A stretch of 64,000 nucleotides of DNA. It comes from an uncultured virus (IMG/VR IMGVR_UViG_3300028840_004776). Lineage: Duplodnaviria > Heunggongvirae > Uroviricota > Caudoviricetes. Below are positions 1 through 64,000 of this stretch, piece by piece. Positions within the stretch are counted from its first letter, which is position 1; the number at the start of each line of letters is the position of its first letter. A program made the translations under genes and the position numbers. Location of the stretch: IMG/VR virus record IMGVR_UViG_3300028840_004776; one strand, 5' to 3'. The notes beneath the pieces were generated by a model. It was not told where the DNA came from. It worked only from the letters and a program-made list of their open reading frames with translations, and searched no databases.

Positions 1-157
1 TAGCAAAGACAGTAAAGACAACAAGGATAGCAAAGACAGTAAAGACAACAAGGATAGCAAAGACAGTAAAGACAACAAGGATAGCAAAGACAGTAAAGAC
101 AACAAGGATAGCAAAGACAGTAAAGACAACAAGGATAGCAAAGATAGTAAAGACAGC
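1..157 (+). repeat. 27-bp coding tandem repeat TAGCAAAGACAGTAAAGACAACAAGGA
   Basis: Five perfect units at 1, 28, 55, 82 and 109, plus a degenerate sixth; may continue left of the window. Confidence 0.95.
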
Positions 158-259
158 AATTATGATGGTGGTATTTGTATTATATGTGGTAATATTACCC
201 AAAGAAGTGGATCGTGTTATTGCTGCACATTATGTGGTGAAACCACTGGGTGTGGTTAA
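2..259 (+). CDS. nrdJ: 3' end (partial) of probable class II (B12-dependent) ribonucleotide reductase, C-terminal Zn ribbon
   Basis: Frame 2 reads (SKDSKDNKD)n then YDGGICIICGNITQRSGSCYCCTLCGETTGCG*, matching the CxxCG...RxGxCxxCxxCGxTxGC tail typical of NrdJ. Not in the ORF track because it has no start in the window. Confidence 0.7.
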   Translation, partial: SKDSKDNKDSKDSKDNKDSKDSKDNKDSKDSKDNKDSKDSKDNKDSKDSKDSNYDGGICIICGNITQRSGSCYCCTLCGETTGCG

Positions 260-274
260 AAACAAGGTGGTATT

Positions 275-574
275 ATGATATTTACAGTAAAGATTTATAA
301 AAAAGAATTTAATGAATTAGTGTTAAAGGATACAATTGAATTTAATGCGCAAAATAGAGATGATGCAAAAGTAGTTGTTAAGGATATTATAAAAAGCAAA
401 AATGAAAAAACACGTACAATAAATTGGATTTCTGAAAGACAACTAAAAGTTGTTTTGCATTCCAAGAAAATGACAAGACAACCAATGCCTGATAACAAAA
501 AGAATGTTGCATTAAACAAGCGTATTAGCTTGAATAAAAGAAGAAAAGAAAGAATCTTAAAAAAGAAAACATAG
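275..574 (+). CDS. hypothetical basic protein
   Basis: ORF with AAGGTGG RBS, packed in a + strand operon. Confidence 0.7.
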   Translation: MIFTVKIYKKEFNELVLKDTIEFNAQNRDDAKVVVKDIIKSKNEKTRTINWISERQLKVVLHSKKMTRQPMPDNKKNVALNKRISLNKRRKERILKKKT

Positions 575-583
575 GAGAAAAAA

Positions 584-874
584 ATGATACATATGTGTGA
601 ATGTCCGTCATGCAATGAATGGAGTGAACTTGATAACTGTGATTATAGAGCATCGGTTATTTTAGCGAAAAAAGTTTTTTTTGATGTAATCTGTGGAAGA
701 AAGCATAGTTTTTTAATGCAAAAACAATTTTTGCATGATAGATTTTTTTGTCCACATTGTGGATATATGGCAACAATTGATCAATGTGACAAGGTTACAT
801 GTTATACAAAAAATGAGTTATCGACTAGGAGATTTCCATCAAAAACAAACATTGATAGGCAATTCGCATGGTAG
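584..874 (+). CDS. Cys-rich zinc-ribbon protein
   Basis: CPSC and CPHCG motifs; AGGAG RBS. Confidence 0.7.
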   Translation: MIHMCECPSCNEWSELDNCDYRASVILAKKVFFDVICGRKHSFLMQKQFLHDRFFCPHCGYMATIDQCDKVTCYTKNELSTRRFPSKTNIDRQFAW

Positions 875-1224
875 AAAAAAAACAAGACAAAAAACATTGG
901 GATGATAATGTAGTTGGTTTATTACTGACATCATTGCCGGTGTTATGCGAGCAATACATTAGTGGAGTTATTGCTACAAAAGGAATGCTTAATTTTATTA
1001 AGATGGCATCCAAGCTTGCAGATGATAAAGAAATATATAAAAAATGCGATAATTTATTGATGTTATCTGAGAATTATAATTCTTTATTCAATAATTTTTT
1101 TATTGATTTAATCAGAGTTTCTCCGAATTTATTTTGTAAATTTGATTTTTTTAATAATATGTATTTGTATTTCTTCAAAGAAAAGAAAAATGTTTCCACA
1201 GAGAAAGGAGATAAAAATGAGTAA
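868..1224 (+). CDS. hypothetical protein
   Basis: ORF overlapping both neighbours in operon style. Confidence 0.6.
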   Translation: MVEKKQDKKHWDDNVVGLLLTSLPVLCEQYISGVIATKGMLNFIKMASKLADDKEIYKKCDNLLMLSENYNSLFNNFFIDLIRVSPNLFCKFDFFNNMYLYFFKEKKNVSTEKGDKNE

Positions 1225-1525
1225 TATTCATGTCACAGATATAAGTGTATTGGCTGATAATGAAAAAGTTTCTGTTTATTGCAGGGCAGAAAATAGAATT
1301 CTTGGTATAATTTATGGAAAAAAAAATGAGTTATTATCGCCAAAATTGTGTGATAATAATTGGTTGGCAAAATCTAAACATAAGCCAGTTTTTATTAGTA
1401 GAGAAATCACTGTTTGTCCTAGATGCGGTGAACCATTGAAATTACTTGATGTAACGGAGGGCGATAATAGAAAACGACACAAAAAAGCAATATTCCTAAT
1501 TCCAAATGAAGTTAGGTTCGTGTAA
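1217..1525 (+). CDS. hypothetical protein with CxxC
   Basis: AAGGAG RBS before ATG 1217 (MSNIH...); CPRCG motif. Confidence 0.7.
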   Translation: MSNIHVTDISVLADNEKVSVYCRAENRILGIIYGKKNELLSPKLCDNNWLAKSKHKPVFISREITVCPRCGEPLKLLDVTEGDNRKRHKKAIFLIPNEVRFV

Positions 1526-1526
1526 A

Positions 1527-2192
1527 ATGGAATACTTTTTTGTACAGAATGATGCGGTTGAATGGTTAAAAACAATTCCAAATAATTCTATAGATTTAAT
1601 TATTACTGATCCACCATATGAATCACTTGAAAAATATAGAAAAATTGGTACCACAACACGATTAAAACATAGTAAATCTTCATCAAATAATTGGTTTAAG
1701 ATTTTTCCAAATAGTCGGTTTTTAGAATTATTTAATGAATTTTATAGGGTTCTAAAAAATAATTCACATTTATATATTTTTTGTGATCAAGAAACAATGT
1801 TTTTTATAAAACCAATTGGTGAGCAAGTTGGTTTTAAATTTTGGAAACCGATTGTTTGGGACAAAAAGAAAATTGGTATGGGTTATCATTATAGAGCAAG
1901 GTATGAATTTATTTTATTTTTTGAAAAAGGAAAAAGAAAACTTAATGATTTGAGTATTTCTGATATATTAGAGTGCAAACGTATATACAAAGGTTATCCA
2001 ACCGAAAAACCAATTGATCTTTTAAAGGTATTGATAAATCAAAGTAGTATTAATAATGATATTGTTTGCGATCCATTTATGGGTTCCGGATCAACAGGCG
2101 TTGCGGCAATTCAATTAGGTAGAAAATTTTATGGTTGTGATATTTGTGATGAATCTATTAAGATAACAAATTATAGATTAATTGGATATTAA
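1527..2192 (+). CDS. DNA amino-methyltransferase (N6A/N4C, beta class), orphan
   Basis: Catalytic IITDPPY precedes SAM-binding DPFMGSGSTG; YPTEKP motif; no adjacent endonuclease recognised. Confidence 0.92.
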   Translation: MEYFFVQNDAVEWLKTIPNNSIDLIITDPPYESLEKYRKIGTTTRLKHSKSSSNNWFKIFPNSRFLELFNEFYRVLKNNSHLYIFCDQETMFFIKPIGEQVGFKFWKPIVWDKKKIGMGYHYRARYEFILFFEKGKRKLNDLSISDILECKRIYKGYPTEKPIDLLKVLINQSSINNDIVCDPFMGSGSTGVAAIQLGRKFYGCDICDESIKITNYRLIGY

Positions 2193-2213
2193 AAAAATAA
2201 AAAGAGAATAACA

Positions 2214-2840
2214 ATGCCAGTAAAAAAAGTAAACGATAACAGAACAGAAGCAGAGAAAGAATATTCTTCTCTTGTCGATGAATTGGCTTCCCTTGATAAA
2301 AAACTAAAACAACAAGGTGAAAGTGGAACAAAATCAAATGAGCTTATTGGTTTGCTTAGAAAACGCCTTGTTGAACGGAATATGCTTCAAGGGTATTTCG
2401 GTAGGGATTTAATGAAACGCTGTAATGCGGTATTTAATCAACAGTTACGGCAAGAATTCCCATGGGAAGTCTATCGATCGGATATTAAATTTGTTCAAAA
2501 TATTTGGTCGGAAGATGATGCGTTGCATCGAACAAGTTTGCGTTCGATGCATTTAAGAAAATTATATGAATTGGTGCGTACATTAGAACAAGAACATATG
2601 TGGAAGGATCTTATTCGTCTTCATATGTTGATTGCTCAGATCAATGGTACGATTGTTCAAGAACAAACTGTTCAAAACAATGATTTAGAAGAAGAATATT
2701 CTGGTTGGTCAATCGAGGAGCTTGATCACTATGTCGAAACAGGGGAAGCGCCGTCGCGATTCGTTTATAAAACAGATAGTTCAAGCATCGAAAGTAATTC
2801 AGGGAACGAACAGACCAAAGGTTCGACTAGGTTGCATTAA
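2214..2840 (+). CDS. putative terminase small subunit
   Basis: Helical 208-aa ORF directly upstream of and overlapping terL; positional inference only. Confidence 0.5.
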   Translation: MPVKKVNDNRTEAEKEYSSLVDELASLDKKLKQQGESGTKSNELIGLLRKRLVERNMLQGYFGRDLMKRCNAVFNQQLRQEFPWEVYRSDIKFVQNIWSEDDALHRTSLRSMHLRKLYELVRTLEQEHMWKDLIRLHMLIAQINGTIVQEQTVQNNDLEEEYSGWSIEELDHYVETGEAPSRFVYKTDSSSIESNSGNEQTKGSTRLH

Positions 2841-5727
2841 TGATCTTGATAAGCAAATAGAACAGCATCGAAAAAACACAACCCCAAAACCACAAAAAAT
2901 GAACAAAAAAGATCCACCAAAATATGTGCGCCCGGAAGATTATCCGGAGCATTTTGATATAGTTTCATTTGATAATAGCAAGGATGAAATTAAACGAAAA
3001 TCTCTTGAAAAGCGAGTGCGCGCAAAACATGTTTCTATTATCCGAAAAGCACGTGATGATCCTAATGTTTTTGCAGAATATGCATTCATTGATCCCGATG
3101 GTAAATCATTTAAACAAGCAGAAATACACAAGGACTTTCAAAGAAAAGCTCTTGATGATAATTATAATTTTTTGATTTATAAATTCCCAAGGGATCATGG
3201 TAAATGCCCATGTGGTACCACTTTACTCGTTTCTGAGAACGGAGAATATATTAAGATAAAAAATTGGAAAGGAGGATATCTTTTAGCGGTGGATTGTCGG
3301 ACGATGAAGATTGTTAGAGCATATTCGTCTCCGTCTCAACCAAATGGATTAAGGAGATGTATTACGATAAAAACTGAATCCGGACGGGAACTTACGACAA
3401 CACGGAATCATCCATATCTTAAGGATCTTGAGTGGGTTGAAGCAGACGAGCTTGAAGTTGGTGATCGTATTGGAATAATGAATGGATGTTCCATTCCGGT
3501 AGAAGGGAACATGACCGCACTTGAAGGTTATGCTGCTGGTGTAATTGTTGGTGATGGATGCGTTACTAAATCAGCAGGATTTTCAAACCCAGAAGATCAT
3601 ATAATTAGTTTAATGACATCGTTTTGTGATAAAAATAATTGGAATATAAAGCTTATAAAAAATACAAAATGTGCATATGGAATATCAAAAACAATTATGT
3701 GTGGAGATTATGGACCTCGTGACTGGCTTAGAGATCTTGATTTATTAGGTAGAGGTGAGTACGAAAAACACGTACCGGTTCAAGTGCTTACTGGCGGGCA
3801 TTCAGCGCGGCTAGGATTTCTACATGGGTATTTCGATACGGACGGAACGGTTAATCCGTTGCGCGGTGGATCATTTGAGTACAATTCTGTTAACAAAGAT
3901 TTGTTAATAACAATACAAGATATGCTTGCTCGAATTGGTGTAGTTTCTGTTTTAGTGCGAAAGAACGGAATATATAAAGGTACTAGACACAAGTCTTGGA
4001 GATTGATGATTCGCGGTCAATATATGGATGTTTTTTTTAGAAAAGTTTTGCGTATTGGAAGGAAGTATAATGAAGCCAAAGAGGTCGTTGAAAAATATGA
4101 AGTTGGCAATGAGTGTGGTGGAAAACTTGATTTGATACCGGAGGTGGTTTGGAGACCATTTGTAAAAAATTCATATAGTTATTTAAAAAAACGTGGTATT
4201 CGTATTGATGGATCAAAAAATCTTACAAGAACAAAACTTAGAAAACTTGCAATTGCAGATGATTACAATATTGATTTATTTACGATGTTAGATTCGCATA
4301 TTTTTTGGGATAAAATAGTAGAAATAGTTGATGCCGGACAAAAAGAAACGTATTCGATTGAAGTAAAAGAGCATCATAATTTTGTAGCCCATGGGTTTAT
4401 TACTCATAACACTTCTCAGATGATTATTCACACAATTTGGGAATTAGGTAATGATCCGAATCTTCGGATTAAATTAGTGTGCGAATCATCTAATCGTGCT
4501 CGTGAAAGGTTACAAACAATTTCGCAACATATAGAAAAAAATCCAAAAGTAAGAAATGTATTTCCTCATTTAAAACCGGCAAAAAAGGGTGATTGGACGA
4601 AATCAAAAATCATGATTGAGCGGTTGTTGATCTCACCGGATGCATCGATTGAAGCTACCGGTATTCAGACAGCGGTAACCGGAGGTCGTGCGGACCGGAT
4701 AAAAGCAGACGACCCCGTGGGAAGACGGAATGCTTTGGAATTACCAAAACTTCGGAAGACTATTAAGATTGCATGGAAGTCGGACTGGTTGAATTTATTA
4801 GAACCCGGGGGTCGCGTGGTTTATATTGCAACCCCGTGGCACAAAGATGATCTTACACATGACATAGAGCGGAATCCAGAGTATCAAGTTTTGAGTCAAT
4901 CCGTTGATAATGATTACAATTCTCCGTGGCCGGAAAAATGGACACGGGAAGCGCTTCAACAAAAAAAGCGACAGATTGGTACAGAAGAATATGATCGTGG
5001 TTTTCGGCTTAAAGCATTGTCCGGTGATGTTGTTGTTGTTAGAAAAGAATGGATAAAATACTGGACAATCAAACCAAATTATGATAATTTAATCAAATTC
5101 ACAGCTTATGATTTATCGACCGGTGAAGGTGATGATTATTTTGCCTGGGTTACTATCGGTTTAAACCTTGAAACCGGAAGAATTTATGTGCTTGAAGCAC
5201 ATAATTCAAGGTATACGTTTTTGGATCAAGTTGAGGCTGTAAAACGTGGCGCTCGTATTTGGTCTCCTGAATTTATAGGCATTGAAACAGTTCAGTATCA
5301 AGCGGCATTGCCACAGTTTTTGACTGATCGCAGGTCTGGATTAATAATGCCAAATATTGTACAGATGAAGACAAAGAATCTACCAAAGAGAATTAGACTT
5401 ACAACAGTTACTCCGTTAATTGAGGAACCGGATAGAGTTTTATTTAATCCAGCAATGAATCCTGATAAAAATATCGAATTACGGGAAGAGGAAAATCTTG
5501 TTGATCAATTATGTGATTTTCCTCTCTGCGCTCATGATGATTTGGTTGATGCATTGATTTATTCATTGCAATTAGCAATTGATTATTGTCTTGGAAAGGA
5601 GATTGATAATGCTAAGGAAGAAGAAGAAAAGGAGTATGATATTGAAGAAGAAAGCGAGGAACAGGAAGAGGATTATGAAGAAGATGATGAGATCTCAAAT
5701 ATTAGGAAGTACTTTTCCGGCCATTGA
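2731..5727 (+). CDS. terL: terminase large subunit containing an intein
   Basis: Walker A PRDHGK/T, TGGRADRIKADD Walker B region, IATPWH, C-terminal nuclease FP..AHDDLVDA; GAGGAG at 2715-2720 supports ATG 2731. Confidence 0.93.
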   Translation: MSKQGKRRRDSFIKQIVQASKVIQGTNRPKVRLGCINDLDKQIEQHRKNTTPKPQKMNKKDPPKYVRPEDYPEHFDIVSFDNSKDEIKRKSLEKRVRAKHVSIIRKARDDPNVFAEYAFIDPDGKSFKQAEIHKDFQRKALDDNYNFLIYKFPRDHGKCPCGTTLLVSENGEYIKIKNWKGGYLLAVDCRTMKIVRAYSSPSQPNGLRRCITIKTESGRELTTTRNHPYLKDLEWVEADELEVGDRIGIMNGCSIPVEGNMTALEGYAAGVIVGDGCVTKSAGFSNPEDHIISLMTSFCDKNNWNIKLIKNTKCAYGISKTIMCGDYGPRDWLRDLDLLGRGEYEKHVPVQVLTGGHSARLGFLHGYFDTDGTVNPLRGGSFEYNSVNKDLLITIQDMLARIGVVSVLVRKNGIYKGTRHKSWRLMIRGQYMDVFFRKVLRIGRKYNEAKEVVEKYEVGNECGGKLDLIPEVVWRPFVKNSYSYLKKRGIRIDGSKNLTRTKLRKLAIADDYNIDLFTMLDSHIFWDKIVEIVDAGQKETYSIEVKEHHNFVAHGFITHNTSQMIIHTIWELGNDPNLRIKLVCESSNRARERLQTISQHIEKNPKVRNVFPHLKPAKKGDWTKSKIMIERLLISPDASIEATGIQTAVTGGRADRIKADDPVGRRNALELPKLRKTIKIAWKSDWLNLLEPGGRVVYIATPWHKDDLTHDIERNPEYQVLSQSVDNDYNSPWPEKWTREALQQKKRQIGTEEYDRGFRLKALSGDVVVVRKEWIKYWTIKPNYDNLIKFTAYDLSTGEGDDYFAWVTIGLNLETGRIYVLEAHNSRYTFLDQVEAVKRGARIWSPEFIGIETVQYQAALPQFLTDRRSGLIMPNIVQMKTKNLPKRIRLTTVTPLIEEPDRVLFNPAMNPDKNIELREEENLVDQLCDFPLCAHDDLVDALIYSLQLAIDYCLGKEIDNAKEEEEKEYDIEEESEEQEEDYEEDDEISNIRKYFSGH
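3205..4410 (+). mobile_element. 402-aa intein with LAGLIDADG homing endonuclease
   Basis: Starts with Cys (CPCGTTLL), block B TTTRNHPY, LAGLIDADG motifs AAGVIVGDG and LHGYFDTDG, ends FVAHGFITHN, +1 residue Thr. Confidence 0.93.
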
Positions 5728-5874
5728 TTCTATTGCTTATTATTGTTCAAGTACTTGTGTAATTTTTGATACAATGGAAGTTTTTAGTATATGTAGTCAC
5801 TAATCATTACAATTGTAAATATGTTGAATTATAAAAAAAACAATGAAACATACAAAACAAAGGAGATAGTTATT

Positions 5875-5985
5875 ATGTGGTTTTTAATTATTACAATTGT
5901 TTCATTGATGGTTATTATTATGTTTAGTCTTATCGTTCCAATTGTAAAGCTTGTTGGAATTATTTATTATGCAATATTCAATTGA
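5875..5985 (+). CDS. small membrane protein (36 aa)
   Basis: AAGGAG RBS; MWFLIITIVSLMVIIMFSLIVPIVKLVGIIYYAIFN; below the ORF-track length cutoff. Confidence 0.55.
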   Translation: MWFLIITIVSLMVIIMFSLIVPIVKLVGIIYYAIFN

Positions 5986-6526
5986 TATTTTTATACTTAA
6001 AGATATTTGTATGAATATTGGTTGTATTATATTGCTTATAGCATATGTATTCAAAAATAAGTTTTCAAATTTTATGTATGATGTATTAAATCTTTATGGT
6101 TCTGAATTATTGATGATTGTTGGTTTATTTTTGAAAATACCAGGATTATTTATGCTTAATTTTGTTTGGTTTCTTGTTTCGTTTGTAAATTTGTTACGGT
6201 GTACAAAAAAAAAGGAGATAGATAAAATGGATACCGAAAAACAGTTTGAAAGATGTGTTGATGTTGCAAAACAAGGCAAAAAAGCTTTGTTTGTGTTGTC
6301 AACAAAAACAATGGGAGAGATTGATCGTAAATCATATATAATAAATTATCATAAACGTGGTGATATTGATATTATTAGTGTTAATTCAAATTTTGATATA
6401 GAATTGTGTGGAAAAATATATGATCATATTGAAATTGAATATAATGCTTGCCAGAAAATATCACCACGAGATATTGTTTGTTTACAAACAAAACTTTATT
6501 CAAATGGTACTATAAAGTTTGGATAA
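5951..6526 (+). CDS. membrane protein (CBU_0592-like N-half) in frame with a soluble domain that has its own start
   Basis: Three hydrophobic segments with LLIAY..Y..LNL.G...LNFVW pattern; internal AAGGAG RBS before MDTEK near 6227. Confidence 0.5.
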   Translation: MLELFIMQYSIDIFILKDICMNIGCIILLIAYVFKNKFSNFMYDVLNLYGSELLMIVGLFLKIPGLFMLNFVWFLVSFVNLLRCTKKKEIDKMDTEKQFERCVDVAKQGKKALFVLSTKTMGEIDRKSYIINYHKRGDIDIISVNSNFDIELCGKIYDHIEIEYNACQKISPRDIVCLQTKLYSNGTIKFG

Positions 6527-6531
6527 TAAAA

Positions 6532-7284
6532 ATGGAACAAGAAAAAAAAGATATTATTATACTTTGTGATGAATCGACTTTAGATAAGAAAATATCAATC
6601 AATATTATCAAAAGTTTTATACTCAATAAAGCTCTTGGTGATGATAAATGTATAAAATCATATGAATTTAAATCATCTAGTTTTTATTATGATTTGTTTG
6701 ATAGTAATAAGACCAAAGTTGATTTTGATAATACAATTGTATATCTTATTGGGTTTATTCCAAAAAATATTGAATCTTTGCTTTCATTAAAGAATAGATA
6801 TCATAAAGTCATTTGGATAACACATACTGATAATTTTGTATTAAAATATTTAGGTGATCAAGAATCGCATATTGTAACAAGAGATACGATTTATGGTATT
6901 AGATCAACTGAATTTTCTACATGTAATCTTGTATGGCAATATTTGTTTCGTTATAAATATATGCCAAAATTCGTATTCATGATTGGTAGATCTGAGCTAT
7001 TAGATGAAAATAAAGTAATAGGAAAAGATTATGATATCAATCAATGTGTTAATGAATTAAATGTATTATTCTTTAAGTATGGAATACAATCATTTTCCAA
7101 TGAACATATTGAAAAGATTATAAGTGAAGTTATTATAAGAGACAATTATGATTATGATTCAATGGTTGTTGAGACCATAATAAATAATGGAAAAATTGTA
7201 TTAGAATTTTTATCAAAAAAAGAAAAAAAATCTAATGATGGTGTTTTTGGTAAGACATTGGGACTATTTTCAAAGAAAGGATGA
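6532..7284 (+). CDS. degenerate DHH-family phosphoesterase-like protein
   Basis: KVIWITH, GIRSTEFSTCNLVWQYLF and MPKFVFMIG resemble phage DHH proteins, but the DHH motif is not intact. Confidence 0.45.
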   Translation: MEQEKKDIIILCDESTLDKKISINIIKSFILNKALGDDKCIKSYEFKSSSFYYDLFDSNKTKVDFDNTIVYLIGFIPKNIESLLSLKNRYHKVIWITHTDNFVLKYLGDQESHIVTRDTIYGIRSTEFSTCNLVWQYLFRYKYMPKFVFMIGRSELLDENKVIGKDYDINQCVNELNVLFFKYGIQSFSNEHIEKIISEVIIRDNYDYDSMVVETIINNGKIVLEFLSKKEKKSNDGVFGKTLGLFSKKG

Positions 7285-7290
7285 TAAAAA

Positions 7291-8253
7291 ATGAATTTTG
7301 CAGATAGATTGATTGATGCAATTGATAAAAAGAAAAGTTACATTGTTGTTGGGTTAGATCCAGATCACAGGAAGATACCAAAGTATTTTTATGATAGAAA
7401 ACAAGATTTTTATATTAATAAATTTGATGAAATTTCTGATATTATATATCAATTCAATAGAACGATCATTGATATTGTTGCACCAATAGTGCCGGCGGTA
7501 AAACCACAAATTGCGTTTTATGAACGATATGGTGTTTTTGGTGTCAGAGCTTTCTTAGAAACAGTTCAATATGCTAAATCAAAAGGTTTGATTGTTATTG
7601 GAGATGTTAAACGTAATGATATTGGAAATACAGCTCATGCTTATGCGGATAGTTATTTGGGCCGTGTTGAAATTGATGGTAGCAATGAATCTGTTTTTGA
7701 TTTGGATGCAATTACCGTAAATCCATATTTAGGATCAGATGGAATTATTCCGTTTATTGACAATGTTAAAGAATACAATAAAGGTATTTTTGTTCTGGTA
7801 AAGTCATCAAACCCTTCATCGCGTGAAATACAAGATTGTTTTGTTTGTACCGAAGAATCAGATGATCTTATGTTGTATGAGCATATTGCGCAACGTGTTA
7901 ATTTTTTAGGAAAAGATTGTGTTGGTAATAACGGTTATTCTTCCGTTGGTGCTGTTGTCGGAGGAACTCATCCGGTGTGTGCGAAATCGCTTAGGAAAAT
8001 AATGCCGAAATCATTTTTTTTGGTACCGGGGTACGGTGCTCAAGGTGCAACCGGAAAAGATTTGATGAATTTCTTCAATAAAGATGGATATGGTGCACTT
8101 ATTTCAGCGTCACGGTCAATCAACTACCCCCATGGGGGTTACTTGGATGTTGATAGTAATAATTTTGAATCAATGGTTGCGTTTGCTGTAATGGATATGA
8201 ATAGAGATATTAATAATAATATTATTACCAAAAAAGCATTATTGTTGAAATAG
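7291..8253 (+). CDS. pyrF: orotidine-5'-phosphate decarboxylase
   Basis: VGLDP, KPQIAFYE, catalytic DVKRNDIGNT, TVNPYLG, LVPGYGAQG, SASRS. Confidence 0.95.
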   Translation: MNFADRLIDAIDKKKSYIVVGLDPDHRKIPKYFYDRKQDFYINKFDEISDIIYQFNRTIIDIVAPIVPAVKPQIAFYERYGVFGVRAFLETVQYAKSKGLIVIGDVKRNDIGNTAHAYADSYLGRVEIDGSNESVFDLDAITVNPYLGSDGIIPFIDNVKEYNKGIFVLVKSSNPSSREIQDCFVCTEESDDLMLYEHIAQRVNFLGKDCVGNNGYSSVGAVVGGTHPVCAKSLRKIMPKSFFLVPGYGAQGATGKDLMNFFNKDGYGALISASRSINYPHGGYLDVDSNNFESMVAFAVMDMNRDINNNIITKKALLLK

Positions 8254-8302
8254 GACTCTGGTTGATTTGGTGGTTTTTGACCACTTTAGAAAGGATAAAA
8301 AG

Positions 8303-8563
8303 ATGATACTTCACAAAGTAAGAACATTTAAAGTAATTGCACAATCTGATAACACCTGGTTTACTGTTGAATCGCATTCATTTATTGATGCCGCATTGAA
8401 ATGGGCAAAAAATTATGATGCGTTATCAAACAATATGCCAATTGCAACAAGTGGTGAATTGTGCGAAGTAACTGTTGTAGACACAGAAAGTAATGAAGAA
8501 AAAAAATGTATTGTTCATGGACAAATGCAACCAATGTATAATTTTTATGGATTCAAAGTGTGA
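8303..8563 (+). CDS. hypothetical protein
   Basis: AAGGA RBS before ATG 8303. Confidence 0.65.
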   Translation: MILHKVRTFKVIAQSDNTWFTVESHSFIDAALKWAKNYDALSNNMPIATSGELCEVTVVDTESNEEKKCIVHGQMQPMYNFYGFKV

Positions 8564-8571
8564 TAAAATAA

Positions 8572-8676
8572 CATCTAACTAATGAATCCAAAACATGTGT
8601 TGTCTCTGGATCAATGGACCCGCATTATCATTTTCATGGCTTTGAAAAAGATACTGATACTGATTTTTATGAGTAA
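8572..8676 (+). pseudogene. orphaned alternative 3' end of the preceding gene
   Basis: Reads HLTNESKTCVVSGSMDPHYHFHGFEK..*, aligning with SNEEKKCIVHGQMQPMYNFYGFK of 8303-8563; no start codon. Confidence 0.65.
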
Positions 8677-8688
8677 CACAAAAGTGTC

Positions 8689-8829
8689 ATGCCAAAAATA
8701 TCTATAATTTAAGGCAATAACTTAAAAGCACTTAATAAAATTCCGGATCAATATATTGATCCTCTATTTAATATCGGAAAAAAAACAACAACGAATACGA
8801 GTAAAAATAAATTGATAAAGGATGATTAG
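8689..8829 (+). pseudogene. decayed beta-class DNA methyltransferase N-terminus
   Basis: MPKISII*GNNLKALNKIPDQYIDPLFNIGKK resembles GDNL..L..IPD.SIDLIYIDPPFN.GK, with an internal stop and a short deletion. Confidence 0.6.
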
Positions 8830-8831
8830 AA

Positions 8832-9251
8832 ATGAAGAAAAAAAAGAAAATAAAGAAACAAAGAAATCCATGTGGCACTTGTCGGATTTGTTGTCAATTA
8901 GATTTGTTTGTTGTAAATCTTTTGCCAAGTGATGATCCTAGTAAATATGATACATATAATAAACTTGATGGCATATATGTAAAAAAGAAAGAATCTGGAT
9001 CGTGTATATATTTAAAATATGATGGTTGTTCTATATATGATAAGCGCCCAAATACATGTAAAAATTTTAATTGTATAGATTTTATAAATAAAAGATATGA
9101 TAAATTAAAAGAGCAATTAAAAAATAAAGAAAGCCTTAATACAATAAATGCATTGCGTTATGCCGCATTGGATCGAATTAAAAGAAACAAGATTTCTATT
9201 GCTCATAAATTCAATGCAATAATAAACAATGGTTCAAAAAAAAAGATTTAA
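8832..9251 (+). CDS. YkgJ-like cysteine-cluster (Fe-S/Zn) protein
   Basis: CGTCRICC ... CIYL...GCSIYDKRPNTCKNFNC. Confidence 0.8.
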   Translation: MKKKKKIKKQRNPCGTCRICCQLDLFVVNLLPSDDPSKYDTYNKLDGIYVKKKESGSCIYLKYDGCSIYDKRPNTCKNFNCIDFINKRYDKLKEQLKNKESLNTINALRYAALDRIKRNKISIAHKFNAIINNGSKKKI

Positions 9252-9281
9252 GAAAAAAACAATAAAAACAAGGATAAAATA

Positions 9282-9656
9282 ATGACAAATAAAAGACATG
9301 ATGATTATTATGTGGTTATTGGAGATAATAGATATACTGATCACAATGGTAATGTTTTTTATATTGATGAATATGGTAGGTTTCAAAAATGTGAAGTTAA
9401 TTTTTCTGAATTAAAACGTCAAATCAGTAGAGATTCTATGGATATTAATCAAATTTTTAGTCAAAAGCGTAAAAAAACAACAGTAAATAAAAAAGATAAT
9501 AATAATTATGATTATTTTGGTTTGAGTAAACAAGAATTAATAGAACAAAATAAAATACTTGAGAAACGAGTAGATTTGATCGCGACCAATACCAATGGAT
9601 TACAAACGGAGAAACCGCATTGCCGTCCGAAATGTCTAGTTTGTATCGAAGATTAA
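9282..9656 (+). CDS. hypothetical protein
   Basis: AAGGA RBS, 124-aa ORF. Confidence 0.6.
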   Translation: MTNKRHDDYYVVIGDNRYTDHNGNVFYIDEYGRFQKCEVNFSELKRQISRDSMDINQIFSQKRKKTTVNKKDNNNYDYFGLSKQELIEQNKILEKRVDLIATNTNGLQTEKPHCRPKCLVCIED

Positions 9657-9723
9657 CTAGTCAGTTTTACACATAAGTTATTTTGTACGATAAATGATTA
9701 ATTTTTTTTAAAGCCAAAAAAAC

Positions 9724-9767
9724 AAATAAGACACCAAAATAGTCATGAATGTTTTGGTGTCTTATTT
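9724..9767. terminator. perfect 16-bp inverted repeat, probable terminator hairpin
   Basis: AAATAAGACACCAAAA-12 nt-TTTTGGTGTCTTATTT, intergenic. Confidence 0.65.
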
Positions 9768-9793
9768 ATCTCAAGAAAAAACAAAAAAACTAT

Positions 9794-9822
9794 TTGAAAT
9801 TATTTACAAACAATGCTATTAT
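9794..9822 (+). promoter_or_regulatory. sigma70-like promoter with extended -10
   Basis: TTGAAA-17 bp-TATTAT with TGn, upstream of gene 9877. Confidence 0.6.
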
Positions 9823-9876
9823 CAAACAATAGAAATGTATTTAATCAATAATTACAAATAGAACGGAGAATTCCAA

Positions 9877-10233
9877 ATGACTATTTCAACTATTCCGTCA
9901 TTCGATGGCGGACAAAATTTGAATCCTGGGAATCGAAACAAAAGTGATGCAACCCTTGAAGAACTTTTGGATCAAATAAAAACGGATGTTGAAGCCATTG
10001 AAGATAGCGAGCAACACGGACGTGAAACCGCTGGCGGCGCCGGTGATGTCACAATCACGTTGCCAACGGCGTATGCTGACACCAACTACACAATTCAAGT
10101 AAGTGGTGAAGATACAGGGTCCGGAAATCCTGCACCGTACGTAAAAAATGATGCATCGGACAAAACCGCATCACAGTTTGTCGTAACCGTTGCTGCGGCA
10201 GGTGTAGTAAATTGGAACACAAAACATGATTAG
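9877..10233 (+). CDS. probable virion decoration/fibre-tip protein
   Basis: C-terminal VTITLPTAYADTNYTIQV...KTASQFVV...VNW beta-domain typical of phage fibre tips; GGAG RBS. Confidence 0.5.
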   Translation: MTISTIPSFDGGQNLNPGNRNKSDATLEELLDQIKTDVEAIEDSEQHGRETAGGAGDVTITLPTAYADTNYTIQVSGEDTGSGNPAPYVKNDASDKTASQFVVTVAAAGVVNWNTKHD

Positions 10234-10314
10234 AATTCATTTCACATAACATATCGCAAAATATATTTTAATCTGCTCACTTCCTACCTTATAGGTAATA
10301 AGGAGAAAGAGATA

Positions 10315-11484
10315 ATGAAACAAAAAGAATTTTGTGAAAAGTGTTTTGATAATCTTGAATCTAATATAAAAATATTAGACGATTATTGGCCGATAATCGG
10401 AGAAACAATTTTATCAAAACACGAATCAAACTATGTTGTTGATTTGATTTTTCAAATCTCACATGGAAAAATTCATAAAATGTTCAATGGTCGACTTTCT
10501 CCTTATTATCCCACTCCAAAAAAATATATTGATGCCGTAAAAAATCAAAATAGAAATTGGTTTGTTCTTCACGCAACCGGAGGTGTTAGTATAAAGCCAG
10601 TATTAACATGGTTTTCTGGTTTGGCAAGAGAAGACAGAGACGGAGCAATTAGATTACGCGGTGGCTCATCTCATTTTGTTGTTGAGCACGACGGTACCCC
10701 ATGGGTTTTAATTCCGCTAACCGATGGTGCGTGGCACTGTTATCAACGGAACAGAGATTCAATTGCGATTGAATTAATAAATACAACATGGTTGGATTAC
10801 AGAAACGGAAAGTATTATTGGTGGAATGGTTTATACAAACTACCATATAAACCAATAAAAATAAGTAAAAAATTTCGTGGCAAAAGGTACTTTCAGCCAT
10901 ATGATGAAAGACAGATAATAACAACATTCAAACTTATGCGATTGGTTATTAGTGCAATAGGTAAAGAAAAATTTTCAATAGAACGTGTGACTTCTCATAC
11001 AGATTGGAGTAAAAAGAAGTTTGATCCAGGTCCATTGTTTCCATTTGATATTTTAACAAAAGATGTTTTTGGTTTTGAAAAAATGTCAAACATTGAATGG
11101 ATACAAGCGTTTCAAGATCAGAATAATCAAAGTTTTGATACAGATACAACGGTTGATAAAGATGAATTAAAGCAATTATTTGATATTCAAACTTGTTCTG
11201 AAACACAAGATGAGTTTGATCATTCATATAGACCTGTGGATTTTAATTATAAAATACAAAAACAATTAGTAAAACTTGGGTTATTAAATTCTAGACATAT
11301 TAATGGGATTTTTGGTTCTGCAACAAAACAAGCGGTTAGAAATTTTCAAATTTCTTGGAATGTTAGAAACAAAAAAGATCAAATAAAAGTTGATGGAATA
11401 CCAGGTCCACAAACAATGAGCAGAATATTTGTATATAAACACAACTTGATGCATACACAAATACAACAAATAAGAGGAATTTAA
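10315..11484 (+). CDS. endolysin: N-acetylmuramoyl-L-alanine amidase (Amidase_2) with C-terminal peptidoglycan-binding domain
   Basis: VLHATG, SSHFVV, AWHC, SIAIE, H...K.DPG; C-terminal GIFGSATKQAVRNFQ...VDGIPGPQT. Confidence 0.88.
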   Translation: MKQKEFCEKCFDNLESNIKILDDYWPIIGETILSKHESNYVVDLIFQISHGKIHKMFNGRLSPYYPTPKKYIDAVKNQNRNWFVLHATGGVSIKPVLTWFSGLAREDRDGAIRLRGGSSHFVVEHDGTPWVLIPLTDGAWHCYQRNRDSIAIELINTTWLDYRNGKYYWWNGLYKLPYKPIKISKKFRGKRYFQPYDERQIITTFKLMRLVISAIGKEKFSIERVTSHTDWSKKKFDPGPLFPFDILTKDVFGFEKMSNIEWIQAFQDQNNQSFDTDTTVDKDELKQLFDIQTCSETQDEFDHSYRPVDFNYKIQKQLVKLGLLNSRHINGIFGSATKQAVRNFQISWNVRNKKDQIKVDGIPGPQTMSRIFVYKHNLMHTQIQQIRGI

Positions 11485-11486
11485 TA

Positions 11487-11789
11487 ATGCCAAAAAAACT
11501 TGCATTAAACAAAGATCAATTTATTACGCTAGGTTTTGATAACCAAGACAGTGATGAGATCAAAAATGAAATAATTATATTAGATGGTTGTGTAAGAAAT
11601 ATTCCACAATACATGAATGGACAAATTTATGATTGTGATAAAAAATTGATTGCTCGTATCAAGATAGAAGATATTGAAACGGCAAATGGATTGATTTATG
11701 GATTACAGGTAATAATAAATAATTTGAAGCAAGTACAAAGAGAAAATAAATTTATTAAAAAAACAACCAAACAGGAGATGCTCCATTGA
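11487..11789 (+). CDS. hypothetical protein
   Basis: Operon-packed ORF. Confidence 0.6.
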   Translation: MPKKLALNKDQFITLGFDNQDSDEIKNEIIILDGCVRNIPQYMNGQIYDCDKKLIARIKIEDIETANGLIYGLQVIINNLKQVQRENKFIKKTTKQEMLH

Positions 11790-12040
11790 TTGTTGAGATT
11801 ATTGCTGTTGTTAAATGCGATATGATGCTTTGTGATGAATGTGGTAAAGCAACCAGAAATGGAAAAATTGAATATTATAACAATGGAAGTATTGAATTTT
11901 TTCCGCCGGAAAATTGGAAAAAAGTTAACAGATTTAAATTCTTATGTGAAAATTGTACAAAAATCAAAGAACTTCCAATAAAAATATTAAATAATGAAAC
12001 AATATCACATGAGGATATACCACACAGGATAAAAAAATGA
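11786..12040 (+). CDS. small zinc-finger protein
   Basis: CDEC...W.....LCENC; AGGAG RBS. Confidence 0.55.
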   Translation: MIVEIIAVVKCDMMLCDECGKATRNGKIEYYNNGSIEFFPPENWKKVNRFKFLCENCTKIKELPIKILNNETISHEDIPHRIKK

Positions 12041-12612
12041 AACAAAAAACAGATTCAGTATTTGTGGTTTTGGTTATATTTTTGACCGGTATATTGATAT
12101 CATGCGGCACACAAACCCCATGGGGTACCGGTAATGCGTTGCTAGCAACTGTTGCAAAAACTGTTGCGTATACGGATTTGCATGTTAGTGAAATGATTTC
12201 TAAATCATTAAACAAAGCACAACAAGATGTTGTCAAAGAAGCAGCACAAGACAAGGTGATTAGATTAGCTTGTTTGAATCAAAATATACATTCTGATTTA
12301 TGTTCTCCAGAAAAAAGTTCTCAGTATTATATTGGTAGATATAGAGAATTGATAAAATCAGTCGAATCTGCTGTTTATTATTTAGAAACAACTAGAGATT
12401 TGATAATTATTGGTGATTCAATACTTCGTGAATGGAGGAACACAAAAAGACTTCCTGTTGAATTTAATGCATGGTGTCTTGATTTGACTGATTCTTTGCA
12501 ATTAACATATGAATTTATTGATGACATTGGTATTGATTTAAATATTAATACCAAATCAATAATTAATACAATTAAACAAATATGTGTTTTAGGTCAAAAA
12601 AATGAGTTTTGA
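12037..12612 (+). CDS. predicted lipoprotein
   Basis: Basic N-terminus, hydrophobic stretch and LISC lipobox. Confidence 0.6.
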   Translation: MKQKTDSVFVVLVIFLTGILISCGTQTPWGTGNALLATVAKTVAYTDLHVSEMISKSLNKAQQDVVKEAAQDKVIRLACLNQNIHSDLCSPEKSSQYYIGRYRELIKSVESAVYYLETTRDLIIIGDSILREWRNTKRLPVEFNAWCLDLTDSLQLTYEFIDDIGIDLNINTKSIINTIKQICVLGQKNEF

Positions 12613-12787
12613 AATATTAGCAATAGAAATAGCAAAATTTTTTGTTACTGAATTACATAGTGCAATAAAGAACGGTAACAAACAACGGTTTGATGAAATT
12701 GTTAATATATTACCCAGTGATCTTAAATCAAGAATCAAATTAGAAAAGTGTGAATATGAATTAAAACAAAAATTAGGAGAAATATAA
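12602..12787 (+). CDS. hypothetical protein
   Basis: Overlaps both neighbours. Confidence 0.55.
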   Translation: MSFEILAIEIAKFFVTELHSAIKNGNKQRFDEIVNILPSDLKSRIKLEKCEYELKQKLGEI

Positions 12788-13065
12788 TGGTTTACAGAGA
12801 AGTAGTTAATGGCAAAGCGTCGCCAGGAGAAATTATTCATTTTGGGTTTATTGCAAAATATATCAATGTTCGATATATTGATGGATCAAACCCATTGGAA
12901 TTTTCATTTTACAATGACTCTGGTGGAGATCCAGTTATTGCTGGGGCGGTTGATGCTAGCGGTGGTACAAATGAAATACAAATAGAAATGGAAGTAAATG
13001 GTTATTCTAGAATCGCTATTATTGGTGGAACCGGAGATTCGGTTGAAGTTAGGGCGTGGCAATAA
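12787..13065 (+). CDS. hypothetical beta-rich, possibly structural protein
   Basis: AGGAG RBS, TAATG coupling. Confidence 0.6.
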   Translation: MVYREVVNGKASPGEIIHFGFIAKYINVRYIDGSNPLEFSFYNDSGGDPVIAGAVDASGGTNEIQIEMEVNGYSRIAIIGGTGDSVEVRAWQ

Positions 13066-13108
13066 CAACAGATTGATTATTTTTTGTTGTTTTATTAAGA
13101 GATTTTAG

Positions 13109-14962
13109 ATGAAAAAAAATAATAATAAAAAACTTAAAAAAGATAAAATTCTTTCTGGGGAAAATTCTGTAATAAATAGCTCAAATTTATTAGACATTTC
13201 TCAATCAATGAGTAAAGCATTTGAGAATGCCGGTGCAATAGAACCGCCGCTTGATCCATTAAAACTTGTTCGACTTGTTTCCGTTTCCAATGCATTGCGT
13301 CAATCAATCGAAACAATGGTTACAAACATTCATTGCACTGGTCATGAGTTTATTCCGAGAATAGATTTAGACAATGAAAGCATTTTTGATACAATAAAAC
13401 AACAAATTATTCTTGAGCGCGAGTGGGAAATAGAATATAGATCTAAATTAAACAATGATGAGATAAATGATTTTATTGAACCAACAAATGATGAAGTAAA
13501 TCAACGAATAGAAGCATTAAAGCTTCAAATGATTAGAGAAAGAGCTAAATTAAAATATTTTTTCAATAATGCAGCCGAAGGTATTTCATTTTCCAGATTG
13601 CGCAAAAAACTTGGAATTGATCAAGAATCTGTAGGGTATGCAGCGTGGGAGATTCGTAGAAATATTCGTGGTGAACCTAGAAAAATAAAACACGGTCCAT
13701 CGTGGACATTTCGAGCATTGCCAGAAATGGAGCCAATTACAATCCAGACTCGTGTTCAAATTTCTGATATAAAATGGGAGTATGAAACAGAAAACAGAAG
13801 GTTCCGAAAATTTGTTCAAGTTCATGAAGGAAGAGAAATATATTTTAAAGAATTTTGTGATCCTCGTGTAATGTCTGCTCAAACGGGAAAATTTTATAAA
13901 GATAGAAATGAATTACTAAAAAAAGAAGGCAAAGATTCGTTTGAGGCCACTGAAATTATGTGGTTTAAGTTTGATATTCCGGAAAGTGATATTTATGGGT
14001 TATGCCGTTGGTCCGGAAATGTTTTGTCCGTTATCGGTTCAAGAGAAGTTGAAGAAATTAATTTAATGTTTTTTGATAACAAGGCTATTCCACCATTGGC
14101 TGTTTTGGTTTCCGGTGGAACATTAGCTAAAAAATCAAAAAGTAGTCTTGAAAAAATTATTAGACATCACATAAAAGGGAAAGAAAATTTTCATAAAATA
14201 TTGATACTTGAAGCCGAACCGATAAAAAATGCGTTACCTATTCAAGGTCAGTCTGGACAAAATTCAGTTAGAATAGAGCTAATTCCATTAACGGAAGCAA
14301 TATTCCAAGATCAAATTTGGGGTAAATATGATGAGGCAAACCGTCATAAAATCGGACAATCATTTCGGGTTGCTCCGTTATTGCGCGGAGACACAAAGGA
14401 TTTTAATCGAGCAACTGCAAATGCTGCACTTGAATATGCTGAAAAAATGGTTTTTGCGCTAGAAAGAAATGATTTTGATTTTCAAATAAATTCACAATTG
14501 CTTCCAGAGTTAGATATTTGGTTGTGGAAATTTAAATCAAACGGACCAAAGATTGATAAAACAGATCAAGTCATTGAGCATATTGTAAAATTAGTTGAAA
14601 CCGTGATTACCCCGGATGAAGCACGGGTTATTTTAAGTGGATTACTAGATATTGAATTACCAAAATTTGATAATGATTGGTCAAAGGTTCCATTAAAATA
14701 TGCTCTTGCTGGGTACTTGGTAAGCTCTCAAACTAATCAAGATTTTTCAGAACGATTAAGTAAGATAGCAAAATTTGACGAATTACAGGAATTTAGTAAA
14801 AGTTATACAAAAAACAATAACAAATCTCATATTGGCGATAACATGGATTCATTTGTTTTTGATGATAACAAAAAAGAACCACAGACTGAAACCATAAGAG
14901 TTTCACAGGATACAATGAATCAATTGTTTGAATTTCCAGAAATAAATACAATAAATGAGTAA
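13109..14962 (+). CDS. portal protein (PBSX-like)
   Basis: GYAAWEIRRN..GEP, EIMWFK...SDIYGLCRW, N..FFDNKAIP, F.V.P.L.G...NRATA, ITPDEAR. Confidence 0.88.
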   Translation: MKKNNNKKLKKDKILSGENSVINSSNLLDISQSMSKAFENAGAIEPPLDPLKLVRLVSVSNALRQSIETMVTNIHCTGHEFIPRIDLDNESIFDTIKQQIILEREWEIEYRSKLNNDEINDFIEPTNDEVNQRIEALKLQMIRERAKLKYFFNNAAEGISFSRLRKKLGIDQESVGYAAWEIRRNIRGEPRKIKHGPSWTFRALPEMEPITIQTRVQISDIKWEYETENRRFRKFVQVHEGREIYFKEFCDPRVMSAQTGKFYKDRNELLKKEGKDSFEATEIMWFKFDIPESDIYGLCRWSGNVLSVIGSREVEEINLMFFDNKAIPPLAVLVSGGTLAKKSKSSLEKIIRHHIKGKENFHKILILEAEPIKNALPIQGQSGQNSVRIELIPLTEAIFQDQIWGKYDEANRHKIGQSFRVAPLLRGDTKDFNRATANAALEYAEKMVFALERNDFDFQINSQLLPELDIWLWKFKSNGPKIDKTDQVIEHIVKLVETVITPDEARVILSGLLDIELPKFDNDWSKVPLKYALAGYLVSSQTNQDFSERLSKIAKFDELQEFSKSYTKNNNKSHIGDNMDSFVFDDNKKEPQTETIRVSQDTMNQLFEFPEINTINE

Positions 14963-14965
14963 ATC

Positions 14966-15718
14966 ATGAGTTACTTAATAAACGGAGATTATAAAGATGT
15001 AAAAATAAAAGAATTATTTGGAGAAGTTAATTTATTTATTGTTGATCCACCTTATGGTAGAATAGTTAGTGATTCATATGATAGAATAAGCCCAAAAGAA
15101 TTAGTCAATGAATTAATTAGATTGTTTTATTGGATTTCTAAATACGCAAAAAAAGGTGCAACAGTTTATTGTTTTGGTGGAATTGGAACATATAGAAATA
15201 GACCATTTTTTGAGTTTTTATCAAGAATAGAGTTTGAATCAGATTTTAGAATACACAATTTTCTGACATGGAAAAAGCGGCGTGGGTATGGTGCGAAATA
15301 TAATTATATGTACGCACGCGAAGAAATAGCAATGTTTGTTTATGATGATAAAAAACCAAACTGTTTTAATATTCCATTACTCAATAATGAGCGTAGTGAT
15401 GAATGGAAAAAGCGATTAGAAAAACAAAAATATAAACCTAAAAGTGATAGAATGCGGCGTAGTAATGTATTTACTGATATTAATGAAATATTCAGAAATC
15501 AACACAAAAATAGCAATCTACTTGTTTCTGCACAAAAACCAGAAAAACTTATTCAGGTTTTAGTAGAAACTAGTAGCAATTTAGGTGATATTGTTATTGA
15601 TCCAATGGCTGGATCAGGAACAACCGCTGTTGTTTGTTCTGAGCTTTGTCGGAAATTTGTTTGCATAGAAAGAGATACAGAAGTTTTTAATATAATACAA
15701 AAAAGAATAAATAAATGA
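14966..15718 (+). CDS. DNA amino-methyltransferase (beta class), orphan
   Basis: IVDPPY, AQKPEKL, DPMAGSGTT. Confidence 0.9.
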   Translation: MSYLINGDYKDVKIKELFGEVNLFIVDPPYGRIVSDSYDRISPKELVNELIRLFYWISKYAKKGATVYCFGGIGTYRNRPFFEFLSRIEFESDFRIHNFLTWKKRRGYGAKYNYMYAREEIAMFVYDDKKPNCFNIPLLNNERSDEWKKRLEKQKYKPKSDRMRRSNVFTDINEIFRNQHKNSNLLVSAQKPEKLIQVLVETSSNLGDIVIDPMAGSGTTAVVCSELCRKFVCIERDTEVFNIIQKRINK

Positions 15719-16263
15719 ACATAAGATCAAAAAAACATATGCTCAAATTGTTTTATGAAAACAAGCTTGGAAATAGACTTCAAGTATGGCACACAAAGGA
15801 AGATCTGTTAAAATCCGTTGATGATGGATTTGATGGATTGATTGGTATTCGGTATATAGGAAAACCTGGGCTTCCATATTACCATCATAAAACGCCTGAA
15901 GAAGCAATTGAAATCATAGACAATATCAATACAACGAAATATCCTGTTTTATTTTTTGAAGCAAGCCAAGATCAATATATAATTTTTCAAGGTGAAATAA
16001 CAGAATACCCATGGGGTTATGGGTTAGAATACACAACAAAACGTACTCATATGAGAGTTGCATTCAAACAAGAAAGAAAATCTATATTTAGCAATAGAAT
16101 ACCTTCGATAATACAAGCCAATTTTAATAAACAAAGTCTTGATGATTTATTATTATTATTCAAAGAATACCCATATTCAACAATAGAATTTTCATGTTAT
16201 GAAATATTAGTTGGAATTTTTAGTGGCAGAAATGTTTGTCATTGGGAAGTTAGGCATTATTGA
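15715..16263 (+). CDS. hypothetical protein
   Basis: ATGA-type overlap with the methyltransferase stop; 182 aa. Confidence 0.7.
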   Translation: MNIRSKKHMLKLFYENKLGNRLQVWHTKEDLLKSVDDGFDGLIGIRYIGKPGLPYYHHKTPEEAIEIIDNINTTKYPVLFFEASQDQYIIFQGEITEYPWGYGLEYTTKRTHMRVAFKQERKSIFSNRIPSIIQANFNKQSLDDLLLLFKEYPYSTIEFSCYEILVGIFSGRNVCHWEVRHY

Positions 16264-16281
16264 TAAAAAAAGGATAAAAAA

Positions 16282-16578
16282 ATGGATAAAACCAAAGAAT
16301 CAAATTTAACAACAAAGACAAAGATAACAAGATACGAACCAGTGACACCTCGTTATCTTCGTGATTGTTTAGATGGTGTATATGCATCGAGTACGACTGG
16401 TACAATTTTATATATTGTCATTGGTCAAGTAGTATTATCTATAAATAATCATAGTTTTATAGATGGATATGGTAAAAATTCCGCAATTTTAAAACAAACA
16501 ACAGTTGTTCCATTTGTTGGTGAGATTGATATTAAATTCAATAATAACATATTTGGATCTCATGATGAAAACAAATAA
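16282..16578 (+). CDS. hypothetical protein
   Basis: AAGGA RBS. Confidence 0.6.
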   Translation: MDKTKESNLTTKTKITRYEPVTPRYLRDCLDGVYASSTTGTILYIVIGQVVLSINNHSFIDGYGKNSAILKQTTVVPFVGEIDIKFNNNIFGSHDENK

Positions 16579-16903
16579 AAAACCATACAAACCATACAAA
16601 GAAACAATACTTTATCGCAGTGATACAATACAAAATAAAATATATCTTACAAGAAAAACAAAACAATTTGTTATCGGTGTTCGTGATTATGGATCAATAT
16701 CATATATTATGGCTGGCATACGAGATACAGAAAGTGGTATTCCACAAGATTCAACAGAGGATTTAAAATGCATCTGTGAATACAACAAAGAAAATTTGTC
16801 AACATTTATAAGTATATGCAGAGAACTAATTCCAATATTTAGTACAGAGCAAAGCAAGATTGTATTAAATAATTTGGATGATTTTTATAAAAAAAAACAA
16901 TAA
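16562..16903 (+). CDS. hypothetical protein
   Basis: ATG 16562, in frame with the tracked ORF. Confidence 0.55.
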   Translation: MMKTNKKPYKPYKETILYRSDTIQNKIYLTRKTKQFVIGVRDYGSISYIMAGIRDTESGIPQDSTEDLKCICEYNKENLSTFISICRELIPIFSTEQSKIVLNNLDDFYKKKQ

Positions 16904-16909
16904 CAAAAA

Positions 16910-18148
16910 ATGAAACTTCAACAAATACTTAATGAAGAATATTTTTTGATTTCACCCGTAAGAATAACAAAAAGTTATTTTTCAAACAATGGTTTGTTTA
17001 ATTCATTTATTTTGATTTCATATGATCAAAATAATAATAATATCAATAAAATACAAAGAACAACTGATAAAAATATTGAAAGAGAAATAATAGAATTATT
17101 TGATTTGTATCGGAATCCAATACTTATAGGTCAATTATCTGGATTTGATCAAGGCAATAATTCTGTTTGGAAATCAAGATATCGTGTAATAAAAGATACA
17201 CCAGATCCATTAAGCGTTGATGCGTTTGATTCGTGGACAAAACAACTTGCACGACAAATGATTGGTTCTTCAATTGGTGAAGCGGATCATATTATTGAAG
17301 AACTTTCTGAGTGGATAAATTTTGATTTTGATGACAGACAAAAATTCAGAATAGCACAACAAAGAATCATAGCAACAGTAAGTAATCCACGTGGAATATA
17401 TCTTAGGGCTCAACAAATAAATCTTGGAAATGCGCTTAATAAAATAATGTCTAAAGTATCTGGTAGAATGACAAGAATTCCCGATACCCGTGGGAGATTA
17501 GCAGCAGGATTTAATATTCCTGATAAGGTTGCAATTGATATGGTTCGACATCAACCATTTTGGATCAAGGACCGTTATGGAAATATTGCCCCAAATTTAT
17601 CAGAACAAGCAAGAAAAATTATTGAGCATGGATTGGCTCAAGGATATGGCCGTGAGACCATTGCAAAAGCTCTTGAACGACAGATAAGAGATGGGTATGT
17701 ACAAAAGGGCTATTGGCAAACCGTGGCCTCAAACGCCGTTGCACGGGCACGATCATACTCCGTTGGATATTCATATCGATCAGCCGGGATTCAATTTTGT
17801 AAAATAGAAGCGGTTATGGATGAACGGACAACGGAAACATGTTTGATGCTTCATAATAGATTAATTCCAGTTGACGGAGCTATGGCATTACAAGATAGAA
17901 TTTTGCGTGATAATAACCCACGGAGCGTTATGGAACATGCTCCGTTTATTAGTGAAGATTCAGAACGTGTTTTTGTGCGATATCCGGATGAATCTGAACG
18001 GACTATTGCACGGATTAATTCATCCGGTCGCGGAACAGGAAGACCTGGATCTTATTCTTCCGTATTAGCTGGAACGCAATTGGTATCAGCGTCTGTTGGG
18101 TTTCCACCGTATCATCATAGATGTCGAACAACGACAGTTGCTGTTTGA
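16910..18148 (+). CDS. head morphogenesis protein (SPP1 gp7/MuF family)
   Basis: AVMDERTTETCLMLH and terminal PPYHHRCRTT. Confidence 0.88.
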   Translation: MKLQQILNEEYFLISPVRITKSYFSNNGLFNSFILISYDQNNNNINKIQRTTDKNIEREIIELFDLYRNPILIGQLSGFDQGNNSVWKSRYRVIKDTPDPLSVDAFDSWTKQLARQMIGSSIGEADHIIEELSEWINFDFDDRQKFRIAQQRIIATVSNPRGIYLRAQQINLGNALNKIMSKVSGRMTRIPDTRGRLAAGFNIPDKVAIDMVRHQPFWIKDRYGNIAPNLSEQARKIIEHGLAQGYGRETIAKALERQIRDGYVQKGYWQTVASNAVARARSYSVGYSYRSAGIQFCKIEAVMDERTTETCLMLHNRLIPVDGAMALQDRILRDNNPRSVMEHAPFISEDSERVFVRYPDESERTIARINSSGRGTGRPGSYSSVLAGTQLVSASVGFPPYHHRCRTTTVAV

Positions 18149-18380
18149 TTTTTTTCTTGATTACTAAATTGTTTGTGTTATAATAATTATGCAGCAAGTA
18201 ACTTGATAAAAATTCATATCCCTTTTTTCTTTAAACAAAGACTTTCTATTGAAAGTCTTTGTTTTTTTTCTTGATTTTGAATTTATATATTGTATTGTAT
18301 AGATAGATTTTTCATTACAGTAACCCCATGGGGTCATGTTTTGTACCTCTAACATGATTCCACGGGGTTTTTTATTACGA

Positions 18381-18639
18381 AGATATCTTTCAAGATAAGT
18401 TGAAAGATTAAAAAAATGTTTTTGGTTCTTAAACAAAAAGAATATCTTTTGAGATATCTTTCAAGATAAGTTGAAAGATTAAAAAAATGTTTTTGGTTCT
18501 TAAACAAAAAGAATATCTTTTGAGATATCTTTCAAGATAAGTTGAAAGATTAAAAAAATGTTTTTGGTTTTTAAACAAAAAGAATATCTTTTGAGATATC
18601 TTTCAAGATAAGTTGAAAGATTAAAAAAATGTTTTTGGT
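18381..18639. repeat. 71-bp tandem repeat, about 3.6 copies, with internal inverted repeats
   Basis: Units start at 18381, 18452, 18523 and 18594; one mismatch in unit 3. Confidence 0.95.
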
Positions 18640-18640
18640 A

Positions 18641-19285
18641 CTATCTCCACAAATAATATCTATTATTTACTAAATCAATATCATGCAATGTAAAATCGCA
18701 ATCGCATGGTGTTGGATCGCTCATGCATGAATTCAAATCAACTGTATGTGGACGCCCTGGATCATCTATTAAACCAAATGTATGACCTATTTCGTGTTTT
18801 CTTATATCAATTCTGCATCGATTGCTACCATAATCCCATTGTTCATTTATTGTAATTTCTACTGTAGTTATTTCTTGAGATCTATTCAAATATAATAATG
18901 CTTTTCCACGTATATGATTTTCTATAAATTTTTTATTAGTGGTTATTATTCCTTTTTTGTTTTGTGTGCTTTGATTGGTTACATCTAAGTAATCAATTGA
19001 TTCATCATAAATAAAATATTCATCATCGAATGCATTGTTTGTTTCTTCTATTGCAATTTTCCATAGTTCTATGTCATCATTAGCAGAAACAACAACAACC
19101 CATGGGAGTATGGCTGGTATTAATTCGTTACCATTTTCGATAATGAAATCATTATCGATTGCATTTAGTCTTTTTTCTCTTATGTCTTCACATCCCGTAT
19201 TAAAAATCATTAAATAAGTTATAAAGTACACAAAGAGAAGTATCCCCAAAGATTCATAAACAATAAATACAATTCCTTTTTTCAT
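18641..19285 (-). CDS. lipoprotein zinc metalloprotease (metzincin/matrixin-like)
   Basis: Hydrophobic leader ending NTGC; HEIGHTFGLID zinc motif; SCMSDP Met-turn. Confidence 0.75.
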   Translation of the reverse strand: MKKGIVFIVYESLGILLFVYFITYLMIFNTGCEDIREKRLNAIDNDFIIENGNELIPAILPWVVVVSANDDIELWKIAIEETNNAFDDEYFIYDESIDYLDVTNQSTQNKKGIITTNKKFIENHIRGKALLYLNRSQEITTVEITINEQWDYGSNRCRIDIRKHEIGHTFGLIDDPGRPHTVDLNSCMSDPTPCDCDFTLHDIDLVNNRYYLWR

Positions 19286-19295
19286 AACTAACTCC

Positions 19296-19445
19296 TTATA
19301 TCCATGTTGTTAGTAACCATTCCATGCACTCGTTGTGTGAATATCCTTCTTTTATGCATGATTTGTATTGTATATTGGTAATAATGATTATACACAATAT
19401 GCAAAATATCAACATAATAATCAACCATAAATTTTTATTATTCAT
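19296..19445 (-). CDS. small membrane protein (49 aa)
   Basis: AAGGA RBS; MNNKNLWLIIMLIFCILCIIIIT...WLLTTWI*. Confidence 0.55.
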   Translation of the reverse strand: MNNKNLWLIIMLIFCILCIIIITNIQYKSCIKEGYSHNECMEWLLTTWI

Positions 19446-19463
19446 TAATTATCCTTTTTTTGT

Positions 19464-20384
19464 TTATAAAAATACTTGTTGTTGAAATGGTGATTTTGGC
19501 AATTTTGTTTCATCAATGAATTCAGCAAGAATAATTTTGAATTTATTTGGTTTGTTTTCTATTTCAAAATATTTTATTTGTTTGATTTTATTGATTATTG
19601 TTTTTATCATAAAATGTTTATTTTTTATTTCATTAATTTGTTTGTGTTCTTTGCACATTTTAATATTTGGTATTTGTTTCAAGAAATCATGTATTTTGTT
19701 TTGCATTTCTTTTATTGCTAATGTTTCTGTTTCGCTTTGTAATAAATTCCATTTTGTATCAGAAGCATAGGTTCCACATTGACATTTGTAAAATTTTATG
19801 TAACCAAATTTTGGTGCTATTCCATTTTTTTTAAATGTAATTTGTTCAAGTAATTTATTTTTATAAATATTGTTGATATATATTAAATTATTTTTACTCA
19901 TTGGAAAATCAAAGTCATTTTCAATCCATTTTATGTTTGTTTCGCTAATATATTCAATGAATGTCATTGCTTCTATGATACTTAATCTATTATTTATAAA
20001 ATAATATTCGTAATCATCTTTTGCATATTCTTCGACTGTTTGTTGTAGTGATATTGGATATTTGTAATTATTTTTATATTTTTTCTTTTTGTTATTTGGT
20101 GTAAATTCAAAAAAATATCCATTTTGACATCCGTTAAATTCTAGTATTTTTTCATTTGGTTTATAATCAAAAATATTGATTATTTTAATATCTTCATAAA
20201 TTGAAGATATAAGTTCTTCTCTTAAAAAGAGACAATTTGGAATTAGTTTGTTTTTTAATACACCAAATTGATTTGCTAACCATTTAAAGTAATCAATTGA
20301 TTTAAATTGATGTGTTATTGATGCAATAAAAAAACTATTTCTTATTGCATTGTTTTCTTTTGGTACAAATCCAATGTTGATCAT
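19464..20384 (-). CDS. hypothetical protein
   Basis: 306-aa very AT-rich ORF in a reverse-oriented island. Confidence 0.7.
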   Translation of the reverse strand: MINIGFVPKENNAIRNSFFIASITHQFKSIDYFKWLANQFGVLKNKLIPNCLFLREELISSIYEDIKIINIFDYKPNEKILEFNGCQNGYFFEFTPNNKKKKYKNNYKYPISLQQTVEEYAKDDYEYYFINNRLSIIEAMTFIEYISETNIKWIENDFDFPMSKNNLIYINNIYKNKLLEQITFKKNGIAPKFGYIKFYKCQCGTYASDTKWNLLQSETETLAIKEMQNKIHDFLKQIPNIKMCKEHKQINEIKNKHFMIKTIINKIKQIKYFEIENKPNKFKIILAEFIDETKLPKSPFQQQVFL

Positions 20385-20489
20385 TTTTGTATCTCTTTTG
20401 AGATTTTTATTGTTGCATAAAAATCAAATAAATCAAGAAAATTGTACTATTTTGATTTTATTGTGGTATATTTAGTAACGGAGATATAA

Positions 20490-20918
20490 ATGATTATAGA
20501 ATCGCCAGGTGATCAAATCAACGATTATATTGATTCAATAACTGATATAGTTATGGAATCATTCAAAAAAAGACCAATGCCGTTTGGGGATATTACTGCT
20601 CAAGCATGCAAAGAACGGGTTGAATATTGCGAAGAATTATTTTTGCATTTTTATAAAGCAGCTAATTATTCAATTGTGCGTGTTCTTGATAACCTTCCAC
20701 GTTGGCTTATCGCGCGTCTTGACGGAGTAACAATTTCTCGTATAGAATCAGAAGAAGTTCGTGAGGATAATGAGTTTCAGAAAATTGATAATGAGATTCA
20801 GTCGACAATTTGGAGTGGTGATTCTAGTAAAAATATAGAACCAGAAAAAAGGTTGTCTGCATTATCTGTTCAGTCAAATAAAACAAATCAATTACCAATG
20901 ATTATTGTTAAAAATTAA
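20490..20918 (+). CDS. hypothetical protein
   Basis: GGAG RBS; preceded by TGTGGTATATT, an extended -10-like element. Confidence 0.7.
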   Translation: MIIESPGDQINDYIDSITDIVMESFKKRPMPFGDITAQACKERVEYCEELFLHFYKAANYSIVRVLDNLPRWLIARLDGVTISRIESEEVREDNEFQKIDNEIQSTIWSGDSSKNIEPEKRLSALSVQSNKTNQLPMIIVKN

Positions 20919-20936
20919 AATAGGAGATAAGTAAAA

Positions 20937-21500
20937 ATGATTTTTGATGTTATTACAAAAAGTGATTTAGAAACAATCGAGGTATCTGCTGTTGATTTTC
21001 TAAAAACAATCAATTCAGCAGTAACAAGTGCTGTAAATAAAAGCACAAAAAAAGACAAAGCAACAAATATAACAAAAGAATTAATTGCTTTGTCGAAATT
21101 TGTTTTAGATAACATTCAAAAAAGTGATGAATCAGAATTTGACAAAGTTTCTGTTCCAAAAGAACTTTTTTCAGAGATTCAATCAAAAATAACTGGACAA
21201 AAATCAATTGAGTCATTTAGTGATCGTGTTTCTGAATTGGTTGAAAAAATTAAAAATGAACCAACCAAAGAAGAACCGATTACCAAAGAAGAACCGGTTA
21301 CCAAAGAAGAACCGGTTACCAAAGAAGAACCGGTTACCAAAGAAGAACCGGTTACCAAAGAAGAACCGGTTACCAAAGAAGAACCGGTTACCAAAGAAGA
21401 ACCGGTTACCAAAGAAGATGTGATTAAATCTGGTGATTTGGACGAAGAAGAGTTTGATGATTGGTTTGATAGTGACGAAAACAATGCTCCGACTATTTAA
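20937..21500 (+). CDS. acidic protein with TKEEPV repeats, head module
   Basis: AGGAG RBS; acidic C-terminus. Confidence 0.75.
   Translation: MIFDVITKSDLETIEVSAVDFLKTINSAVTSAVNKSTKKDKATNITKELIALSKFVLDNIQKSDESEFDKVSVPKELFSEIQSKITGQKSIESFSDRVSELVEKIKNEPTKEEPITKEEPVTKEEPVTKEEPVTKEEPVTKEEPVTKEEPVTKEEPVTKEDVIKSGDLDEEEFDDWFDSDENNAPTI
21264..21416 (+). repeat. 18-bp coding tandem repeat ACCAAAGAAGAACCGGTT, 8.5 copies
   Basis: Encodes TKEEP(I/V) x8. Confidence 0.95.
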
Positions 21501-21514
21501 TAATTAAATAATAT

Positions 21515-21553
21515 AACACATGGTTTGAATTGATAAAATTCAAACCATGTGTT
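21515..21553. terminator. perfect 17-bp inverted repeat
   Basis: AACACATGGTTTGAATT-GATAA-AATTCAAACCATGTGTT, intergenic before the protease gene. Confidence 0.6.
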
Positions 21554-21574
21554 CTTAATAAAAAGGAGCATAAA

Positions 21575-22552
21575 ATGTCTATAAAAATTGATGAATTTAA
21601 TAATATTATGTCATATGTATTTGGACAAGATATTATTAAAACAAGAAAAATTGAATCAATCAGTAAAAACAATCAACAATGTACATCTGTTGAATGCAAA
21701 AAACAAGCAGATTTTTTGGTTACTTCACCAAATAAGGCTTATTTTTTATGCGAAAATCATTTTGAACAAATTACAAAAAGCATTAAAGAATCAGAAATAT
21801 TCAAAGTACAATGGACACGTGCATATATAAATGATTTGCCTGATAGTGCGTTTCTTTATATTGAACCAGGCGGCGAAAAAGACGAAGAAAATAAGACAAA
21901 ACCTAGGCGATTGAGACATTGGCCAATTCGTGATATCAAAGGAAAGTTAGATATCAATCACATTAGGAATGCAATTGCCAGAATTCCGCAAACAAAAATA
22001 TTAAATATGTCCGCTGATGAGTTACAAAAATATCAAGACAAAGCGCGTGTTTTGCTCGAAGAAATAAAAGAAAATAATTCAATCAAAAAAAGAGATGAAG
22101 AAATATCAATATATGGAAAAAATGTTGTTGATATTGTTGATAAAATTCAAAATATAAATATTTGCAAATCGACAACAAATACAGAAGAAGAGCATTTTGT
22201 TCTTGGAATAGTGCTTGTGCCGAATGATGGTGATGGTTGCAAGTTAGACCCAGATACGCAAAATGACATATATTCAGCGCAGGATATTGAAAAAGCAGCG
22301 CATTTGTATATGATTCGATACAGAGATGTTTTTTATAAACATGATGAATTAATAAAAAATGGTGTTTATTTAGTTGAAAATTTCATTGCACCTGTTGATA
22401 TGGAAATAAACAATAGATCAATAATAAAAGGTACTTGGCTTGCTGGTTTCAAAATTACAGATAAAAAAATATGGAAAGAAATTGAAACTGGAAAGCTCAA
22501 CGCTTTAAGTGTTGGTGGAGATGGAACGCGAATATTAGAAAATGCTGCATAA
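21575..22552 (+). CDS. prohead protease (XkdF-like C-terminal domain) with N-terminal accessory domains
   Basis: EEEHFVLGIVLVP, DTQNDIYSAQDIEKAAH, KGTWL, IWKEIETGKLNALSVGG; AAGGAG RBS before ATG 21575. Confidence 0.82.
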   Translation: MSIKIDEFNNIMSYVFGQDIIKTRKIESISKNNQQCTSVECKKQADFLVTSPNKAYFLCENHFEQITKSIKESEIFKVQWTRAYINDLPDSAFLYIEPGGEKDEENKTKPRRLRHWPIRDIKGKLDINHIRNAIARIPQTKILNMSADELQKYQDKARVLLEEIKENNSIKKRDEEISIYGKNVVDIVDKIQNINICKSTTNTEEEHFVLGIVLVPNDGDGCKLDPDTQNDIYSAQDIEKAAHLYMIRYRDVFYKHDELIKNGVYLVENFIAPVDMEINNRSIIKGTWLAGFKITDKKIWKEIETGKLNALSVGGDGTRILENAA

Positions 22553-22613
22553 ATTGTTGTTTTTTTAGATAAAATGTGCTAAATATATAATAATATTGTA
22601 AAGTGTTGAAAAT

Positions 22614-23384
22614 ATGACTATTTCAAAAGAACTCATAACAAGATTGACCGAAATTATTGCGAAAGAGCTTTCATTTGTCCCCCGTGGGGCAAATAAACAA
22701 AATTTTGTGATAAAAAAAGAAGATATTAAATCACTTGAAGATATCATTGAAAATACACTAAATACACAAAATACACAAAACATTAATAATAACATTAAAA
22801 AAGCAACAAAAAACGAAATTGTACAAATGATTATGTCCATTTTGTCTCAAGTAAGACCGGAAGATACAATTTATAATAAGTTGTTGCAATTAAAAAATGT
22901 TATGATACAGGGCAATGATCAACAGCCCGAAAACAATAATGATCTTCAAAAAAGTAATTCGGAAAATATTTTGACTAACAAAAATAATCCGAACAACAAT
23001 GGGGACAATATGGATTGTAAAGTTTCAAAGCAAGAATTGATTAAAGGATTGAATTATTTTATTGAATCATTTGATGGAAGTTTTTCAAATGAAGAAATTG
23101 CAAAAACACAATTTTCAATAAAAAATAATTCATTGCCAAAAAAAGAAGATCCACTTAAAAAAGAAAATAAAATTCTTAAAAAAGAAGTGGAAGATCAGAA
23201 AAAACAATCTCTGATTTTAGAAGAAAAAATCAAAAAATTAGAGGAAAAAGTTTCTGATCACAATCGATCGGTTAACAAATCAAATGTTCACAATGTTGAC
23301 GAAATCAGTGATTCAAGTAGCGAAAAAGACAATGAATGTTTTTTTGGTGATTTAAATACTGATGATGAAGAAAATGATTGGTAA
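22614..23384 (+). CDS. probable scaffold protein
   Basis: N-terminal ELSFVPRGAN protease-like segment, coiled coil and acidic tail; lies directly before the capsid gene. Confidence 0.6.
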   Translation: MTISKELITRLTEIIAKELSFVPRGANKQNFVIKKEDIKSLEDIIENTLNTQNTQNINNNIKKATKNEIVQMIMSILSQVRPEDTIYNKLLQLKNVMIQGNDQQPENNNDLQKSNSENILTNKNNPNNNGDNMDCKVSKQELIKGLNYFIESFDGSFSNEEIAKTQFSIKNNSLPKKEDPLKKENKILKKEVEDQKKQSLILEEKIKKLEEKVSDHNRSVNKSNVHNVDEISDSSSEKDNECFFGDLNTDDEENDW

Positions 23385-23450
23385 TTATTGCAAACTATCC
23401 GGTTTGTAAGTGAAAACAATTATTTTTTTATTAATGAAGGAATTTGTTAA

Positions 23451-24389
23451 ATGAAATCAACTAAATCTTTCTTAAGAAAAGAAGATATAACCGTAAATGA
23501 TTTAGTTACTTCCGGCGGGTATCTACCGGCAAGTACGGCGAAAAAGTTTATCAAAAGACTTATCAGAAAAAGCAAATTGACAAAAATGATGTATGTCGAG
23601 ATGCTTTCTTCGCACACACAAAGTTTGCCAAATATTGCATTCGATGATGACATCCTTCAAGTTGGTGTTAGCGGGCAAGCTCTTTCAGAAAATGAAAGAT
23701 CAAAGCCCTCAATTGGGAATGAAACTTGGACAACTCAATTGTGGAAGGGTGAAGTACGTATTCCATACGAAGTTCTTGAAGACAATGTTGAAGGACAAAA
23801 ATTTAAAAATACAATCTTAAATGAAGCAATAAAACGTATTGGTCCAAATATTGAAAAAATTGTTATTAGATCAGACACAACAAGTGGAGCAACACCAGCA
23901 TTGCAATTGATTGATGGAATTGTTTCACAAGCAACTTCAAACGTCGTAAATGCATCACAGTCAAGATTGACTCCGGATGTATTACGAAATCTCATTCGTG
24001 CACTTCCAAAACAATACCTTGACGACAAAGCAAATTTAAAATTGCTTACATCGATCAATGCCGAAGATGATTTCCGTGATATTGCTGCTGCCCGCGTTGG
24101 AACAGAAGGTGATAAACAATTTAAAAATGCTGACAGAGTATTTTTCAAAGGAATTGAAATTGTTCCAATTCCATTATTCCCAGAAGACCTTGGGGCCGGA
24201 ACAAATGAAACAGTTTGTATTTTAACAAATCCAAAGAATATTGGTATGGGTTGGTGGAGAAAACTTAAAGTACGTCAATACACCGATGAAAGTGCTGATT
24301 CATTGGTAACTGTTTTCTCATTGAGGTTTGATGCAAGATATCTTGTTGAAGATGCGGTTTCCATGTCAGATGAAATCGTTAATTCATAA
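23451..24389 (+). CDS. major capsid protein (HK97 fold)
   Basis: GGYLP...FI, IPYEVLEDNVEG, DGIV, LRFDA; 312 aa, after protease and scaffold. Confidence 0.9.
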   Translation: MKSTKSFLRKEDITVNDLVTSGGYLPASTAKKFIKRLIRKSKLTKMMYVEMLSSHTQSLPNIAFDDDILQVGVSGQALSENERSKPSIGNETWTTQLWKGEVRIPYEVLEDNVEGQKFKNTILNEAIKRIGPNIEKIVIRSDTTSGATPALQLIDGIVSQATSNVVNASQSRLTPDVLRNLIRALPKQYLDDKANLKLLTSINAEDDFRDIAAARVGTEGDKQFKNADRVFFKGIEIVPIPLFPEDLGAGTNETVCILTNPKNIGMGWWRKLKVRQYTDESADSLVTVFSLRFDARYLVEDAVSMSDEIVNS

Positions 24390-24422
24390 AGGTAAAATAA
24401 CAAATAATAACGGAGTTATATA

Positions 24423-24746
24423 ATGGCACTTGGAGAAGCAACTGTTACAAACTTAGGCGGACAACCATCTGCACCAATATTTGCGGCGAGACTTCAATTC
24501 GCTGGTGATTCAACATACATTCAAGCAAATGGAACAGCGGATTTTGATGAATATGTTGCGGAAGCGGTTGGAAAACCATCTGTAAATATAATCGAAGTAA
24601 TTCCCGGTGATTGTGGTGTATATATTCCGCAATATGATCATGCAAATGGAGTATTGCATATTCGTGATATGTCTTCAGCCGGTGCGCGCGCCGGCGATGG
24701 TGATTATAACGGAACAACGATGAATTTAACAGTATTATATCAGTAA
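24423..24746 (+). CDS. probable capsid decoration protein
   Basis: Small beta-rich ORF immediately after the capsid gene; FAGDSTY..NG motif. Confidence 0.55.
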   Translation: MALGEATVTNLGGQPSAPIFAARLQFAGDSTYIQANGTADFDEYVAEAVGKPSVNIIEVIPGDCGVYIPQYDHANGVLHIRDMSSAGARAGDGDYNGTTMNLTVLYQ

Positions 24747-24781
24747 TAACAGTTTATAAACAATAAATAAAAGGCCAAGAC

Positions 24782-25369
24782 ATGACCAAGAATCCTTTTT
24801 ATTACGCACGAATAGTGCCACGCGAATCCGGTGGACATAACCGAAAAAGAGTAAGATTAAGAGATCCAGAAACGGATAAATGGCATCAATTTGTTGCACA
24901 CGAAAATGACAAAGAAGCCGGCCCGTGGTATAAAGTTTCATTTAACTTAGCAAAAATATTGTCTAAAAACAAAGAAAATTGTTTTGCTGGAAAATCACCA
25001 CAAATCTTTCAAGTCGTAACAGAAGATAGAGCCATAGAACTTGACAGAATAAAACAAGAAAGAATCAAAAAACAAACATCAATAATGAATCCAACAGTAG
25101 AATCTGCAATTGATACAACATCGAATGATTTATCAACAAATGATTTAAATGAAGCACGTGAAAAATCATTCAAAAAACGAGGATTGGATAAAAATGGAAA
25201 ACCATTAAAAATTGCAAATTTTGATGACGACGATGATGAAGATTGTATTGGTGTTGATACTGAATTCAATAGTGATTTTGGACCATTTGATATATTACCA
25301 ACTAAATCAGACAAAAAAACAACAAGGAAACCAGCAAGAAAAAAACGCAAAACAAAAGATCAAAAGTGA
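24782..25369 (+). CDS. hypothetical protein
   Basis: Operon-packed ORF. Confidence 0.7.
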   Translation: MTKNPFYYARIVPRESGGHNRKRVRLRDPETDKWHQFVAHENDKEAGPWYKVSFNLAKILSKNKENCFAGKSPQIFQVVTEDRAIELDRIKQERIKKQTSIMNPTVESAIDTTSNDLSTNDLNEAREKSFKKRGLDKNGKPLKIANFDDDDDEDCIGVDTEFNSDFGPFDILPTKSDKKTTRKPARKKRKTKDQK

Positions 25370-25875
25370 CAACAAAAAAACAAATATATTTCAACAACGT
25401 ATGGAATACAACTGATTTTTCTATTGCGGCATATGTTTTGATGCGTGAAATATCAAAGCAATATGAAATAAAATTATTATCAATAAATAAAAACAAAAAG
25501 CAAGCTGGAAACATATTCAATATTTTAGACCCAAATAATAAATGCAATTCTTTAGCAATAGATTTTTATAATTCGAAATTATGTATATTTGATCAGCTAA
25601 CACGAATGATAAAAAAAGTTTGTTTTTCTTCAGATATAAAAGAATACGGTATACTTAATGGATATAAAACAAACTCATTTCCATTTGCAGCGTTTTTAAG
25701 AATGAATAATTTTGAATTAGTTGGATTCAGAAAAATATATAACGACAGAAAGATGTATGAATTGTTTTTTGACGACAAAGAAAAACAATGCAAAAAATTA
25801 CTTATTGATTTTAATAATTCAAACGAATTGAATTATGATAACTCCAGAAGAAGTTTAAGACAAATTTGTTCATAG
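25366..25875 (+). CDS. tandem DUF5659-like domain protein
   Basis: Two repeats of T.DF..AA(Y/F)L....L.......F.F....C..L..DF.NS. Confidence 0.55.
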   Translation: MTTKKQIYFNNVWNTTDFSIAAYVLMREISKQYEIKLLSINKNKKQAGNIFNILDPNNKCNSLAIDFYNSKLCIFDQLTRMIKKVCFSSDIKEYGILNGYKTNSFPFAAFLRMNNFELVGFRKIYNDRKMYELFFDDKEKQCKKLLIDFNNSNELNYDNSRRSLRQICS

Positions 25876-25879
25876 GTAA

Positions 25880-28132
25880 ATGACAATAAATAGACCATAT
25901 CCGGATCGAGTAAAACCACAGATTCCATTGGATGAAGACCTTGATCCACTGGATTCAGATTCAGAAGATATAGATTCAAGTTCTGTAGGAAAGCAATTAT
26001 CATATTTTGCCGCAATGTTCAAACAAATTGGTGGTGGACCACATTGGAATTCTAGTCTTGGAACAAATATTTTATTACTTAAGTCATCAATAGAACAACG
26101 AACAATTGGACCAAATACCTCAACAGATAATGCCATTTCAAGATTTCACGGAACAACAGGAAAACAATTACAAGATTCAAATGTTATAATTGATGATGAT
26201 GGAAATATAACAACATCCGGAACGATAAACAGTAGAAATATTTCAGATGATGGTGCAAATTTAGACTCACACATTCATGATCTAACAAATCCGCACGATA
26301 CAAGTTTATCAAATATTAATTCAGGAACGCTTGCAGATTTAAACTCTGCAATAATTGATGCAACAATAGATTCCAATACTGATCAACGACCGCCAACAAC
26401 CCATGGGGTTTCACATACATATAACCAATCTGATCAAATAACAGTTAATTCTATGACTTCTTCACCACTTTCTGAAGGAGAATTCTTAGAAGCCGACGGA
26501 GCAAATAGATGGAACCGGAAAATTGCATTCCTTGCAGATGGATCAAGGAAAGCATCTGATGATTTTGATTTAAACAATAAAAAAATCACTAATTTAGCAT
26601 TACCGGATTCCGGAACAGATGCGGTAAATAGAGATTACGTTTTTTCACAAATAAACAATTTAGAACCCGGTGCTGGATTAACAAAAACAGGGTCTAGATT
26701 TGACATTGGTGAAAATGCAGATGGTTCAATAACAATCAATGAAGATGATATACAAGTTGGTCAATTAGCAAATGATGCACAACATGGAAGTTTGGGCAGA
26801 GGAAATTTACATCAAATAGCAACACAAACCGAATCTGGATTTATGGCTGCTATTGATAAAACAAAATTAGATAATAGCGGACAATTATCCAATAATACAC
26901 CCACAAATATTTCAGTAAATTCTTCAATTTCCGGAGTATCAACGGAATCATCTAGATCTGATCATCAACATTTGGCTATAACGGATACACCAACAAACAT
27001 TGGAACAACGAATCAAACAGGAACAGCAAATTCATTTTCTAGATCAGATCATCAACATAACCATGGAGCTCAAACGGACGACACACAGCATGCGATAGCT
27101 ACAGCAATATCCCATGGGTTTATGTCGTTTGCTGATAAATCGAAACTAGATGGAATTGCACCGGGTTCCGGTAATCAATTATCGGATCTTGATCCAGTCG
27201 ATGTTGATGCTGGTGTTGCTAGCGCTGGTACGTCTCTAGAAGCATCAAGACAAGACCATAAGCATAGTGTGTCCGTCGCTGATCCGGTGCCGTTAGGAGA
27301 TAGTATAGCCCAAGGATCGGCAGATTCATTGACTCGGTCCGATCATATTCACACTCATGGGGATAGACCCGGTGGATCTTTGCATGCTGTAGTTACGCCA
27401 TCAATCAATGGGTTTATGTCGTTTGCTGATAAATCGAAATTGGATGGAATAGATGCGAATGCCAGGGCTCTAACAGATGATCCTCCGGTCAATGTTACAA
27501 AACTAGCGGCGCAAGTTGGTGGCGATACAAAGGCAGCTAGGGCCGACCATAAGCATGATATATTAACAACAAATGTATTGTCAGTACATACATCAAATCA
27601 AGAGGGGGAGTCCGCGGCGCTTTCAAGAGCCGATCATCGGCACAAACACGGAGAACATTCTGATCCATTAAATCATGCTGTTGTTACGACATTGCAAAAT
27701 GGATTTATGATTGCAACTGATAAAGTTCTTCTTGATAAATTAGCTTCTTTTTCATTCATTGTTGAAGCTAATTGTTTAGCAGGGGATTCTATTGGTGATA
27801 TTGTTTGTGTTCGTGGTGATATTGTTTCCGGTAAGTACCAAGTAGAAAAAAGTGATATTTCTGATTTATCAAAAATACCAGGATTTGCAGTTATTGTTTC
27901 AAAATCAGGAATAGATTGTGAAATACAATTATTTGGATTAATAACTGGCATATATACTGGTTTATCTTATGGACAATTATATTGGGTTGGATTAAATGGT
28001 AGGCCAGAAACTCCAAGACCTATTCCATCTCCAGATCCAATAGTTACTCAACCTATTGGGATGGCATTGTCTGATGATGTTTTATTTTTCTCACCAATGT
28101 TCTTTGTCGGCACAAAAAGAATAGCTTCTTAA
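25880..28132 (+). CDS. fibre protein with His-rich repeats (head or collar fibre)
   Basis: KITNLA.P..GTDAVN..YV, repeated (S/A)RxDHxH and GFM...DK.KLD modules, cement-like C-terminal domain. Confidence 0.75.
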   Translation: MTINRPYPDRVKPQIPLDEDLDPLDSDSEDIDSSSVGKQLSYFAAMFKQIGGGPHWNSSLGTNILLLKSSIEQRTIGPNTSTDNAISRFHGTTGKQLQDSNVIIDDDGNITTSGTINSRNISDDGANLDSHIHDLTNPHDTSLSNINSGTLADLNSAIIDATIDSNTDQRPPTTHGVSHTYNQSDQITVNSMTSSPLSEGEFLEADGANRWNRKIAFLADGSRKASDDFDLNNKKITNLALPDSGTDAVNRDYVFSQINNLEPGAGLTKTGSRFDIGENADGSITINEDDIQVGQLANDAQHGSLGRGNLHQIATQTESGFMAAIDKTKLDNSGQLSNNTPTNISVNSSISGVSTESSRSDHQHLAITDTPTNIGTTNQTGTANSFSRSDHQHNHGAQTDDTQHAIATAISHGFMSFADKSKLDGIAPGSGNQLSDLDPVDVDAGVASAGTSLEASRQDHKHSVSVADPVPLGDSIAQGSADSLTRSDHIHTHGDRPGGSLHAVVTPSINGFMSFADKSKLDGIDANARALTDDPPVNVTKLAAQVGGDTKAARADHKHDILTTNVLSVHTSNQEGESAALSRADHRHKHGEHSDPLNHAVVTTLQNGFMIATDKVLLDKLASFSFIVEANCLAGDSIGDIVCVRGDIVSGKYQVEKSDISDLSKIPGFAVIVSKSGIDCEIQLFGLITGIYTGLSYGQLYWVGLNGRPETPRPIPSPDPIVTQPIGMALSDDVLFFSPMFFVGTKRIAS

Positions 28133-28151
28133 AACAAAAAAGGATAAAAAA

Positions 28152-28433
28152 ATGGATACTAATAAATCGTACAAAAAACATATATATAGGTTATTTAAGA
28201 TAAGACTAAGTAAAATAATTAAAAAAAGAAAAAATGGTGAAAAGAATAATACTTGGAATATAAGCATAGAAACTCCATTTTATAATTTTGAAGGTAAAAA
28301 AATAATTACAAAACTTGAAATACCAGATAATATTATTGAAAAAATGCAAAATAATAAAGAAGAAATTTCGTTAATAGCACAATCGCTTACAAAAAGAACA
28401 ATCAATGATTACATAAAAAGAATACAAAGATAA
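28152..28433 (+). CDS. hypothetical protein
   Basis: AAGGA RBS. Confidence 0.6.
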   Translation: MDTNKSYKKHIYRLFKIRLSKIIKKRKNGEKNNTWNISIETPFYNFEGKKIITKLEIPDNIIEKMQNNKEEISLIAQSLTKRTINDYIKRIQR

Positions 28434-28452
28434 ATAAATAAAGGAGTGAAAA

Positions 28453-29562
28453 ATGAGTAACAAAAAAGAACAAGAACAAAAACGACAAAAAATGGATAAA
28501 ATTAAAAGATTTATAAATCATAATTGTATGTATTGTAATTGTTATAATAAATGCATAGAAGATGATAATGACATCAAAGGATTTGAATTAAGTTCATCAA
28601 ATCCTTGTAGTTTGTTTATTCCAGCTAAAGATGAATATGATAAAGCATTTGATCTTGATTTTATTTATTCAGCCAGAGAAAAAATTAAAAATAAAATAAA
28701 TAAGATAAAAAAACAAGAACAAGAACAAAAAGAACAAGAACAAGAACAAAAAGAACAAGAACAAAAAGAACAAGAACAAGAGCAGCAAGAGCAAGAACAA
28801 AAAAATAGAATTGAGTATTTTATCAACGATAAAAGATGCGGCGGGTTGATATTAGATAAAAATCAAACTATCGCAACTTTTGAACAAAGTTACATAGATA
28901 ACATAATAACACATAGTGAATATATGAGTGAAGTTGATAAAATTCATAAATGTGTTAATGAAGATATAGAAGAATCTGGAATATGTTTTAAAAGTGATAA
29001 ACCTGGAATAATATGTAAAGAAGAAAGAGAATTAAGGAATAAATTAGAATATTTTTACAGATTATATTCAGTTGATGCCATTGAATCAGTAAAATCAAAC
29101 AAAAAAATTACGTCACCAAAAGAATTTATTGATACATTAAAAAATAAATTAACAATTAATGAATTACCAATATCATTACTAAAACCATCTGATAATCCAA
29201 TGCAAGCATGGATTGATCACGATGGAAGAATTTATCTTTCTAAATATGATTTATTATTATTAGAAAGTTATAGACTCAAACTTAATGACATCAGGAATAA
29301 AGCAAAAATAATTAGATTAACTGCACAGCTTGAATCATCAAAATCTCAAATTTTATTATTGAATGCATCTATAAACCAAACAAATAATGAAAAAAATCAA
29401 TCTAAAAAGTTTCTTGAATCTGATAAAATACTAAAAAACATTCAAAGTGATAAAGAAAAAAGCGCAAAAATAACACATGATATCGCAGATAGATATGATA
29501 TTAAATATGAATATATTTATGACTCTGATACAGGTGAAATCAAACCAAAATCAGAAGAATAA
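28453..29562 (+). CDS. hypothetical protein with Cys cluster, QE repeat and coiled coil
   Basis: CMYCNCYNKC; CAAGAA-based repeat at about 28711-28802; AAGGAG RBS. Confidence 0.7.
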   Translation: MSNKKEQEQKRQKMDKIKRFINHNCMYCNCYNKCIEDDNDIKGFELSSSNPCSLFIPAKDEYDKAFDLDFIYSAREKIKNKINKIKKQEQEQKEQEQEQKEQEQKEQEQEQQEQEQKNRIEYFINDKRCGGLILDKNQTIATFEQSYIDNIITHSEYMSEVDKIHKCVNEDIEESGICFKSDKPGIICKEERELRNKLEYFYRLYSVDAIESVKSNKKITSPKEFIDTLKNKLTINELPISLLKPSDNPMQAWIDHDGRIYLSKYDLLLLESYRLKLNDIRNKAKIIRLTAQLESSKSQILLLNASINQTNNEKNQSKKFLESDKILKNIQSDKEKSAKITHDIADRYDIKYEYIYDSDTGEIKPKSEE

Positions 29563-29563
29563 C

Positions 29564-29592
29564 TTGCCTATTTGATTATTTGTTGCTATATT
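29564..29592 (+). promoter_or_regulatory. sigma70-like promoter
   Basis: TTGCCT-17 bp-TATATT with TGn extension, intergenic. Confidence 0.55.
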
Positions 29593-29688
29593 GTTTATGT
29601 AATACAAATATTCTTTTAGAATATTTTAAAATATCCGGCCAAGATTCGACCAAGTAATTGAAATAATTTAATAATACGGGGTTTAAAA

Positions 29689-30900
29689 ATGGCTGAATAT
29701 GCTCCATTGATTTTAGGAAATCTTGGTCCAGAAGAAATTGAAGACAGTGATACCCTTAGCGGAATAAGGCTTTCCGGTAATATGGTAATGACCGGCGGAG
29801 CAACAATCACAGGATTGCCATCAATACCATCGGGAGACACAGAACCAACATCAAAATCTTACGTTGACGCGCAAGTTAATGGTTTACCACCAAAAACAGC
29901 CGTACGGCTTAAAACCGTTGCTGCGCTTCCTGCGTATACAGCAGCAGGCAGTGGGGTTGGAAAAACTTTAACAGGTGACGTTGAAGGACGGTTACAATTA
30001 GATGGCGTTGACGTTACTACCGGAGACAGAGTTTTGGTTGATTCCGAGGCCGCTAGTCATGTTGACCATGGGATTTACGATGTAACGGAACAGGGGGCTC
30101 CGACAACAACACAATGGGTGCTTACGCGAGCAACTGATTTTGACGAAAACGATGAAGTTGAAGGTGGTGACAGAGTTTGGGTTAATGAAGGATCAACAAG
30201 AGCAGATACAGCTTGGGCCGTTTCAACAAATGACGATATTACCGTAGACACAACGGCAATCGCATTCACTCAATATGGTGGTCAAGGACATTATACCGGT
30301 GGTGATGGTATTTCGATTTCAGTTGGTGGTGAAGTTGCAGTTGATCTCTCTGGAACACCGGGGCTTGAGTTTAGTGTAAATCAACTTCAAGTTCTTGTTG
30401 ATCCATCGGGTGCGTTACTTCGACAAGCAGCAGGGCTTCATGTAAATACTGATGATTCTACGATTCAAATCAATGGCTCAAATCAACTTGAAGTCATTGG
30501 GTCTGATAGGGCAAAACGACTCGAAGAAGAACTTACATGTGATGAAGATTTAGCCAATGGTGATGCTGTTGAATGGAGCTCAACAACTGCAAATAGAATC
30601 CGTGAATGTCAAGCTAGTGTTGCAGCGCGTCTTGATTGTTTTGGTGTTCTTGAAGAAGCGAGTGGAATTACCAGCGGGAATCCTGGTACTGTTGTTCGCC
30701 GAGGGATAGCAACCGGTGTTATTTCCGGTGCAACTCAAGGCGATCGTTTTTATGTTGGCGACAGCGGTGGGTTAGTAAACGGAAGAGGAAATGTTTCTGA
30801 CGGAAACCATCTTATTCTTGTTGGTACAGCAGTAAATGCGACCGATTTAGAAGTGAATCCATATTACGCAGGTAAAAAAGCTGCATCGCCGCCAACCTAG
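29689..30900 (+). CDS. virion fibre/decoration protein
   Basis: SKSYVD, DGV..TGDRVLV...GIYDV...WVLTRATDFD, V.V.EG motifs common in phage fibres; cement-like C-terminal domain. Confidence 0.78.
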   Translation: MAEYAPLILGNLGPEEIEDSDTLSGIRLSGNMVMTGGATITGLPSIPSGDTEPTSKSYVDAQVNGLPPKTAVRLKTVAALPAYTAAGSGVGKTLTGDVEGRLQLDGVDVTTGDRVLVDSEAASHVDHGIYDVTEQGAPTTTQWVLTRATDFDENDEVEGGDRVWVNEGSTRADTAWAVSTNDDITVDTTAIAFTQYGGQGHYTGGDGISISVGGEVAVDLSGTPGLEFSVNQLQVLVDPSGALLRQAAGLHVNTDDSTIQINGSNQLEVIGSDRAKRLEEELTCDEDLANGDAVEWSSTTANRIRECQASVAARLDCFGVLEEASGITSGNPGTVVRRGIATGVISGATQGDRFYVGDSGGLVNGRGNVSDGNHLILVGTAVNATDLEVNPYYAGKKAASPPT

Positions 30901-30978
30901 TCTTACATAATCCAATAATATCATTTATTTCCAATAACATACCTTTTATTTTATTCTGTAATATGCTATTCTAAAACC

Positions 30979-31296
30979 ATGAGTATTGGTGTAGATATTG
31001 TTCAAGTTTGGAAATCAACAAACGAAGAAGACGAACAAAATCCGTTTGGTGGTCCAACACCAATAAATCCGCAACAAGACGCAATTGAATCAGCAGGACA
31101 GTATTTTCAAGACGAAAATAATCGTGACAAAACAGTTTATGAATTTAGGGATGGAAAACATCTCAAATTCAAAGATCAACATGAAGAAACATCACTTAGT
31201 GATATGACTTTAAAAAGTTCAATACTTGAAAACAATGGATCCATTGTATACATCGATGATGGTGAAAAATTAACATTGGATTTACCGAGTGCATAA
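30979..31296 (+). CDS. hypothetical, probably structural protein
   Basis: ORF with TGCTATTCT 6 nt upstream of the ATG. Confidence 0.65.
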   Translation: MSIGVDIVQVWKSTNEEDEQNPFGGPTPINPQQDAIESAGQYFQDENNRDKTVYEFRDGKHLKFKDQHEETSLSDMTLKSSILENNGSIVYIDDGEKLTLDLPSA

Positions 31297-31514
31297 TGGG
31301 ACCAATGATAAATATTTATAGAAAATCATGTCAAGAAAAAATCATGAGTATGTTAAAATATGGTGATTCATTAAATTTTTCGCAAATAAAAATAAGAAGT
31401 GGTTATAGTGATACAACCATACAAAAAAATTTAAAAAAGTTACTCAAAGAAAACAAAATTAAAAGAATAAAAAAACCTGGCTATTATTTGTATAAAACAA
31501 AAAAAGAAGAATAA
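31296..31514 (+). CDS. small winged-HTH protein
   Basis: LNFSQIKIRSGYSDTTIQKNLKKLLKENKIKR...GYY. Confidence 0.65.
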   Translation: MGPMINIYRKSCQEKIMSMLKYGDSLNFSQIKIRSGYSDTTIQKNLKKLLKENKIKRIKKPGYYLYKTKKEE

Positions 31515-31518
31515 CCCC

Positions 31519-32565
31519 ATGGGATTACATAAAAATATCACGGAATCAGACAACCACATAGTGATTAGTGGAACTTTTGCCGACGAAACAGCACGTCTTG
31601 CTTTTTCTCCGGTTGCTACTGACGTGGGACGTGCGTATCAACAAACATCTCCAAACAATGATATTTATGTTTTGCTTAATCATTCACCGACAACATGGAG
31701 TGGAGCACTTGGAACCGGAAGTGGTGAGACAAATCTCGCTGCAAATGTTGGAACCGGACAAGGTGAAATTTTTCGTGATAAAACCGGGGTTACATTAAAT
31801 TTCAAAAAACTTGTTCAGGGTTCAAATGTTACAATAACGAACGGAACCGATACAATAACGATTGCATCAACTGGGGGTGGTGGATCTGCTGATTTATTGG
31901 AATATATTATTTGTGAACATTTTGCGTCCGGAAATATGGATCTTGACGAAATAGGAAAGTATGGATGGCGTACGTTTACGAGTGGGACAGGAACAGCAGC
32001 ATTTTTGACATCAGAAGCAGGTCATCCAGGTGTTATCGAATTACAAGCAGGGACAGGCTCAGCAACCGTATCAGCAATTTATATCGGAGACACAACGCAT
32101 CCATGGATCAAAATAGGTGGAACAAATCAAATTGAATTTGAAGCATTGATTAAAGTCACCGGTAGCATACAATCTTCAGACCTAGAAATGGTTCTTGCTG
32201 GGTTATCAGATAATTTCACAACAGATGGAAAACCGGATGATGGAATTTATGTTCTATTTGATGCAAATACTGGTACATTTGCAATCGAATCCGCAAATAA
32301 CGGAACAAGAACAACCCAACAAGGAACAACATCATTTGGTTTGAACAATTGGTATCGCGTTGGATTTGTAATCAGTGATCCAAGTGGAACACCAAGTATT
32401 CAATTGAAGATCAATGGTTCAAATGAAGGATCACCAATCACGACGAATATTCCAACAACGGGCCTTGGTATAGGTGTAAAAGCTGATTCAGCCGGTGGAT
32501 CTGTTGAACCGGTTGCATTTGTTGATTACATAACATTAAAACAGATTTCTGATAAAGAAGATTAA
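31519..32565 (+). CDS. virion structural protein with lectin-like beta-sandwich C-terminus
   Basis: NVGTG.GEIF..KTGVTLNFKKL..GSNVTIT linker; G/T/S-rich; WYRV...INGS motif. Confidence 0.65.
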   Translation: MGLHKNITESDNHIVISGTFADETARLAFSPVATDVGRAYQQTSPNNDIYVLLNHSPTTWSGALGTGSGETNLAANVGTGQGEIFRDKTGVTLNFKKLVQGSNVTITNGTDTITIASTGGGGSADLLEYIICEHFASGNMDLDEIGKYGWRTFTSGTGTAAFLTSEAGHPGVIELQAGTGSATVSAIYIGDTTHPWIKIGGTNQIEFEALIKVTGSIQSSDLEMVLAGLSDNFTTDGKPDDGIYVLFDANTGTFAIESANNGTRTTQQGTTSFGLNNWYRVGFVISDPSGTPSIQLKINGSNEGSPITTNIPTTGLGIGVKADSAGGSVEPVAFVDYITLKQISDKED

Positions 32566-32587
32566 TAAAAAAAAAGGAGAAATAACA

Positions 32588-33202
32588 ATGGCACCAAGAG
32601 TTTACAACAAACCAGTAAAAAGAAAAAATTTTATTACGAGTGCAGCATTTGAAGGCCCAGATAATGATCTTGAATTAAAAGTAAATTATCTTGATCAATT
32701 CGGAACACCACGGCAATTTTCATTCCCATGTGAGGGCGATAATCCTGGATTGATTTGTCTTCCAACATCTATAGATATTACAGATGTTGATAGACTTCCA
32801 CGTGATCTTCTTGTGGCGCATATTCGCATGGCCGCAATGATTGCAAACGCAACACCTGGCTCGCAAGAGTTTGACGATGCAATGGTTTATCAAAACGGTG
32901 GTCGAGATTTTCAAATGGCAATCTCGACAAAAGTTCAAGTAACAAATGTTGCTCTTTATGACGAAGATGAATATGTTACTGTTACATTGAGGGAAGGTAC
33001 TTCTGGACCAACACGTGATGTAAACATTGCGCACAATGAATTCAATTATCAATTTGTTCCAGAAACACAATTATACGTTATTGCCGGAGCAATACGATCT
33101 GAATACACATATGTTCATGATTATTATGAAAATGATACATTAACTTCATCACAAAAATCTGATATTGTATCTTTTGTAACAGGAAATGATTTCTGGATTT
33201 GA
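32588..33202 (+). CDS. hypothetical structural protein
   Basis: AAGGAG RBS, within the structural operon. Confidence 0.7.
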   Translation: MAPRVYNKPVKRKNFITSAAFEGPDNDLELKVNYLDQFGTPRQFSFPCEGDNPGLICLPTSIDITDVDRLPRDLLVAHIRMAAMIANATPGSQEFDDAMVYQNGGRDFQMAISTKVQVTNVALYDEDEYVTVTLREGTSGPTRDVNIAHNEFNYQFVPETQLYVIAGAIRSEYTYVHDYYENDTLTSSQKSDIVSFVTGNDFWI

Positions 33203-33205
33203 TAA

Positions 33206-33673
33206 ATGCTTAATCAGCAACAAATATCAAAGGATGATTTGAATTCATTACGCAATGATATCTCAAAAGTTGTTGATGAATTTAATGAAATAAAAACAAC
33301 AATAGCACAGCAACAAGTAAAACTTGGATTCCTTGGAAAATCAATTGAAAAATTTGATAAAGAATTCAAGGATACATTTGATAGGTTTGAACAAAAAACA
33401 AATGAATATCATACAAAATTAGAGGAGCACAACAAACTAATAATAACTCAAAATATAGAATTATCTGCAATAACTAAATCCAAAAAACTATTTATAACTA
33501 TTTGTGTTATAGTATTAACATCATTAATTGGTTTTGTTGGTCACACACAGATATCCGGACCAACAACCGATACAAAAGAAAGCGAAGAATCTGTTCAGTT
33601 ACAAAAAACGAAATTAGTCAAAGAAATGGTTATAAATATTCTTAAAGAAATTAATAAAAATGGCATCCGGTGA
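33206..33673 (+). CDS. coiled-coil protein with single TM helix (holin/XhlA-like candidate)
   Basis: Long heptad region then LFITICVIVLTSLIGFVG. Confidence 0.45.
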   Translation: MLNQQQISKDDLNSLRNDISKVVDEFNEIKTTIAQQQVKLGFLGKSIEKFDKEFKDTFDRFEQKTNEYHTKLEEHNKLIITQNIELSAITKSKKLFITICVIVLTSLIGFVGHTQISGPTTDTKESEESVQLQKTKLVKEMVINILKEINKNGIR

Positions 33674-33884
33674 TGAAAAAAAAGAGATTCCAATTGGTGA
33701 AATCAATGGAATTAATTCAACTTTTTTTACATCATTACCGTATGAATCAGATTCATTGTATGTATTTGTTGGTGGTATTATTTATGGAAAATCATTTGTT
33801 GTAGAAATATCATCAACAGAGTTTCAAACAACAACCCCACCTCGGTCAAAAGAAGATTTGACTGTTAGATACATCGAGCAATAA
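33660..33884 (+). CDS. small structural protein
   Basis: PIGEINGINSTF motif shared with the next gene. Confidence 0.65.
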   Translation: MASGDEKKEIPIGEINGINSTFFTSLPYESDSLYVFVGGIIYGKSFVVEISSTEFQTTTPPRSKEDLTVRYIEQ

Positions 33885-33888
33885 TCCC

Positions 33889-34350
33889 ATGGGAGACCCA
33901 AAAATAACGCCGGCAATCGGAACAATTAATGGTGTAAATAAAATATTTCAAACTCCAATTCAGTATATCCCAGGTACTGTTTGGGCATATCTTGATGGTG
34001 TCATTGTTGATCGAGATGATTCGGTTGATGGATTGATTGAAAATTCTGATCGATTAACAATAGAAATGCGTACCGCTCCGCGTGAAAATTCTGGTTTGAT
34101 GTTTTGGTTCAATACTACTGTTGTTGTTTTTCCGGGGCTTGGAAAACCACCGAGATTATTATCTTCTATCAATATTGCACCGGACGGATTATCGGTAGAA
34201 AACATCACACCGGATGGATATAATGCTGAACGCACTGATAGTGATCCGACAACACAAACCCCATGGGGTATGCGAGCAATCAATGATACACCACAATCTA
34301 ATAAGGTACTAAATTTGGTTCCGAAACCAATCAATGCGGAGGAAATATAA
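33889..34350 (+). CDS. structural protein, paralogous N-domain to the previous gene
   Basis: IGTINGVNKIFQT motif. Confidence 0.65.
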   Translation: MGDPKITPAIGTINGVNKIFQTPIQYIPGTVWAYLDGVIVDRDDSVDGLIENSDRLTIEMRTAPRENSGLMFWFNTTVVVFPGLGKPPRLLSSINIAPDGLSVENITPDGYNAERTDSDPTTQTPWGMRAINDTPQSNKVLNLVPKPINAEEI

Positions 34351-35414
34351 TGGCTACAATTAGATTAGAAATAGCCGCTGAAAATATTAATGAAGTAATG
34401 GAGACTTTTGACCAAATAAAAGTTTATAGATCAACAACTGGCATTGACGGAACCTATTCAGAGATAACAGATGCGTTAACACGAATTGATTTAGTTGCTG
34501 ATCAAATAATTTATGATTATACTGACACTGCTGGAGAAACTACTTATTATTATAGGTTTTCATACTTTCATAGTACAAATCTTACAGAAAGTGCTCAAAG
34601 TGATCCAATAGCTGGTGAAGGGATTCAAGGGCTTTATTGTACAATTCAATCAATCCGTGATGAAGGTGTTCCGGTATCAAAGATCACGGATGATGATTTA
34701 ATAGATAAAATATCTCTTGCTTCACGGGTTATTGAAAAAATTACAAGACAATTTTTTGATCCGAGAACTTTATCCATCAATCTTGATGGCGATGGAACAA
34801 GTATTCTTCGTTTAAATCATCCAATTATAAAAATAACATCAATGGGAATTATAATAAAGCGATCACCATATACAGAAACGACAATTCCTATTAGTGAATT
34901 AGTTATTAGAAATAGACACCTTGTTTCTGGTATATTATCTCCGGATGATAGAGATACACCAGCAATAGAATATCAGAGTGATATAGATGAATTACATTTG
35001 CTTTCAGCGGCAACTTGGGCAAATCTTTCAGGTGACGCATATATGTTCCCGGTTGGTCGTCAAAATATTCGTGTTGATGGCGTATTTGGGTGGACAGAAA
35101 TTGGTACAAATGATACAGTCGGTGAAACAGAACAAGGTTCGCAAATCCCAGTTTCATTTGGAACAACGCCATTGGAAATACAAAAACTTTGTAAGCTTTT
35201 GGTAATGAATGAAATAGAACCAATGTGGTCTGGGTTGGCCGCTAGGAATTCACGGCAAAATATAAATAGAATCAAAAGTGAAAAAACAAAAACACAATCT
35301 TACACATTGGATTCATTAGCAAGCTCTGGAACACAAGGAGCTTGGACTGGGAATCCTGAAATTGATTCTATTTTAGCTCGATACATTTCTGTCGAGTGGG
35401 CATCGGCGGTATAA
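34350..35414 (+). CDS. head-tail connector/adaptor
   Basis: YCTIQ.IR.EG...I..ASR.IE..T...F, P.EIQ..C..LV, EID.IL.RY. Confidence 0.72.
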   Translation: MATIRLEIAAENINEVMETFDQIKVYRSTTGIDGTYSEITDALTRIDLVADQIIYDYTDTAGETTYYYRFSYFHSTNLTESAQSDPIAGEGIQGLYCTIQSIRDEGVPVSKITDDDLIDKISLASRVIEKITRQFFDPRTLSINLDGDGTSILRLNHPIIKITSMGIIIKRSPYTETTIPISELVIRNRHLVSGILSPDDRDTPAIEYQSDIDELHLLSAATWANLSGDAYMFPVGRQNIRVDGVFGWTEIGTNDTVGETEQGSQIPVSFGTTPLEIQKLCKLLVMNEIEPMWSGLAARNSRQNINRIKSEKTKTQSYTLDSLASSGTQGAWTGNPEIDSILARYISVEWASAV

Positions 35415-35417
35415 TTC

Positions 35418-35915
35418 ATGCGTGGAAGATTGATACAAATTTTTTATGCAGAAATCATGAGATTAGATTCATCCGCAATTGATTCTAATAATGAATATGA
35501 TGATGTTTTTCGACAAATTATTCCGACTGATTCCAATGGTGATGGTATTGGAACACCGGTTCGTCGCGAAATGGCAGCAATAAAAATTCCATGTCAAATT
35601 GATCAAGGAATAATGGATCAAATACAAAAAAATGAACTTGGAATTAATTTAAATGCTGATATAGAATTGACTTTTCATTACGAAGATTTGGAAAATTTAG
35701 ACTTATTAGATCCAAATACAAACCGCGCATTAATTGATGTTGGTGATAGATTAAATTCAATTTATGATATTAATGATAATCTTGTTTGGCAGATAAAAAC
35801 ACCTCCTGGTTTGTACATTACAGAAGCAAAAGATGAAGGGTTTGGAATATTTATGGTGCAGCCAACACGAAATTTATTAACAGTAAGGCTTGGAGAAAAA
35901 CCTGTCATTGGATAA
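35418..35915 (+). CDS. putative head closure protein
   Basis: Position after the adaptor; YDDVFR motif. Confidence 0.55.
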   Translation: MRGRLIQIFYAEIMRLDSSAIDSNNEYDDVFRQIIPTDSNGDGIGTPVRREMAAIKIPCQIDQGIMDQIQKNELGINLNADIELTFHYEDLENLDLLDPNTNRALIDVGDRLNSIYDINDNLVWQIKTPPGLYITEAKDEGFGIFMVQPTRNLLTVRLGEKPVIG

Positions 35916-35920
35916 GTTGA

Positions 35921-36847
35921 ATGAATGATTTACCAAAATACATAAGATATCAAAATACGCCACCATTGATTACTTATTATGGTGGAAAACAAAGAATAGC
36001 TTCTTGGATTTGTGAGTATATTCCAAAACATACAGTTTATGTTGAGCCATTTGCTGGAAGTGCTGCCGTATTTTTTAAAAAACAATATCCAAAAATTAAT
36101 AATACTGATTATTATCGCGAAGTATTAAATGATACAAATGAAGTGTTGATTACATTATACAGAGTTGCTTCTGATCCAATGCTTCAAAATGAATTTATTA
36201 ATAGACTTGATTATATTCCTTTTTCACAAAAAATTCATGATAAATCAAAAGAATTGAATAAATCTGGATATCCAAATTGTTCTGATTTAGACATTGCTGT
36301 TTGGTTTTATATTAATATCAATCAATCATTTGGTCATGAACAACATGGTGGCTGGTCATTTGGTAAATATGGATCAAATAATGCTAGAGTATTTCATAAT
36401 AAAATAAAAAATTTACCAAAAATTATTGATAGACTAAATGGGGTTTATATTGATTGCAATGATGCAATTGATGTAATAAACAGATGGGATTCGCCTCAAA
36501 CTTTTTTTTATTGTGATCCTCCTTATATCGATACTGATCAAGGTCATTATTCTGGATATACAATAGAACAGTTTCAAGAATTAATTAATACTTTAGATAA
36601 TATACAAGGATCTTTTTTATTATCTCATTATAAAAATCATAGATGTAGTATACCAGAAACATGGGAAAAATTTTCAAAAAATTCACGTATTAGTATTCGC
36701 AATAATCAAGTTGCGAAAAACAAAAAAAGAACAGAAGTTCTTTATAGAAAACTTGCATCAACAAAACCAAATAAAATAATACAACAATTATATAGCGTTG
36801 GTGCTTTTGATTGTTTTCTGGCACCTGGATGGAAACCAGGAATATAA
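35921..36847 (+). CDS. Dam-like (alpha class, D12) N6-adenine methyltransferase, orphan
   Basis: YYGGKQ, YVEPFAGSA, EVLND, FFYCDPPY. Confidence 0.92.
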   Translation: MNDLPKYIRYQNTPPLITYYGGKQRIASWICEYIPKHTVYVEPFAGSAAVFFKKQYPKINNTDYYREVLNDTNEVLITLYRVASDPMLQNEFINRLDYIPFSQKIHDKSKELNKSGYPNCSDLDIAVWFYININQSFGHEQHGGWSFGKYGSNNARVFHNKIKNLPKIIDRLNGVYIDCNDAIDVINRWDSPQTFFYCDPPYIDTDQGHYSGYTIEQFQELINTLDNIQGSFLLSHYKNHRCSIPETWEKFSKNSRISIRNNQVAKNKKRTEVLYRKLASTKPNKIIQQLYSVGAFDCFLAPGWKPGI

Positions 36848-36870
36848 TAAAAATATACAAAGGATAAAAA

Positions 36871-37155
36871 ATGAGTAGTTTGGTTGTAAATGGTTTAATA
36901 AACAAAACTTCCAAGGAATTACGTCCTAAATTTTTAAGCGAATGCAATAACGGTGTTTATGTAACTCCTGGTACTAATGTTTATTGGATAGTGCATGAGT
37001 TTATTGTGTTTTGTGTGAAACATGCTGGTGTTAATATTTGTGCTGTTAGTATTTATCTTCGTCATATTAATGGTGCTATAAATCCTGAACTTTCTAACAA
37101 AGAAGTTATTTGCTCGGACAGAGAAATTACTATAAGTTTTAGAAACAATTATTAA
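36871..37155 (+). CDS. hypothetical protein
   Basis: AAGGA RBS. Confidence 0.55.
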   Translation: MSSLVVNGLINKTSKELRPKFLSECNNGVYVTPGTNVYWIVHEFIVFCVKHAGVNICAVSIYLRHINGAINPELSNKEVICSDREITISFRNNY

Positions 37156-37167
37156 AGGAACAAAAAA

Positions 37168-38070
37168 ATGAATAAAAAAGATGAAGAAGTACTTACAATT
37201 CCAAACAATGTTGTAAATTTTTTTTATATTAAAAAGGGAGTATTTTACGAAGATATTTCATTTAATTTTTTGTGTGATATAATACATAAATATAAACTAT
37301 GGTTTTCTAGGAATTTTATCGAAACAAATAATAACTTTAAACAAATAATTCCATATGTTATAGTAACATACGAGGATTTGATTCTTTTAATTCATAGAAC
37401 AAAAAAGCAAACTGAAAAACGATTACATGATTTATTATCGCTTGGTATCGGTGGTCATATAAATAAAACAGATGCAATTTCTTTTGATACAAAAAATACA
37501 ATAATAAAAGGAATGAATAGAGAATTAAATGAAGAAATTATTATCAATCAACACCAAATAAAAGAACCAAAATTTTGTGGCATCATAAATGATTTATCCA
37601 ATGATGTTGGTAGAGTTCATTTGGGGTTACTTTTTCATTTAGAACTTGAACATGACAATGTTGTTGTTAATGAAAAAGATAATATGAAAATTAAATGGTG
37701 TAAAATAAGTGATATTTTATTAAATTATGATAAAATGGAAAATTGGTCAAAGATTGTTTGTAATACATATTTAAAAGATAGAATAAACAAAGAAAAAAAT
37801 AATAAGGTTGGTGTAAAAAAAATGAATGAAAAAGAATACATAGAAGAAAATTACTTAGATGAAACAGATGAAATTTATATATATTTACTAACATATATAA
37901 AAGAAAATTTTACACATGATAATTGGCAAGATGCTTTTGGTGTTATTCATTGTGCTTTTGAAGATCTAAAAGAAAATCAAGAAGAATTGAATAACTTTTT
38001 TAAATGGAAAAAATTAAAAAAGAAAGACAAGGTCAAATCACCAGGTGTATTGGTAAGGGAAAATTTATAA
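37168..38070 (+). CDS. NUDIX-family phosphoesterase with C-terminal extension
   Basis: KQIIPY, EKRLH..LSLGIGGHIN, RELNEE, VGRVHLG, MENWS. Confidence 0.82.
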   Translation: MNKKDEEVLTIPNNVVNFFYIKKGVFYEDISFNFLCDIIHKYKLWFSRNFIETNNNFKQIIPYVIVTYEDLILLIHRTKKQTEKRLHDLLSLGIGGHINKTDAISFDTKNTIIKGMNRELNEEIIINQHQIKEPKFCGIINDLSNDVGRVHLGLLFHLELEHDNVVVNEKDNMKIKWCKISDILLNYDKMENWSKIVCNTYLKDRINKEKNNKVGVKKMNEKEYIEENYLDETDEIYIYLLTYIKENFTHDNWQDAFGVIHCAFEDLKENQEELNNFFKWKKLKKKDKVKSPGVLVRENL

Positions 38071-38113
38071 GTTGACAAATCAACCCAAAATGTACACATT
38101 GGTTGCATAATAA

Positions 38114-38725
38114 ATGACTGCAAGCATAAAAATGACAGGTGACTGGCTAAGGGTAGATGGAATTTTTCGTAGATTAGCCAATAAACAAATAATTCAAAAT
38201 GCATCCGGAAAAGCATTTGAAAAAGAAGCGCATAGAATACGAAAATTAATGATTGAAGCATTCAATAAAGGTGGTCCTCCTGGTGTAAGGTGGAAGCGAC
38301 TATCAGTATTTACACAATTAGTGAATAGAGCACTGGGAAAGGGTGATCGAAAACCGTTGCTTGATACCGGATCATTACGAAACTCCGTGTCAGTAACACG
38401 TGAAAATGATACAGATGTTTTTGTTGGTATACATCGTAACGAACCAGTAAAAGGTGATAGTAAATTACCACCAGCAAGCATTGCTGCAATACATGAATAT
38501 GGACACGGACCAATTTCTGTAAAAGTTACTTCTGAAATGAGAAAATTTTTTATGTTTTTACATATAAAAACCGGTGGACAAATACGACCATTAAAGGGTT
38601 CAACACGTGTAATTGTTACAAAAGGAATTCCACAAAGACCTTTTGCTGGTCCCATTTTGGAAGCAGAAAAAGATGCAATTTTTCAGAATATTTATAATAA
38701 TTTCATGTCAAATGTGCTAGGATAA
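38114..38725 (+). CDS. virion morphogenesis/neck protein
   Basis: WKRLS...KPLLDTGSLRNSV, AAIHEYG, IPQRPF. Confidence 0.8.
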   Translation: MTASIKMTGDWLRVDGIFRRLANKQIIQNASGKAFEKEAHRIRKLMIEAFNKGGPPGVRWKRLSVFTQLVNRALGKGDRKPLLDTGSLRNSVSVTRENDTDVFVGIHRNEPVKGDSKLPPASIAAIHEYGHGPISVKVTSEMRKFFMFLHIKTGGQIRPLKGSTRVIVTKGIPQRPFAGPILEAEKDAIFQNIYNNFMSNVLG

Positions 38726-38729
38726 TAAT

Positions 38730-39698
38730 GTGACAGCACCGAGTTTTACATCTATAACACCATCATCCGGACATACATCCGGTAGGTATCTAGTCAAAAT
38801 TATTGGAAATGATTTCCAATTACCAGAAGATCCACCGGCAACTGGATATGTTGGCGGAACATGGGAACCGTCCATGGAAATTGAAATAAATGGACGGCAA
38901 GTCGCTGATATAATGGTGTGGTCAACAACAGAACTAACATGTACAGTACCAGAATTTAGAGGAGATCCGTCAACAATAGAATCTGGAATAAATGTTGATA
39001 TTGTTTTAAGAAATTTAGGACCACCCGAAGAAGAAATAACGATAACAGATGGTTTTCAGTATCAACGCAATTCAATGGCGCGTACAAACGGAACATTAGC
39101 AAATTTAATTAGAGAATTATTGATGACAATGCGCCGACAAGTCATTAATAATATCGCGTCAAATACTGGACTAGATTATGACAGTGATGTAGTAACAGGC
39201 TTGGGTGTTGTCGAATTAGCAGAGTTACCAGGAATAGCAATTTTTGGCCCTCAACTAATTGAAGATACAAAATACAAATCAAGAACAGTTTCTAAGAAAA
39301 GTGAAAGCGATACTGATATTTTGGAATTCACAAAACATATCGCACCAAAGGTTTATAATGTAATTTTTTCTGGCGAAATAACCGTTGGATATGGTGATCA
39401 ATTTTCAATACTAAATTTAATGCAAGAAATTGTGATCTTTTTTAAGAATAACAAGTATATAGTTATTCCAGAAGATACAGAAAATCCCATGGGGGATCTT
39501 GTTCGGTACGATCTTATTTTAAATTCACCACCAAATAGAAGAAGAAATGAAAATACAGATGATATAATGATGGCTGAGTTTCAATTCAGTATTGCATCTG
39601 TTCCTATTGGGGATGATGAAATTGTTGTTTCTAATTGGGGAACAATGACTGATGATCCTCCAGACATAACAATTGATACATATAAGGAATCATTCTAA
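38730..39698 (+). CDS. IPT/TIG-domain protein, probable tail terminator
   Basis: PSFTSITPSSG.TSG...V.I.G.DF ... ELTCTVP; located before the sheath gene. Confidence 0.65.
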   Translation: MTAPSFTSITPSSGHTSGRYLVKIIGNDFQLPEDPPATGYVGGTWEPSMEIEINGRQVADIMVWSTTELTCTVPEFRGDPSTIESGINVDIVLRNLGPPEEEITITDGFQYQRNSMARTNGTLANLIRELLMTMRRQVINNIASNTGLDYDSDVVTGLGVVELAELPGIAIFGPQLIEDTKYKSRTVSKKSESDTDILEFTKHIAPKVYNVIFSGEITVGYGDQFSILNLMQEIVIFFKNNKYIVIPEDTENPMGDLVRYDLILNSPPNRRRNENTDDIMMAEFQFSIASVPIGDDEIVVSNWGTMTDDPPDITIDTYKESF

Positions 39699-40013
39699 AT
39701 GATACGATTAAAAGGAATTGGTAGAGATAGAAGAGTACAAAATTTTGAGTTAATACATGAAGAATTTTGTATCAATAGCAATAAATGTGTTTGTATAAAG
39801 AAAAAATTCAAAAAATCAGAAGTATTAAAAGATAGATCTGGAAAAAAAACAATAAAAATAATCGATAGAAGATACCCAAAAACAATATCGGTTTTTTGGG
39901 GAAGAAAAACTGGAAAATTATCAGACGCTGTATTAAAAGTTGTTTTAATACAAAAAGCCATAAAAAATAAAACAATTATGGTTGTTTCTGATAACAAAAA
40001 TAAAAAAAGGTAA
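39699..40013 (+). CDS. small basic protein preceding the sheath gene
   Basis: ORF in operon; H..FC....C.C motif. Confidence 0.6.
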   Translation: MIRLKGIGRDRRVQNFELIHEEFCINSNKCVCIKKKFKKSEVLKDRSGKKTIKIIDRRYPKTISVFWGRKTGKLSDAVLKVVLIQKAIKNKTIMVVSDNKNKKR

Positions 40014-40085
40014 TGTTATTTACTTTTTTTAATAAAATGACCGAGATATGTCCATGTATCAAGTTTTGAATAAGGAATTTTTTAA

Positions 40086-42317
40086 ATGGGTAGACAATTA
40101 TTAGCTTCAAAAGTAGTAACATATGAAGAAGAACCAAAACTTCGGTCATTACCAGCATCACCAACGGCAGTAATCGGGGTTGTTGGACCAACAAAAAAAG
40201 GACCACTTGAAAGAACATTTATTACTTCATGGGAAGAGTTTGTTAAGATTTTTGGTGGTCATTATGCCGATTCTGAAGTTTCATTAAATATTTGGATGAC
40301 TTACAAGCAAGATCCCGGGTCACAAATGTGGATAAAACGTCTTGTTCATTACACAGATCCATCGGATGAAGGAACAAAAGCATCTGTTCAGGCAAATTAT
40401 ATGATTCCGTCCGTTGCAACGGCAGCATCGGCTGGTGAAGTTACGGGTAATGAACAAGCAACATTTGCGCTTGAACCAGCGCAAACACTTGAAATACATA
40501 TTGATGAAGATGCCGGTGGTCCGGATACAATTACATTCAATGCAACTGCATCGACATTGACCGGTGGAGCGACATCATTGCCAGCATCAACTGGCGATAC
40601 GATTGTATTTAATAGTGATGCTTATCCGGAAGATCAAACAATAACATTTACCGGAGATCATACAACAATAGAGCTAGTTGCTCAAGATATCAACGAACAA
40701 GCACGTGGTTTCAGGGCTGTTGTTGTTGGCGGTTCGACAATTAATTTTGAATCAGATACTCGCGGAACAAATTCATTGATGGCAATCATTTCTGGAACAG
40801 GAACAGCGTTGGCAGATATTGGTCATAGTGTTGATGCTGGTACCGCTGGAACCGGAAACGTTGGTGATATTGCTCGTGTAACATTTGCCGAAGCCGAATC
40901 GCTTATTGAAGCCGGTGTCACAAACCCAGTAACCGGTTGTGTTGTAACACAGGAAAGTACCGGAGAAATCACAATAACATCCGGAACAACCGGGGCCGGA
41001 TCATCGGTTCAAATTGAATCTGGTTCAACGGCAACCGGGTTTGGTTTTGATAATGATTTACACAGTGGTTCATCAACTGCATCTGTTGATTCATTACAAG
41101 TGCTTGGAAAATACGACGGAACATATGCTCATGATCTTCGTGTAAATATCGAAAATGCAACAAATGGAGAAGATGATTATTTCAATGTTATTGTAAAAGA
41201 TACGGACGGAAAAATAATTGAATCATTTCCAAATGTTCAAAATATTACAACAACAGATGATGATTTTGTTGAAACTGTTGTTGGTGCAGAAAATACTGGT
41301 TCATACGAAATAGCATTTGTTGATCAAGGCAATACAATTAGACCAGCTAACGGAATCTACACAATGACATCAGGAGACGATGGCCTTACATTGTTAGATG
41401 ACAATGATTATGTTGGGTCATCTTCCGGAGAAACTGGATTTCACGGATTTGATGATGTAAATAATATTTCAATTTTGATTTCACCAGGACGTGCAACACA
41501 AAATGTTCACGAAGGAATGGTTGAATATTGCGAAACATATCGCGATGAAACTATTTTTCCAATTCTTGATTGTCCGGCAAATTATAGCTACACACAAATG
41601 GTTACATACATGAAAAGCACAACAAATCTTAAGGGTTTGTCTGAATTTGGTGCAATGTATTGGCCACGGATAAAAGTTTTAAATCCATCAAAAGCAATTT
41701 ATGGACAAGATGAAGAAATTTATTGTTATCCATCCGGTCCGGTTGCTGGTGTTTATTCAAAAATTGATAATTCAAAACCAGGTGGAATTTATGAGCCACC
41801 GGCTGGTGTAATTATTGGTAGAATTGATGGTGCCCGTGGTTTTGAATTTGAGCAAGTCAAAAAAGAATCCGTTCGTGATGTTGTTTATCCAGAATACATA
41901 AATCCAATTACAACACAAGAAGGTTTTGCGATTTATATAGATGGTGTTTATACATTAGATATTACCGGAAATTTTCCAACTATTGCTGAACGCCGTGGTG
42001 TTATTTATATCAGAAAACAAATAAAACTTCTTTTAGAATATGCGCGACACAGAAACATTGATGAAGCACTGCTTCAATTTACTGAACGATCAGCGGAGTT
42101 TTTCTTAGAAACACAAATGAAACTAGGTGCTTTTGCATCAAAAAATCCTGAACTTGCTTATCGTGTAGATTTTTCAGAAGCACTCAATCCTCCGTCGGAA
42201 AGACGACAATTTAAATTAAATGGTAGAATAGGATTGGCAACACAAAAACCGGCTGAATTTATTGTTGTTGGATTTTATCAAGATAATTCAAAATTACTTG
42301 AAGAATTAGGTGAATAA
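40086..42317 (+). CDS. tail sheath protein
   Basis: VGPTKKGP....ITSWEEF...FGG, GAMYWPRIKV, PSG.VAG, INPI, ERR, KPAEFIV. Confidence 0.93.
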   Translation: MGRQLLASKVVTYEEEPKLRSLPASPTAVIGVVGPTKKGPLERTFITSWEEFVKIFGGHYADSEVSLNIWMTYKQDPGSQMWIKRLVHYTDPSDEGTKASVQANYMIPSVATAASAGEVTGNEQATFALEPAQTLEIHIDEDAGGPDTITFNATASTLTGGATSLPASTGDTIVFNSDAYPEDQTITFTGDHTTIELVAQDINEQARGFRAVVVGGSTINFESDTRGTNSLMAIISGTGTALADIGHSVDAGTAGTGNVGDIARVTFAEAESLIEAGVTNPVTGCVVTQESTGEITITSGTTGAGSSVQIESGSTATGFGFDNDLHSGSSTASVDSLQVLGKYDGTYAHDLRVNIENATNGEDDYFNVIVKDTDGKIIESFPNVQNITTTDDDFVETVVGAENTGSYEIAFVDQGNTIRPANGIYTMTSGDDGLTLLDDNDYVGSSSGETGFHGFDDVNNISILISPGRATQNVHEGMVEYCETYRDETIFPILDCPANYSYTQMVTYMKSTTNLKGLSEFGAMYWPRIKVLNPSKAIYGQDEEIYCYPSGPVAGVYSKIDNSKPGGIYEPPAGVIIGRIDGARGFEFEQVKKESVRDVVYPEYINPITTQEGFAIYIDGVYTLDITGNFPTIAERRGVIYIRKQIKLLLEYARHRNIDEALLQFTERSAEFFLETQMKLGAFASKNPELAYRVDFSEALNPPSERRQFKLNGRIGLATQKPAEFIVVGFYQDNSKLLEELGE

Positions 42318-42319
42318 AT

Positions 42320-42805
42320 ATGCCCTTACAATCAAAAGAAGTTGAATTTCTTCATGAATGGTCATTTCGTGTAGAAATAGACGATTTTACCGTTACTGAT
42401 TTCATGGAATGTAGTGGATTGAAACAAAATGTATCAAAAATTCAAACATGGCAAGGCGGAAGTGTGTCTCCGGTGCAAGAACCTGGTCGTGTGACATTTG
42501 ATGATGTCACTTTGCGGCGTGGTTATACAGGCGATAGAAGTTTCTATACTTGGGCAAAATTATGTGCTAATGTTTCCGCCAATGCTGGGGTCAGAACACA
42601 AAGACTAAAAAGAAATTTCGATATCGTTGCACTGCGGAGAGACGGAACAACCGCTGCTCGATGGCGTGTCAAAGGAGCATGGCCAACATCATTTACGGCC
42701 GGCGCATGGAATAACGACTCCGATAATGCACAGGTTGAAGAGCTTGTTTTAGCCATTGATGATTTTCATGTTATATCTGGAAGTCATGCTCCGATACCGT
42801 GGTAA
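42320..42805 (+). CDS. tail tube protein (T4 gp19-like)
   Basis: FRVEID...F.ECSGL, PGRVTFDDVTLRRG, W....AWP, EELVLA. Confidence 0.92.
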   Translation: MPLQSKEVEFLHEWSFRVEIDDFTVTDFMECSGLKQNVSKIQTWQGGSVSPVQEPGRVTFDDVTLRRGYTGDRSFYTWAKLCANVSANAGVRTQRLKRNFDIVALRRDGTTAARWRVKGAWPTSFTAGAWNNDSDNAQVEELVLAIDDFHVISGSHAPIPW

Positions 42806-42852
42806 AAAAACAATAAACAAGACCAAGACAAGGCCAAAATAAGGATAAAAAA

Positions 42853-43665
42853 ATGACACTTGAATTAGAAAAAGAAGTTATATTGCCAAGTGGGCTTTCT
42901 GGAATCATTAGACGAATGAAAATTAAGGATCATGAGATTTTGGGAAGCCCAAGATTGGCAAGAAAAGGAATAACACTTTCAAGATTTTTACAATCAATCT
43001 GGGTAGAAACAACTGATTTGGGAATATACGAAGAAAGTGATTGTTTTAAATTCAAACAATCTGACTCTGGAACAATCATTGACTGGGAACAAGTTTTGCT
43101 CGGAGACAGATTATTGATAATGACAGAAGCAAGAAAACTAAGATATGGTGATGAATATATTTTTGATCTTCCGTGTCCGGCTTGCGAACGAACAATAACA
43201 AGATTAGTTAAATTATCAGATATGAAAGTTTCCGGATTATCAGATGAAGCATATTCTCATTTACGTGCTGGAAACATGGAATTCGAGAGAACTTTTCCAA
43301 TAGAAAAAGTGGATTTCAAATTTAAATTAGCACAAGGTGTTGATGAAAAAAACATAGCAAAAGCAAGAGAAAAAACAAAAGTAAAACCAAGCGATGAAGA
43401 ACAGATATTGACAATAAATATATTATCTAGATTATCATGGATTTCAGGATGCCAATCGCCAAAACAGCGACTAGATTTTGTTCAAGACTTGTTTGGAGAT
43501 GATGCAGATTGGTTAAAAGAGCAATTTGAAGAAACAGATATCTCCGTTGATACAAAAATAAACATTGAATGTGTTTGTGGAAAAACATTTGAAAGAGAGG
43601 CTCCGTTTGATGAAAATTTTTTCTCAAAGAAATCAGTACCAACGGAGAATATATTAGAAATATAA
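42853..43665 (+). CDS. tail assembly chaperone
   Basis: LPSG, LLGDR..I....R...YG..Y.F...CP.C, C.CG, ends ENFF; between tube and tape measure. Confidence 0.75.
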   Translation: MTLELEKEVILPSGLSGIIRRMKIKDHEILGSPRLARKGITLSRFLQSIWVETTDLGIYEESDCFKFKQSDSGTIIDWEQVLLGDRLLIMTEARKLRYGDEYIFDLPCPACERTITRLVKLSDMKVSGLSDEAYSHLRAGNMEFERTFPIEKVDFKFKLAQGVDEKNIAKAREKTKVKPSDEEQILTINILSRLSWISGCQSPKQRLDFVQDLFGDDADWLKEQFEETDISVDTKINIECVCGKTFEREAPFDENFFSKKSVPTENILEI

Positions 43666-43826
43666 TTGCCGATTTAGCATATATATCCCATGGGGGTAGT
43701 GGTTTTGGCTGGCAGCCAAGTGAAATTATGGAATTAACTTTTGAAGATGCGGAGTTTTATATAAAAGAATTAAATAAAAAACGAAAAAATGACTATGATG
43801 CAATAAAGGCAGCAAACAAGAGGTAA
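43617..43826 (+). CDS. -1 frameshift extension of the tail chaperone (GT/E'-type)
   Basis: Slippery T TTT TTC at 43617-43623; the -1 frame is open to TAA 43826 and encodes ...GFGWQPSEIMELTFEDAEFYIKEL. Confidence 0.8.
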   Translation, partial: FFLKEISTNGEYIRNIIADLAYISHGGSGFGWQPSEIMELTFEDAEFYIKELNKKRKNDYDAIKAANKR

Positions 43827-43841
43827 AACAAGAGATTAATT

Positions 43842-46295
43842 ATGGGTAATTTTGAACAAATGGGTATTGGAATCATGCTTTCTGCGCGAGATATGATGTC
43901 TGGACCCATGGGGTTGATTCGCGGTAATTTTCTTGGCTTACAATCGGCAATAACATCCGGTGCCGGACGAATCATGAAATCATTTGCTGCTATTGCTGCG
44001 GGAGCGGCATTGCTTGGAACCGGACTTGCTGGTTTACGGGGATCATGGCAATTAGCAACAGAAGCAGGTGAATTTACACGGACATTAACATCCGTTGGAA
44101 TTGTTTCCAGAGCAACCCGCGGAGAAATGGAATTATTGCATCAATCTGCCGTTCAAGCTGGTATCGCTACACAATTTTCACCACAAGAAGCCGCCGAAGG
44201 TTTGCAATCATTGGCTACGGCTGGACAAAATGCTCAAGCATCAACCCAAACATTGATTCCCGTCTTAGATTTAGCAGCCGGATCATTGGGTCAATTAGGT
44301 GTTGCGGAAGCAGCATCTAGTGTTGTTGGTGTTTTAAATTCATATCAAATGTCGGCAAGCGAAGCAACAGGTGTTACAGATCGTTTGTTGAGAGTAACTC
44401 AAATGACGAATTTTCAAGCAAGTGATTTTGCTGTTGCACTTGGAAGATTGTCATCGGCCGGATCTTTGTATAATCAAACATTAGACGATCAATTAATTGG
44501 TATGGGTTTACTTAGAAACGCAAACATTGAAGCATCTGTTGGATCAACATCATTGAGGGAAGCACAACGAAGAATTTATACAGAAGAACAATCATTAAAA
44601 AATTTAAGGGAAGCAGGAATTGATGTTTATAACCAACAAACCGGAGCGGCAAGAGATTATTTGTCGATTATTACAGATGCATATGCAGCAACAAGAAGTA
44701 TGACTGATGAGGAACGAAATAGATTCGTCGTTCAAACATTTGGTCAACGCGGTATGGCTGCAATGAATGCAATTGGTCGTGCCCAGGTTGAAGTTACAAG
44801 GGAAGGACGTAGGGTTACACTAACCGGAATTGAAGCGATTAGACATATGCGCACCGAGATGGAAAACGCCGATGGAACAGCTCAAACATTCCGTGAGACT
44901 TTAGCGGATACATTTGCCGGACAAATGACGTTACTCACAGGAACATTACAAACTCTTAAAATTACTCTTGGTGAGGTATTTGGTAGAATTTTTAAACCAC
45001 TTGTTCTTGGTGTAACAACAGCAATTAATAAATTTATTCAAGTTTGGACTGCTATTCCAAAAGGTCTTCAAACATTTATTGGAATTGCTTTCCTTGGTAC
45101 ATCTGCATTTATGGTTTTAGCCGGTGCAATCTTAATCACGGCCGGTATAATTGGATTACTTGCTCCGATATTATCAACCGTTGGTGTTTTGATTTTAAAA
45201 ATCGCCGGTGCAATAGCGCTCGCATTGGCTCCGTTTATAGTACTTGGTGCCGGTGCAGTTGCTATATCAATAATGATTTATAAAGCGTATCAAAAAAATC
45301 TAGGGGGGATTGCAGATTTTATCGATAACATGATTGCCAAAGTAAGACTAACATGGGATGGATTGGTACAATTATTCACTCAAGGTGGTTTTTCCGGTGC
45401 AGTATTAGAAGAAATGGAGAAAGCAGAAAACGAAGGGATAATGCAATTCGTAATTAAAATTTTTCGTTTCGGGTCTAGACTAAAATCAATTTGGGACGGA
45501 ATGGTTGCATCGATTGGTCCAGCGTTCAAAACACTTGGACCAGCATTTAGTGAATTAGGGACAGCATTAAAAGGATTGTTTGTAGAAGTCGCAAAACTTT
45601 TTGGACCAACCGGAAAATTAGTAACCGGAGCAAACGAAGTACCGTTAAGTGAATATGCTGCAATCGGTGTTACAATAGCTCGCGTAATAATCGGTGCAAT
45701 TCACGGAGCAATATTTGCGACAACAATGCTAATTAGAACATTCAAAGTCTTAGCAATGTTCATGCAACCAATTGTTTGGGTTTCAAAACATGCTTTTGGT
45801 TTACTTGTTGAAATGATCGGTGTTGCCGGCGAATACATGGATTATTTGATTCCAAAAATTCAAAAAGCGGTTGAGTTTTTGTACAAACTAATTGAACCAT
45901 TGATGCCGTTGTTAGAAGCGACACAAGCAATCAATAGAACCGTTTTTGCAACAGCCGGTGGTGTTATTGGAGAAATTTTCCGCACCGGTGAAGATGATTC
46001 ATCACGACCGGAAGAACGCGGTGTTAGGTTGTCAACTCAACGTCGTGCCGAATCCGCAGAACGAACGGAATCTGGAAGAACACCAGCAGCAGCAAGCGCT
46101 GAAAGCACGGTTGCGAGTCAACGAGAATTACAAGCATCAATACAACAATTGGCTCAACAGCAACAACGAGGTCAACAAAGGCCATTGGAAATAACAATTA
46201 GAAACGAACTTGACGGAGAACAAATAGCTGAGTCCGTAACACGTGTTCAAGAACGCAATGGTGGCCTTGCCGGACAAGTAACGAGGCAAACATAA
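43842..46295 (+). CDS. tape measure protein (TP901-like core)
   Basis: TQFSPQEAAEGL..LA.AG...L..VLDLA; A/G-rich with a hydrophobic middle. Confidence 0.92.
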   Translation: MGNFEQMGIGIMLSARDMMSGPMGLIRGNFLGLQSAITSGAGRIMKSFAAIAAGAALLGTGLAGLRGSWQLATEAGEFTRTLTSVGIVSRATRGEMELLHQSAVQAGIATQFSPQEAAEGLQSLATAGQNAQASTQTLIPVLDLAAGSLGQLGVAEAASSVVGVLNSYQMSASEATGVTDRLLRVTQMTNFQASDFAVALGRLSSAGSLYNQTLDDQLIGMGLLRNANIEASVGSTSLREAQRRIYTEEQSLKNLREAGIDVYNQQTGAARDYLSIITDAYAATRSMTDEERNRFVVQTFGQRGMAAMNAIGRAQVEVTREGRRVTLTGIEAIRHMRTEMENADGTAQTFRETLADTFAGQMTLLTGTLQTLKITLGEVFGRIFKPLVLGVTTAINKFIQVWTAIPKGLQTFIGIAFLGTSAFMVLAGAILITAGIIGLLAPILSTVGVLILKIAGAIALALAPFIVLGAGAVAISIMIYKAYQKNLGGIADFIDNMIAKVRLTWDGLVQLFTQGGFSGAVLEEMEKAENEGIMQFVIKIFRFGSRLKSIWDGMVASIGPAFKTLGPAFSELGTALKGLFVEVAKLFGPTGKLVTGANEVPLSEYAAIGVTIARVIIGAIHGAIFATTMLIRTFKVLAMFMQPIVWVSKHAFGLLVEMIGVAGEYMDYLIPKIQKAVEFLYKLIEPLMPLLEATQAINRTVFATAGGVIGEIFRTGEDDSSRPEERGVRLSTQRRAESAERTESGRTPAAASAESTVASQRELQASIQQLAQQQQRGQQRPLEITIRNELDGEQIAESVTRVQERNGGLAGQVTRQT

Positions 46296-46858
46296 TGCCT
46301 AACAACGAAACAAATACAAACCCACCCAAATGTGCAATTATTAATTTAGCAACACAAGATAGATTTGATTTTCAATTCAATCCAACCGAATTACTCGAAC
46401 AACTATCAGTTGAATATGAAAGAATCTCAGGACCCGGGTCAACAAGACAAATATTACAATTCAAAGGTGTTCAAAATAAAAAAGTTCCAGTTCAAATTTA
46501 TTTATCACAATTTATTCGTGAAGAAGAGTTTGGTACATACGGGTTGGATGCAATTTCTCCAACGGTATTGCAAGAAAAGCAATGGCTTGAATCGCTCACA
46601 TACCCCATGGGGGATGGCGAAACAGATCGTCCTGATCCGCCAGATATTTTATTTATTTGGCCACGTACTATTCAGATTAAAGGAAAGGTTATAACGGCAA
46701 ATTTCAGACATCAAAGTTTTTCATCACGCACAGGGGAAACACGTAGGCTTGTTGCTGATTTAGCAATTGAAGAAGAAAGTGAAGTGAGAAAAATAATGCG
46801 TGATGTTATGAGTTATGAATTTAGTCATATGCCAACACCACAACAGTCAGCGAGATAA
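46295..46858 (+). CDS. tail tube initiator-like baseplate protein
   Basis: FQFNPTEL...L.V.Y, PPDILFIW. Confidence 0.75.
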   Translation: MPNNETNTNPPKCAIINLATQDRFDFQFNPTELLEQLSVEYERISGPGSTRQILQFKGVQNKKVPVQIYLSQFIREEEFGTYGLDAISPTVLQEKQWLESLTYPMGDGETDRPDPPDILFIWPRTIQIKGKVITANFRHQSFSSRTGETRRLVADLAIEEESEVRKIMRDVMSYEFSHMPTPQQSAR

Positions 46859-46860
46859 AA

Positions 46861-47187
46861 ATGCCACCATTGGTAAACTCAAGGTATCAAGATTGTTTTG
46901 CGATAGAAGATGAAAACAATGATAACAAATTGTTTTTAACTGAAAGAAAAAGATTTTTATATTCTCCTGATATAAAAACACGTAGGCACATTGTAAAAGA
47001 CGGTGAAACGGTTTGGAAACTTGCTGGAAGATATTATCCGGAATATAAAAATATGTTTTGGGTTATTTGTGATTTTCAACCGGTACCTATAAATGATCCA
47101 ACATTAGATTTGGAACCAGGCAGAGAATTGTTAATACCGAGTCAGAGTGCCGTAAAAGAATTCTTATCACAAAATGAAATGATATAA
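46861..47187 (+). CDS. LysM/tail X-like baseplate protein
   Basis: HIVKDGETVWKLAGRYY...WVICDF...DP..LEPG.ELLIP. Confidence 0.82.
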   Translation: MPPLVNSRYQDCFAIEDENNDNKLFLTERKRFLYSPDIKTRRHIVKDGETVWKLAGRYYPEYKNMFWVICDFQPVPINDPTLDLEPGRELLIPSQSAVKEFLSQNEMI

Positions 47188-47191
47188 AAAA

Positions 47192-47737
47192 ATGATTTAC
47201 GCAGGAATAGGGTCAAGAACAACACCAAAAAATATTAAATTTATTATGTGTGAATTGGCTGAAAGATTAGAAGACGAAGGACATATTTTAAGAAGCGGTG
47301 GAGCAATTGGTGCGGATACAGCTTTTGAACATGGAATAAAATACCCGAAAAATAAACAAATATTTTATGCAAGCAACAATGTACCATTTTGGTGTTTTGA
47401 AAAAATAAAAAAATATATACCCAAAAACAGACCACCGTTTGAAAAATGGAAATCATACGCTAAAAAAATAGTTGCGCGAAACATGCAAATTTTTTTTGGT
47501 AACGATTTTCAAACTGTTGATTTTGTTATTTGTTGGACACCATTTATCGATTACACAGATGCCGGTGGAACCGGATATATTTTGAGGTGTGCACACGAAC
47601 ATAATATTCCAATATACAATTTATATATCAAACACGATTTAGATATCATCAATTTTTATTTGGAAAATAAAAATTTATTATTCAAGGAAGAGATTACAGA
47701 ACGTGTAATTTCTTTTGCTGTAAATGTCTATATTTAA
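47192..47737 (+). CDS. SLOG (DprA/YpsA-like) nucleotide-binding protein
   Basis: YAGIGSR.TP, LRSGGA.GADTAFE, ARN, VICWT, GGTG. Confidence 0.8.
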   Translation: MIYAGIGSRTTPKNIKFIMCELAERLEDEGHILRSGGAIGADTAFEHGIKYPKNKQIFYASNNVPFWCFEKIKKYIPKNRPPFEKWKSYAKKIVARNMQIFFGNDFQTVDFVICWTPFIDYTDAGGTGYILRCAHEHNIPIYNLYIKHDLDIINFYLENKNLLFKEEITERVISFAVNVYI

Positions 47738-49145
47738 TCCAATAATAAGTGCTAAATGGGAATCAGAATTATCCCCAAATCAAGTAACGGAATTTGAAGA
47801 TGATATCAAAGACAGAATACTGTCAATAACGTATACGGAAAAAACAAAAGGTGCAGATGAAGCTAGTTTGGTTTTAAATAATCACGATCTTGCTCTTTTT
47901 GACGATGACCGGATAGCCCGTGGAAATAAATTGCACCTCGCTTGGGGATACATGCATGAGATGTCTCCGGTCCGTGTGTTCACAATAAAAGAAGTTAAAG
48001 GCTGGAGTAAATTAAATATATCCGGATCGATGTCTGATGAAGAAGATTTTATTGGACAGCAAAAAACACGTATATTTGAAAACAAGTGTTATTACGAAAT
48101 AGCAACACAAATTGCACGCGAATATGGATTTGTTGATCCATCTACTCGTGATATTGAAGTACCTGATACAATAATCCGTAGAGATGTTGTTCAAGATTCA
48201 AAAAGTGATTATCAGTTTCTTACAGAATTAGCCGAAGAAGATGGTTGGATTTTTAGAATCTCATTAGGTATTTTTCATTTTCATCCGGTTAGAGACGGGG
48301 AACAACCAAATTTGACATTGGTTTATTTTACTCATAACGCCGGTTGGTTTGTCGGTGAACCGCAAATTGAAGAAGGGGACATCGGTGTTCCGAGTAGAGT
48401 TACACGTCGTGGCAGATCAACGCGTGAACGATCTGATGTTTCCGGTACCGCTGGAAATAACGATGATCCTCAACGAAATGTGCAAGGTGAGCGTGTTTTA
48501 TTAATTGATCCGGATACTGGAAACACAAGAACCGTTATTAGAAGTAGAGAAAATAGACAAAGCTCAGATCAACCAACAACGGCACAAACAAACGAAGAAG
48601 CAACAAATGAATCGCGCGCAAGATTCCGTGCAGCAGAAAGAAAAGCTTTAAAGCTAAGTGTGCAATTGATTGGTATGCCGCAATTGAAAGCAGATACAAA
48701 TATTAGATTAGAAGGGATCGGTCAACGTTTATCCGGCAATTATTTAATCAAAGAAATTCAACACAATATAGGTCAAGGTTATAAGTGTCGATTAAAATTA
48801 GTTAGAAATGCCGTTTCCGGTGGAAGACGGTCCGGTCAAGCAACTGCCAGGGCTACATTGAATAATATTCGTAGACTACAACTTGAATTGGTGACAGCAC
48901 GGAACAACAACCAAATAACAGAAGAACAATACCAAGAAAGATTAAGAGATATATCACGGCTAGAAGCAAGAGCATGGAGTTCTGCAATAGAGCGAGCAAA
49001 CGGACAGCAAAATAATAGAAATAATAGAGCATCAAACAATACACAAACAACCCAAGGTCAAGAGATGCAACGCGTTGTGAGTATTGATCCGGACACAGGA
49101 AATCGTCGTACATTGTATCGACGGCCTTCATCAACAACAGGATAA
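47724..49145 (+). CDS. baseplate hub (P2 gpD/late control D-like)
   Basis: WGY, IA..YG, Q..KSDYQFL..LA, G.P.L.A...I.L.GIG.RLSG.Y.I..I.H. Confidence 0.85.
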   Translation: MSIFNPIISAKWESELSPNQVTEFEDDIKDRILSITYTEKTKGADEASLVLNNHDLALFDDDRIARGNKLHLAWGYMHEMSPVRVFTIKEVKGWSKLNISGSMSDEEDFIGQQKTRIFENKCYYEIATQIAREYGFVDPSTRDIEVPDTIIRRDVVQDSKSDYQFLTELAEEDGWIFRISLGIFHFHPVRDGEQPNLTLVYFTHNAGWFVGEPQIEEGDIGVPSRVTRRGRSTRERSDVSGTAGNNDDPQRNVQGERVLLIDPDTGNTRTVIRSRENRQSSDQPTTAQTNEEATNESRARFRAAERKALKLSVQLIGMPQLKADTNIRLEGIGQRLSGNYLIKEIQHNIGQGYKCRLKLVRNAVSGGRRSGQATARATLNNIRRLQLELVTARNNNQITEEQYQERLRDISRLEARAWSSAIERANGQQNNRNNRASNNTQTTQGQEMQRVVSIDPDTGNRRTLYRRPSSTTG

Positions 49146-49148
49146 ATT

Positions 49149-49883
49149 ATGCCCGGAGAAAAAGATAATAATCTATACATAGGTGAAGTTGTAAATAATA
49201 AAGATCCGGAAAATTTGATTCGTATCAAAGCTCGTGTTGTTGGAAAATTTGAACCGGAATCCCCATGGTGTCAACCAATTGGTCAACCGGGATCCGGCGG
49301 AACAAGAAACGGAACACAAAAGGGCCGTGTTGAAGTGCCTCCGGTAGGTGCTAACGTAGCGATATTATTTGAACAAGGCAATGTTCAACGTCCGTGTTAT
49401 TTACCGGGCCCATGGGGTTGTCCCAACGGTGTAACGGATGTACCCAATTCTGCGATAATAGAAGATGAAAACAGACAATCTGTTGTAGAAGAGTGCGAAG
49501 AGTTTGAGATTATTAGAGACGGAAGAACAACGGATAAATTTTACCAAATAAAACACAAATCTTCTGGATTGATTATCCGTATTGACGGAATTGATAATAA
49601 AATTTATTTTGCCGCAGATGATGCCGATCAAGCACTTATTAGGGGAACAGAATACAGAGCGGAAGAAGCTTCTGTTTTATCAGATATTGCCAGTGCATTA
49701 TTCAATGCTTCTGTTTCATTAAATACCGCTGGAACAGATCCGGTATTTTCTGGACTTGCACCGGCGGCAGCGTCTGCAATTGTTAGTGCCGGAACACAAT
49801 TAATGAATGCATCAACATCTATTTCTGGATCACAATTAATAACAGCATCATCATATTTGTCGCAAAAAGTTTTTACGGATTAA
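49149..49883 (+). CDS. baseplate spike (gpV/gp5 OB-fold)
   Basis: GEVVNNKDPENLIRIKARV, W, PPVGANV...FEQG....P.Y. Confidence 0.85.
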   Translation: MPGEKDNNLYIGEVVNNKDPENLIRIKARVVGKFEPESPWCQPIGQPGSGGTRNGTQKGRVEVPPVGANVAILFEQGNVQRPCYLPGPWGCPNGVTDVPNSAIIEDENRQSVVEECEEFEIIRDGRTTDKFYQIKHKSSGLIIRIDGIDNKIYFAADDADQALIRGTEYRAEEASVLSDIASALFNASVSLNTAGTDPVFSGLAPAAASAIVSAGTQLMNASTSISGSQLITASSYLSQKVFTD

Positions 49884-49886
49884 AAA

Positions 49887-50324
49887 ATGACAAAAAATGT
49901 GCAAAAATATGGTAAATTTATCGGTCACGGAATTCTGTTTCCGTTTCAACGCAATCAAAAGAATGACATTTTAAATGGAACCGGAATTAAATTAATAAAA
50001 TCATCAATAAAACAAATACTTGGAACAACATGTTCCTCTCCGATAACATACGGTGAATTGCCGTATGATCAACAATTCGGATCATTATTAACTGTTATAA
50101 GACATAAAAATATTGATGATCCAGTTACGTATGAATTAGCTGTTTATTATGTTGTTGATGCGTTGAAAAAATGCGAACCAAGAATCAAAATACGCGGTGT
50201 TAAAATTGTATCAAAAAGAAAAGAATTTAAATTTATCATCAAATTAGCATATGATATTATAGATTCAAACATAGAATCAAATAAAGTAATTGAAAAAAAT
50301 GTCATTCAAGAGGTTGAAGTATGA
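49887..50324 (+). CDS. baseplate wedge gp25/gpW-like
   Basis: G.GI.FPF, SIKQILGT...GELP....FGS, EPRI. Confidence 0.88.
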   Translation: MTKNVQKYGKFIGHGILFPFQRNQKNDILNGTGIKLIKSSIKQILGTTCSSPITYGELPYDQQFGSLLTVIRHKNIDDPVTYELAVYYVVDALKKCEPRIKIRGVKIVSKRKEFKFIIKLAYDIIDSNIESNKVIEKNVIQEVEV

Positions 50325-51877
50325 GTACATTACCATCTCCGGTTGATTATACGGAAAAAGATTATGAATCTATATTACGAAGAATACAACATCTTATCGG
50401 TCAAGTCTTCGAAGCTTGGACTGACTTTAATAGAGGAAATTTTGGTAATATATTATTAGAAAGTTATTCTCATATTGGTGATATATTTACTTATTATCAA
50501 GACAATCAAGCCGGGGAATCAAAATGGGGTACCGCACAACAAAGAGTTTCAATAATCGAATCAGCGAAATTAATAGATTACACATTAAGTTCTGCAAGTG
50601 CCGCTACTTCTGATTTAAGCATATCAATAACACGAACTGTGTCTCCGGGTGGAGATGTTACATTCCCACAAGGAACTATTTTTTATACAAAAGACATTAA
50701 TGATCCTCAAAGATTTCAATTATTATCTGAAACAATAATTGCAAGCGGAGATACAACATGTGTTGCAGCCGTTGAACATAGCGAAACGAGTATATTTTCT
50801 TCAACAACATCCGGAAAATCAGATGAAAAATTCAAACTTCCAATTGCTCCATTTTTAGATGATTCAGAAACTGTTACCATAGATGGTGATACATGGACAA
50901 GTGTTGATGATTTTCTTGACTCAACAAATACATCAAAACATTATAAAGTAGAAGTTGATCAATTCGATTATGCATATATTGTTATCGGGGATGGTATCAA
51001 TGGTGTTGTTCCTAGCGAAGGATCAGATATAAATATTTCATATAAATATGGCGGTGGTGAAGATGGTAATGTTGAAGTAGATACAATTGTAAATGTAGAA
51101 GGTGCTCCATTTTATGACGAGTTCGGAAATATTGTAACCGTTTCGGTAACTGCTTCAACGGAAGCATCGGGTGGTTTGAATAGAGAAACTGTTGAACAAG
51201 CAAAATCTATTGCTCCGCGAGCTAGCCGCACAATGTCCGCAACTGTTTCTAGAGTCAATTATGAAGATCGTGCCATACAAGTAAATGGTGTTGTACGCGC
51301 ATTAATGACAACGTCAAATGAAGACTCAGGTGTTTCTGAAAATCAAGGAAAGCTATATATAGTTCCAGCAGGAGGCGGTACGGCAAGTTCTGCACTATTG
51401 GAATCTGTTGAAAATTATATAAACAACAACTATCCACCAACATTAACATTTTTATTGAATATTTATAGTGCAAATTATCTTACCATCAATATTGTCGTTT
51501 GGGTTTATTTTTCTTCCGGTTATGATCCGGAAACAGTTTCTGATGATATAAGAGAAAATCTAAGAACCTTTTTCTCTCCATTGAATTCAGACAACTCTAT
51601 AAATGAACAAATAAACTTTGGGTATTATTTTAAAGATATAGATGATGTTAGTGATGGCGAATTAGCTTATACAACAATAGAAGGAATCATAAAAGAAACA
51701 ACCGGTGTTAGACGTTTGGGTGTTACCGCGAACTCTAAAGGAATGACACTAAATGGAACAGAAAATAATGCAACACTTGAAATAAATGAATTCCCGGAGG
51801 CTGGAACAATAATTATCTATAACGGAGACCTAACTGTATCAGATCCGGATTATGAAGTTTATAACGGAGCAATATAA
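50321..51877 (+). CDS. baseplate J-like protein
   Basis: DYTEKDYESI, WTDFN..NFG.ILLE, GDGING..P, GG...GNV, GG...ET.E. Confidence 0.9.
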   Translation: MSTLPSPVDYTEKDYESILRRIQHLIGQVFEAWTDFNRGNFGNILLESYSHIGDIFTYYQDNQAGESKWGTAQQRVSIIESAKLIDYTLSSASAATSDLSISITRTVSPGGDVTFPQGTIFYTKDINDPQRFQLLSETIIASGDTTCVAAVEHSETSIFSSTTSGKSDEKFKLPIAPFLDDSETVTIDGDTWTSVDDFLDSTNTSKHYKVEVDQFDYAYIVIGDGINGVVPSEGSDINISYKYGGGEDGNVEVDTIVNVEGAPFYDEFGNIVTVSVTASTEASGGLNRETVEQAKSIAPRASRTMSATVSRVNYEDRAIQVNGVVRALMTTSNEDSGVSENQGKLYIVPAGGGTASSALLESVENYINNNYPPTLTFLLNIYSANYLTINIVVWVYFSSGYDPETVSDDIRENLRTFFSPLNSDNSINEQINFGYYFKDIDDVSDGELAYTTIEGIIKETTGVRRLGVTANSKGMTLNGTENNATLEINEFPEAGTIIIYNGDLTVSDPDYEVYNGAI

Positions 51878-52872
51878 TGGCAATTGAAATTGTCAGAAAT
51901 ACATTCACAAATATAACTGGAAATTTTTGGCCAGAACACCACTTGTTTAATTTAGCATCAATGATGTCATTATTAACAAATGTTGAAATAATTGATTCTT
52001 GGGGTGTTGATCACGGTCAATATATTGGTGATCCAATAGCCGATGCTGAATGGACGGCTTATACCGATATTGGAGATCAAGGTTATTTTGTTATTCAACC
52101 AACGAACCCAACATATTCACCAACATGGCAGGCAATTTTTCATCATGCAAATAGGTATTACGGATTTGATGATCCGTCCGGTAATGACTATGGAAACGAA
52201 GGTACGGCATGGAGAAACTTAATTAGATTTGCACCGGAGGGGGGTTGGAACACAACTTCAAAAGATTTTGCAACACCTTCACGGGCTTCACAAAATAGAT
52301 ATCCTGGTGGCGCTTTAAATCCATCAGCACGCACAAATACATTTTATATACATTGTGACGAAGACACATTAATTCTACAATCAAGATATGCTGATAGAGC
52401 GTGGGAATTTTATTCAGTACTCGCATATCTTGGGGATTACACGCGACGATCAGATTCCCAAACCAACCCACGTTGTTTTATTTGCAAAGATGGTGGCGCT
52501 TATATGTCACCAGCATATCAATGCACTACCGCAGGGAATTTCGTTCCTGAAAGCGGATTCGAAACTGACGGTATTGGATTTCTGGATGAATCAAATACAT
52601 ACCGACATTGTTCGTATACAACTAAAAACGGAGATAAAATAATCTCACCGCTGACACAACCAACAACCCATGGGGCAATTCCTAAAGTTGACATTTATCC
52701 AGTTCAAATTAAACCAACATCTGCGTGGGATGGTTATCTTGGTGATCTTAGACTTGTAGGAAAAACATTTGGTCCCGGACCCGGATACAGGTTTGATTTA
52801 AACAGATGGATAAGCACATATGAAAATTATGGATGTTCATTTGGGTGGGATGGAAGTTCGTCGCAAAAATAA
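51877..52872 (+). CDS. tail-associated protein, paralog A
   Basis: Shares FDDPSG.DYG.EG...RF...GGWNT...DF with the next gene. Confidence 0.7.
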   Translation: MAIEIVRNTFTNITGNFWPEHHLFNLASMMSLLTNVEIIDSWGVDHGQYIGDPIADAEWTAYTDIGDQGYFVIQPTNPTYSPTWQAIFHHANRYYGFDDPSGNDYGNEGTAWRNLIRFAPEGGWNTTSKDFATPSRASQNRYPGGALNPSARTNTFYIHCDEDTLILQSRYADRAWEFYSVLAYLGDYTRRSDSQTNPRCFICKDGGAYMSPAYQCTTAGNFVPESGFETDGIGFLDESNTYRHCSYTTKNGDKIISPLTQPTTHGAIPKVDIYPVQIKPTSAWDGYLGDLRLVGKTFGPGPGYRFDLNRWISTYENYGCSFGWDGSSSQK

Positions 52873-52881
52873 GGATTAAAA

Positions 52882-53928
52882 ATGGGCGGAACATTTGATT
52901 ATAGAGTAAATGAAACATGGTTAAATTCAACGTTACCATCAAATAGTTGTTTTAGATTTTTTTGGCACTTATTAAATTATTTTATTGATCATCCAGATTA
53001 TTCAATTGTTCAATATGGAACCGAAACAACACCAGGGGGTACCGGTGATCCGACTGGTTGGACTTCATGGCCACCAGCATTTTCAGATAACGCATGGTTT
53101 GTTGTGCAAGCTGATTTATCATCAGAGTTACTCGATGGATCTGGTTCACGACAATGGCAATGCAAGTTTCAAATTTTTAATTCATCATCCGGCGGTGGAT
53201 TCGATGATTGTTCTGGACAAGACTACGGCGAAGAAGGAAGTTATGAATTGATCTGTAAAAGATTTTCTTCTGGTGGTGGTTGGAATACTGGAACATTAGA
53301 TTTTTCAGATACAACAGAACCGGTTGAAGACAACATAAATATATTTTCAGAAAATGATCTTAATTGGAAGTCACATATTATTGGTGATGGTGATACAACT
53401 ATTATATACGGACAAAATGAGGATTACGCAACAGGACGAACAATTTATTTAGGGCAAACAGTACGCAGTCACGCCGAAATAACAAAACCAGAATTATCAT
53501 TTGCCGGTAGAATAAATTCACTCAGTGCTGGCCCTGATTATAGAATGATTACAAGCAAAAATAGTCTTAGTGGTTATTCTGCATTTTCATATACTGTTTC
53601 ATGTGGGTGGCCATCAATATCTGTTGCATCGGATGGAACAACAGCTATAAACGCTCATGAATATGATGCTGGTGACGAAGATTTTATGGTTGGATTATCT
53701 GCTAATCATTGGACCGGTGATGATAATTTGATCGGAATATTGGTTAGAGAAAACCAATCTCCAAACTATGGATTACTTGGACAACTCAGATTGATTAGAG
53801 CAGTTAACGAAACAGCCGGTGAAGGGGTTTTATTGGGATCAAATAATTGGATACAACTAGCGAGCGACTCTGGGTCATATGGTGGTATAGCATTAAAATG
53901 GCCACCAGCAGAAACACCTGGTTTTTAA
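52882..53928 (+). CDS. tail-associated protein, paralog B
   Basis: FDDCSGQDYGEEG...RFSSGGGWNT..LDF; LGQLRL. Confidence 0.7.
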   Translation: MGGTFDYRVNETWLNSTLPSNSCFRFFWHLLNYFIDHPDYSIVQYGTETTPGGTGDPTGWTSWPPAFSDNAWFVVQADLSSELLDGSGSRQWQCKFQIFNSSSGGGFDDCSGQDYGEEGSYELICKRFSSGGGWNTGTLDFSDTTEPVEDNINIFSENDLNWKSHIIGDGDTTIIYGQNEDYATGRTIYLGQTVRSHAEITKPELSFAGRINSLSAGPDYRMITSKNSLSGYSAFSYTVSCGWPSISVASDGTTAINAHEYDAGDEDFMVGLSANHWTGDDNLIGILVRENQSPNYGLLGQLRLIRAVNETAGEGVLLGSNNWIQLASDSGSYGGIALKWPPAETPGF

Positions 53929-53929
53929 A

Positions 53930-54751
53930 ATGTCATTACTAGGATATTGGAAATTAAATGATGGACCGTCAACAGAACCAGCGAATGCAACTGATTTATC
54001 AGGGCACGCAAATAACCACGATGGAACTTATTATTTTTCTGGAACGAATTACACATACGGCGCATTAATAGTTGGTGGTGTTCATGGTAGACATTTGTTT
54101 TCATACAATTATGGTCATGTGATTTCACCATTTAATAATGAATCAGATTTAATTTTATCTGGAGAAATGGCAATTGCATGTTGGGTGCGACGATCACGCG
54201 ATGACACTATTTTTGATTTTGTCGCTGCCGGTGAAGCCGGATCAACACAAGCAAACAATCACCAATTTTGCTTAACAGCGAATGCATCAAATACTGTACA
54301 ACTATGGTGGGAGCATGGTTCCGGAACACTAGTAACCGCAAACTCAACGGTAGGTATTCTAAGAGGCGCAACGGAATATGATCACATTGCTGCGGTAAGA
54401 TCTTTAAATGGCGGAGGACCAAATTTGAATGTTAATTTTTACGTCAACGGAGTTGCTGCTGGATTACACAGCGACCTTGCTCCACCGGACGGTGGGGGAT
54501 CTGCGAAATTTTTTATTGGCAGAGATGGGAATGGAGCAAATGGATATTCTCAATTTCTTTCTAGTGTTCGTGTTTGGGACAATGTTGGTGGGTTACCAGA
54601 TTCCGCTGAAATACTATCTATATACAATACAGAAAAAGCATCAATGGATCAATTGTCAAAAAATGAAATATCGATAGAAATTGATCAATTATCATTACCA
54701 AATTATAAAGCGGTTATTATGGGTCCGAACTCACCGCGAGCTACGCTCTAA
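53930..54751 (+). CDS. LamG/concanavalin A-like domain tail protein
   Basis: LLGYWKLND...ATDLSG, IACWV, HIAAV, FYVNG, IG, VRVW..L..AEI..IY. Confidence 0.85.
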   Translation: MSLLGYWKLNDGPSTEPANATDLSGHANNHDGTYYFSGTNYTYGALIVGGVHGRHLFSYNYGHVISPFNNESDLILSGEMAIACWVRRSRDDTIFDFVAAGEAGSTQANNHQFCLTANASNTVQLWWEHGSGTLVTANSTVGILRGATEYDHIAAVRSLNGGGPNLNVNFYVNGVAAGLHSDLAPPDGGGSAKFFIGRDGNGANGYSQFLSSVRVWDNVGGLPDSAEILSIYNTEKASMDQLSKNEISIEIDQLSLPNYKAVIMGPNSPRATL

Positions 54752-54763
54752 GGAGGAAACCCC

Positions 54764-56269
54764 ATGGGGCAATTACTATACGATTACTATGGATTGCCAA
54801 ATAATCCGCCAGTAATTACCGAAAAAGAGCCAGATACAGATTCAGAAATCGGTGATGCAATAATTTCATTTGTTGTTTCGGATTCAACAGGTGAAGCCGT
54901 ACAGAGTTCGTTAGATGTTGACATTATTCAAGACCCAAATGGAACACCAATAACAGAAAATATGATCATTAATGGGGTCTTTCAAACACCGGATTATGAC
55001 GGCACAATAGTACCGAATGTATTCGGTGGTTTTGATGTCGAAATTACAACACATCCATATTTAGCAGATGCAGAATATAGAATAACAGTTTATGTCGAAG
55101 ATACAATAGGAGATTACAGAGAAGATCAATGGGATTTCGAGGTAGCAACAACCCCTATTTTACTTAATTTAATTACAACCGGAAGACGAACAATTGAATT
55201 AGAATTCGATTTACCAATTGTTGTAAGAAATACATCTATTGGACTAATAAATCCGTCCGATCAATGGACGCCGGTTGACTGGATATCCCATGGGGGGGGT
55301 GCATCGGACGCTGCAAATCCGGCTAATTACGTGATTACCAGACCAAGTTCCGGTTCATTAACGGAACCAGGTGAAGCGGTTGAATTAACGGTAACAAAAG
55401 CGGAAGAAGTTCCTGAATATTCGTCTATTTCATTAGGTAAAAAACGATCAACAAGAATAAAATTAACTACTGATTTTCAACATACAGCAAACGCATCATA
55501 TTTAATGCAAGTTTCTAATGTTGTTTATGATATTTCTCCAATACAAACCGAAGACGGACAATGGGATTTTAAAGGTTTTATTGTTTCAAATGTAAATCGT
55601 AATTCTATAAATTTATATTATGATCTTTTTTCACGTGTTCATAGATTAGCTGATTCCGAAATAGAAGAACAAGATTTTTTAAAATTCTGCACAGTATTTC
55701 AAGAAGTATTTAATAGACTTCTTGAAGATATTGATGCATTCTATAATGAATTATGTTCTATTGATTACCTATCAGAGTCCGCTGCCGATGCTACATTGTT
55801 TGATTTCGGAAATCCGTTTTATAAGTTAACCGTTGGTTTGAGTTTGAACAAAAAACGTAAATTATGTTCATTGCTTATATCTATTTATAAACAAGTTGGG
55901 ACGGAAATCGGAATTAAAAATGTTGTTAGATTTTTTCTTGGATATGATGCTATTTCTGATATAATTTATTGGTGGTCTGATAATTGGATATTAGGTGTTT
56001 CTGAATTGGGTACAGAAACAGTATTGGGTCCAGGAAATCAATATGATTTGTATTCATTTTGGGTCGTAACATCACAAGTATTAACTGATGAAGAAGAAGA
56101 ACAAATAACTGATATTATTGAATACATGAAACCGGCTCATACACATTTTAGAGGATTTATTGAACCAATTGTTCCACCGGATGATCCGGTACGGTGGTCA
56201 TTGGGTGTTTCTGAGTTAGGTACTGAAACAATTCTCGGTCAACGTAGTGAATGGTGGTATGTTCCGTAA
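54764..56269 (+). CDS. baseplate wedge/tail protein I-like (C-terminal P2 gpI-type domain)
   Basis: KR.L......IYK..GT..GI...VRFFLG, YMKPAHTH; AGGAGG RBS. Confidence 0.8.
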   Translation: MGQLLYDYYGLPNNPPVITEKEPDTDSEIGDAIISFVVSDSTGEAVQSSLDVDIIQDPNGTPITENMIINGVFQTPDYDGTIVPNVFGGFDVEITTHPYLADAEYRITVYVEDTIGDYREDQWDFEVATTPILLNLITTGRRTIELEFDLPIVVRNTSIGLINPSDQWTPVDWISHGGGASDAANPANYVITRPSSGSLTEPGEAVELTVTKAEEVPEYSSISLGKKRSTRIKLTTDFQHTANASYLMQVSNVVYDISPIQTEDGQWDFKGFIVSNVNRNSINLYYDLFSRVHRLADSEIEEQDFLKFCTVFQEVFNRLLEDIDAFYNELCSIDYLSESAADATLFDFGNPFYKLTVGLSLNKKRKLCSLLISIYKQVGTEIGIKNVVRFFLGYDAISDIIYWWSDNWILGVSELGTETVLGPGNQYDLYSFWVVTSQVLTDEEEEQITDIIEYMKPAHTHFRGFIEPIVPPDDPVRWSLGVSELGTETILGQRSEWWYVP

Positions 56270-56293
56270 AACAAAAAAAGGTAAAAATAAAAA

Positions 56294-57838
56294 ATGTCAG
56301 ATAGAAAGAATTTTTATTTTGAACAAACCGTAATGGAAGATGAACTTGATGAAGCTTTTGATGATCTCGAAAATTCATTATGGAATTTTGTCGTCGATAT
56401 TGGTATTGAGGGTATTGTTGTTGGTTTAAGTGTATCGGAAGCAGATCCGACTCCCAATTTGACCGTTGAGGTACAACCAGGAGAATGCTATAACGATCAA
56501 GGAAAACGGATACGCGTACCGGCTGAGGAAATAGTAAATTGTGCATTGGATTATCTTGGTGCAAGCACAATTCCGTCGGCTGGAAATAGTCGATATATTT
56601 CATTATTTGCTGCATTTGAGCGGAATTTATCCGATCCACGGACAGATGGTAACGGTGATACGGTTTACTTTGAAGTAGATGAATCGTTTGAGATCCATGT
56701 ATATGCTGGAACAGAAACTACTGGAACACCAACACCTCCGTCGCTAGTTGCGAATAAAATCCTTCTTTGTGATATCCGTATTTATGATACAACGACCGCA
56801 ATCACCGATGCAATGATAGATGTTTCACGGAAACAAATTGGATTTAATTTTCAAACCGGTGGTGAAATAAATGGAAATACAACAGTTAATGGAGATATTA
56901 CGGTAGGAAATATAGATGGAAGCACAATAACAACGTCCGGCGATGGTGAAATTGGTAATGATCTTAATGTTGTAAATGATTTAATTGTTGGTGGATCGTT
57001 TAATTTCGGTAGCATATTGGATATGCAAGGTAATGACATAATCAATATCGGGGTTGCATCACCAAGTGGGATTGACATGCAAGCTTCCGGAATTAATATG
57101 CACAACAAACCAATAGATCTTTCCGGCGGCAATCTGTATAACATAGGATCACCATCACCAAATGGTATCACCATTGATGAAGTAGGTATTGATACAAAAG
57201 GAAAAACGATAGATTTAAATGGGGGAGTCATCCAAGGCATTGGTACGGCAACACCAAATGGTTTAACCATAGATGATGTAAAAATGGATTTTAAAAGTGC
57301 TGGCATCATTGGTCTTGGTAGTGTGCCTGTATTTTTTTCAGCAACTTCTTTTAAACTATTTTATTCTGGTTTAAGTTTTAAAGATTCATATGCGCCCGGG
57401 CAAGAAGCAAGTGGTTTTCCAGAAATGCAATCTGAATATCATGTCACATGGGGTGGGATATTCAGAGGAGCTAGTTCTGTTTTAGTTCCAATTGTTTTGT
57501 TGGATTTAAGAGAATTACCAATGGTTTGTGTGATTACACGAATTAGGGTATGGGGTGAACAAGATACAGCAACAAACCATTCAATTGAATTATTATCATT
57601 TGATCCATCTTCTACATCATCATCAAGGGATTCCGAAGGTGGACCATGGAATTCTGGACTTGATGCAGCAGGTCAATACACAATTGATAGTGGAACAATT
57701 TCTGTATCTGTTGATAGAACATCAAATAACAAATGTTATAGTTTAGAAGGTTATTTACAAGGTGGTGCCGGATCTGGTCCGGATAACATGATTCGTGGCG
57801 CAGAAATTACATATACTATGACATCAATGGTAAGATAA
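56294..57838 (+). CDS. tail fibre protein
   Basis: R.NFYF.Q.V.E.EL, GIV.GL.V, V.PG..Y...G.RI N-domain; internal beta repeats (ID..G..I..IG...P.G). Confidence 0.78.
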   Translation: MSDRKNFYFEQTVMEDELDEAFDDLENSLWNFVVDIGIEGIVVGLSVSEADPTPNLTVEVQPGECYNDQGKRIRVPAEEIVNCALDYLGASTIPSAGNSRYISLFAAFERNLSDPRTDGNGDTVYFEVDESFEIHVYAGTETTGTPTPPSLVANKILLCDIRIYDTTTAITDAMIDVSRKQIGFNFQTGGEINGNTTVNGDITVGNIDGSTITTSGDGEIGNDLNVVNDLIVGGSFNFGSILDMQGNDIINIGVASPSGIDMQASGINMHNKPIDLSGGNLYNIGSPSPNGITIDEVGIDTKGKTIDLNGGVIQGIGTATPNGLTIDDVKMDFKSAGIIGLGSVPVFFSATSFKLFYSGLSFKDSYAPGQEASGFPEMQSEYHVTWGGIFRGASSVLVPIVLLDLRELPMVCVITRIRVWGEQDTATNHSIELLSFDPSSTSSSRDSEGGPWNSGLDAAGQYTIDSGTISVSVDRTSNNKCYSLEGYLQGGAGSGPDNMIRGAEITYTMTSMVR

Positions 57839-58105
57839 TCAACAATTATCAAGTAATCCAGAAAAAATATTTTTTGGGATATCAACCAATCTGTTATTCA
57901 TATCGATAGCATCTTTTAATTGCTGTTTATAAAATTCTTTTTCTGTATTGGTAGAAGCTTTATTTATTTTGTTTGTTCCATTTTTTAAAATATTATTTAA
58001 GCAAGACAAATGAACACATGTATTGAATGAAAAAAAATATTTATCACATTCATTTTCAAAACAAAACCAACACCCACCGTTTTCCGGCAATAATGATTTT
58101 CTCAT
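57839..58105 (-). CDS. hypothetical protein (CWFC...H..C)
   Basis: AAGGAG RBS; converges on the tail fibre gene. Confidence 0.65.
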   Translation of the reverse strand: MRKSLLPENGGCWFCFENECDKYFFSFNTCVHLSCLNNILKNGTNKINKASTNTEKEFYKQQLKDAIDMNNRLVDIPKNIFSGLLDNC

Positions 58106-58183
58106 TACTCAAATCTCCTTGTTTTGGTTTTTGGTTTTTGGTTTAAAAAAAGTGATTCGTGATTTGTGATTTGTGACTGATGA

Positions 58184-58603
58184 TTATTTAGATCGTAAAG
58201 CTTGTTCGAGTTTTTTCCATGATTCGTCTATTTCTTTATTTAATGAAAGGGCCACTTCTTCAAAGCACCCCTTCGTTAATCCATGTTGGACTTTTTTGAT
58301 TTCATTTTGCAAAACCAAAAAATCAGATTGCAACGATCTTAAGTCAAGCATCGTTGAAAGTTCATTTAAATTAAGCGACTTCAACGATGTTGATATTTCA
58401 ACCATTAATCCAATCGTTTTTGTCGTGGCTTGTTTTTGTTCTTCTCTTCTCTTTGCCTTGTCCTCTTCTGTCGGTTTCTTTCTTGTCTTTTTTTGCACTT
58501 GTTGTGCTGGTTGTGCTGGTTGTGCTGGTTGTGCTGGTTGTGCTGGTTGTGCTGGTTGTGCTTGTTGTGCTAGTTGTGCTAGCTGTACTGATCTCTTGGC
58601 CAT
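58184..58603 (-). CDS. hypothetical protein with AQP repeats
   Basis: AAAGGAG RBS before MAKR at 58603; 9-bp repeat at about 58499-58585. Confidence 0.7.
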   Translation of the reverse strand: MAKRSVQLAQLAQQAQPAQPAQPAQPAQPAQPAQQVQKKTRKKPTEEDKAKRREEQKQATTKTIGLMVEISTSLKSLNLNELSTMLDLRSLQSDFLVLQNEIKKVQHGLTKGCFEEVALSLNKEIDESWKKLEQALRSK

Positions 58604-58668
58604 TTTATGGTCTCCTTTGATTGACATCATTAAATAACTTGATTACTTTATCAAACCATTTGATGATG

Positions 58669-59169
58669 TCAAGATTTTTGTTGTGATTTTTTACCAATAA
58701 TCTGATCAACAATTTTCCTTTTTGTTTTTCTTATTGCATGGAATGGGCTTCTTGGGCGCTTTTCTTTTCCTGTGCGCTGTTCCGCAAAGTTTCCACCGCA
58801 GCCCAAAAAAAGCTTATTGATAATTCGATAGTCAGAGACACAAGTGTCACCCCATGGGGTTTTAAACGCAAAATCCCGAGTATGCCACACGTAACAAACC
58901 CCACTCGGGAATGCTAATAAGAATGCATAATCTGCCATTGCGGCTTGTTTATAACTTTTGCAAACAACTCCACCAATTATGCATTTTCTTTGCCATTTTT
59001 TTGATTCAATTGCTTTTTTTATCAATTGCTTTCCTTTTTCCTTAATTTTTTCCCTGTCGATAACTCGCTCACGTCCTTTAATCGTTGAGTACGATACGAT
59101 GATTATCGGATTCGTTTTTGATCGATAATCTTCGAATTCTTTGATTGTCATTGTCATTTTCTTTGCCAT
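58669..59169 (-). CDS. hypothetical basic protein
   Basis: AAGGAG RBS before MAKK at 59169. Confidence 0.7.
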   Translation of the reverse strand: MAKKMTMTIKEFEDYRSKTNPIIIVSYSTIKGRERVIDREKIKEKGKQLIKKAIESKKWQRKCIIGGVVCKSYKQAAMADYAFLLAFPSGVCYVWHTRDFAFKTPWGDTCVSDYRIINKLFLGCGGNFAEQRTGKEKRPRSPFHAIRKTKRKIVDQIIGKKSQQKS

Positions 59170-59331
59170 TTTTTTTCTCCTTAGTCTTTTGTCCAAGCTT
59201 TCACTACTTTTTTTGCGAGTATTTCTCCGTTTTTTAGGTTAAAAACAAAAAAATTGATTTGTTTTAGCTGGATACGGTAACAAATTAATTTTTTGTTTTT
59301 TTTAACCTTTCTTTTGTTGCCTTCTTATTTA

Positions 59332-59360
59332 AGAATACTAAGAAAAATTAAGTGAGTCAA
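59332..59360 (-). promoter_or_regulatory. early sigma70 promoter P1
   Basis: TTGACT-17 bp-TATTCT. Confidence 0.82.
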
Positions 59361-59368
59361 GAAAAAAG

Positions 59369-59569
59369 TTATAACTTTTTCCTTGATTCACTTAATTTTA
59401 GCATCGTTTCAGCAAGTCTTCTGCCATTATAACTTATTTCTAATTTTTTATTTGTTTTAAAATAATAACATTTCTTTTTTGGATCGAACCAAAATTCAGA
59501 TTTATTAATTTTTATAATTTTTGATGGTGTTAATTTTGCCAACATTGTTAATGTCTTTGCTTGTTTCAT
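59369..59569 (-). CDS. small early protein, probably leaderless
   Basis: ATG lies 6 nt after the -10 box of P2; no RBS. Confidence 0.65.
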   Translation of the reverse strand: MKQAKTLTMLAKLTPSKIIKINKSEFWFDPKKKCYYFKTNKKLEISYNGRRLAETMLKLSESRKKL

Positions 59570-59575
59570 ACTTTA

Positions 59576-59604
59576 ATAATACTAATAAAAACTAAATGAG
59601 TCAA
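59576..59604 (-). promoter_or_regulatory. early sigma70 promoter P2
   Basis: TTGACT-17 bp-TATTAT. Confidence 0.85.
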
Positions 59605-59775
59605 GAAAAAAATTATAACTTTTTTATTTGATGCAATAAAAGTTATAATTTTTTTTGGTAGAAAAGGTAATCAAGGTAATTATAAAGGTGAGTGGCGTGG
59701 GGTGGTCAAGGTAGTCAAGGTGGCCGAGGTGGCCGAGGTGGCCGAGGTGGCCGAGGTGGCCGAGGTGGCCGAAGT

Positions 59776-59937
59776 TTATTTTAATGTTTTAAGCCATTGG
59801 TCGAACGGAATAATTTTTTCTTCACGTTCCTCAAATTCTAACATATTTGTAAAGTCCATTACTATTGTGTCATCCCCGGGTCCCTCAAAATCGATTTCAT
59901 TTTCAATTTCGATTTGGTTTTGGTTTTGGTTTTTCAT
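59776..59937 (-). CDS. small acidic early protein (53 aa)
   Basis: GGGAG RBS; MKNQNQNQIEIENEIDFEGPGDD...FDQWLKTLK*; not in the ORF track. Confidence 0.7.
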   Translation of the reverse strand: MKNQNQNQIEIENEIDFEGPGDDTIVMDFTNMLEFEEREEKIIPFDQWLKTLK

Positions 59938-59964
59938 TTTCTTTCTCCCTTGCCTTCTTATTTA

Positions 59965-59993
59965 ATAATAGCAATAACCATGAAGGGAGTCAA
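59965..59993 (-). promoter_or_regulatory. early sigma70 promoter P3
   Basis: TTGACT-17 bp-TATTAT. Confidence 0.85.
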
Positions 59994-60131
59994 GAAAAAA
60001 ATTATAACTTTTTTATTTGATGCAATAAAAGTTATAATTTTTTTTGGTAGAAAAGGTAATCAAGGTAATTATAAAGGTGAGTGGCGTGGGGTGGTCAAGG
60101 TAGTCAAGGTGGCCAGGGTAGTCAAGGTAAA

Positions 60132-60386
60132 TTATGGAAGTAAGATAGCATCTTCCTTTGAAAGAGCTTCAAGTTCTTCAATGTCCCAAGGTTTTGGTAG
60201 GGTTCTATACCAGTTGACTTCCCACCATTTGTTTTCATCATATCTAATCTCGCTTTCACCAAAAGCTTCATGAAGGAGATATTCTCCTTCATCAAGCTCA
60301 TAATACTTCTGACATTGAATATAATCACCTTTAGTATCAAAATGCTTGTTGAATTCTTTGTTTAATATTCTTTCTGTTTTTGTCAT
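60132..60386 (-). CDS. small acidic early protein
   Basis: AAGGAG RBS, downstream of P4. Confidence 0.75.
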   Translation of the reverse strand: MTKTERILNKEFNKHFDTKGDYIQCQKYYELDEGEYLLHEAFGESEIRYDENKWWEVNWYRTLPKPWDIEELEALSKEDAILLP

Positions 60387-60423
60387 TTTTTTCTCCTTTT
60401 GTTTGTTGTTGCCTTATATATTA

Positions 60424-60452
60424 ATAATACTAACAACAGCGAAGGGAGTCAA
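60424..60452 (-). promoter_or_regulatory. early sigma70 promoter P4
   Basis: TTGACT-17 bp-TATTAT. Confidence 0.85.
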
Positions 60453-60540
60453 GAAAAAAGTTATAACTTTTATGAAAAGCGAAGATTTTTTAATAAACAC
60501 CAACAAACTTTTTGGTATATATTTTGCTTTTAATACATTA

Positions 60541-61923
60541 TTAAAAAGGCAACTCATCATCATAGGATGAATTGTAATCATCTGTAGTCAAGCCAACCAC
60601 TTTGCTTTTAGTCGAAGTAATTGACTCACAACCCCCCATTAATCGCTCACACACATCGACGACACACCCATGGGAGTCCGCAAGGTATGTCCAGTCCATT
60701 GCTGGAAAATCATCATCAGAGCGCAATCTATCGCATAATAACGTGTTTCGTTGCAAAACATTATTATTCCGGATTGCTCGATTTAGACCCTTTCGATTCC
60801 CAACAATTTGAACTAGTTCTTTCCCACGTGTTACTGCCGTATAAAGTAAAGGTCTTGATAACATAAAGGAATTAGTGGAATGACACGGAATAATCACGGC
60901 ACGATATTCGGAGCCTTGTGATTTGTGGATTGTCATGGCATAGCAAAGTTGTAACTCGGCAATATCTTTTTTGTTTTCGTATTGAACTATCCGGTCGTAA
61001 AAATCCACGGATATTAGTGTTTCACCGAAATCCGTATCAATGTCCGTGATTATTCCCACTTCACCATTGAACGCCCCAAGACTATAATTATTTCGCGTGT
61101 GTATGACTTTATCACCTTGCCGGAATATTGTATCACCCATTTTGTACTCTGGTTTTGTATTGCTTGATGGGTTCATAATTTCTTGTAATTTTTTATTAAA
61201 TATAGTCACACCAACCGGAGATTTCCACTGTGGACAAAGAACTTGTGTGTCACGGATAGGATCTATTTTGTATTTTCCACCAACAATTTTTGTTATCAAA
61301 TACACAATTGCATCAAAAACCTGTTCCGGTGTTTCACGTTCAAAGAAGAAAAAATCTTCCGAAGTGCTGTTATTTTCATATATTTTTTGTCCGGTATTTA
61401 TTCTTTGTGCATTTTCGGAGATCCAAGAATTCTCCGATTGCCTATGTATTTGAGTCAATCTAACCACCGGAACAATACCGGAATTGATTATATCGCTCAA
61501 TGTGTTTCCATAACTAATTGACGGTAATTGATCAACATCTCCAACCAATATTAATTTTGTTGGTGGATTTACTGCCTTCAATATTGAATTAAATAAACTA
61601 GTTCCAACCATTGACATTTCATCAATAATAATAACATCTTCACAAAACGGATTTTTTTCATTAACCGTAAATCCACCGATTGATGGTTTCCACCTCAAAA
61701 GACGATGAATTGTAGATGCCGGTCGACCAGTTTGCTCTGATAACCGCTTTGCAGCTTTTCCCGTTGGTGCTGCACACAACACAGATCTCCCATGGGATTG
61801 CGCCATGTCTATTATCTGTCTGCATACCGTTGTTTTTCCGGTTCCCGGTCCACCTGTTATCACCAATACTGGTTTTGTTTGCGACAATTCTATTGCTGTA
61901 GTTTGCTCAGATGTTAGTTTCAC
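60541..61923 (-). CDS. recD: RecD2/TraA-like SF1B DNA helicase (compact)
   Basis: GGPGTGKT, APTGKAA, STIHRLL, IIDEMSM, VGDVDQLPS, LTQIHRQ, YAMTIHKSQGSE, LYTAVTR. Confidence 0.93.
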   Translation of the reverse strand: MKLTSEQTTAIELSQTKPVLVITGGPGTGKTTVCRQIIDMAQSHGRSVLCAAPTGKAAKRLSEQTGRPASTIHRLLRWKPSIGGFTVNEKNPFCEDVIIIDEMSMVGTSLFNSILKAVNPPTKLILVGDVDQLPSISYGNTLSDIINSGIVPVVRLTQIHRQSENSWISENAQRINTGQKIYENNSTSEDFFFFERETPEQVFDAIVYLITKIVGGKYKIDPIRDTQVLCPQWKSPVGVTIFNKKLQEIMNPSSNTKPEYKMGDTIFRQGDKVIHTRNNYSLGAFNGEVGIITDIDTDFGETLISVDFYDRIVQYENKKDIAELQLCYAMTIHKSQGSEYRAVIIPCHSTNSFMLSRPLLYTAVTRGKELVQIVGNRKGLNRAIRNNNVLQRNTLLCDRLRSDDDFPAMDWTYLADSHGCVVDVCERLMGGCESITSTKSKVVGLTTDDYNSSYDDELPF

Positions 61924-61936
61924 TTTTTTTCCTTTG

Positions 61937-62428
61937 TCAATGTTTTACATTTTGATCGCTTTTAAAAAAATTTTGTATCACTGTTTCTTCGTTATTTTCT
62001 TTTTCTTGATGCACTTGTATTTGTTTTGTGTGTTTAGATTTGTTATTTTCTTTTGGATCTATTTTTGTCGGGAATGATTGTATTGGTGATATTAGAGGTG
62101 GCGGAGCTTGTAGAGTTTCTCTGTGTTGTCTTCTTAGTCTGTGTATTTCGTTTCTTGTTTTTGCTAAATCCCTATGATATTTCTTGTTTAATAAGTTATA
62201 TTGTTCTTGTAATGCGTTATAATTATTTGCAAAATCTTTTACCAATTCTTTTACATTTTTTACTTCTCCGATTATAAAATCACATGTATTTATATGTGAA
62301 TTCATATCAGGTGTATGACTTAATTGAATCATACACTTTTTTGTTGGAATCATTTTGGCTTGATCAATGTGATCGGTGATTGAATTTAGTGTTCCTATAA
62401 TCTCTATAATAACTACTTTTTCACTCAT
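61937..62428 (-). CDS. hypothetical coiled-coil protein
   Basis: AAGGAG RBS. Confidence 0.65.
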   Translation of the reverse strand: MSEKVVIIEIIGTLNSITDHIDQAKMIPTKKCMIQLSHTPDMNSHINTCDFIIGEVKNVKELVKDFANNYNALQEQYNLLNKKYHRDLAKTRNEIHRLRRQHRETLQAPPPLISPIQSFPTKIDPKENNKSKHTKQIQVHQEKENNEETVIQNFFKSDQNVKH

Positions 62429-62449
62429 TTTTTTTACTCCTTTTTTTGA

Positions 62450-62716
62450 TTAAAATCTATATAATGTTTCTTGTTGATTTGCGAACCAAATTATATAGAT
62501 TCCATCACTTGTTTCGCAGATGCATTTGTCTTTGTCTTCATGATACTGTATCGTACCAAAGTTGCATTGAATATTTGGATTATTTTCAGTACAAATATTA
62601 ATATTGTGTTGGTAGTATTCATCATAAAGCAATACAACAATAAAAGCAAACAATATTCCAATAATAATCATTGTAAAATACCAAAGACATGATTTTATTT
62701 CTTTTATATACATCAT
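62450..62716 (-). CDS. small membrane protein with Cys-rich ectodomain
   Basis: One TM helix followed by 4 Cys. Confidence 0.6.
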   Translation of the reverse strand: MMYIKEIKSCLWYFTMIIIGILFAFIVVLLYDEYYQHNINICTENNPNIQCNFGTIQYHEDKDKCICETSDGIYIIWFANQQETLYRF

Positions 62717-62961
62717 ATTTGTTTCATTTTTCTTTGAAGTTTTTTGGTTTCAAGAAAATTTCTTATTATAGTGCATAATTTGTAATTTTTTATTCTTGTA
62801 TAATCTTGTAAGTAATCAATAAATATATTCATTTCCTTGGCAATAGTACATGGTGATTTATTGTATTCAATGCATTTTTTATGCACCCATATTGTGGCAT
62901 CAATACACGCATCAAGGTCATGAAGTTGGTTTACAACATCAAATTTTGTTGTTCTTGACAT
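62713..62961 (-). CDS. hypothetical protein, paralogous to the N-terminus of 63296-63910
   Basis: GAGGAG RBS before MSRTT; QLHDLDACIDATIWV aligns with QLVKINACNDAIWWV. Confidence 0.6.
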   Translation of the reverse strand: MSRTTKFDVVNQLHDLDACIDATIWVHKKCIEYNKSPCTIAKEMNIFIDYLQDYTRIKNYKLCTIIRNFLETKKLQRKMKQI

Positions 62962-62963
62962 TT

Positions 62964-63290
62964 TTACTCCTCTATGAATGTAAAATTTCTGCACCCAATA
63001 ATTTTGTTATTATTATCGCGAACAAGATTATTTGGTACTATAAAATCTGTTCTATTTGAAAATGAAGCAACAACTCTACTAACAATAAAAAGTGTATTTG
63101 GTTCTTTGTTTGGTGTATCAATCAATCCAAGAGATATTGTGGTTACAATATCTATGTCATTTATTGTTCTTACAAAACATTCTTCAAACTCAATACGTGG
63201 AACTTTTCCACATGGTTCTATTGTTTTTACAGAACCATTGCTTAGAAAAACATTAATTTTATGCGGTGTTGCGTTTTTGATTATTGTCAT
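62964..63290 (-). CDS. NxTPH-motif small protein (candidate Crn4-like ring nuclease)
   Basis: KNATPH, IEP.G...R, FIVS..VA, R.D...P...VRD....IIGC; family assignment from memory, unverified. Confidence 0.45.
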   Translation of the reverse strand: MTIIKNATPHKINVFLSNGSVKTIEPCGKVPRIEFEECFVRTINDIDIVTTISLGLIDTPNKEPNTLFIVSRVVASFSNRTDFIVPNNLVRDNNNKIIGCRNFTFIEE

Positions 63291-63295
63291 TTTCT

Positions 63296-63910
63296 TTACT
63301 CCTCTTCAAGTATTTTGCTAATATCAATGTTGTCTCTAATATAATTAGAAACAATATTATCGTAATTATGTTTCAAACATATCATCTTACCATAATTAAT
63401 AACTTTATTTGCTCTATGTGCAATATTGTCTCTATTGTTTCCTTTTCCTTGATATATTTTAATTATTATTGCTTCATTGAAATTATACAAACATAAAAAT
63501 TTATTTGTTGAATATGTGTATCCGTACAAATCATATAATAATTCTGATACATTAAATGATTTATTTTCTATAATACTTTTTTGGGTCAATTCCATTATTT
63601 GATTCACAATATCTTGTTCTTTTTTTTGTGAATGCAATGTGTGTATTCTAATTATGTGTTGTTCTTCTATAAAATGCGGTAATATATATATTCTAATTAC
63701 ATCATGCAATAACAATAATATACTATCTAAATCAGGGGAATTGTTGATTTTATTTGATGTAACAATCAAGAACCAAATCATCCAATCGGGAAAATTACAC
63801 TTTTCCCATAATTGTTTTGGTGACAAATGTTTTTGGTTTTTAACCCACCAAATAGCATCGTTGCATGCGTTTATTTTTACCAATTGTCTGATTAATTGCT
63901 CTGTGTTCAT
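63296..63910 (-). CDS. hypothetical phage protein
   Basis: AAGGAG RBS; L..I.AC..A..W...W..C...DWM.W motif. Confidence 0.7.
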   Translation of the reverse strand: MNTEQLIRQLVKINACNDAIWWVKNQKHLSPKQLWEKCNFPDWMIWFLIVTSNKINNSPDLDSILLLLHDVIRIYILPHFIEEQHIIRIHTLHSQKKEQDIVNQIMELTQKSIIENKSFNVSELLYDLYGYTYSTNKFLCLYNFNEAIIIKIYQGKGNNRDNIAHRANKVINYGKMICLKHNYDNIVSNYIRDNIDISKILEEE

Positions 63911-64000
63911 CCCATACTCCTTGATAATCGCTTTAAACGGATAGCTGTTTCAAGCTCCGCAACCCATGGATTTTTATGAAATAACTTGTTGTGTTCACGG

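Follow-up and report, generated by a model that had tools for sequence, protein, structure and literature searches.

Through analysis of a 64,000-nucleotide stretch of DNA from an uncultured virus of the Caudoviricetes (IMG/VR record IMGVR_UViG_3300028840_004776), referred to here as the window, one palindromic octamer, CCCATGGG, has been found scattered among the phage genes. A previous sequence-only reading had reported at least 24 exact copies, and 24 were identified, at precisely the starts given there (2459 ... 61789). Its other counts proved equally exact: seven copies extend to CCCCATGGGG, and the window holds 31 CCATGG hexamers, seven of which lack the full octamer. The low GC content mentioned there (about 30%) also holds, with 33% overall and 29-38% across 4-kb bins. 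As described, the word lies in genes of both orientations and in all three frames, being read as Pro-Met-Gly at three sites, as x-His-Gly at eight and as Pro-Trp at nine; three further sites supply the ATG start codon of an ORF. At the copy starting at 43687, a frame appears, from the letters, to be open up to 43826. The sites and the candidate genes for proteins acting on them are collected in Table 1.

Table 1. Copies of CCCATGGG in the window and genes that could encode its reader (window coordinates; strand is that of the gene, where given).
Feature	Coordinates	Strand	Location	Peptide or remark
CCCATGGG	2459..2466		ORF 2214-2840	F-P-W-E, Pro-Trp frame
CCCATGGG	4388..4395		terminase gene, intein part	A-H-G
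CCCCATGGGG copy	8129..8136		pyrF	P-H-G
CCCATGGG	10698..10705		amidase gene	T-P-W-V
ACCCCATGGGGT copy	12117..12124		ORF 12037-12612	T-P-W-G
CCCATGGG	16008..16015		ORF 15715-16263	Y-P-W-G
ACCCCATGGGGT copy	18325..18332	-	ORF 18164-18436	T-P-W-G
CCCATGGG	19099..19106	-	ORF 18641-19285	L-P-W-V
CCCATGGG	26400..26407		ORF 25880-28132	T-H-G
CCCATGGG	27111..27118		ORF 25880-28132	S-H-G
CCCCATGGG copy	31516..31523		ORF 31519-32565	ATG is the start codon; immediately 3' of the stop of the small winged-helix ORF
CCCATGGG	33886..33893		ORF 33889-34350	ATG is the start codon
ACCCCATGGGGT copy	34260..34267		ORF 33889-34350	T-P-W-G
CCCATGGG	39486..39493		ORF 38730-39698	P-M-G
CCCATGGG	43687..43694		outside called ORFs, between ORF 42853-43665 and tape-measure gene	
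CCCATGGG	43905..43912		tape-measure gene	P-M-G, residue 21
CCCCATGGGG copy	46604..46611		tube-like ORF 46295-46858	Y-P-M-G
CCCATGGG	49409..49416		baseplate gpV-like ORF 49149-49883	G-P-W-G
CCCATGGG	52667..52674		ORF 51877-52872	T-H-G
CCCCATGGGG copy	54761..54768		ORF 54764-56269	ATG is the start codon; AAGGAGG 6 nt upstream
CCCATGGG	55287..55294		ORF 54764-56269	S-H-G
ACCCCATGGGGT copy	58851..58858	-	ORF 58669-59196	T-P-W-G
CCCATGGG	60667..60674	-	RecD2-like helicase gene	S-H-G, C-terminal tail past the 3e1s-aligned part
CCCATGGG	61789..61796		RecD2-like helicase gene	S-H-G opposite S-L-G of the solved D. radiodurans RecD2
Orphan DNA methyltransferase, N6_N4_Mtase family	1506..2192	+		DPPY; candidate reader or marker
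Second orphan methyltransferase, N6_N4_Mtase family	14966..15718	+		DPPY; candidate reader or marker
Third orphan methyltransferase, D12 (Dam-like) class	35921..36847	+		DPPY
72-aa ORF, weak winged-helix matches	31296..31514	+		speculative candidate DNA-binding reader

The DPPY motif shared by the three methyltransferases is taken by us to mean adenine methylation, in which case only the central A of CCCATGGG could be the target. The D12 enzyme scores 76 bits, below the Dam subfamily cut-off of 114.85 bits, and the labels obtained from PDB, NCBIfam, PADLOC and source names are the generic "adenine methylase" throughout. The 72-aa ORF matches MarR, HTH_34 and TrmB at E about 1e-3 (below the Pfam cut-offs) and the AbiEi N-terminal wHTH domain at E 5e-5. 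A RecD2-like helicase, with N-terminal and core parts, is encoded together with a PD-(D/E)XK nuclease gene close by. No restriction endonuclease family was matched when 56 phage proteins were compared with PADLOC, no CsoR-family protein was present among the phage proteins scanned, and no tRNA gene was found. Apart from the weak 72-aa winged-helix ORF, the window shows neither a repressor nor an integrase; the repressor search covered all but about 14 kb of the longest contig on record (82.6 kb).

With an observed/expected ratio of 168 under a zero-order model, CCCATGGG ranks first among all 8-mers of the window, and those ranking next are overlaps of the word itself. This model expects 0.14 copies, close to the roughly 0.1 estimated before. 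Dinucleotide-preserving shuffles (n=100) contained 0.29 copies on average and never more than 2. The excess also withstood both nulls which the sequence-only reading had proposed as checks. Markov models of orders 1-4 expect 0.38, 0.13, 0.16 and 0.66 copies against the 24 observed (ratios of 36-180); orders 5-6, predicting 8-21, are uninformative because they contain sub-words of CCCATGGG. The codon-preserving shuffle, in which synonymous codons are permuted inside each gene, gave a mean of 6.4 and a maximum of 10 in 500 runs, and 5 of these 6.4 copies are sites that it cannot touch, since these lie between genes, overlap a start codon or belong to a gene that was not called. The gaps between copies have a coefficient of variation of 0.67, against 0.96 for random placement (P = 0.022, 5000 simulations), which is modest evidence of even spacing.

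The word runs on past the window. A 50-mer taken from its end matches exactly once in metagenome contigs (L039) and nowhere in viral contigs, and the 4,959 bp gained in this way contain four more copies, raising the density from 375 to 406 per Mb. The sequence-only reading had allowed that the sites might prove to be assembly junctions; they are not, being identical in independent records and runs. One IMG/VR contig (L001) differs from the window once in 15,514 bases, identity to an IMG/VR record (G001) amounts to 99.99% across 38.4 kb, and L039 shows no difference over 4,009 bases. Logan contigs from other studies cross the sites at 43905, 46604, 52667, 54761 and 55287 without any difference, and the aligned Logan contigs contain no variant letters. 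The phage was matched in six sequencing runs from five studies, every one a sediment or seawater metagenome; none of the six is an isolate or RNA run.

Inside the genes, CCCATGGG is present at 20 of the 23 positions where it can be written synonymously, and one of the three unoccupied positions lies in an overlapping ORF that is probably spurious. Among 12 sites that deviate from the word by one letter, 10 need an amino-acid change, one is synonymous and one falls in a gene that the end of the window truncates. Peptides compatible with the word are themselves in excess, by about 2.7-fold (23 against 8.5 +/- 3.0 expected, with a maximum of 18 in 400 shuffles), and T-P-W-G occurs four times against 0.04 expected. 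CCCATGGG is shown to have altered amino acids at permissive positions. Among 67 sequences aligned at the site in the tail-tube-like protein, the Pro is conserved (62 of 67), and the M-G after it falls on variable positions (M in 2, G in 9). The P-H-G of pyrF is conserved in its nearest homologs, so that the word is spelled there by rare synonymous codons (CCC, GGG); CCC accounts for 37-38 of about 750 Pro codons. The proteins harbouring copies are unrelated to one another. Seven genes start with ATGGG: CCC precedes three of them, an overlapping stop codon prevents it in one, and the other three are simply unoccupied, which indicates that unconstrained DNA is not filled with the word.

The signal is sharply delimited. 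All 24 one-mismatch variants of CCCATGGG together account for 12 copies, CCATGG outside the octamer is at chance level (7 against 5.2 expected) and CATG is not enriched (193 observed, 193 expected). None of the 63 other palindromic 8-mers composed of six G/C and two A/T exceeds one copy, and 56 are absent. The flanking half-sites are symmetric, with A at -2/+2 in 30 of 48, C at -1/+1 in 24 of 48, and at position -3 A in 25 and T in 14 of 48. The core thus carries a weaker symmetric extension, a-A-C-CCCATGGG-G-T-t, whose full form is ACCCCATGGGGT; this flank preference fits a dimer footprint exceeding 8 bp. Beyond the 12-bp palindrome, the flanks of the 24 copies have nothing in common. The words deviating by one letter show no bias towards transition products, their counts being too small to weigh. 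A second candidate for an iterated palindrome, AACCGGTT (10 copies against 0.6), was rejected, its source being an 18-nt tandem repeat at 21264-21418. The claim of a DNA-level, HIP1-like signal is supported, and strengthened by the near-saturation, the peptide excess and the inertness of the matched palindromes; the data support the view that the excess is not a product of codon usage or of a protein motif.

Related phages and candidate hosts, in which the same enrichment had been suggested as a test, do not share it as far as they were compared. A 20-kb Megablast query had no match among 50,697 phage records, and tblastn with the portal protein matched 244 records, all below 60% identity; the best portal homolog in a set of 5.8 billion proteins reaches 55%. 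The 37 loci around portal relatives, mostly GC-rich, have 0-1 copy each, and 78 loci of D12-methylase relatives have 0-2. Searches for the 8-, 10- or 12-mer in 963 bacterial genomes, about 0.5% of 199,900 species and from only a few phyla, brought up none that approaches the phage density, a sample that does not imply absence elsewhere. The five Desulfobacterota-type genomes hold 56-359 copies in 3-5.8 Mb (17-62 per Mb against 375 in the phage), and the maximum among Thermotogota (n=151) is 86 copies in 3.3 Mb (26 per Mb). In the phylum of G008 (401 genomes) the 10-mer reaches 20 copies, in that of G002 (401 genomes) the 12-mer reaches 5, and in five genomes from other phyla the 12-mer has 0-1 copy.

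Paired 10-mers 3-33 nt apart were found at seven loci in viral contigs, none of them enriched, and at at least 120 loci in the species collection; among the matches listed, no locus of 5 kb or more has several dispersed copies, and those with more than three copies are tandem arrays (L094, L123, L071, L073, L124). Among the bacterial loci listed, TATACCCCCATGGGGTATA pairs precede genes (L127, L131, L143, L147). The homologs of pyrF, at no more than 58% identity, belong to MAGs of Deltaproteobacteria, Nitrospirota and Atribacteria and are not decisive for the host; nothing cyanobacterial was seen in the window. Literature searches on the word, palindromes and phages agree with the earlier remark that the motif is undescribed in a phage: among the publications listed for the word, none describes a genome-wide motif, its mentions being primer-type or unrelated; in the literature searched, those on highly iterated palindromes that touch on phage are cyanobacterial only, and none turned up on over-represented palindromes of bacteriophage genomes. 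The word is shown to be imposed at the DNA level, with near-full synonymous occupancy and sharp definition, and to be specific to this phage among everything compared.

It is tentatively proposed, with a probability of about 0.4, that CCCATGGG is a selected, HIP1-like DNA word for a symmetric reader of duplex DNA. It would be a phage-borne highly iterated palindrome, acting in cis and maintained by selection roughly every 2.5 kb throughout the chromosome. The reader, we infer, is a symmetric protein that binds or modifies double-stranded DNA, most likely with two-fold symmetry, and the phage genome would thereby bear dense, fairly even docking or marking sites. A benefit that is local and distance-limited at each site, as seems plausible, would favour more and evenly spread sites. 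The identity of the reader or writer is a matter of speculation: one of the three orphan DPPY methyltransferases might serve, or the 72-aa winged-helix protein. With a DPPY methyltransferase in this role, the word would serve as a self-mark carried by methylation, comparable to those cyanobacterial HIPs that are linked to a methylase. The pay-off could lie in self-marking, protection, compaction or repair guidance. The functions put forward in the sequence-only reading, a mark for a methyltransferase or repair system, for a DNA-organising or self-recognition protein, or a recombination or packaging signal, all remain candidates. A narrower form of the proposal, autonomous self-marking, appears rather unlikely. 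Here a dedicated phage protein would read, and perhaps methylate at the central A, an 8-12-bp palindrome placed at every affordable position, by which phage DNA could be told from host DNA and, for instance, spared by the phage's own RecD2/PD-(D/E)XK nuclease machinery; alternatively, repair or packaging could be steered to phage DNA.

The word may instead be a signature of the host, whose methylase/repair pair would convert near-cognate sequences to CCCATGGG through biased very-short-patch or methyl-directed repair while the phage only acquires it, an origin that is possible but on the unlikely side. Cyanophage-like contigs can be rich in host HIP1, since 11 of the 78 D12-methylase-relative loci hold 5-57 copies of GCGATCGC, and near-saturated synonymous positions next to unfilled spacer DNA are the outcome expected from conversion of near-cognates. 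That words of this kind vary by lineage is illustrated by the alternate HIPs (GGGATCCC, TCGATCGA, GGCGCC, rCCGGy; PMC4390886), and CCGG, which in the window is about twice as frequent as the codon-shuffle expectation (230 against 116), recalls the rCCGGy case. The four records of the phage are all at least 99.99% identical, and the searches brought up no diverged relative; on these records a strong biased-repair drive explains the saturation equally well. However, no enriched genome occurs among the 963 sampled, none of Vsr, MutH, MutS and MutL is present among the phage proteins scanned, and in the case of HIP1, Xu et al. favour selection over biased repair (PMC5861425). Control of a nuclease, or recombination, is a less probable function still. 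The word would then be Chi-like, addressing a helicase-nuclease of the host RecBCD/AddAB type or the RecD2-like helicase and PD-(D/E)XK nuclease of the phage, and would protect phage DNA or start recombination-dependent replication, the palindrome working from either direction. Phages without RecBCD inhibitors are enriched in the Chi of their host. The presence of the helicase with the nearby nuclease agrees with such a function, as do the frequency of one per about 2.5 kb and the even spacing, which fit a distance-limited benefit adding up per site, so that every cheap opportunity would be used. Yet a perfect palindrome is incapable of strand bias and, with its symmetric flanks, suggests a dimer on duplex DNA, and a genome over-representing CCCATGGG was not found among the 963 sampled.

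A role of the word as a hairpin building block, in which copies of a self-complementary word pair with one another into terminators or processing hairpins, has little probability. Two intergenic copies 21 bp apart (window-equivalent 64831 and 64852) can pair into a stem of 15 bp (-35.1 kcal/mol, z = -4.1) with a T-rich tail behind it, which a consensus scan rates as terminator-like on both strands, and the intergenic copy at window-equivalent 65803 has a one-mismatch partner 18 nt off. In contrast, 22 of the 24 window copies have no partner inside 370 bases (the exception is 43687/43905, 218 apart), most copies lie within genes in all frames, and a lone 8-10-mer, as read from its letters, would form merely a 2-3-bp stem; moreover, hairpins need no fixed word. 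The word, being abundant, therefore seems to be used for hairpins only secondarily. The absence of any signal, the excess being due to composition, codon usage, a protein motif, a repeat family or an assembly artefact, has a negligible probability. The means of 6.4 in the codon-preserving shuffle and 8-21 in the order-5/6 Markov models could be quoted in its favour, but both are due to the motif's own copies or sub-words, and this reading is refuted by the shuffles, the Markov models, the unrelated flanks and proteins and the identical independent records.

Knowledge of HIP1 and similar iterated palindromes goes back three decades, and what they do is still argued. One account favours methylation-guided repair (PMC4390886) and another chromosome structure (PMC5861425), and iterated palindromes are treated in both as a cyanobacterial trait. 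A HIP-type signal with a different word now appears in an AT-rich sediment phage, and it is strong enough to fill about nine tenths of its synonymous opportunities and to change amino acids. Compared with a cyanobacterial chromosome, the phage is a much smaller system: its longest contig on record measures 82.6 kb, and it has about 30 sites and three methyltransferases as candidates. If self-marking were true, it would be a virus-encoded counterpart to the cyanobacterial HIP/methylase pairs and a tractable system for learning the purpose of iterated palindromes.

The central hexamer of the word, CCATGG, is the NcoI site. Restriction-modification targets are normally avoided in a genome, not enriched, and an NcoI-type target is rejected, since the hexamer alone is at chance, the word is enriched and no endonuclease gene was found among the 56 proteins scanned. 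Known Chi sites resemble CCCATGGG in being short GC-rich words, one per few kb, whose benefit adds per site, although they are asymmetric, strand-biased and read on single-stranded DNA. The stoperators of cluster A mycobacteriophages, bound by a single phage protein (the L5 gp71 repressor), likewise amount to two to three dozen copies of a short word genome-wide, about one per 2 kb. They are 13-bp, asymmetric, oriented with transcription and largely intergenic, whereas CCCATGGG is a perfect palindrome with symmetric flanks and is mostly intragenic. The sites of Noc (NBS), SlmA (SBS) and MatP (matS) are palindromes of 12-16 bp read by dimers, with a GC core and AT flanks, and are scattered in coding DNA as CCCATGGG is; with tens per several Mb they are about 20-50 times sparser, and we know of no docking site of this type with CCCATGGG from a phage. 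The type-2 operator of CsoR, ATATACCCCTNAGGGGTATAT, is a similar C-tract/G-tract palindrome which needs TAC/GTA flanks and occurs in few, intergenic copies (PMC3902906). An operator of this kind does not fit, because the phage flanks prefer A-A-C/G-T-T and the copies are mostly intragenic.

The closest parallel is provided by HIP1 (GCGATCGC) and the alternate HIPs, the iterated palindromes of cyanobacteria (Elhai 2015, PMC4390886; Xu, Lawrence and Durand 2018, PMC5861425). According to these sources, HIPs are 15- to 300-fold over-represented at about 500-2500 per Mb, and HIP1 sites are more strongly conserved among related genomes than neutrality would predict (Xu et al. 2018, PMC5861425). HIPs are tied to a methyltransferase of the same genome, specific for the word or its core, and Elhai's model for HIP1 invokes methylation-guided, biased very-short-patch or methyl-directed repair (PMC4390886). 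In contrast to HIP1, the phage word has no GATC or CGATCG core; its carrier is a phage of 33% GC, known from metagenomes of sediment and seawater, instead of a cyanobacterial lineage, with no enriched cellular genome among the 963 sampled, and its density of 375-406 per Mb is just under the HIP range. The likenesses concern the word itself, its distribution and its genomic setting. Both are GC-rich 8-bp palindromes, the most over-represented words of their genomes, and the phage ratio of 168 falls inside the HIP1 range; both occur in every frame and between genes, commonly with longer symmetric extensions, and in both cases orphan methyltransferases are encoded in the same genome.

All 24 copies of the palindromic octamer CCCATGGG listed in the sequence-only reading were recovered at their positions, against 0.14 expected under a zero-order model, and the accompanying counts held as well: seven copies extend to the decamer CCCCATGGGG, and seven of the 31 CCATGG hexamers in the window lack the outer C/G pair. 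The full 12-bp form ACCCCATGGGGT is found at four sites. The observed/expected ratio (O/E) of 168 is the highest of all 8-mers in the window, the next-ranked words being overlaps of the octamer itself. Markov models of orders 1-4 predict 0.38, 0.13, 0.16 and 0.66 copies, respectively, and dinucleotide-preserving shuffles (n=100) gave a mean of 0.29 and a maximum of 2. Among the 64 palindromic 8-mers with six G/C and two A/T, CCCATGGG occurs 24 times, seven others once and 56 not at all. Since its 24 one-mismatch words are rare (12 copies in sum, each at most three times) and CCATGG without the outer pair stays at chance level (7 vs 5.2 expected), the unit is the full octamer. The flanks show a symmetric preference weaker than the core, a-A-C-CCCATGGG-G-T-t, with C directly outside in 24 and A two positions outside in 30 of the 48 half-sites. 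The gaps between copies are somewhat more even than random (CV 0.67 vs 0.96, P = 0.022, 5000 simulations). Densities per Mb amount to 375 octamers, 109 decamers and 62 dodecamers; four more octamers within the 4,959 bases past the window end bring the total to 28 in 69 kb (~406 per Mb).

The word had been proposed to be a DNA-level signal and not a product of codon usage, and the analysis supports this: it overrides codons and in places amino acids. Copies are located in genes of both strands and in all three frames, encoding Pro-Met-Gly (3), x-His-Gly (8) and Pro-Trp (9), and the genes carrying them are unrelated to each other. Three copies supply the ATG of a start codon (31519, 33889 and 54764) and one window copy (43687) lies between genes. 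When synonymous codons were permuted inside each gene (500 runs), a mean of 6.4 and a maximum of 10 copies remained vs 24 observed, so that O/E does not approach 1 under a codon-preserving shuffle; five of the 6.4 are copies beyond the shuffle's reach. In-gene positions whose encoded peptide could be spelled with CCCATGGG are filled in 20 of 23 cases (PMG 3/3, [STPA]HG 8/11, xPW[GAVDE] 9/9), and of the three empty ones, that at 63209 belongs to a probably spurious ORF on the plus strand, overlapping genes of the minus strand. Among the 12 one-off words, ten would have to change an amino acid to become the octamer, one (27354) is a synonymous change away from it, and the last is part of a gene truncated by the window end. 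The word does not flood free DNA: CCC precedes only three of the seven genes starting with ATGGG, and among the remaining four an overlapping stop codon blocks one.

The protein sequences themselves are also affected. Word-compatible peptides number 23 vs 8.5 +/- 3.0 (maximum 18) in 400 within-protein residue shuffles, and four unrelated proteins each contain T-P-W-G (four copies vs 0.04 expected). In pyrF, the P-H-G is conserved in the closest homologs and is spelled by the phage as CCCATGGG with the rare codons CCC and GGG (CCC makes up 37-38 of about 750 Pro codons). In the tube-like protein, Pro is present in 62 of 67 aligned sequences and is followed by two variable positions, at which the phage M is common to one other sequence and G occurs in 9/67; the closest homolog has P-V-G. 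The RecD2-like helicase has S-H-G opposite S-L-G of the solved D. radiodurans enzyme.

Assembly or ligation junctions, raised earlier as a possible source of the sites, do not account for them: an IMG/VR contig (L001) and record (G001) of the same phage, and a metagenome contig running past the window end (L039), carry identical sites. Logan contigs from four runs were compared with window 39001-59000; a 29.8-kb contig of run X2 equals 39001-58530 with zero differences, and X3 and X5, runs of other studies, supply small contigs of low depth that cross the sites at 43905, 46604, 52667, 54761 and 55287, also with zero differences. The flanks of the 24 copies have nothing in common beyond the 12-bp palindrome, and the copies are therefore not a repeat family. 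Explanations of the CCCATGGG excess by composition, codons or assembly are excluded.

With 33% GC, the window covers the larger part of the genome of an uncultured tailed phage whose tail genes are of the contractile type. Encoded are a terminase with intein, portal, Mu-F-like protein, XkdF-type protease, a major virion protein, tail tube, tape measure, baseplate hub, gpV, gp25 and gpJ; the RecD2-like helicase belongs to a divergent module on the opposite strand. L001 (18.6 kb; 1 mismatch in 15,514 bases) and G001 (38.4 kb; 3 mismatches and 1 gap) are at least 99.99% identical, and 4,009 bases of L039 (8,968 bp) are identical to the window, the remaining 4,959 lying beyond it. The longest contig on record for the phage, in a protein database, is 82.6 kb, and the phage or parts thereof are present in six runs from five studies, all sediment/seawater metagenomes; X2 contains it at a word depth of about 60, X3-X6 at low depth. 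The RNaseH-like domain forms the C-terminal part of the terminase gene, and copy 4388 falls in the C-terminal block of its intein. The RecD2-like helicase is distributed over two genes parted by ~2 kb with five small ORFs; the pair may be one gene split by an insertion, or two genes in their own right.

Coordinates of features in the window and on the overlapping contig L039
Feature	Position	Strand	Remarks
Tandem repeat	1-159		27 nt x 5.9, runs off window start
DNA methyltransferase, candidate reader	1506-2192		N6_N4_Mtase family, DPPY
Large terminase gene	2722-5727		contains an intein with LAGLIDADG homing-endonuclease domain; Intein_splicing E 3e-15, LAGLIDADG_3 E 1e-12
pyrF, full-length orotidine-5'-phosphate decarboxylase	7291-8253		pyrF_sub2, 268 bits vs cut-off 110.6
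DNA methyltransferase, candidate reader	14966-15718		N6_N4_Mtase family, DPPY
Tandem repeat	18381-18639	minus-strand region	71 nt x 3.6
Tandem repeat	21264-21418		18 nt x 8.6, ACCAAAGAAGAACCGGTT, within ORF 20937-21500
Speculative candidate reader, 72-aa ORF	31296-31514		weak winged-helix matches
DNA methyltransferase, candidate reader	35921-36847		D12 class, DPPY
RecD2-like helicase core	60541-61923	-	
Small ORF, one of the five between the RecD2-like genes	62964-63290		matches a PADLOC family of small proteins without assigned function, at times fused to CARF (E 7e-18)
RecD2-like OB/HHH N-terminal part	63907-64000, continuing as L039:4157-5053	-	
PD-(D/E)XK nuclease (exonuclease PHROG)	L039:674-1786		beyond window
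Pentapeptide-repeat protein	L039:1804-2706		beyond window; 300 aa, E 1.5e-69
Pam3 gp34-like protein	L039:3206-4069		beyond window

Other repeats and words were also identified. The segment 59300-60500, between two divergent gene modules, is repeat-rich and looks like an origin or operator cluster; it contains a 71-nt element in four copies, a direct repeat at which G001 terminates (168 nt, copies 389 nt apart and 92% identical), and 9-nt repeats of the GGTGGCCGA type, which would translate into Gly-rich stretches. The AT-rich palindrome AAGTTATAACTT, allowing up to one mismatch, is present six times (0.4 expected), always within 59366-60469, and this confined, conventional regulatory region looks quite unlike the dispersed CCCATGGG. 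An apparent excess of AACCGGTT (10 copies) is explained by the 18-nt tandem repeat. Over the whole window, CCGG occurs 230 times vs 116 under codon-preserving shuffling (z about 14), TCCGGA 35 and ACCGGT 27 times vs 5.2 zero-order, and CAGG, TCAGG, GGAG, GAGG and AGGA are scarcer than expected. Some of this bias may stem from avoidance of AGG, a Shine-Dalgarno-like word, where NCA and GGN codons meet; as a possible second DNA-level word, CCGG may be compared with the rCCGGy case of Elhai 2015 (PMC4390886).

Three DNA methyltransferases are encoded in the window, none adjoining an endonuclease gene, and their DPPY motifs point to adenine methylation. Family and structure searches yielded no specificity for any of the three; the D12 enzyme scores under the Dam subfamily cut-off (76 vs 114.85 bits), and its best solved relative is Dam (41 bits). 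Loci around 78 relatives of this enzyme hold 0-2 copies of CCCATGGG, and 11 of them (IMG/VR loci L191, L192, L198, L202, L203, L207 and L212-L216; relatives 35-48% identical) are rich in the cyanobacterial palindrome HIP1, with up to 57 GCGATCGC in 12.9 kb. The screen thus detects iterated palindromes readily and CCCATGGG is peculiar to the phage in this comparison; the methylase family is evidently common on cyanophage-like or cyanobacterial DNA. Two of the HIP1-rich loci are rich in TCGATCGA too. No restriction endonuclease, Vsr, MutH, MutS or MutL was identified among the 56 and 50 phage proteins scanned. The candidate winged-helix ORF of 72 aa ends directly at a CCCATGGG copy.

The proposed test of related phages and candidate hosts for the same enrichment was negative in the material compared. 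Megablast against 50,697 phage records gave no match, portal relatives among these records are all below 60% identity (55% for the nearest portal in a large protein set), and 37 IMG/VR loci around portal relatives, mostly of 39-70% GC, contain 0 or 1 CCCATGGG each. A scan for two 10-mers separated by 3-33 nt returned seven viral loci, which hold the pair and at most one further copy, and at least 120 loci in the species collection, where, among the matches listed of at least 5 kb, those with more than three copies were tandem arrays. Four short, low-GC bacterial loci among the matches listed (L127, L131, L143 and L147) carry TATACCCCCATGGGGTATA pairs of the form (TA)TACCCCCATGGGGTAT(A), 10-25 nt apart and ahead of genes. 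These resemble CsoR-family type-2 operators, judging by the consensus in PMC3902906, and have a C4-AT-G4 core in common with the phage word. Cellular genomes were counted in a small sample of the 199,900 species in the collection: five of Desulfobacterota type contain 17-62 octamers per Mb vs 375 in the phage, and 151 Thermotogota at most 26 per Mb. The 10-mer reaches no more than 20 copies in any of 401 genomes from a Clostridia-type phylum, and the 12-mer no more than five in any of 401 from a Desulfobacterota-type phylum and 0-1 in five further genomes. The host may lie outside this sample. Weak hints to it are given by the nearest pyrF homologs (at most 58% identity), which come from MAGs of uncultured Deltaproteobacteria, Nitrospirota and Atribacteria, and by the strong avoidance of Shine-Dalgarno-like words inside phage genes.

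A word that is sharp, palindromic, symmetric in its flanks, indifferent to frame and strand, near-saturating, costly to proteins and fairly evenly spaced is most simply explained as cis-acting and as recognised on duplex DNA by a protein of two-fold symmetry. In this reading, tentatively proposed with a probability of about 0.4, each site would bring a local benefit, so that every affordable position is used. The reader could be a binding protein, a regulator of a nuclease or a methyltransferase; in the last case the word would serve as a methylated self-mark, as proposed for HIPs (PMC4390886). The main alternative, that the word is imposed by the host through biased repair and only taken over by the phage, is considered rather unlikely. 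The presence of HIP1 on cyanophage-like contigs speaks for it, and saturated near-cognate coding positions beside unfilled free DNA would fit a conversion process; however, no genome counted is enriched, the phage proteins scanned include no repair gene, and for HIP1 itself Xu et al. 2018 argue for selection (PMC5861425).

A Chi-like role appears improbable: the density of the word and the nearby RecD2 and PD-(D/E)XK genes agree with it, but the palindromic symmetry does not. Less credible still is a hairpin role, which fits only the paired intergenic copies. Just past the window, two extended intergenic copies with a spacing of 21 bp fold into a stem of 15 bp (-35.1 kcal/mol, z = -4.1, no shuffle as good) followed by a T-rich tail, terminator-like on both strands in a consensus scan. 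However, 22 of the 24 window copies are without a partner within 370 bases, the only nearer ones being 43687 and 43905, 218 apart, and pairing looks like a secondary use of the word. Another intergenic CCCATGGG, in L039:3150-3190 (window-equivalent about 65770-65810), has the one-mismatch copy CCTATGGGG 18 nt downstream, with which it could pair via a G-U wobble.

Within the literature searched, no description of CCCATGGG as a genome-wide motif was found, in agreement with the earlier statement that it is undescribed in a phage. Unlike the known HIPs, the phage word is not cyanobacterial and is carried by no cellular genome among those counted, and its density is slightly below the published HIP range. 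In kind, the signal is a highly iterated palindrome: as in HIPs, a single dominant GC-rich palindrome occurs in all frames and between genes, with an O/E in the range given for HIP1 in PMC5861425.
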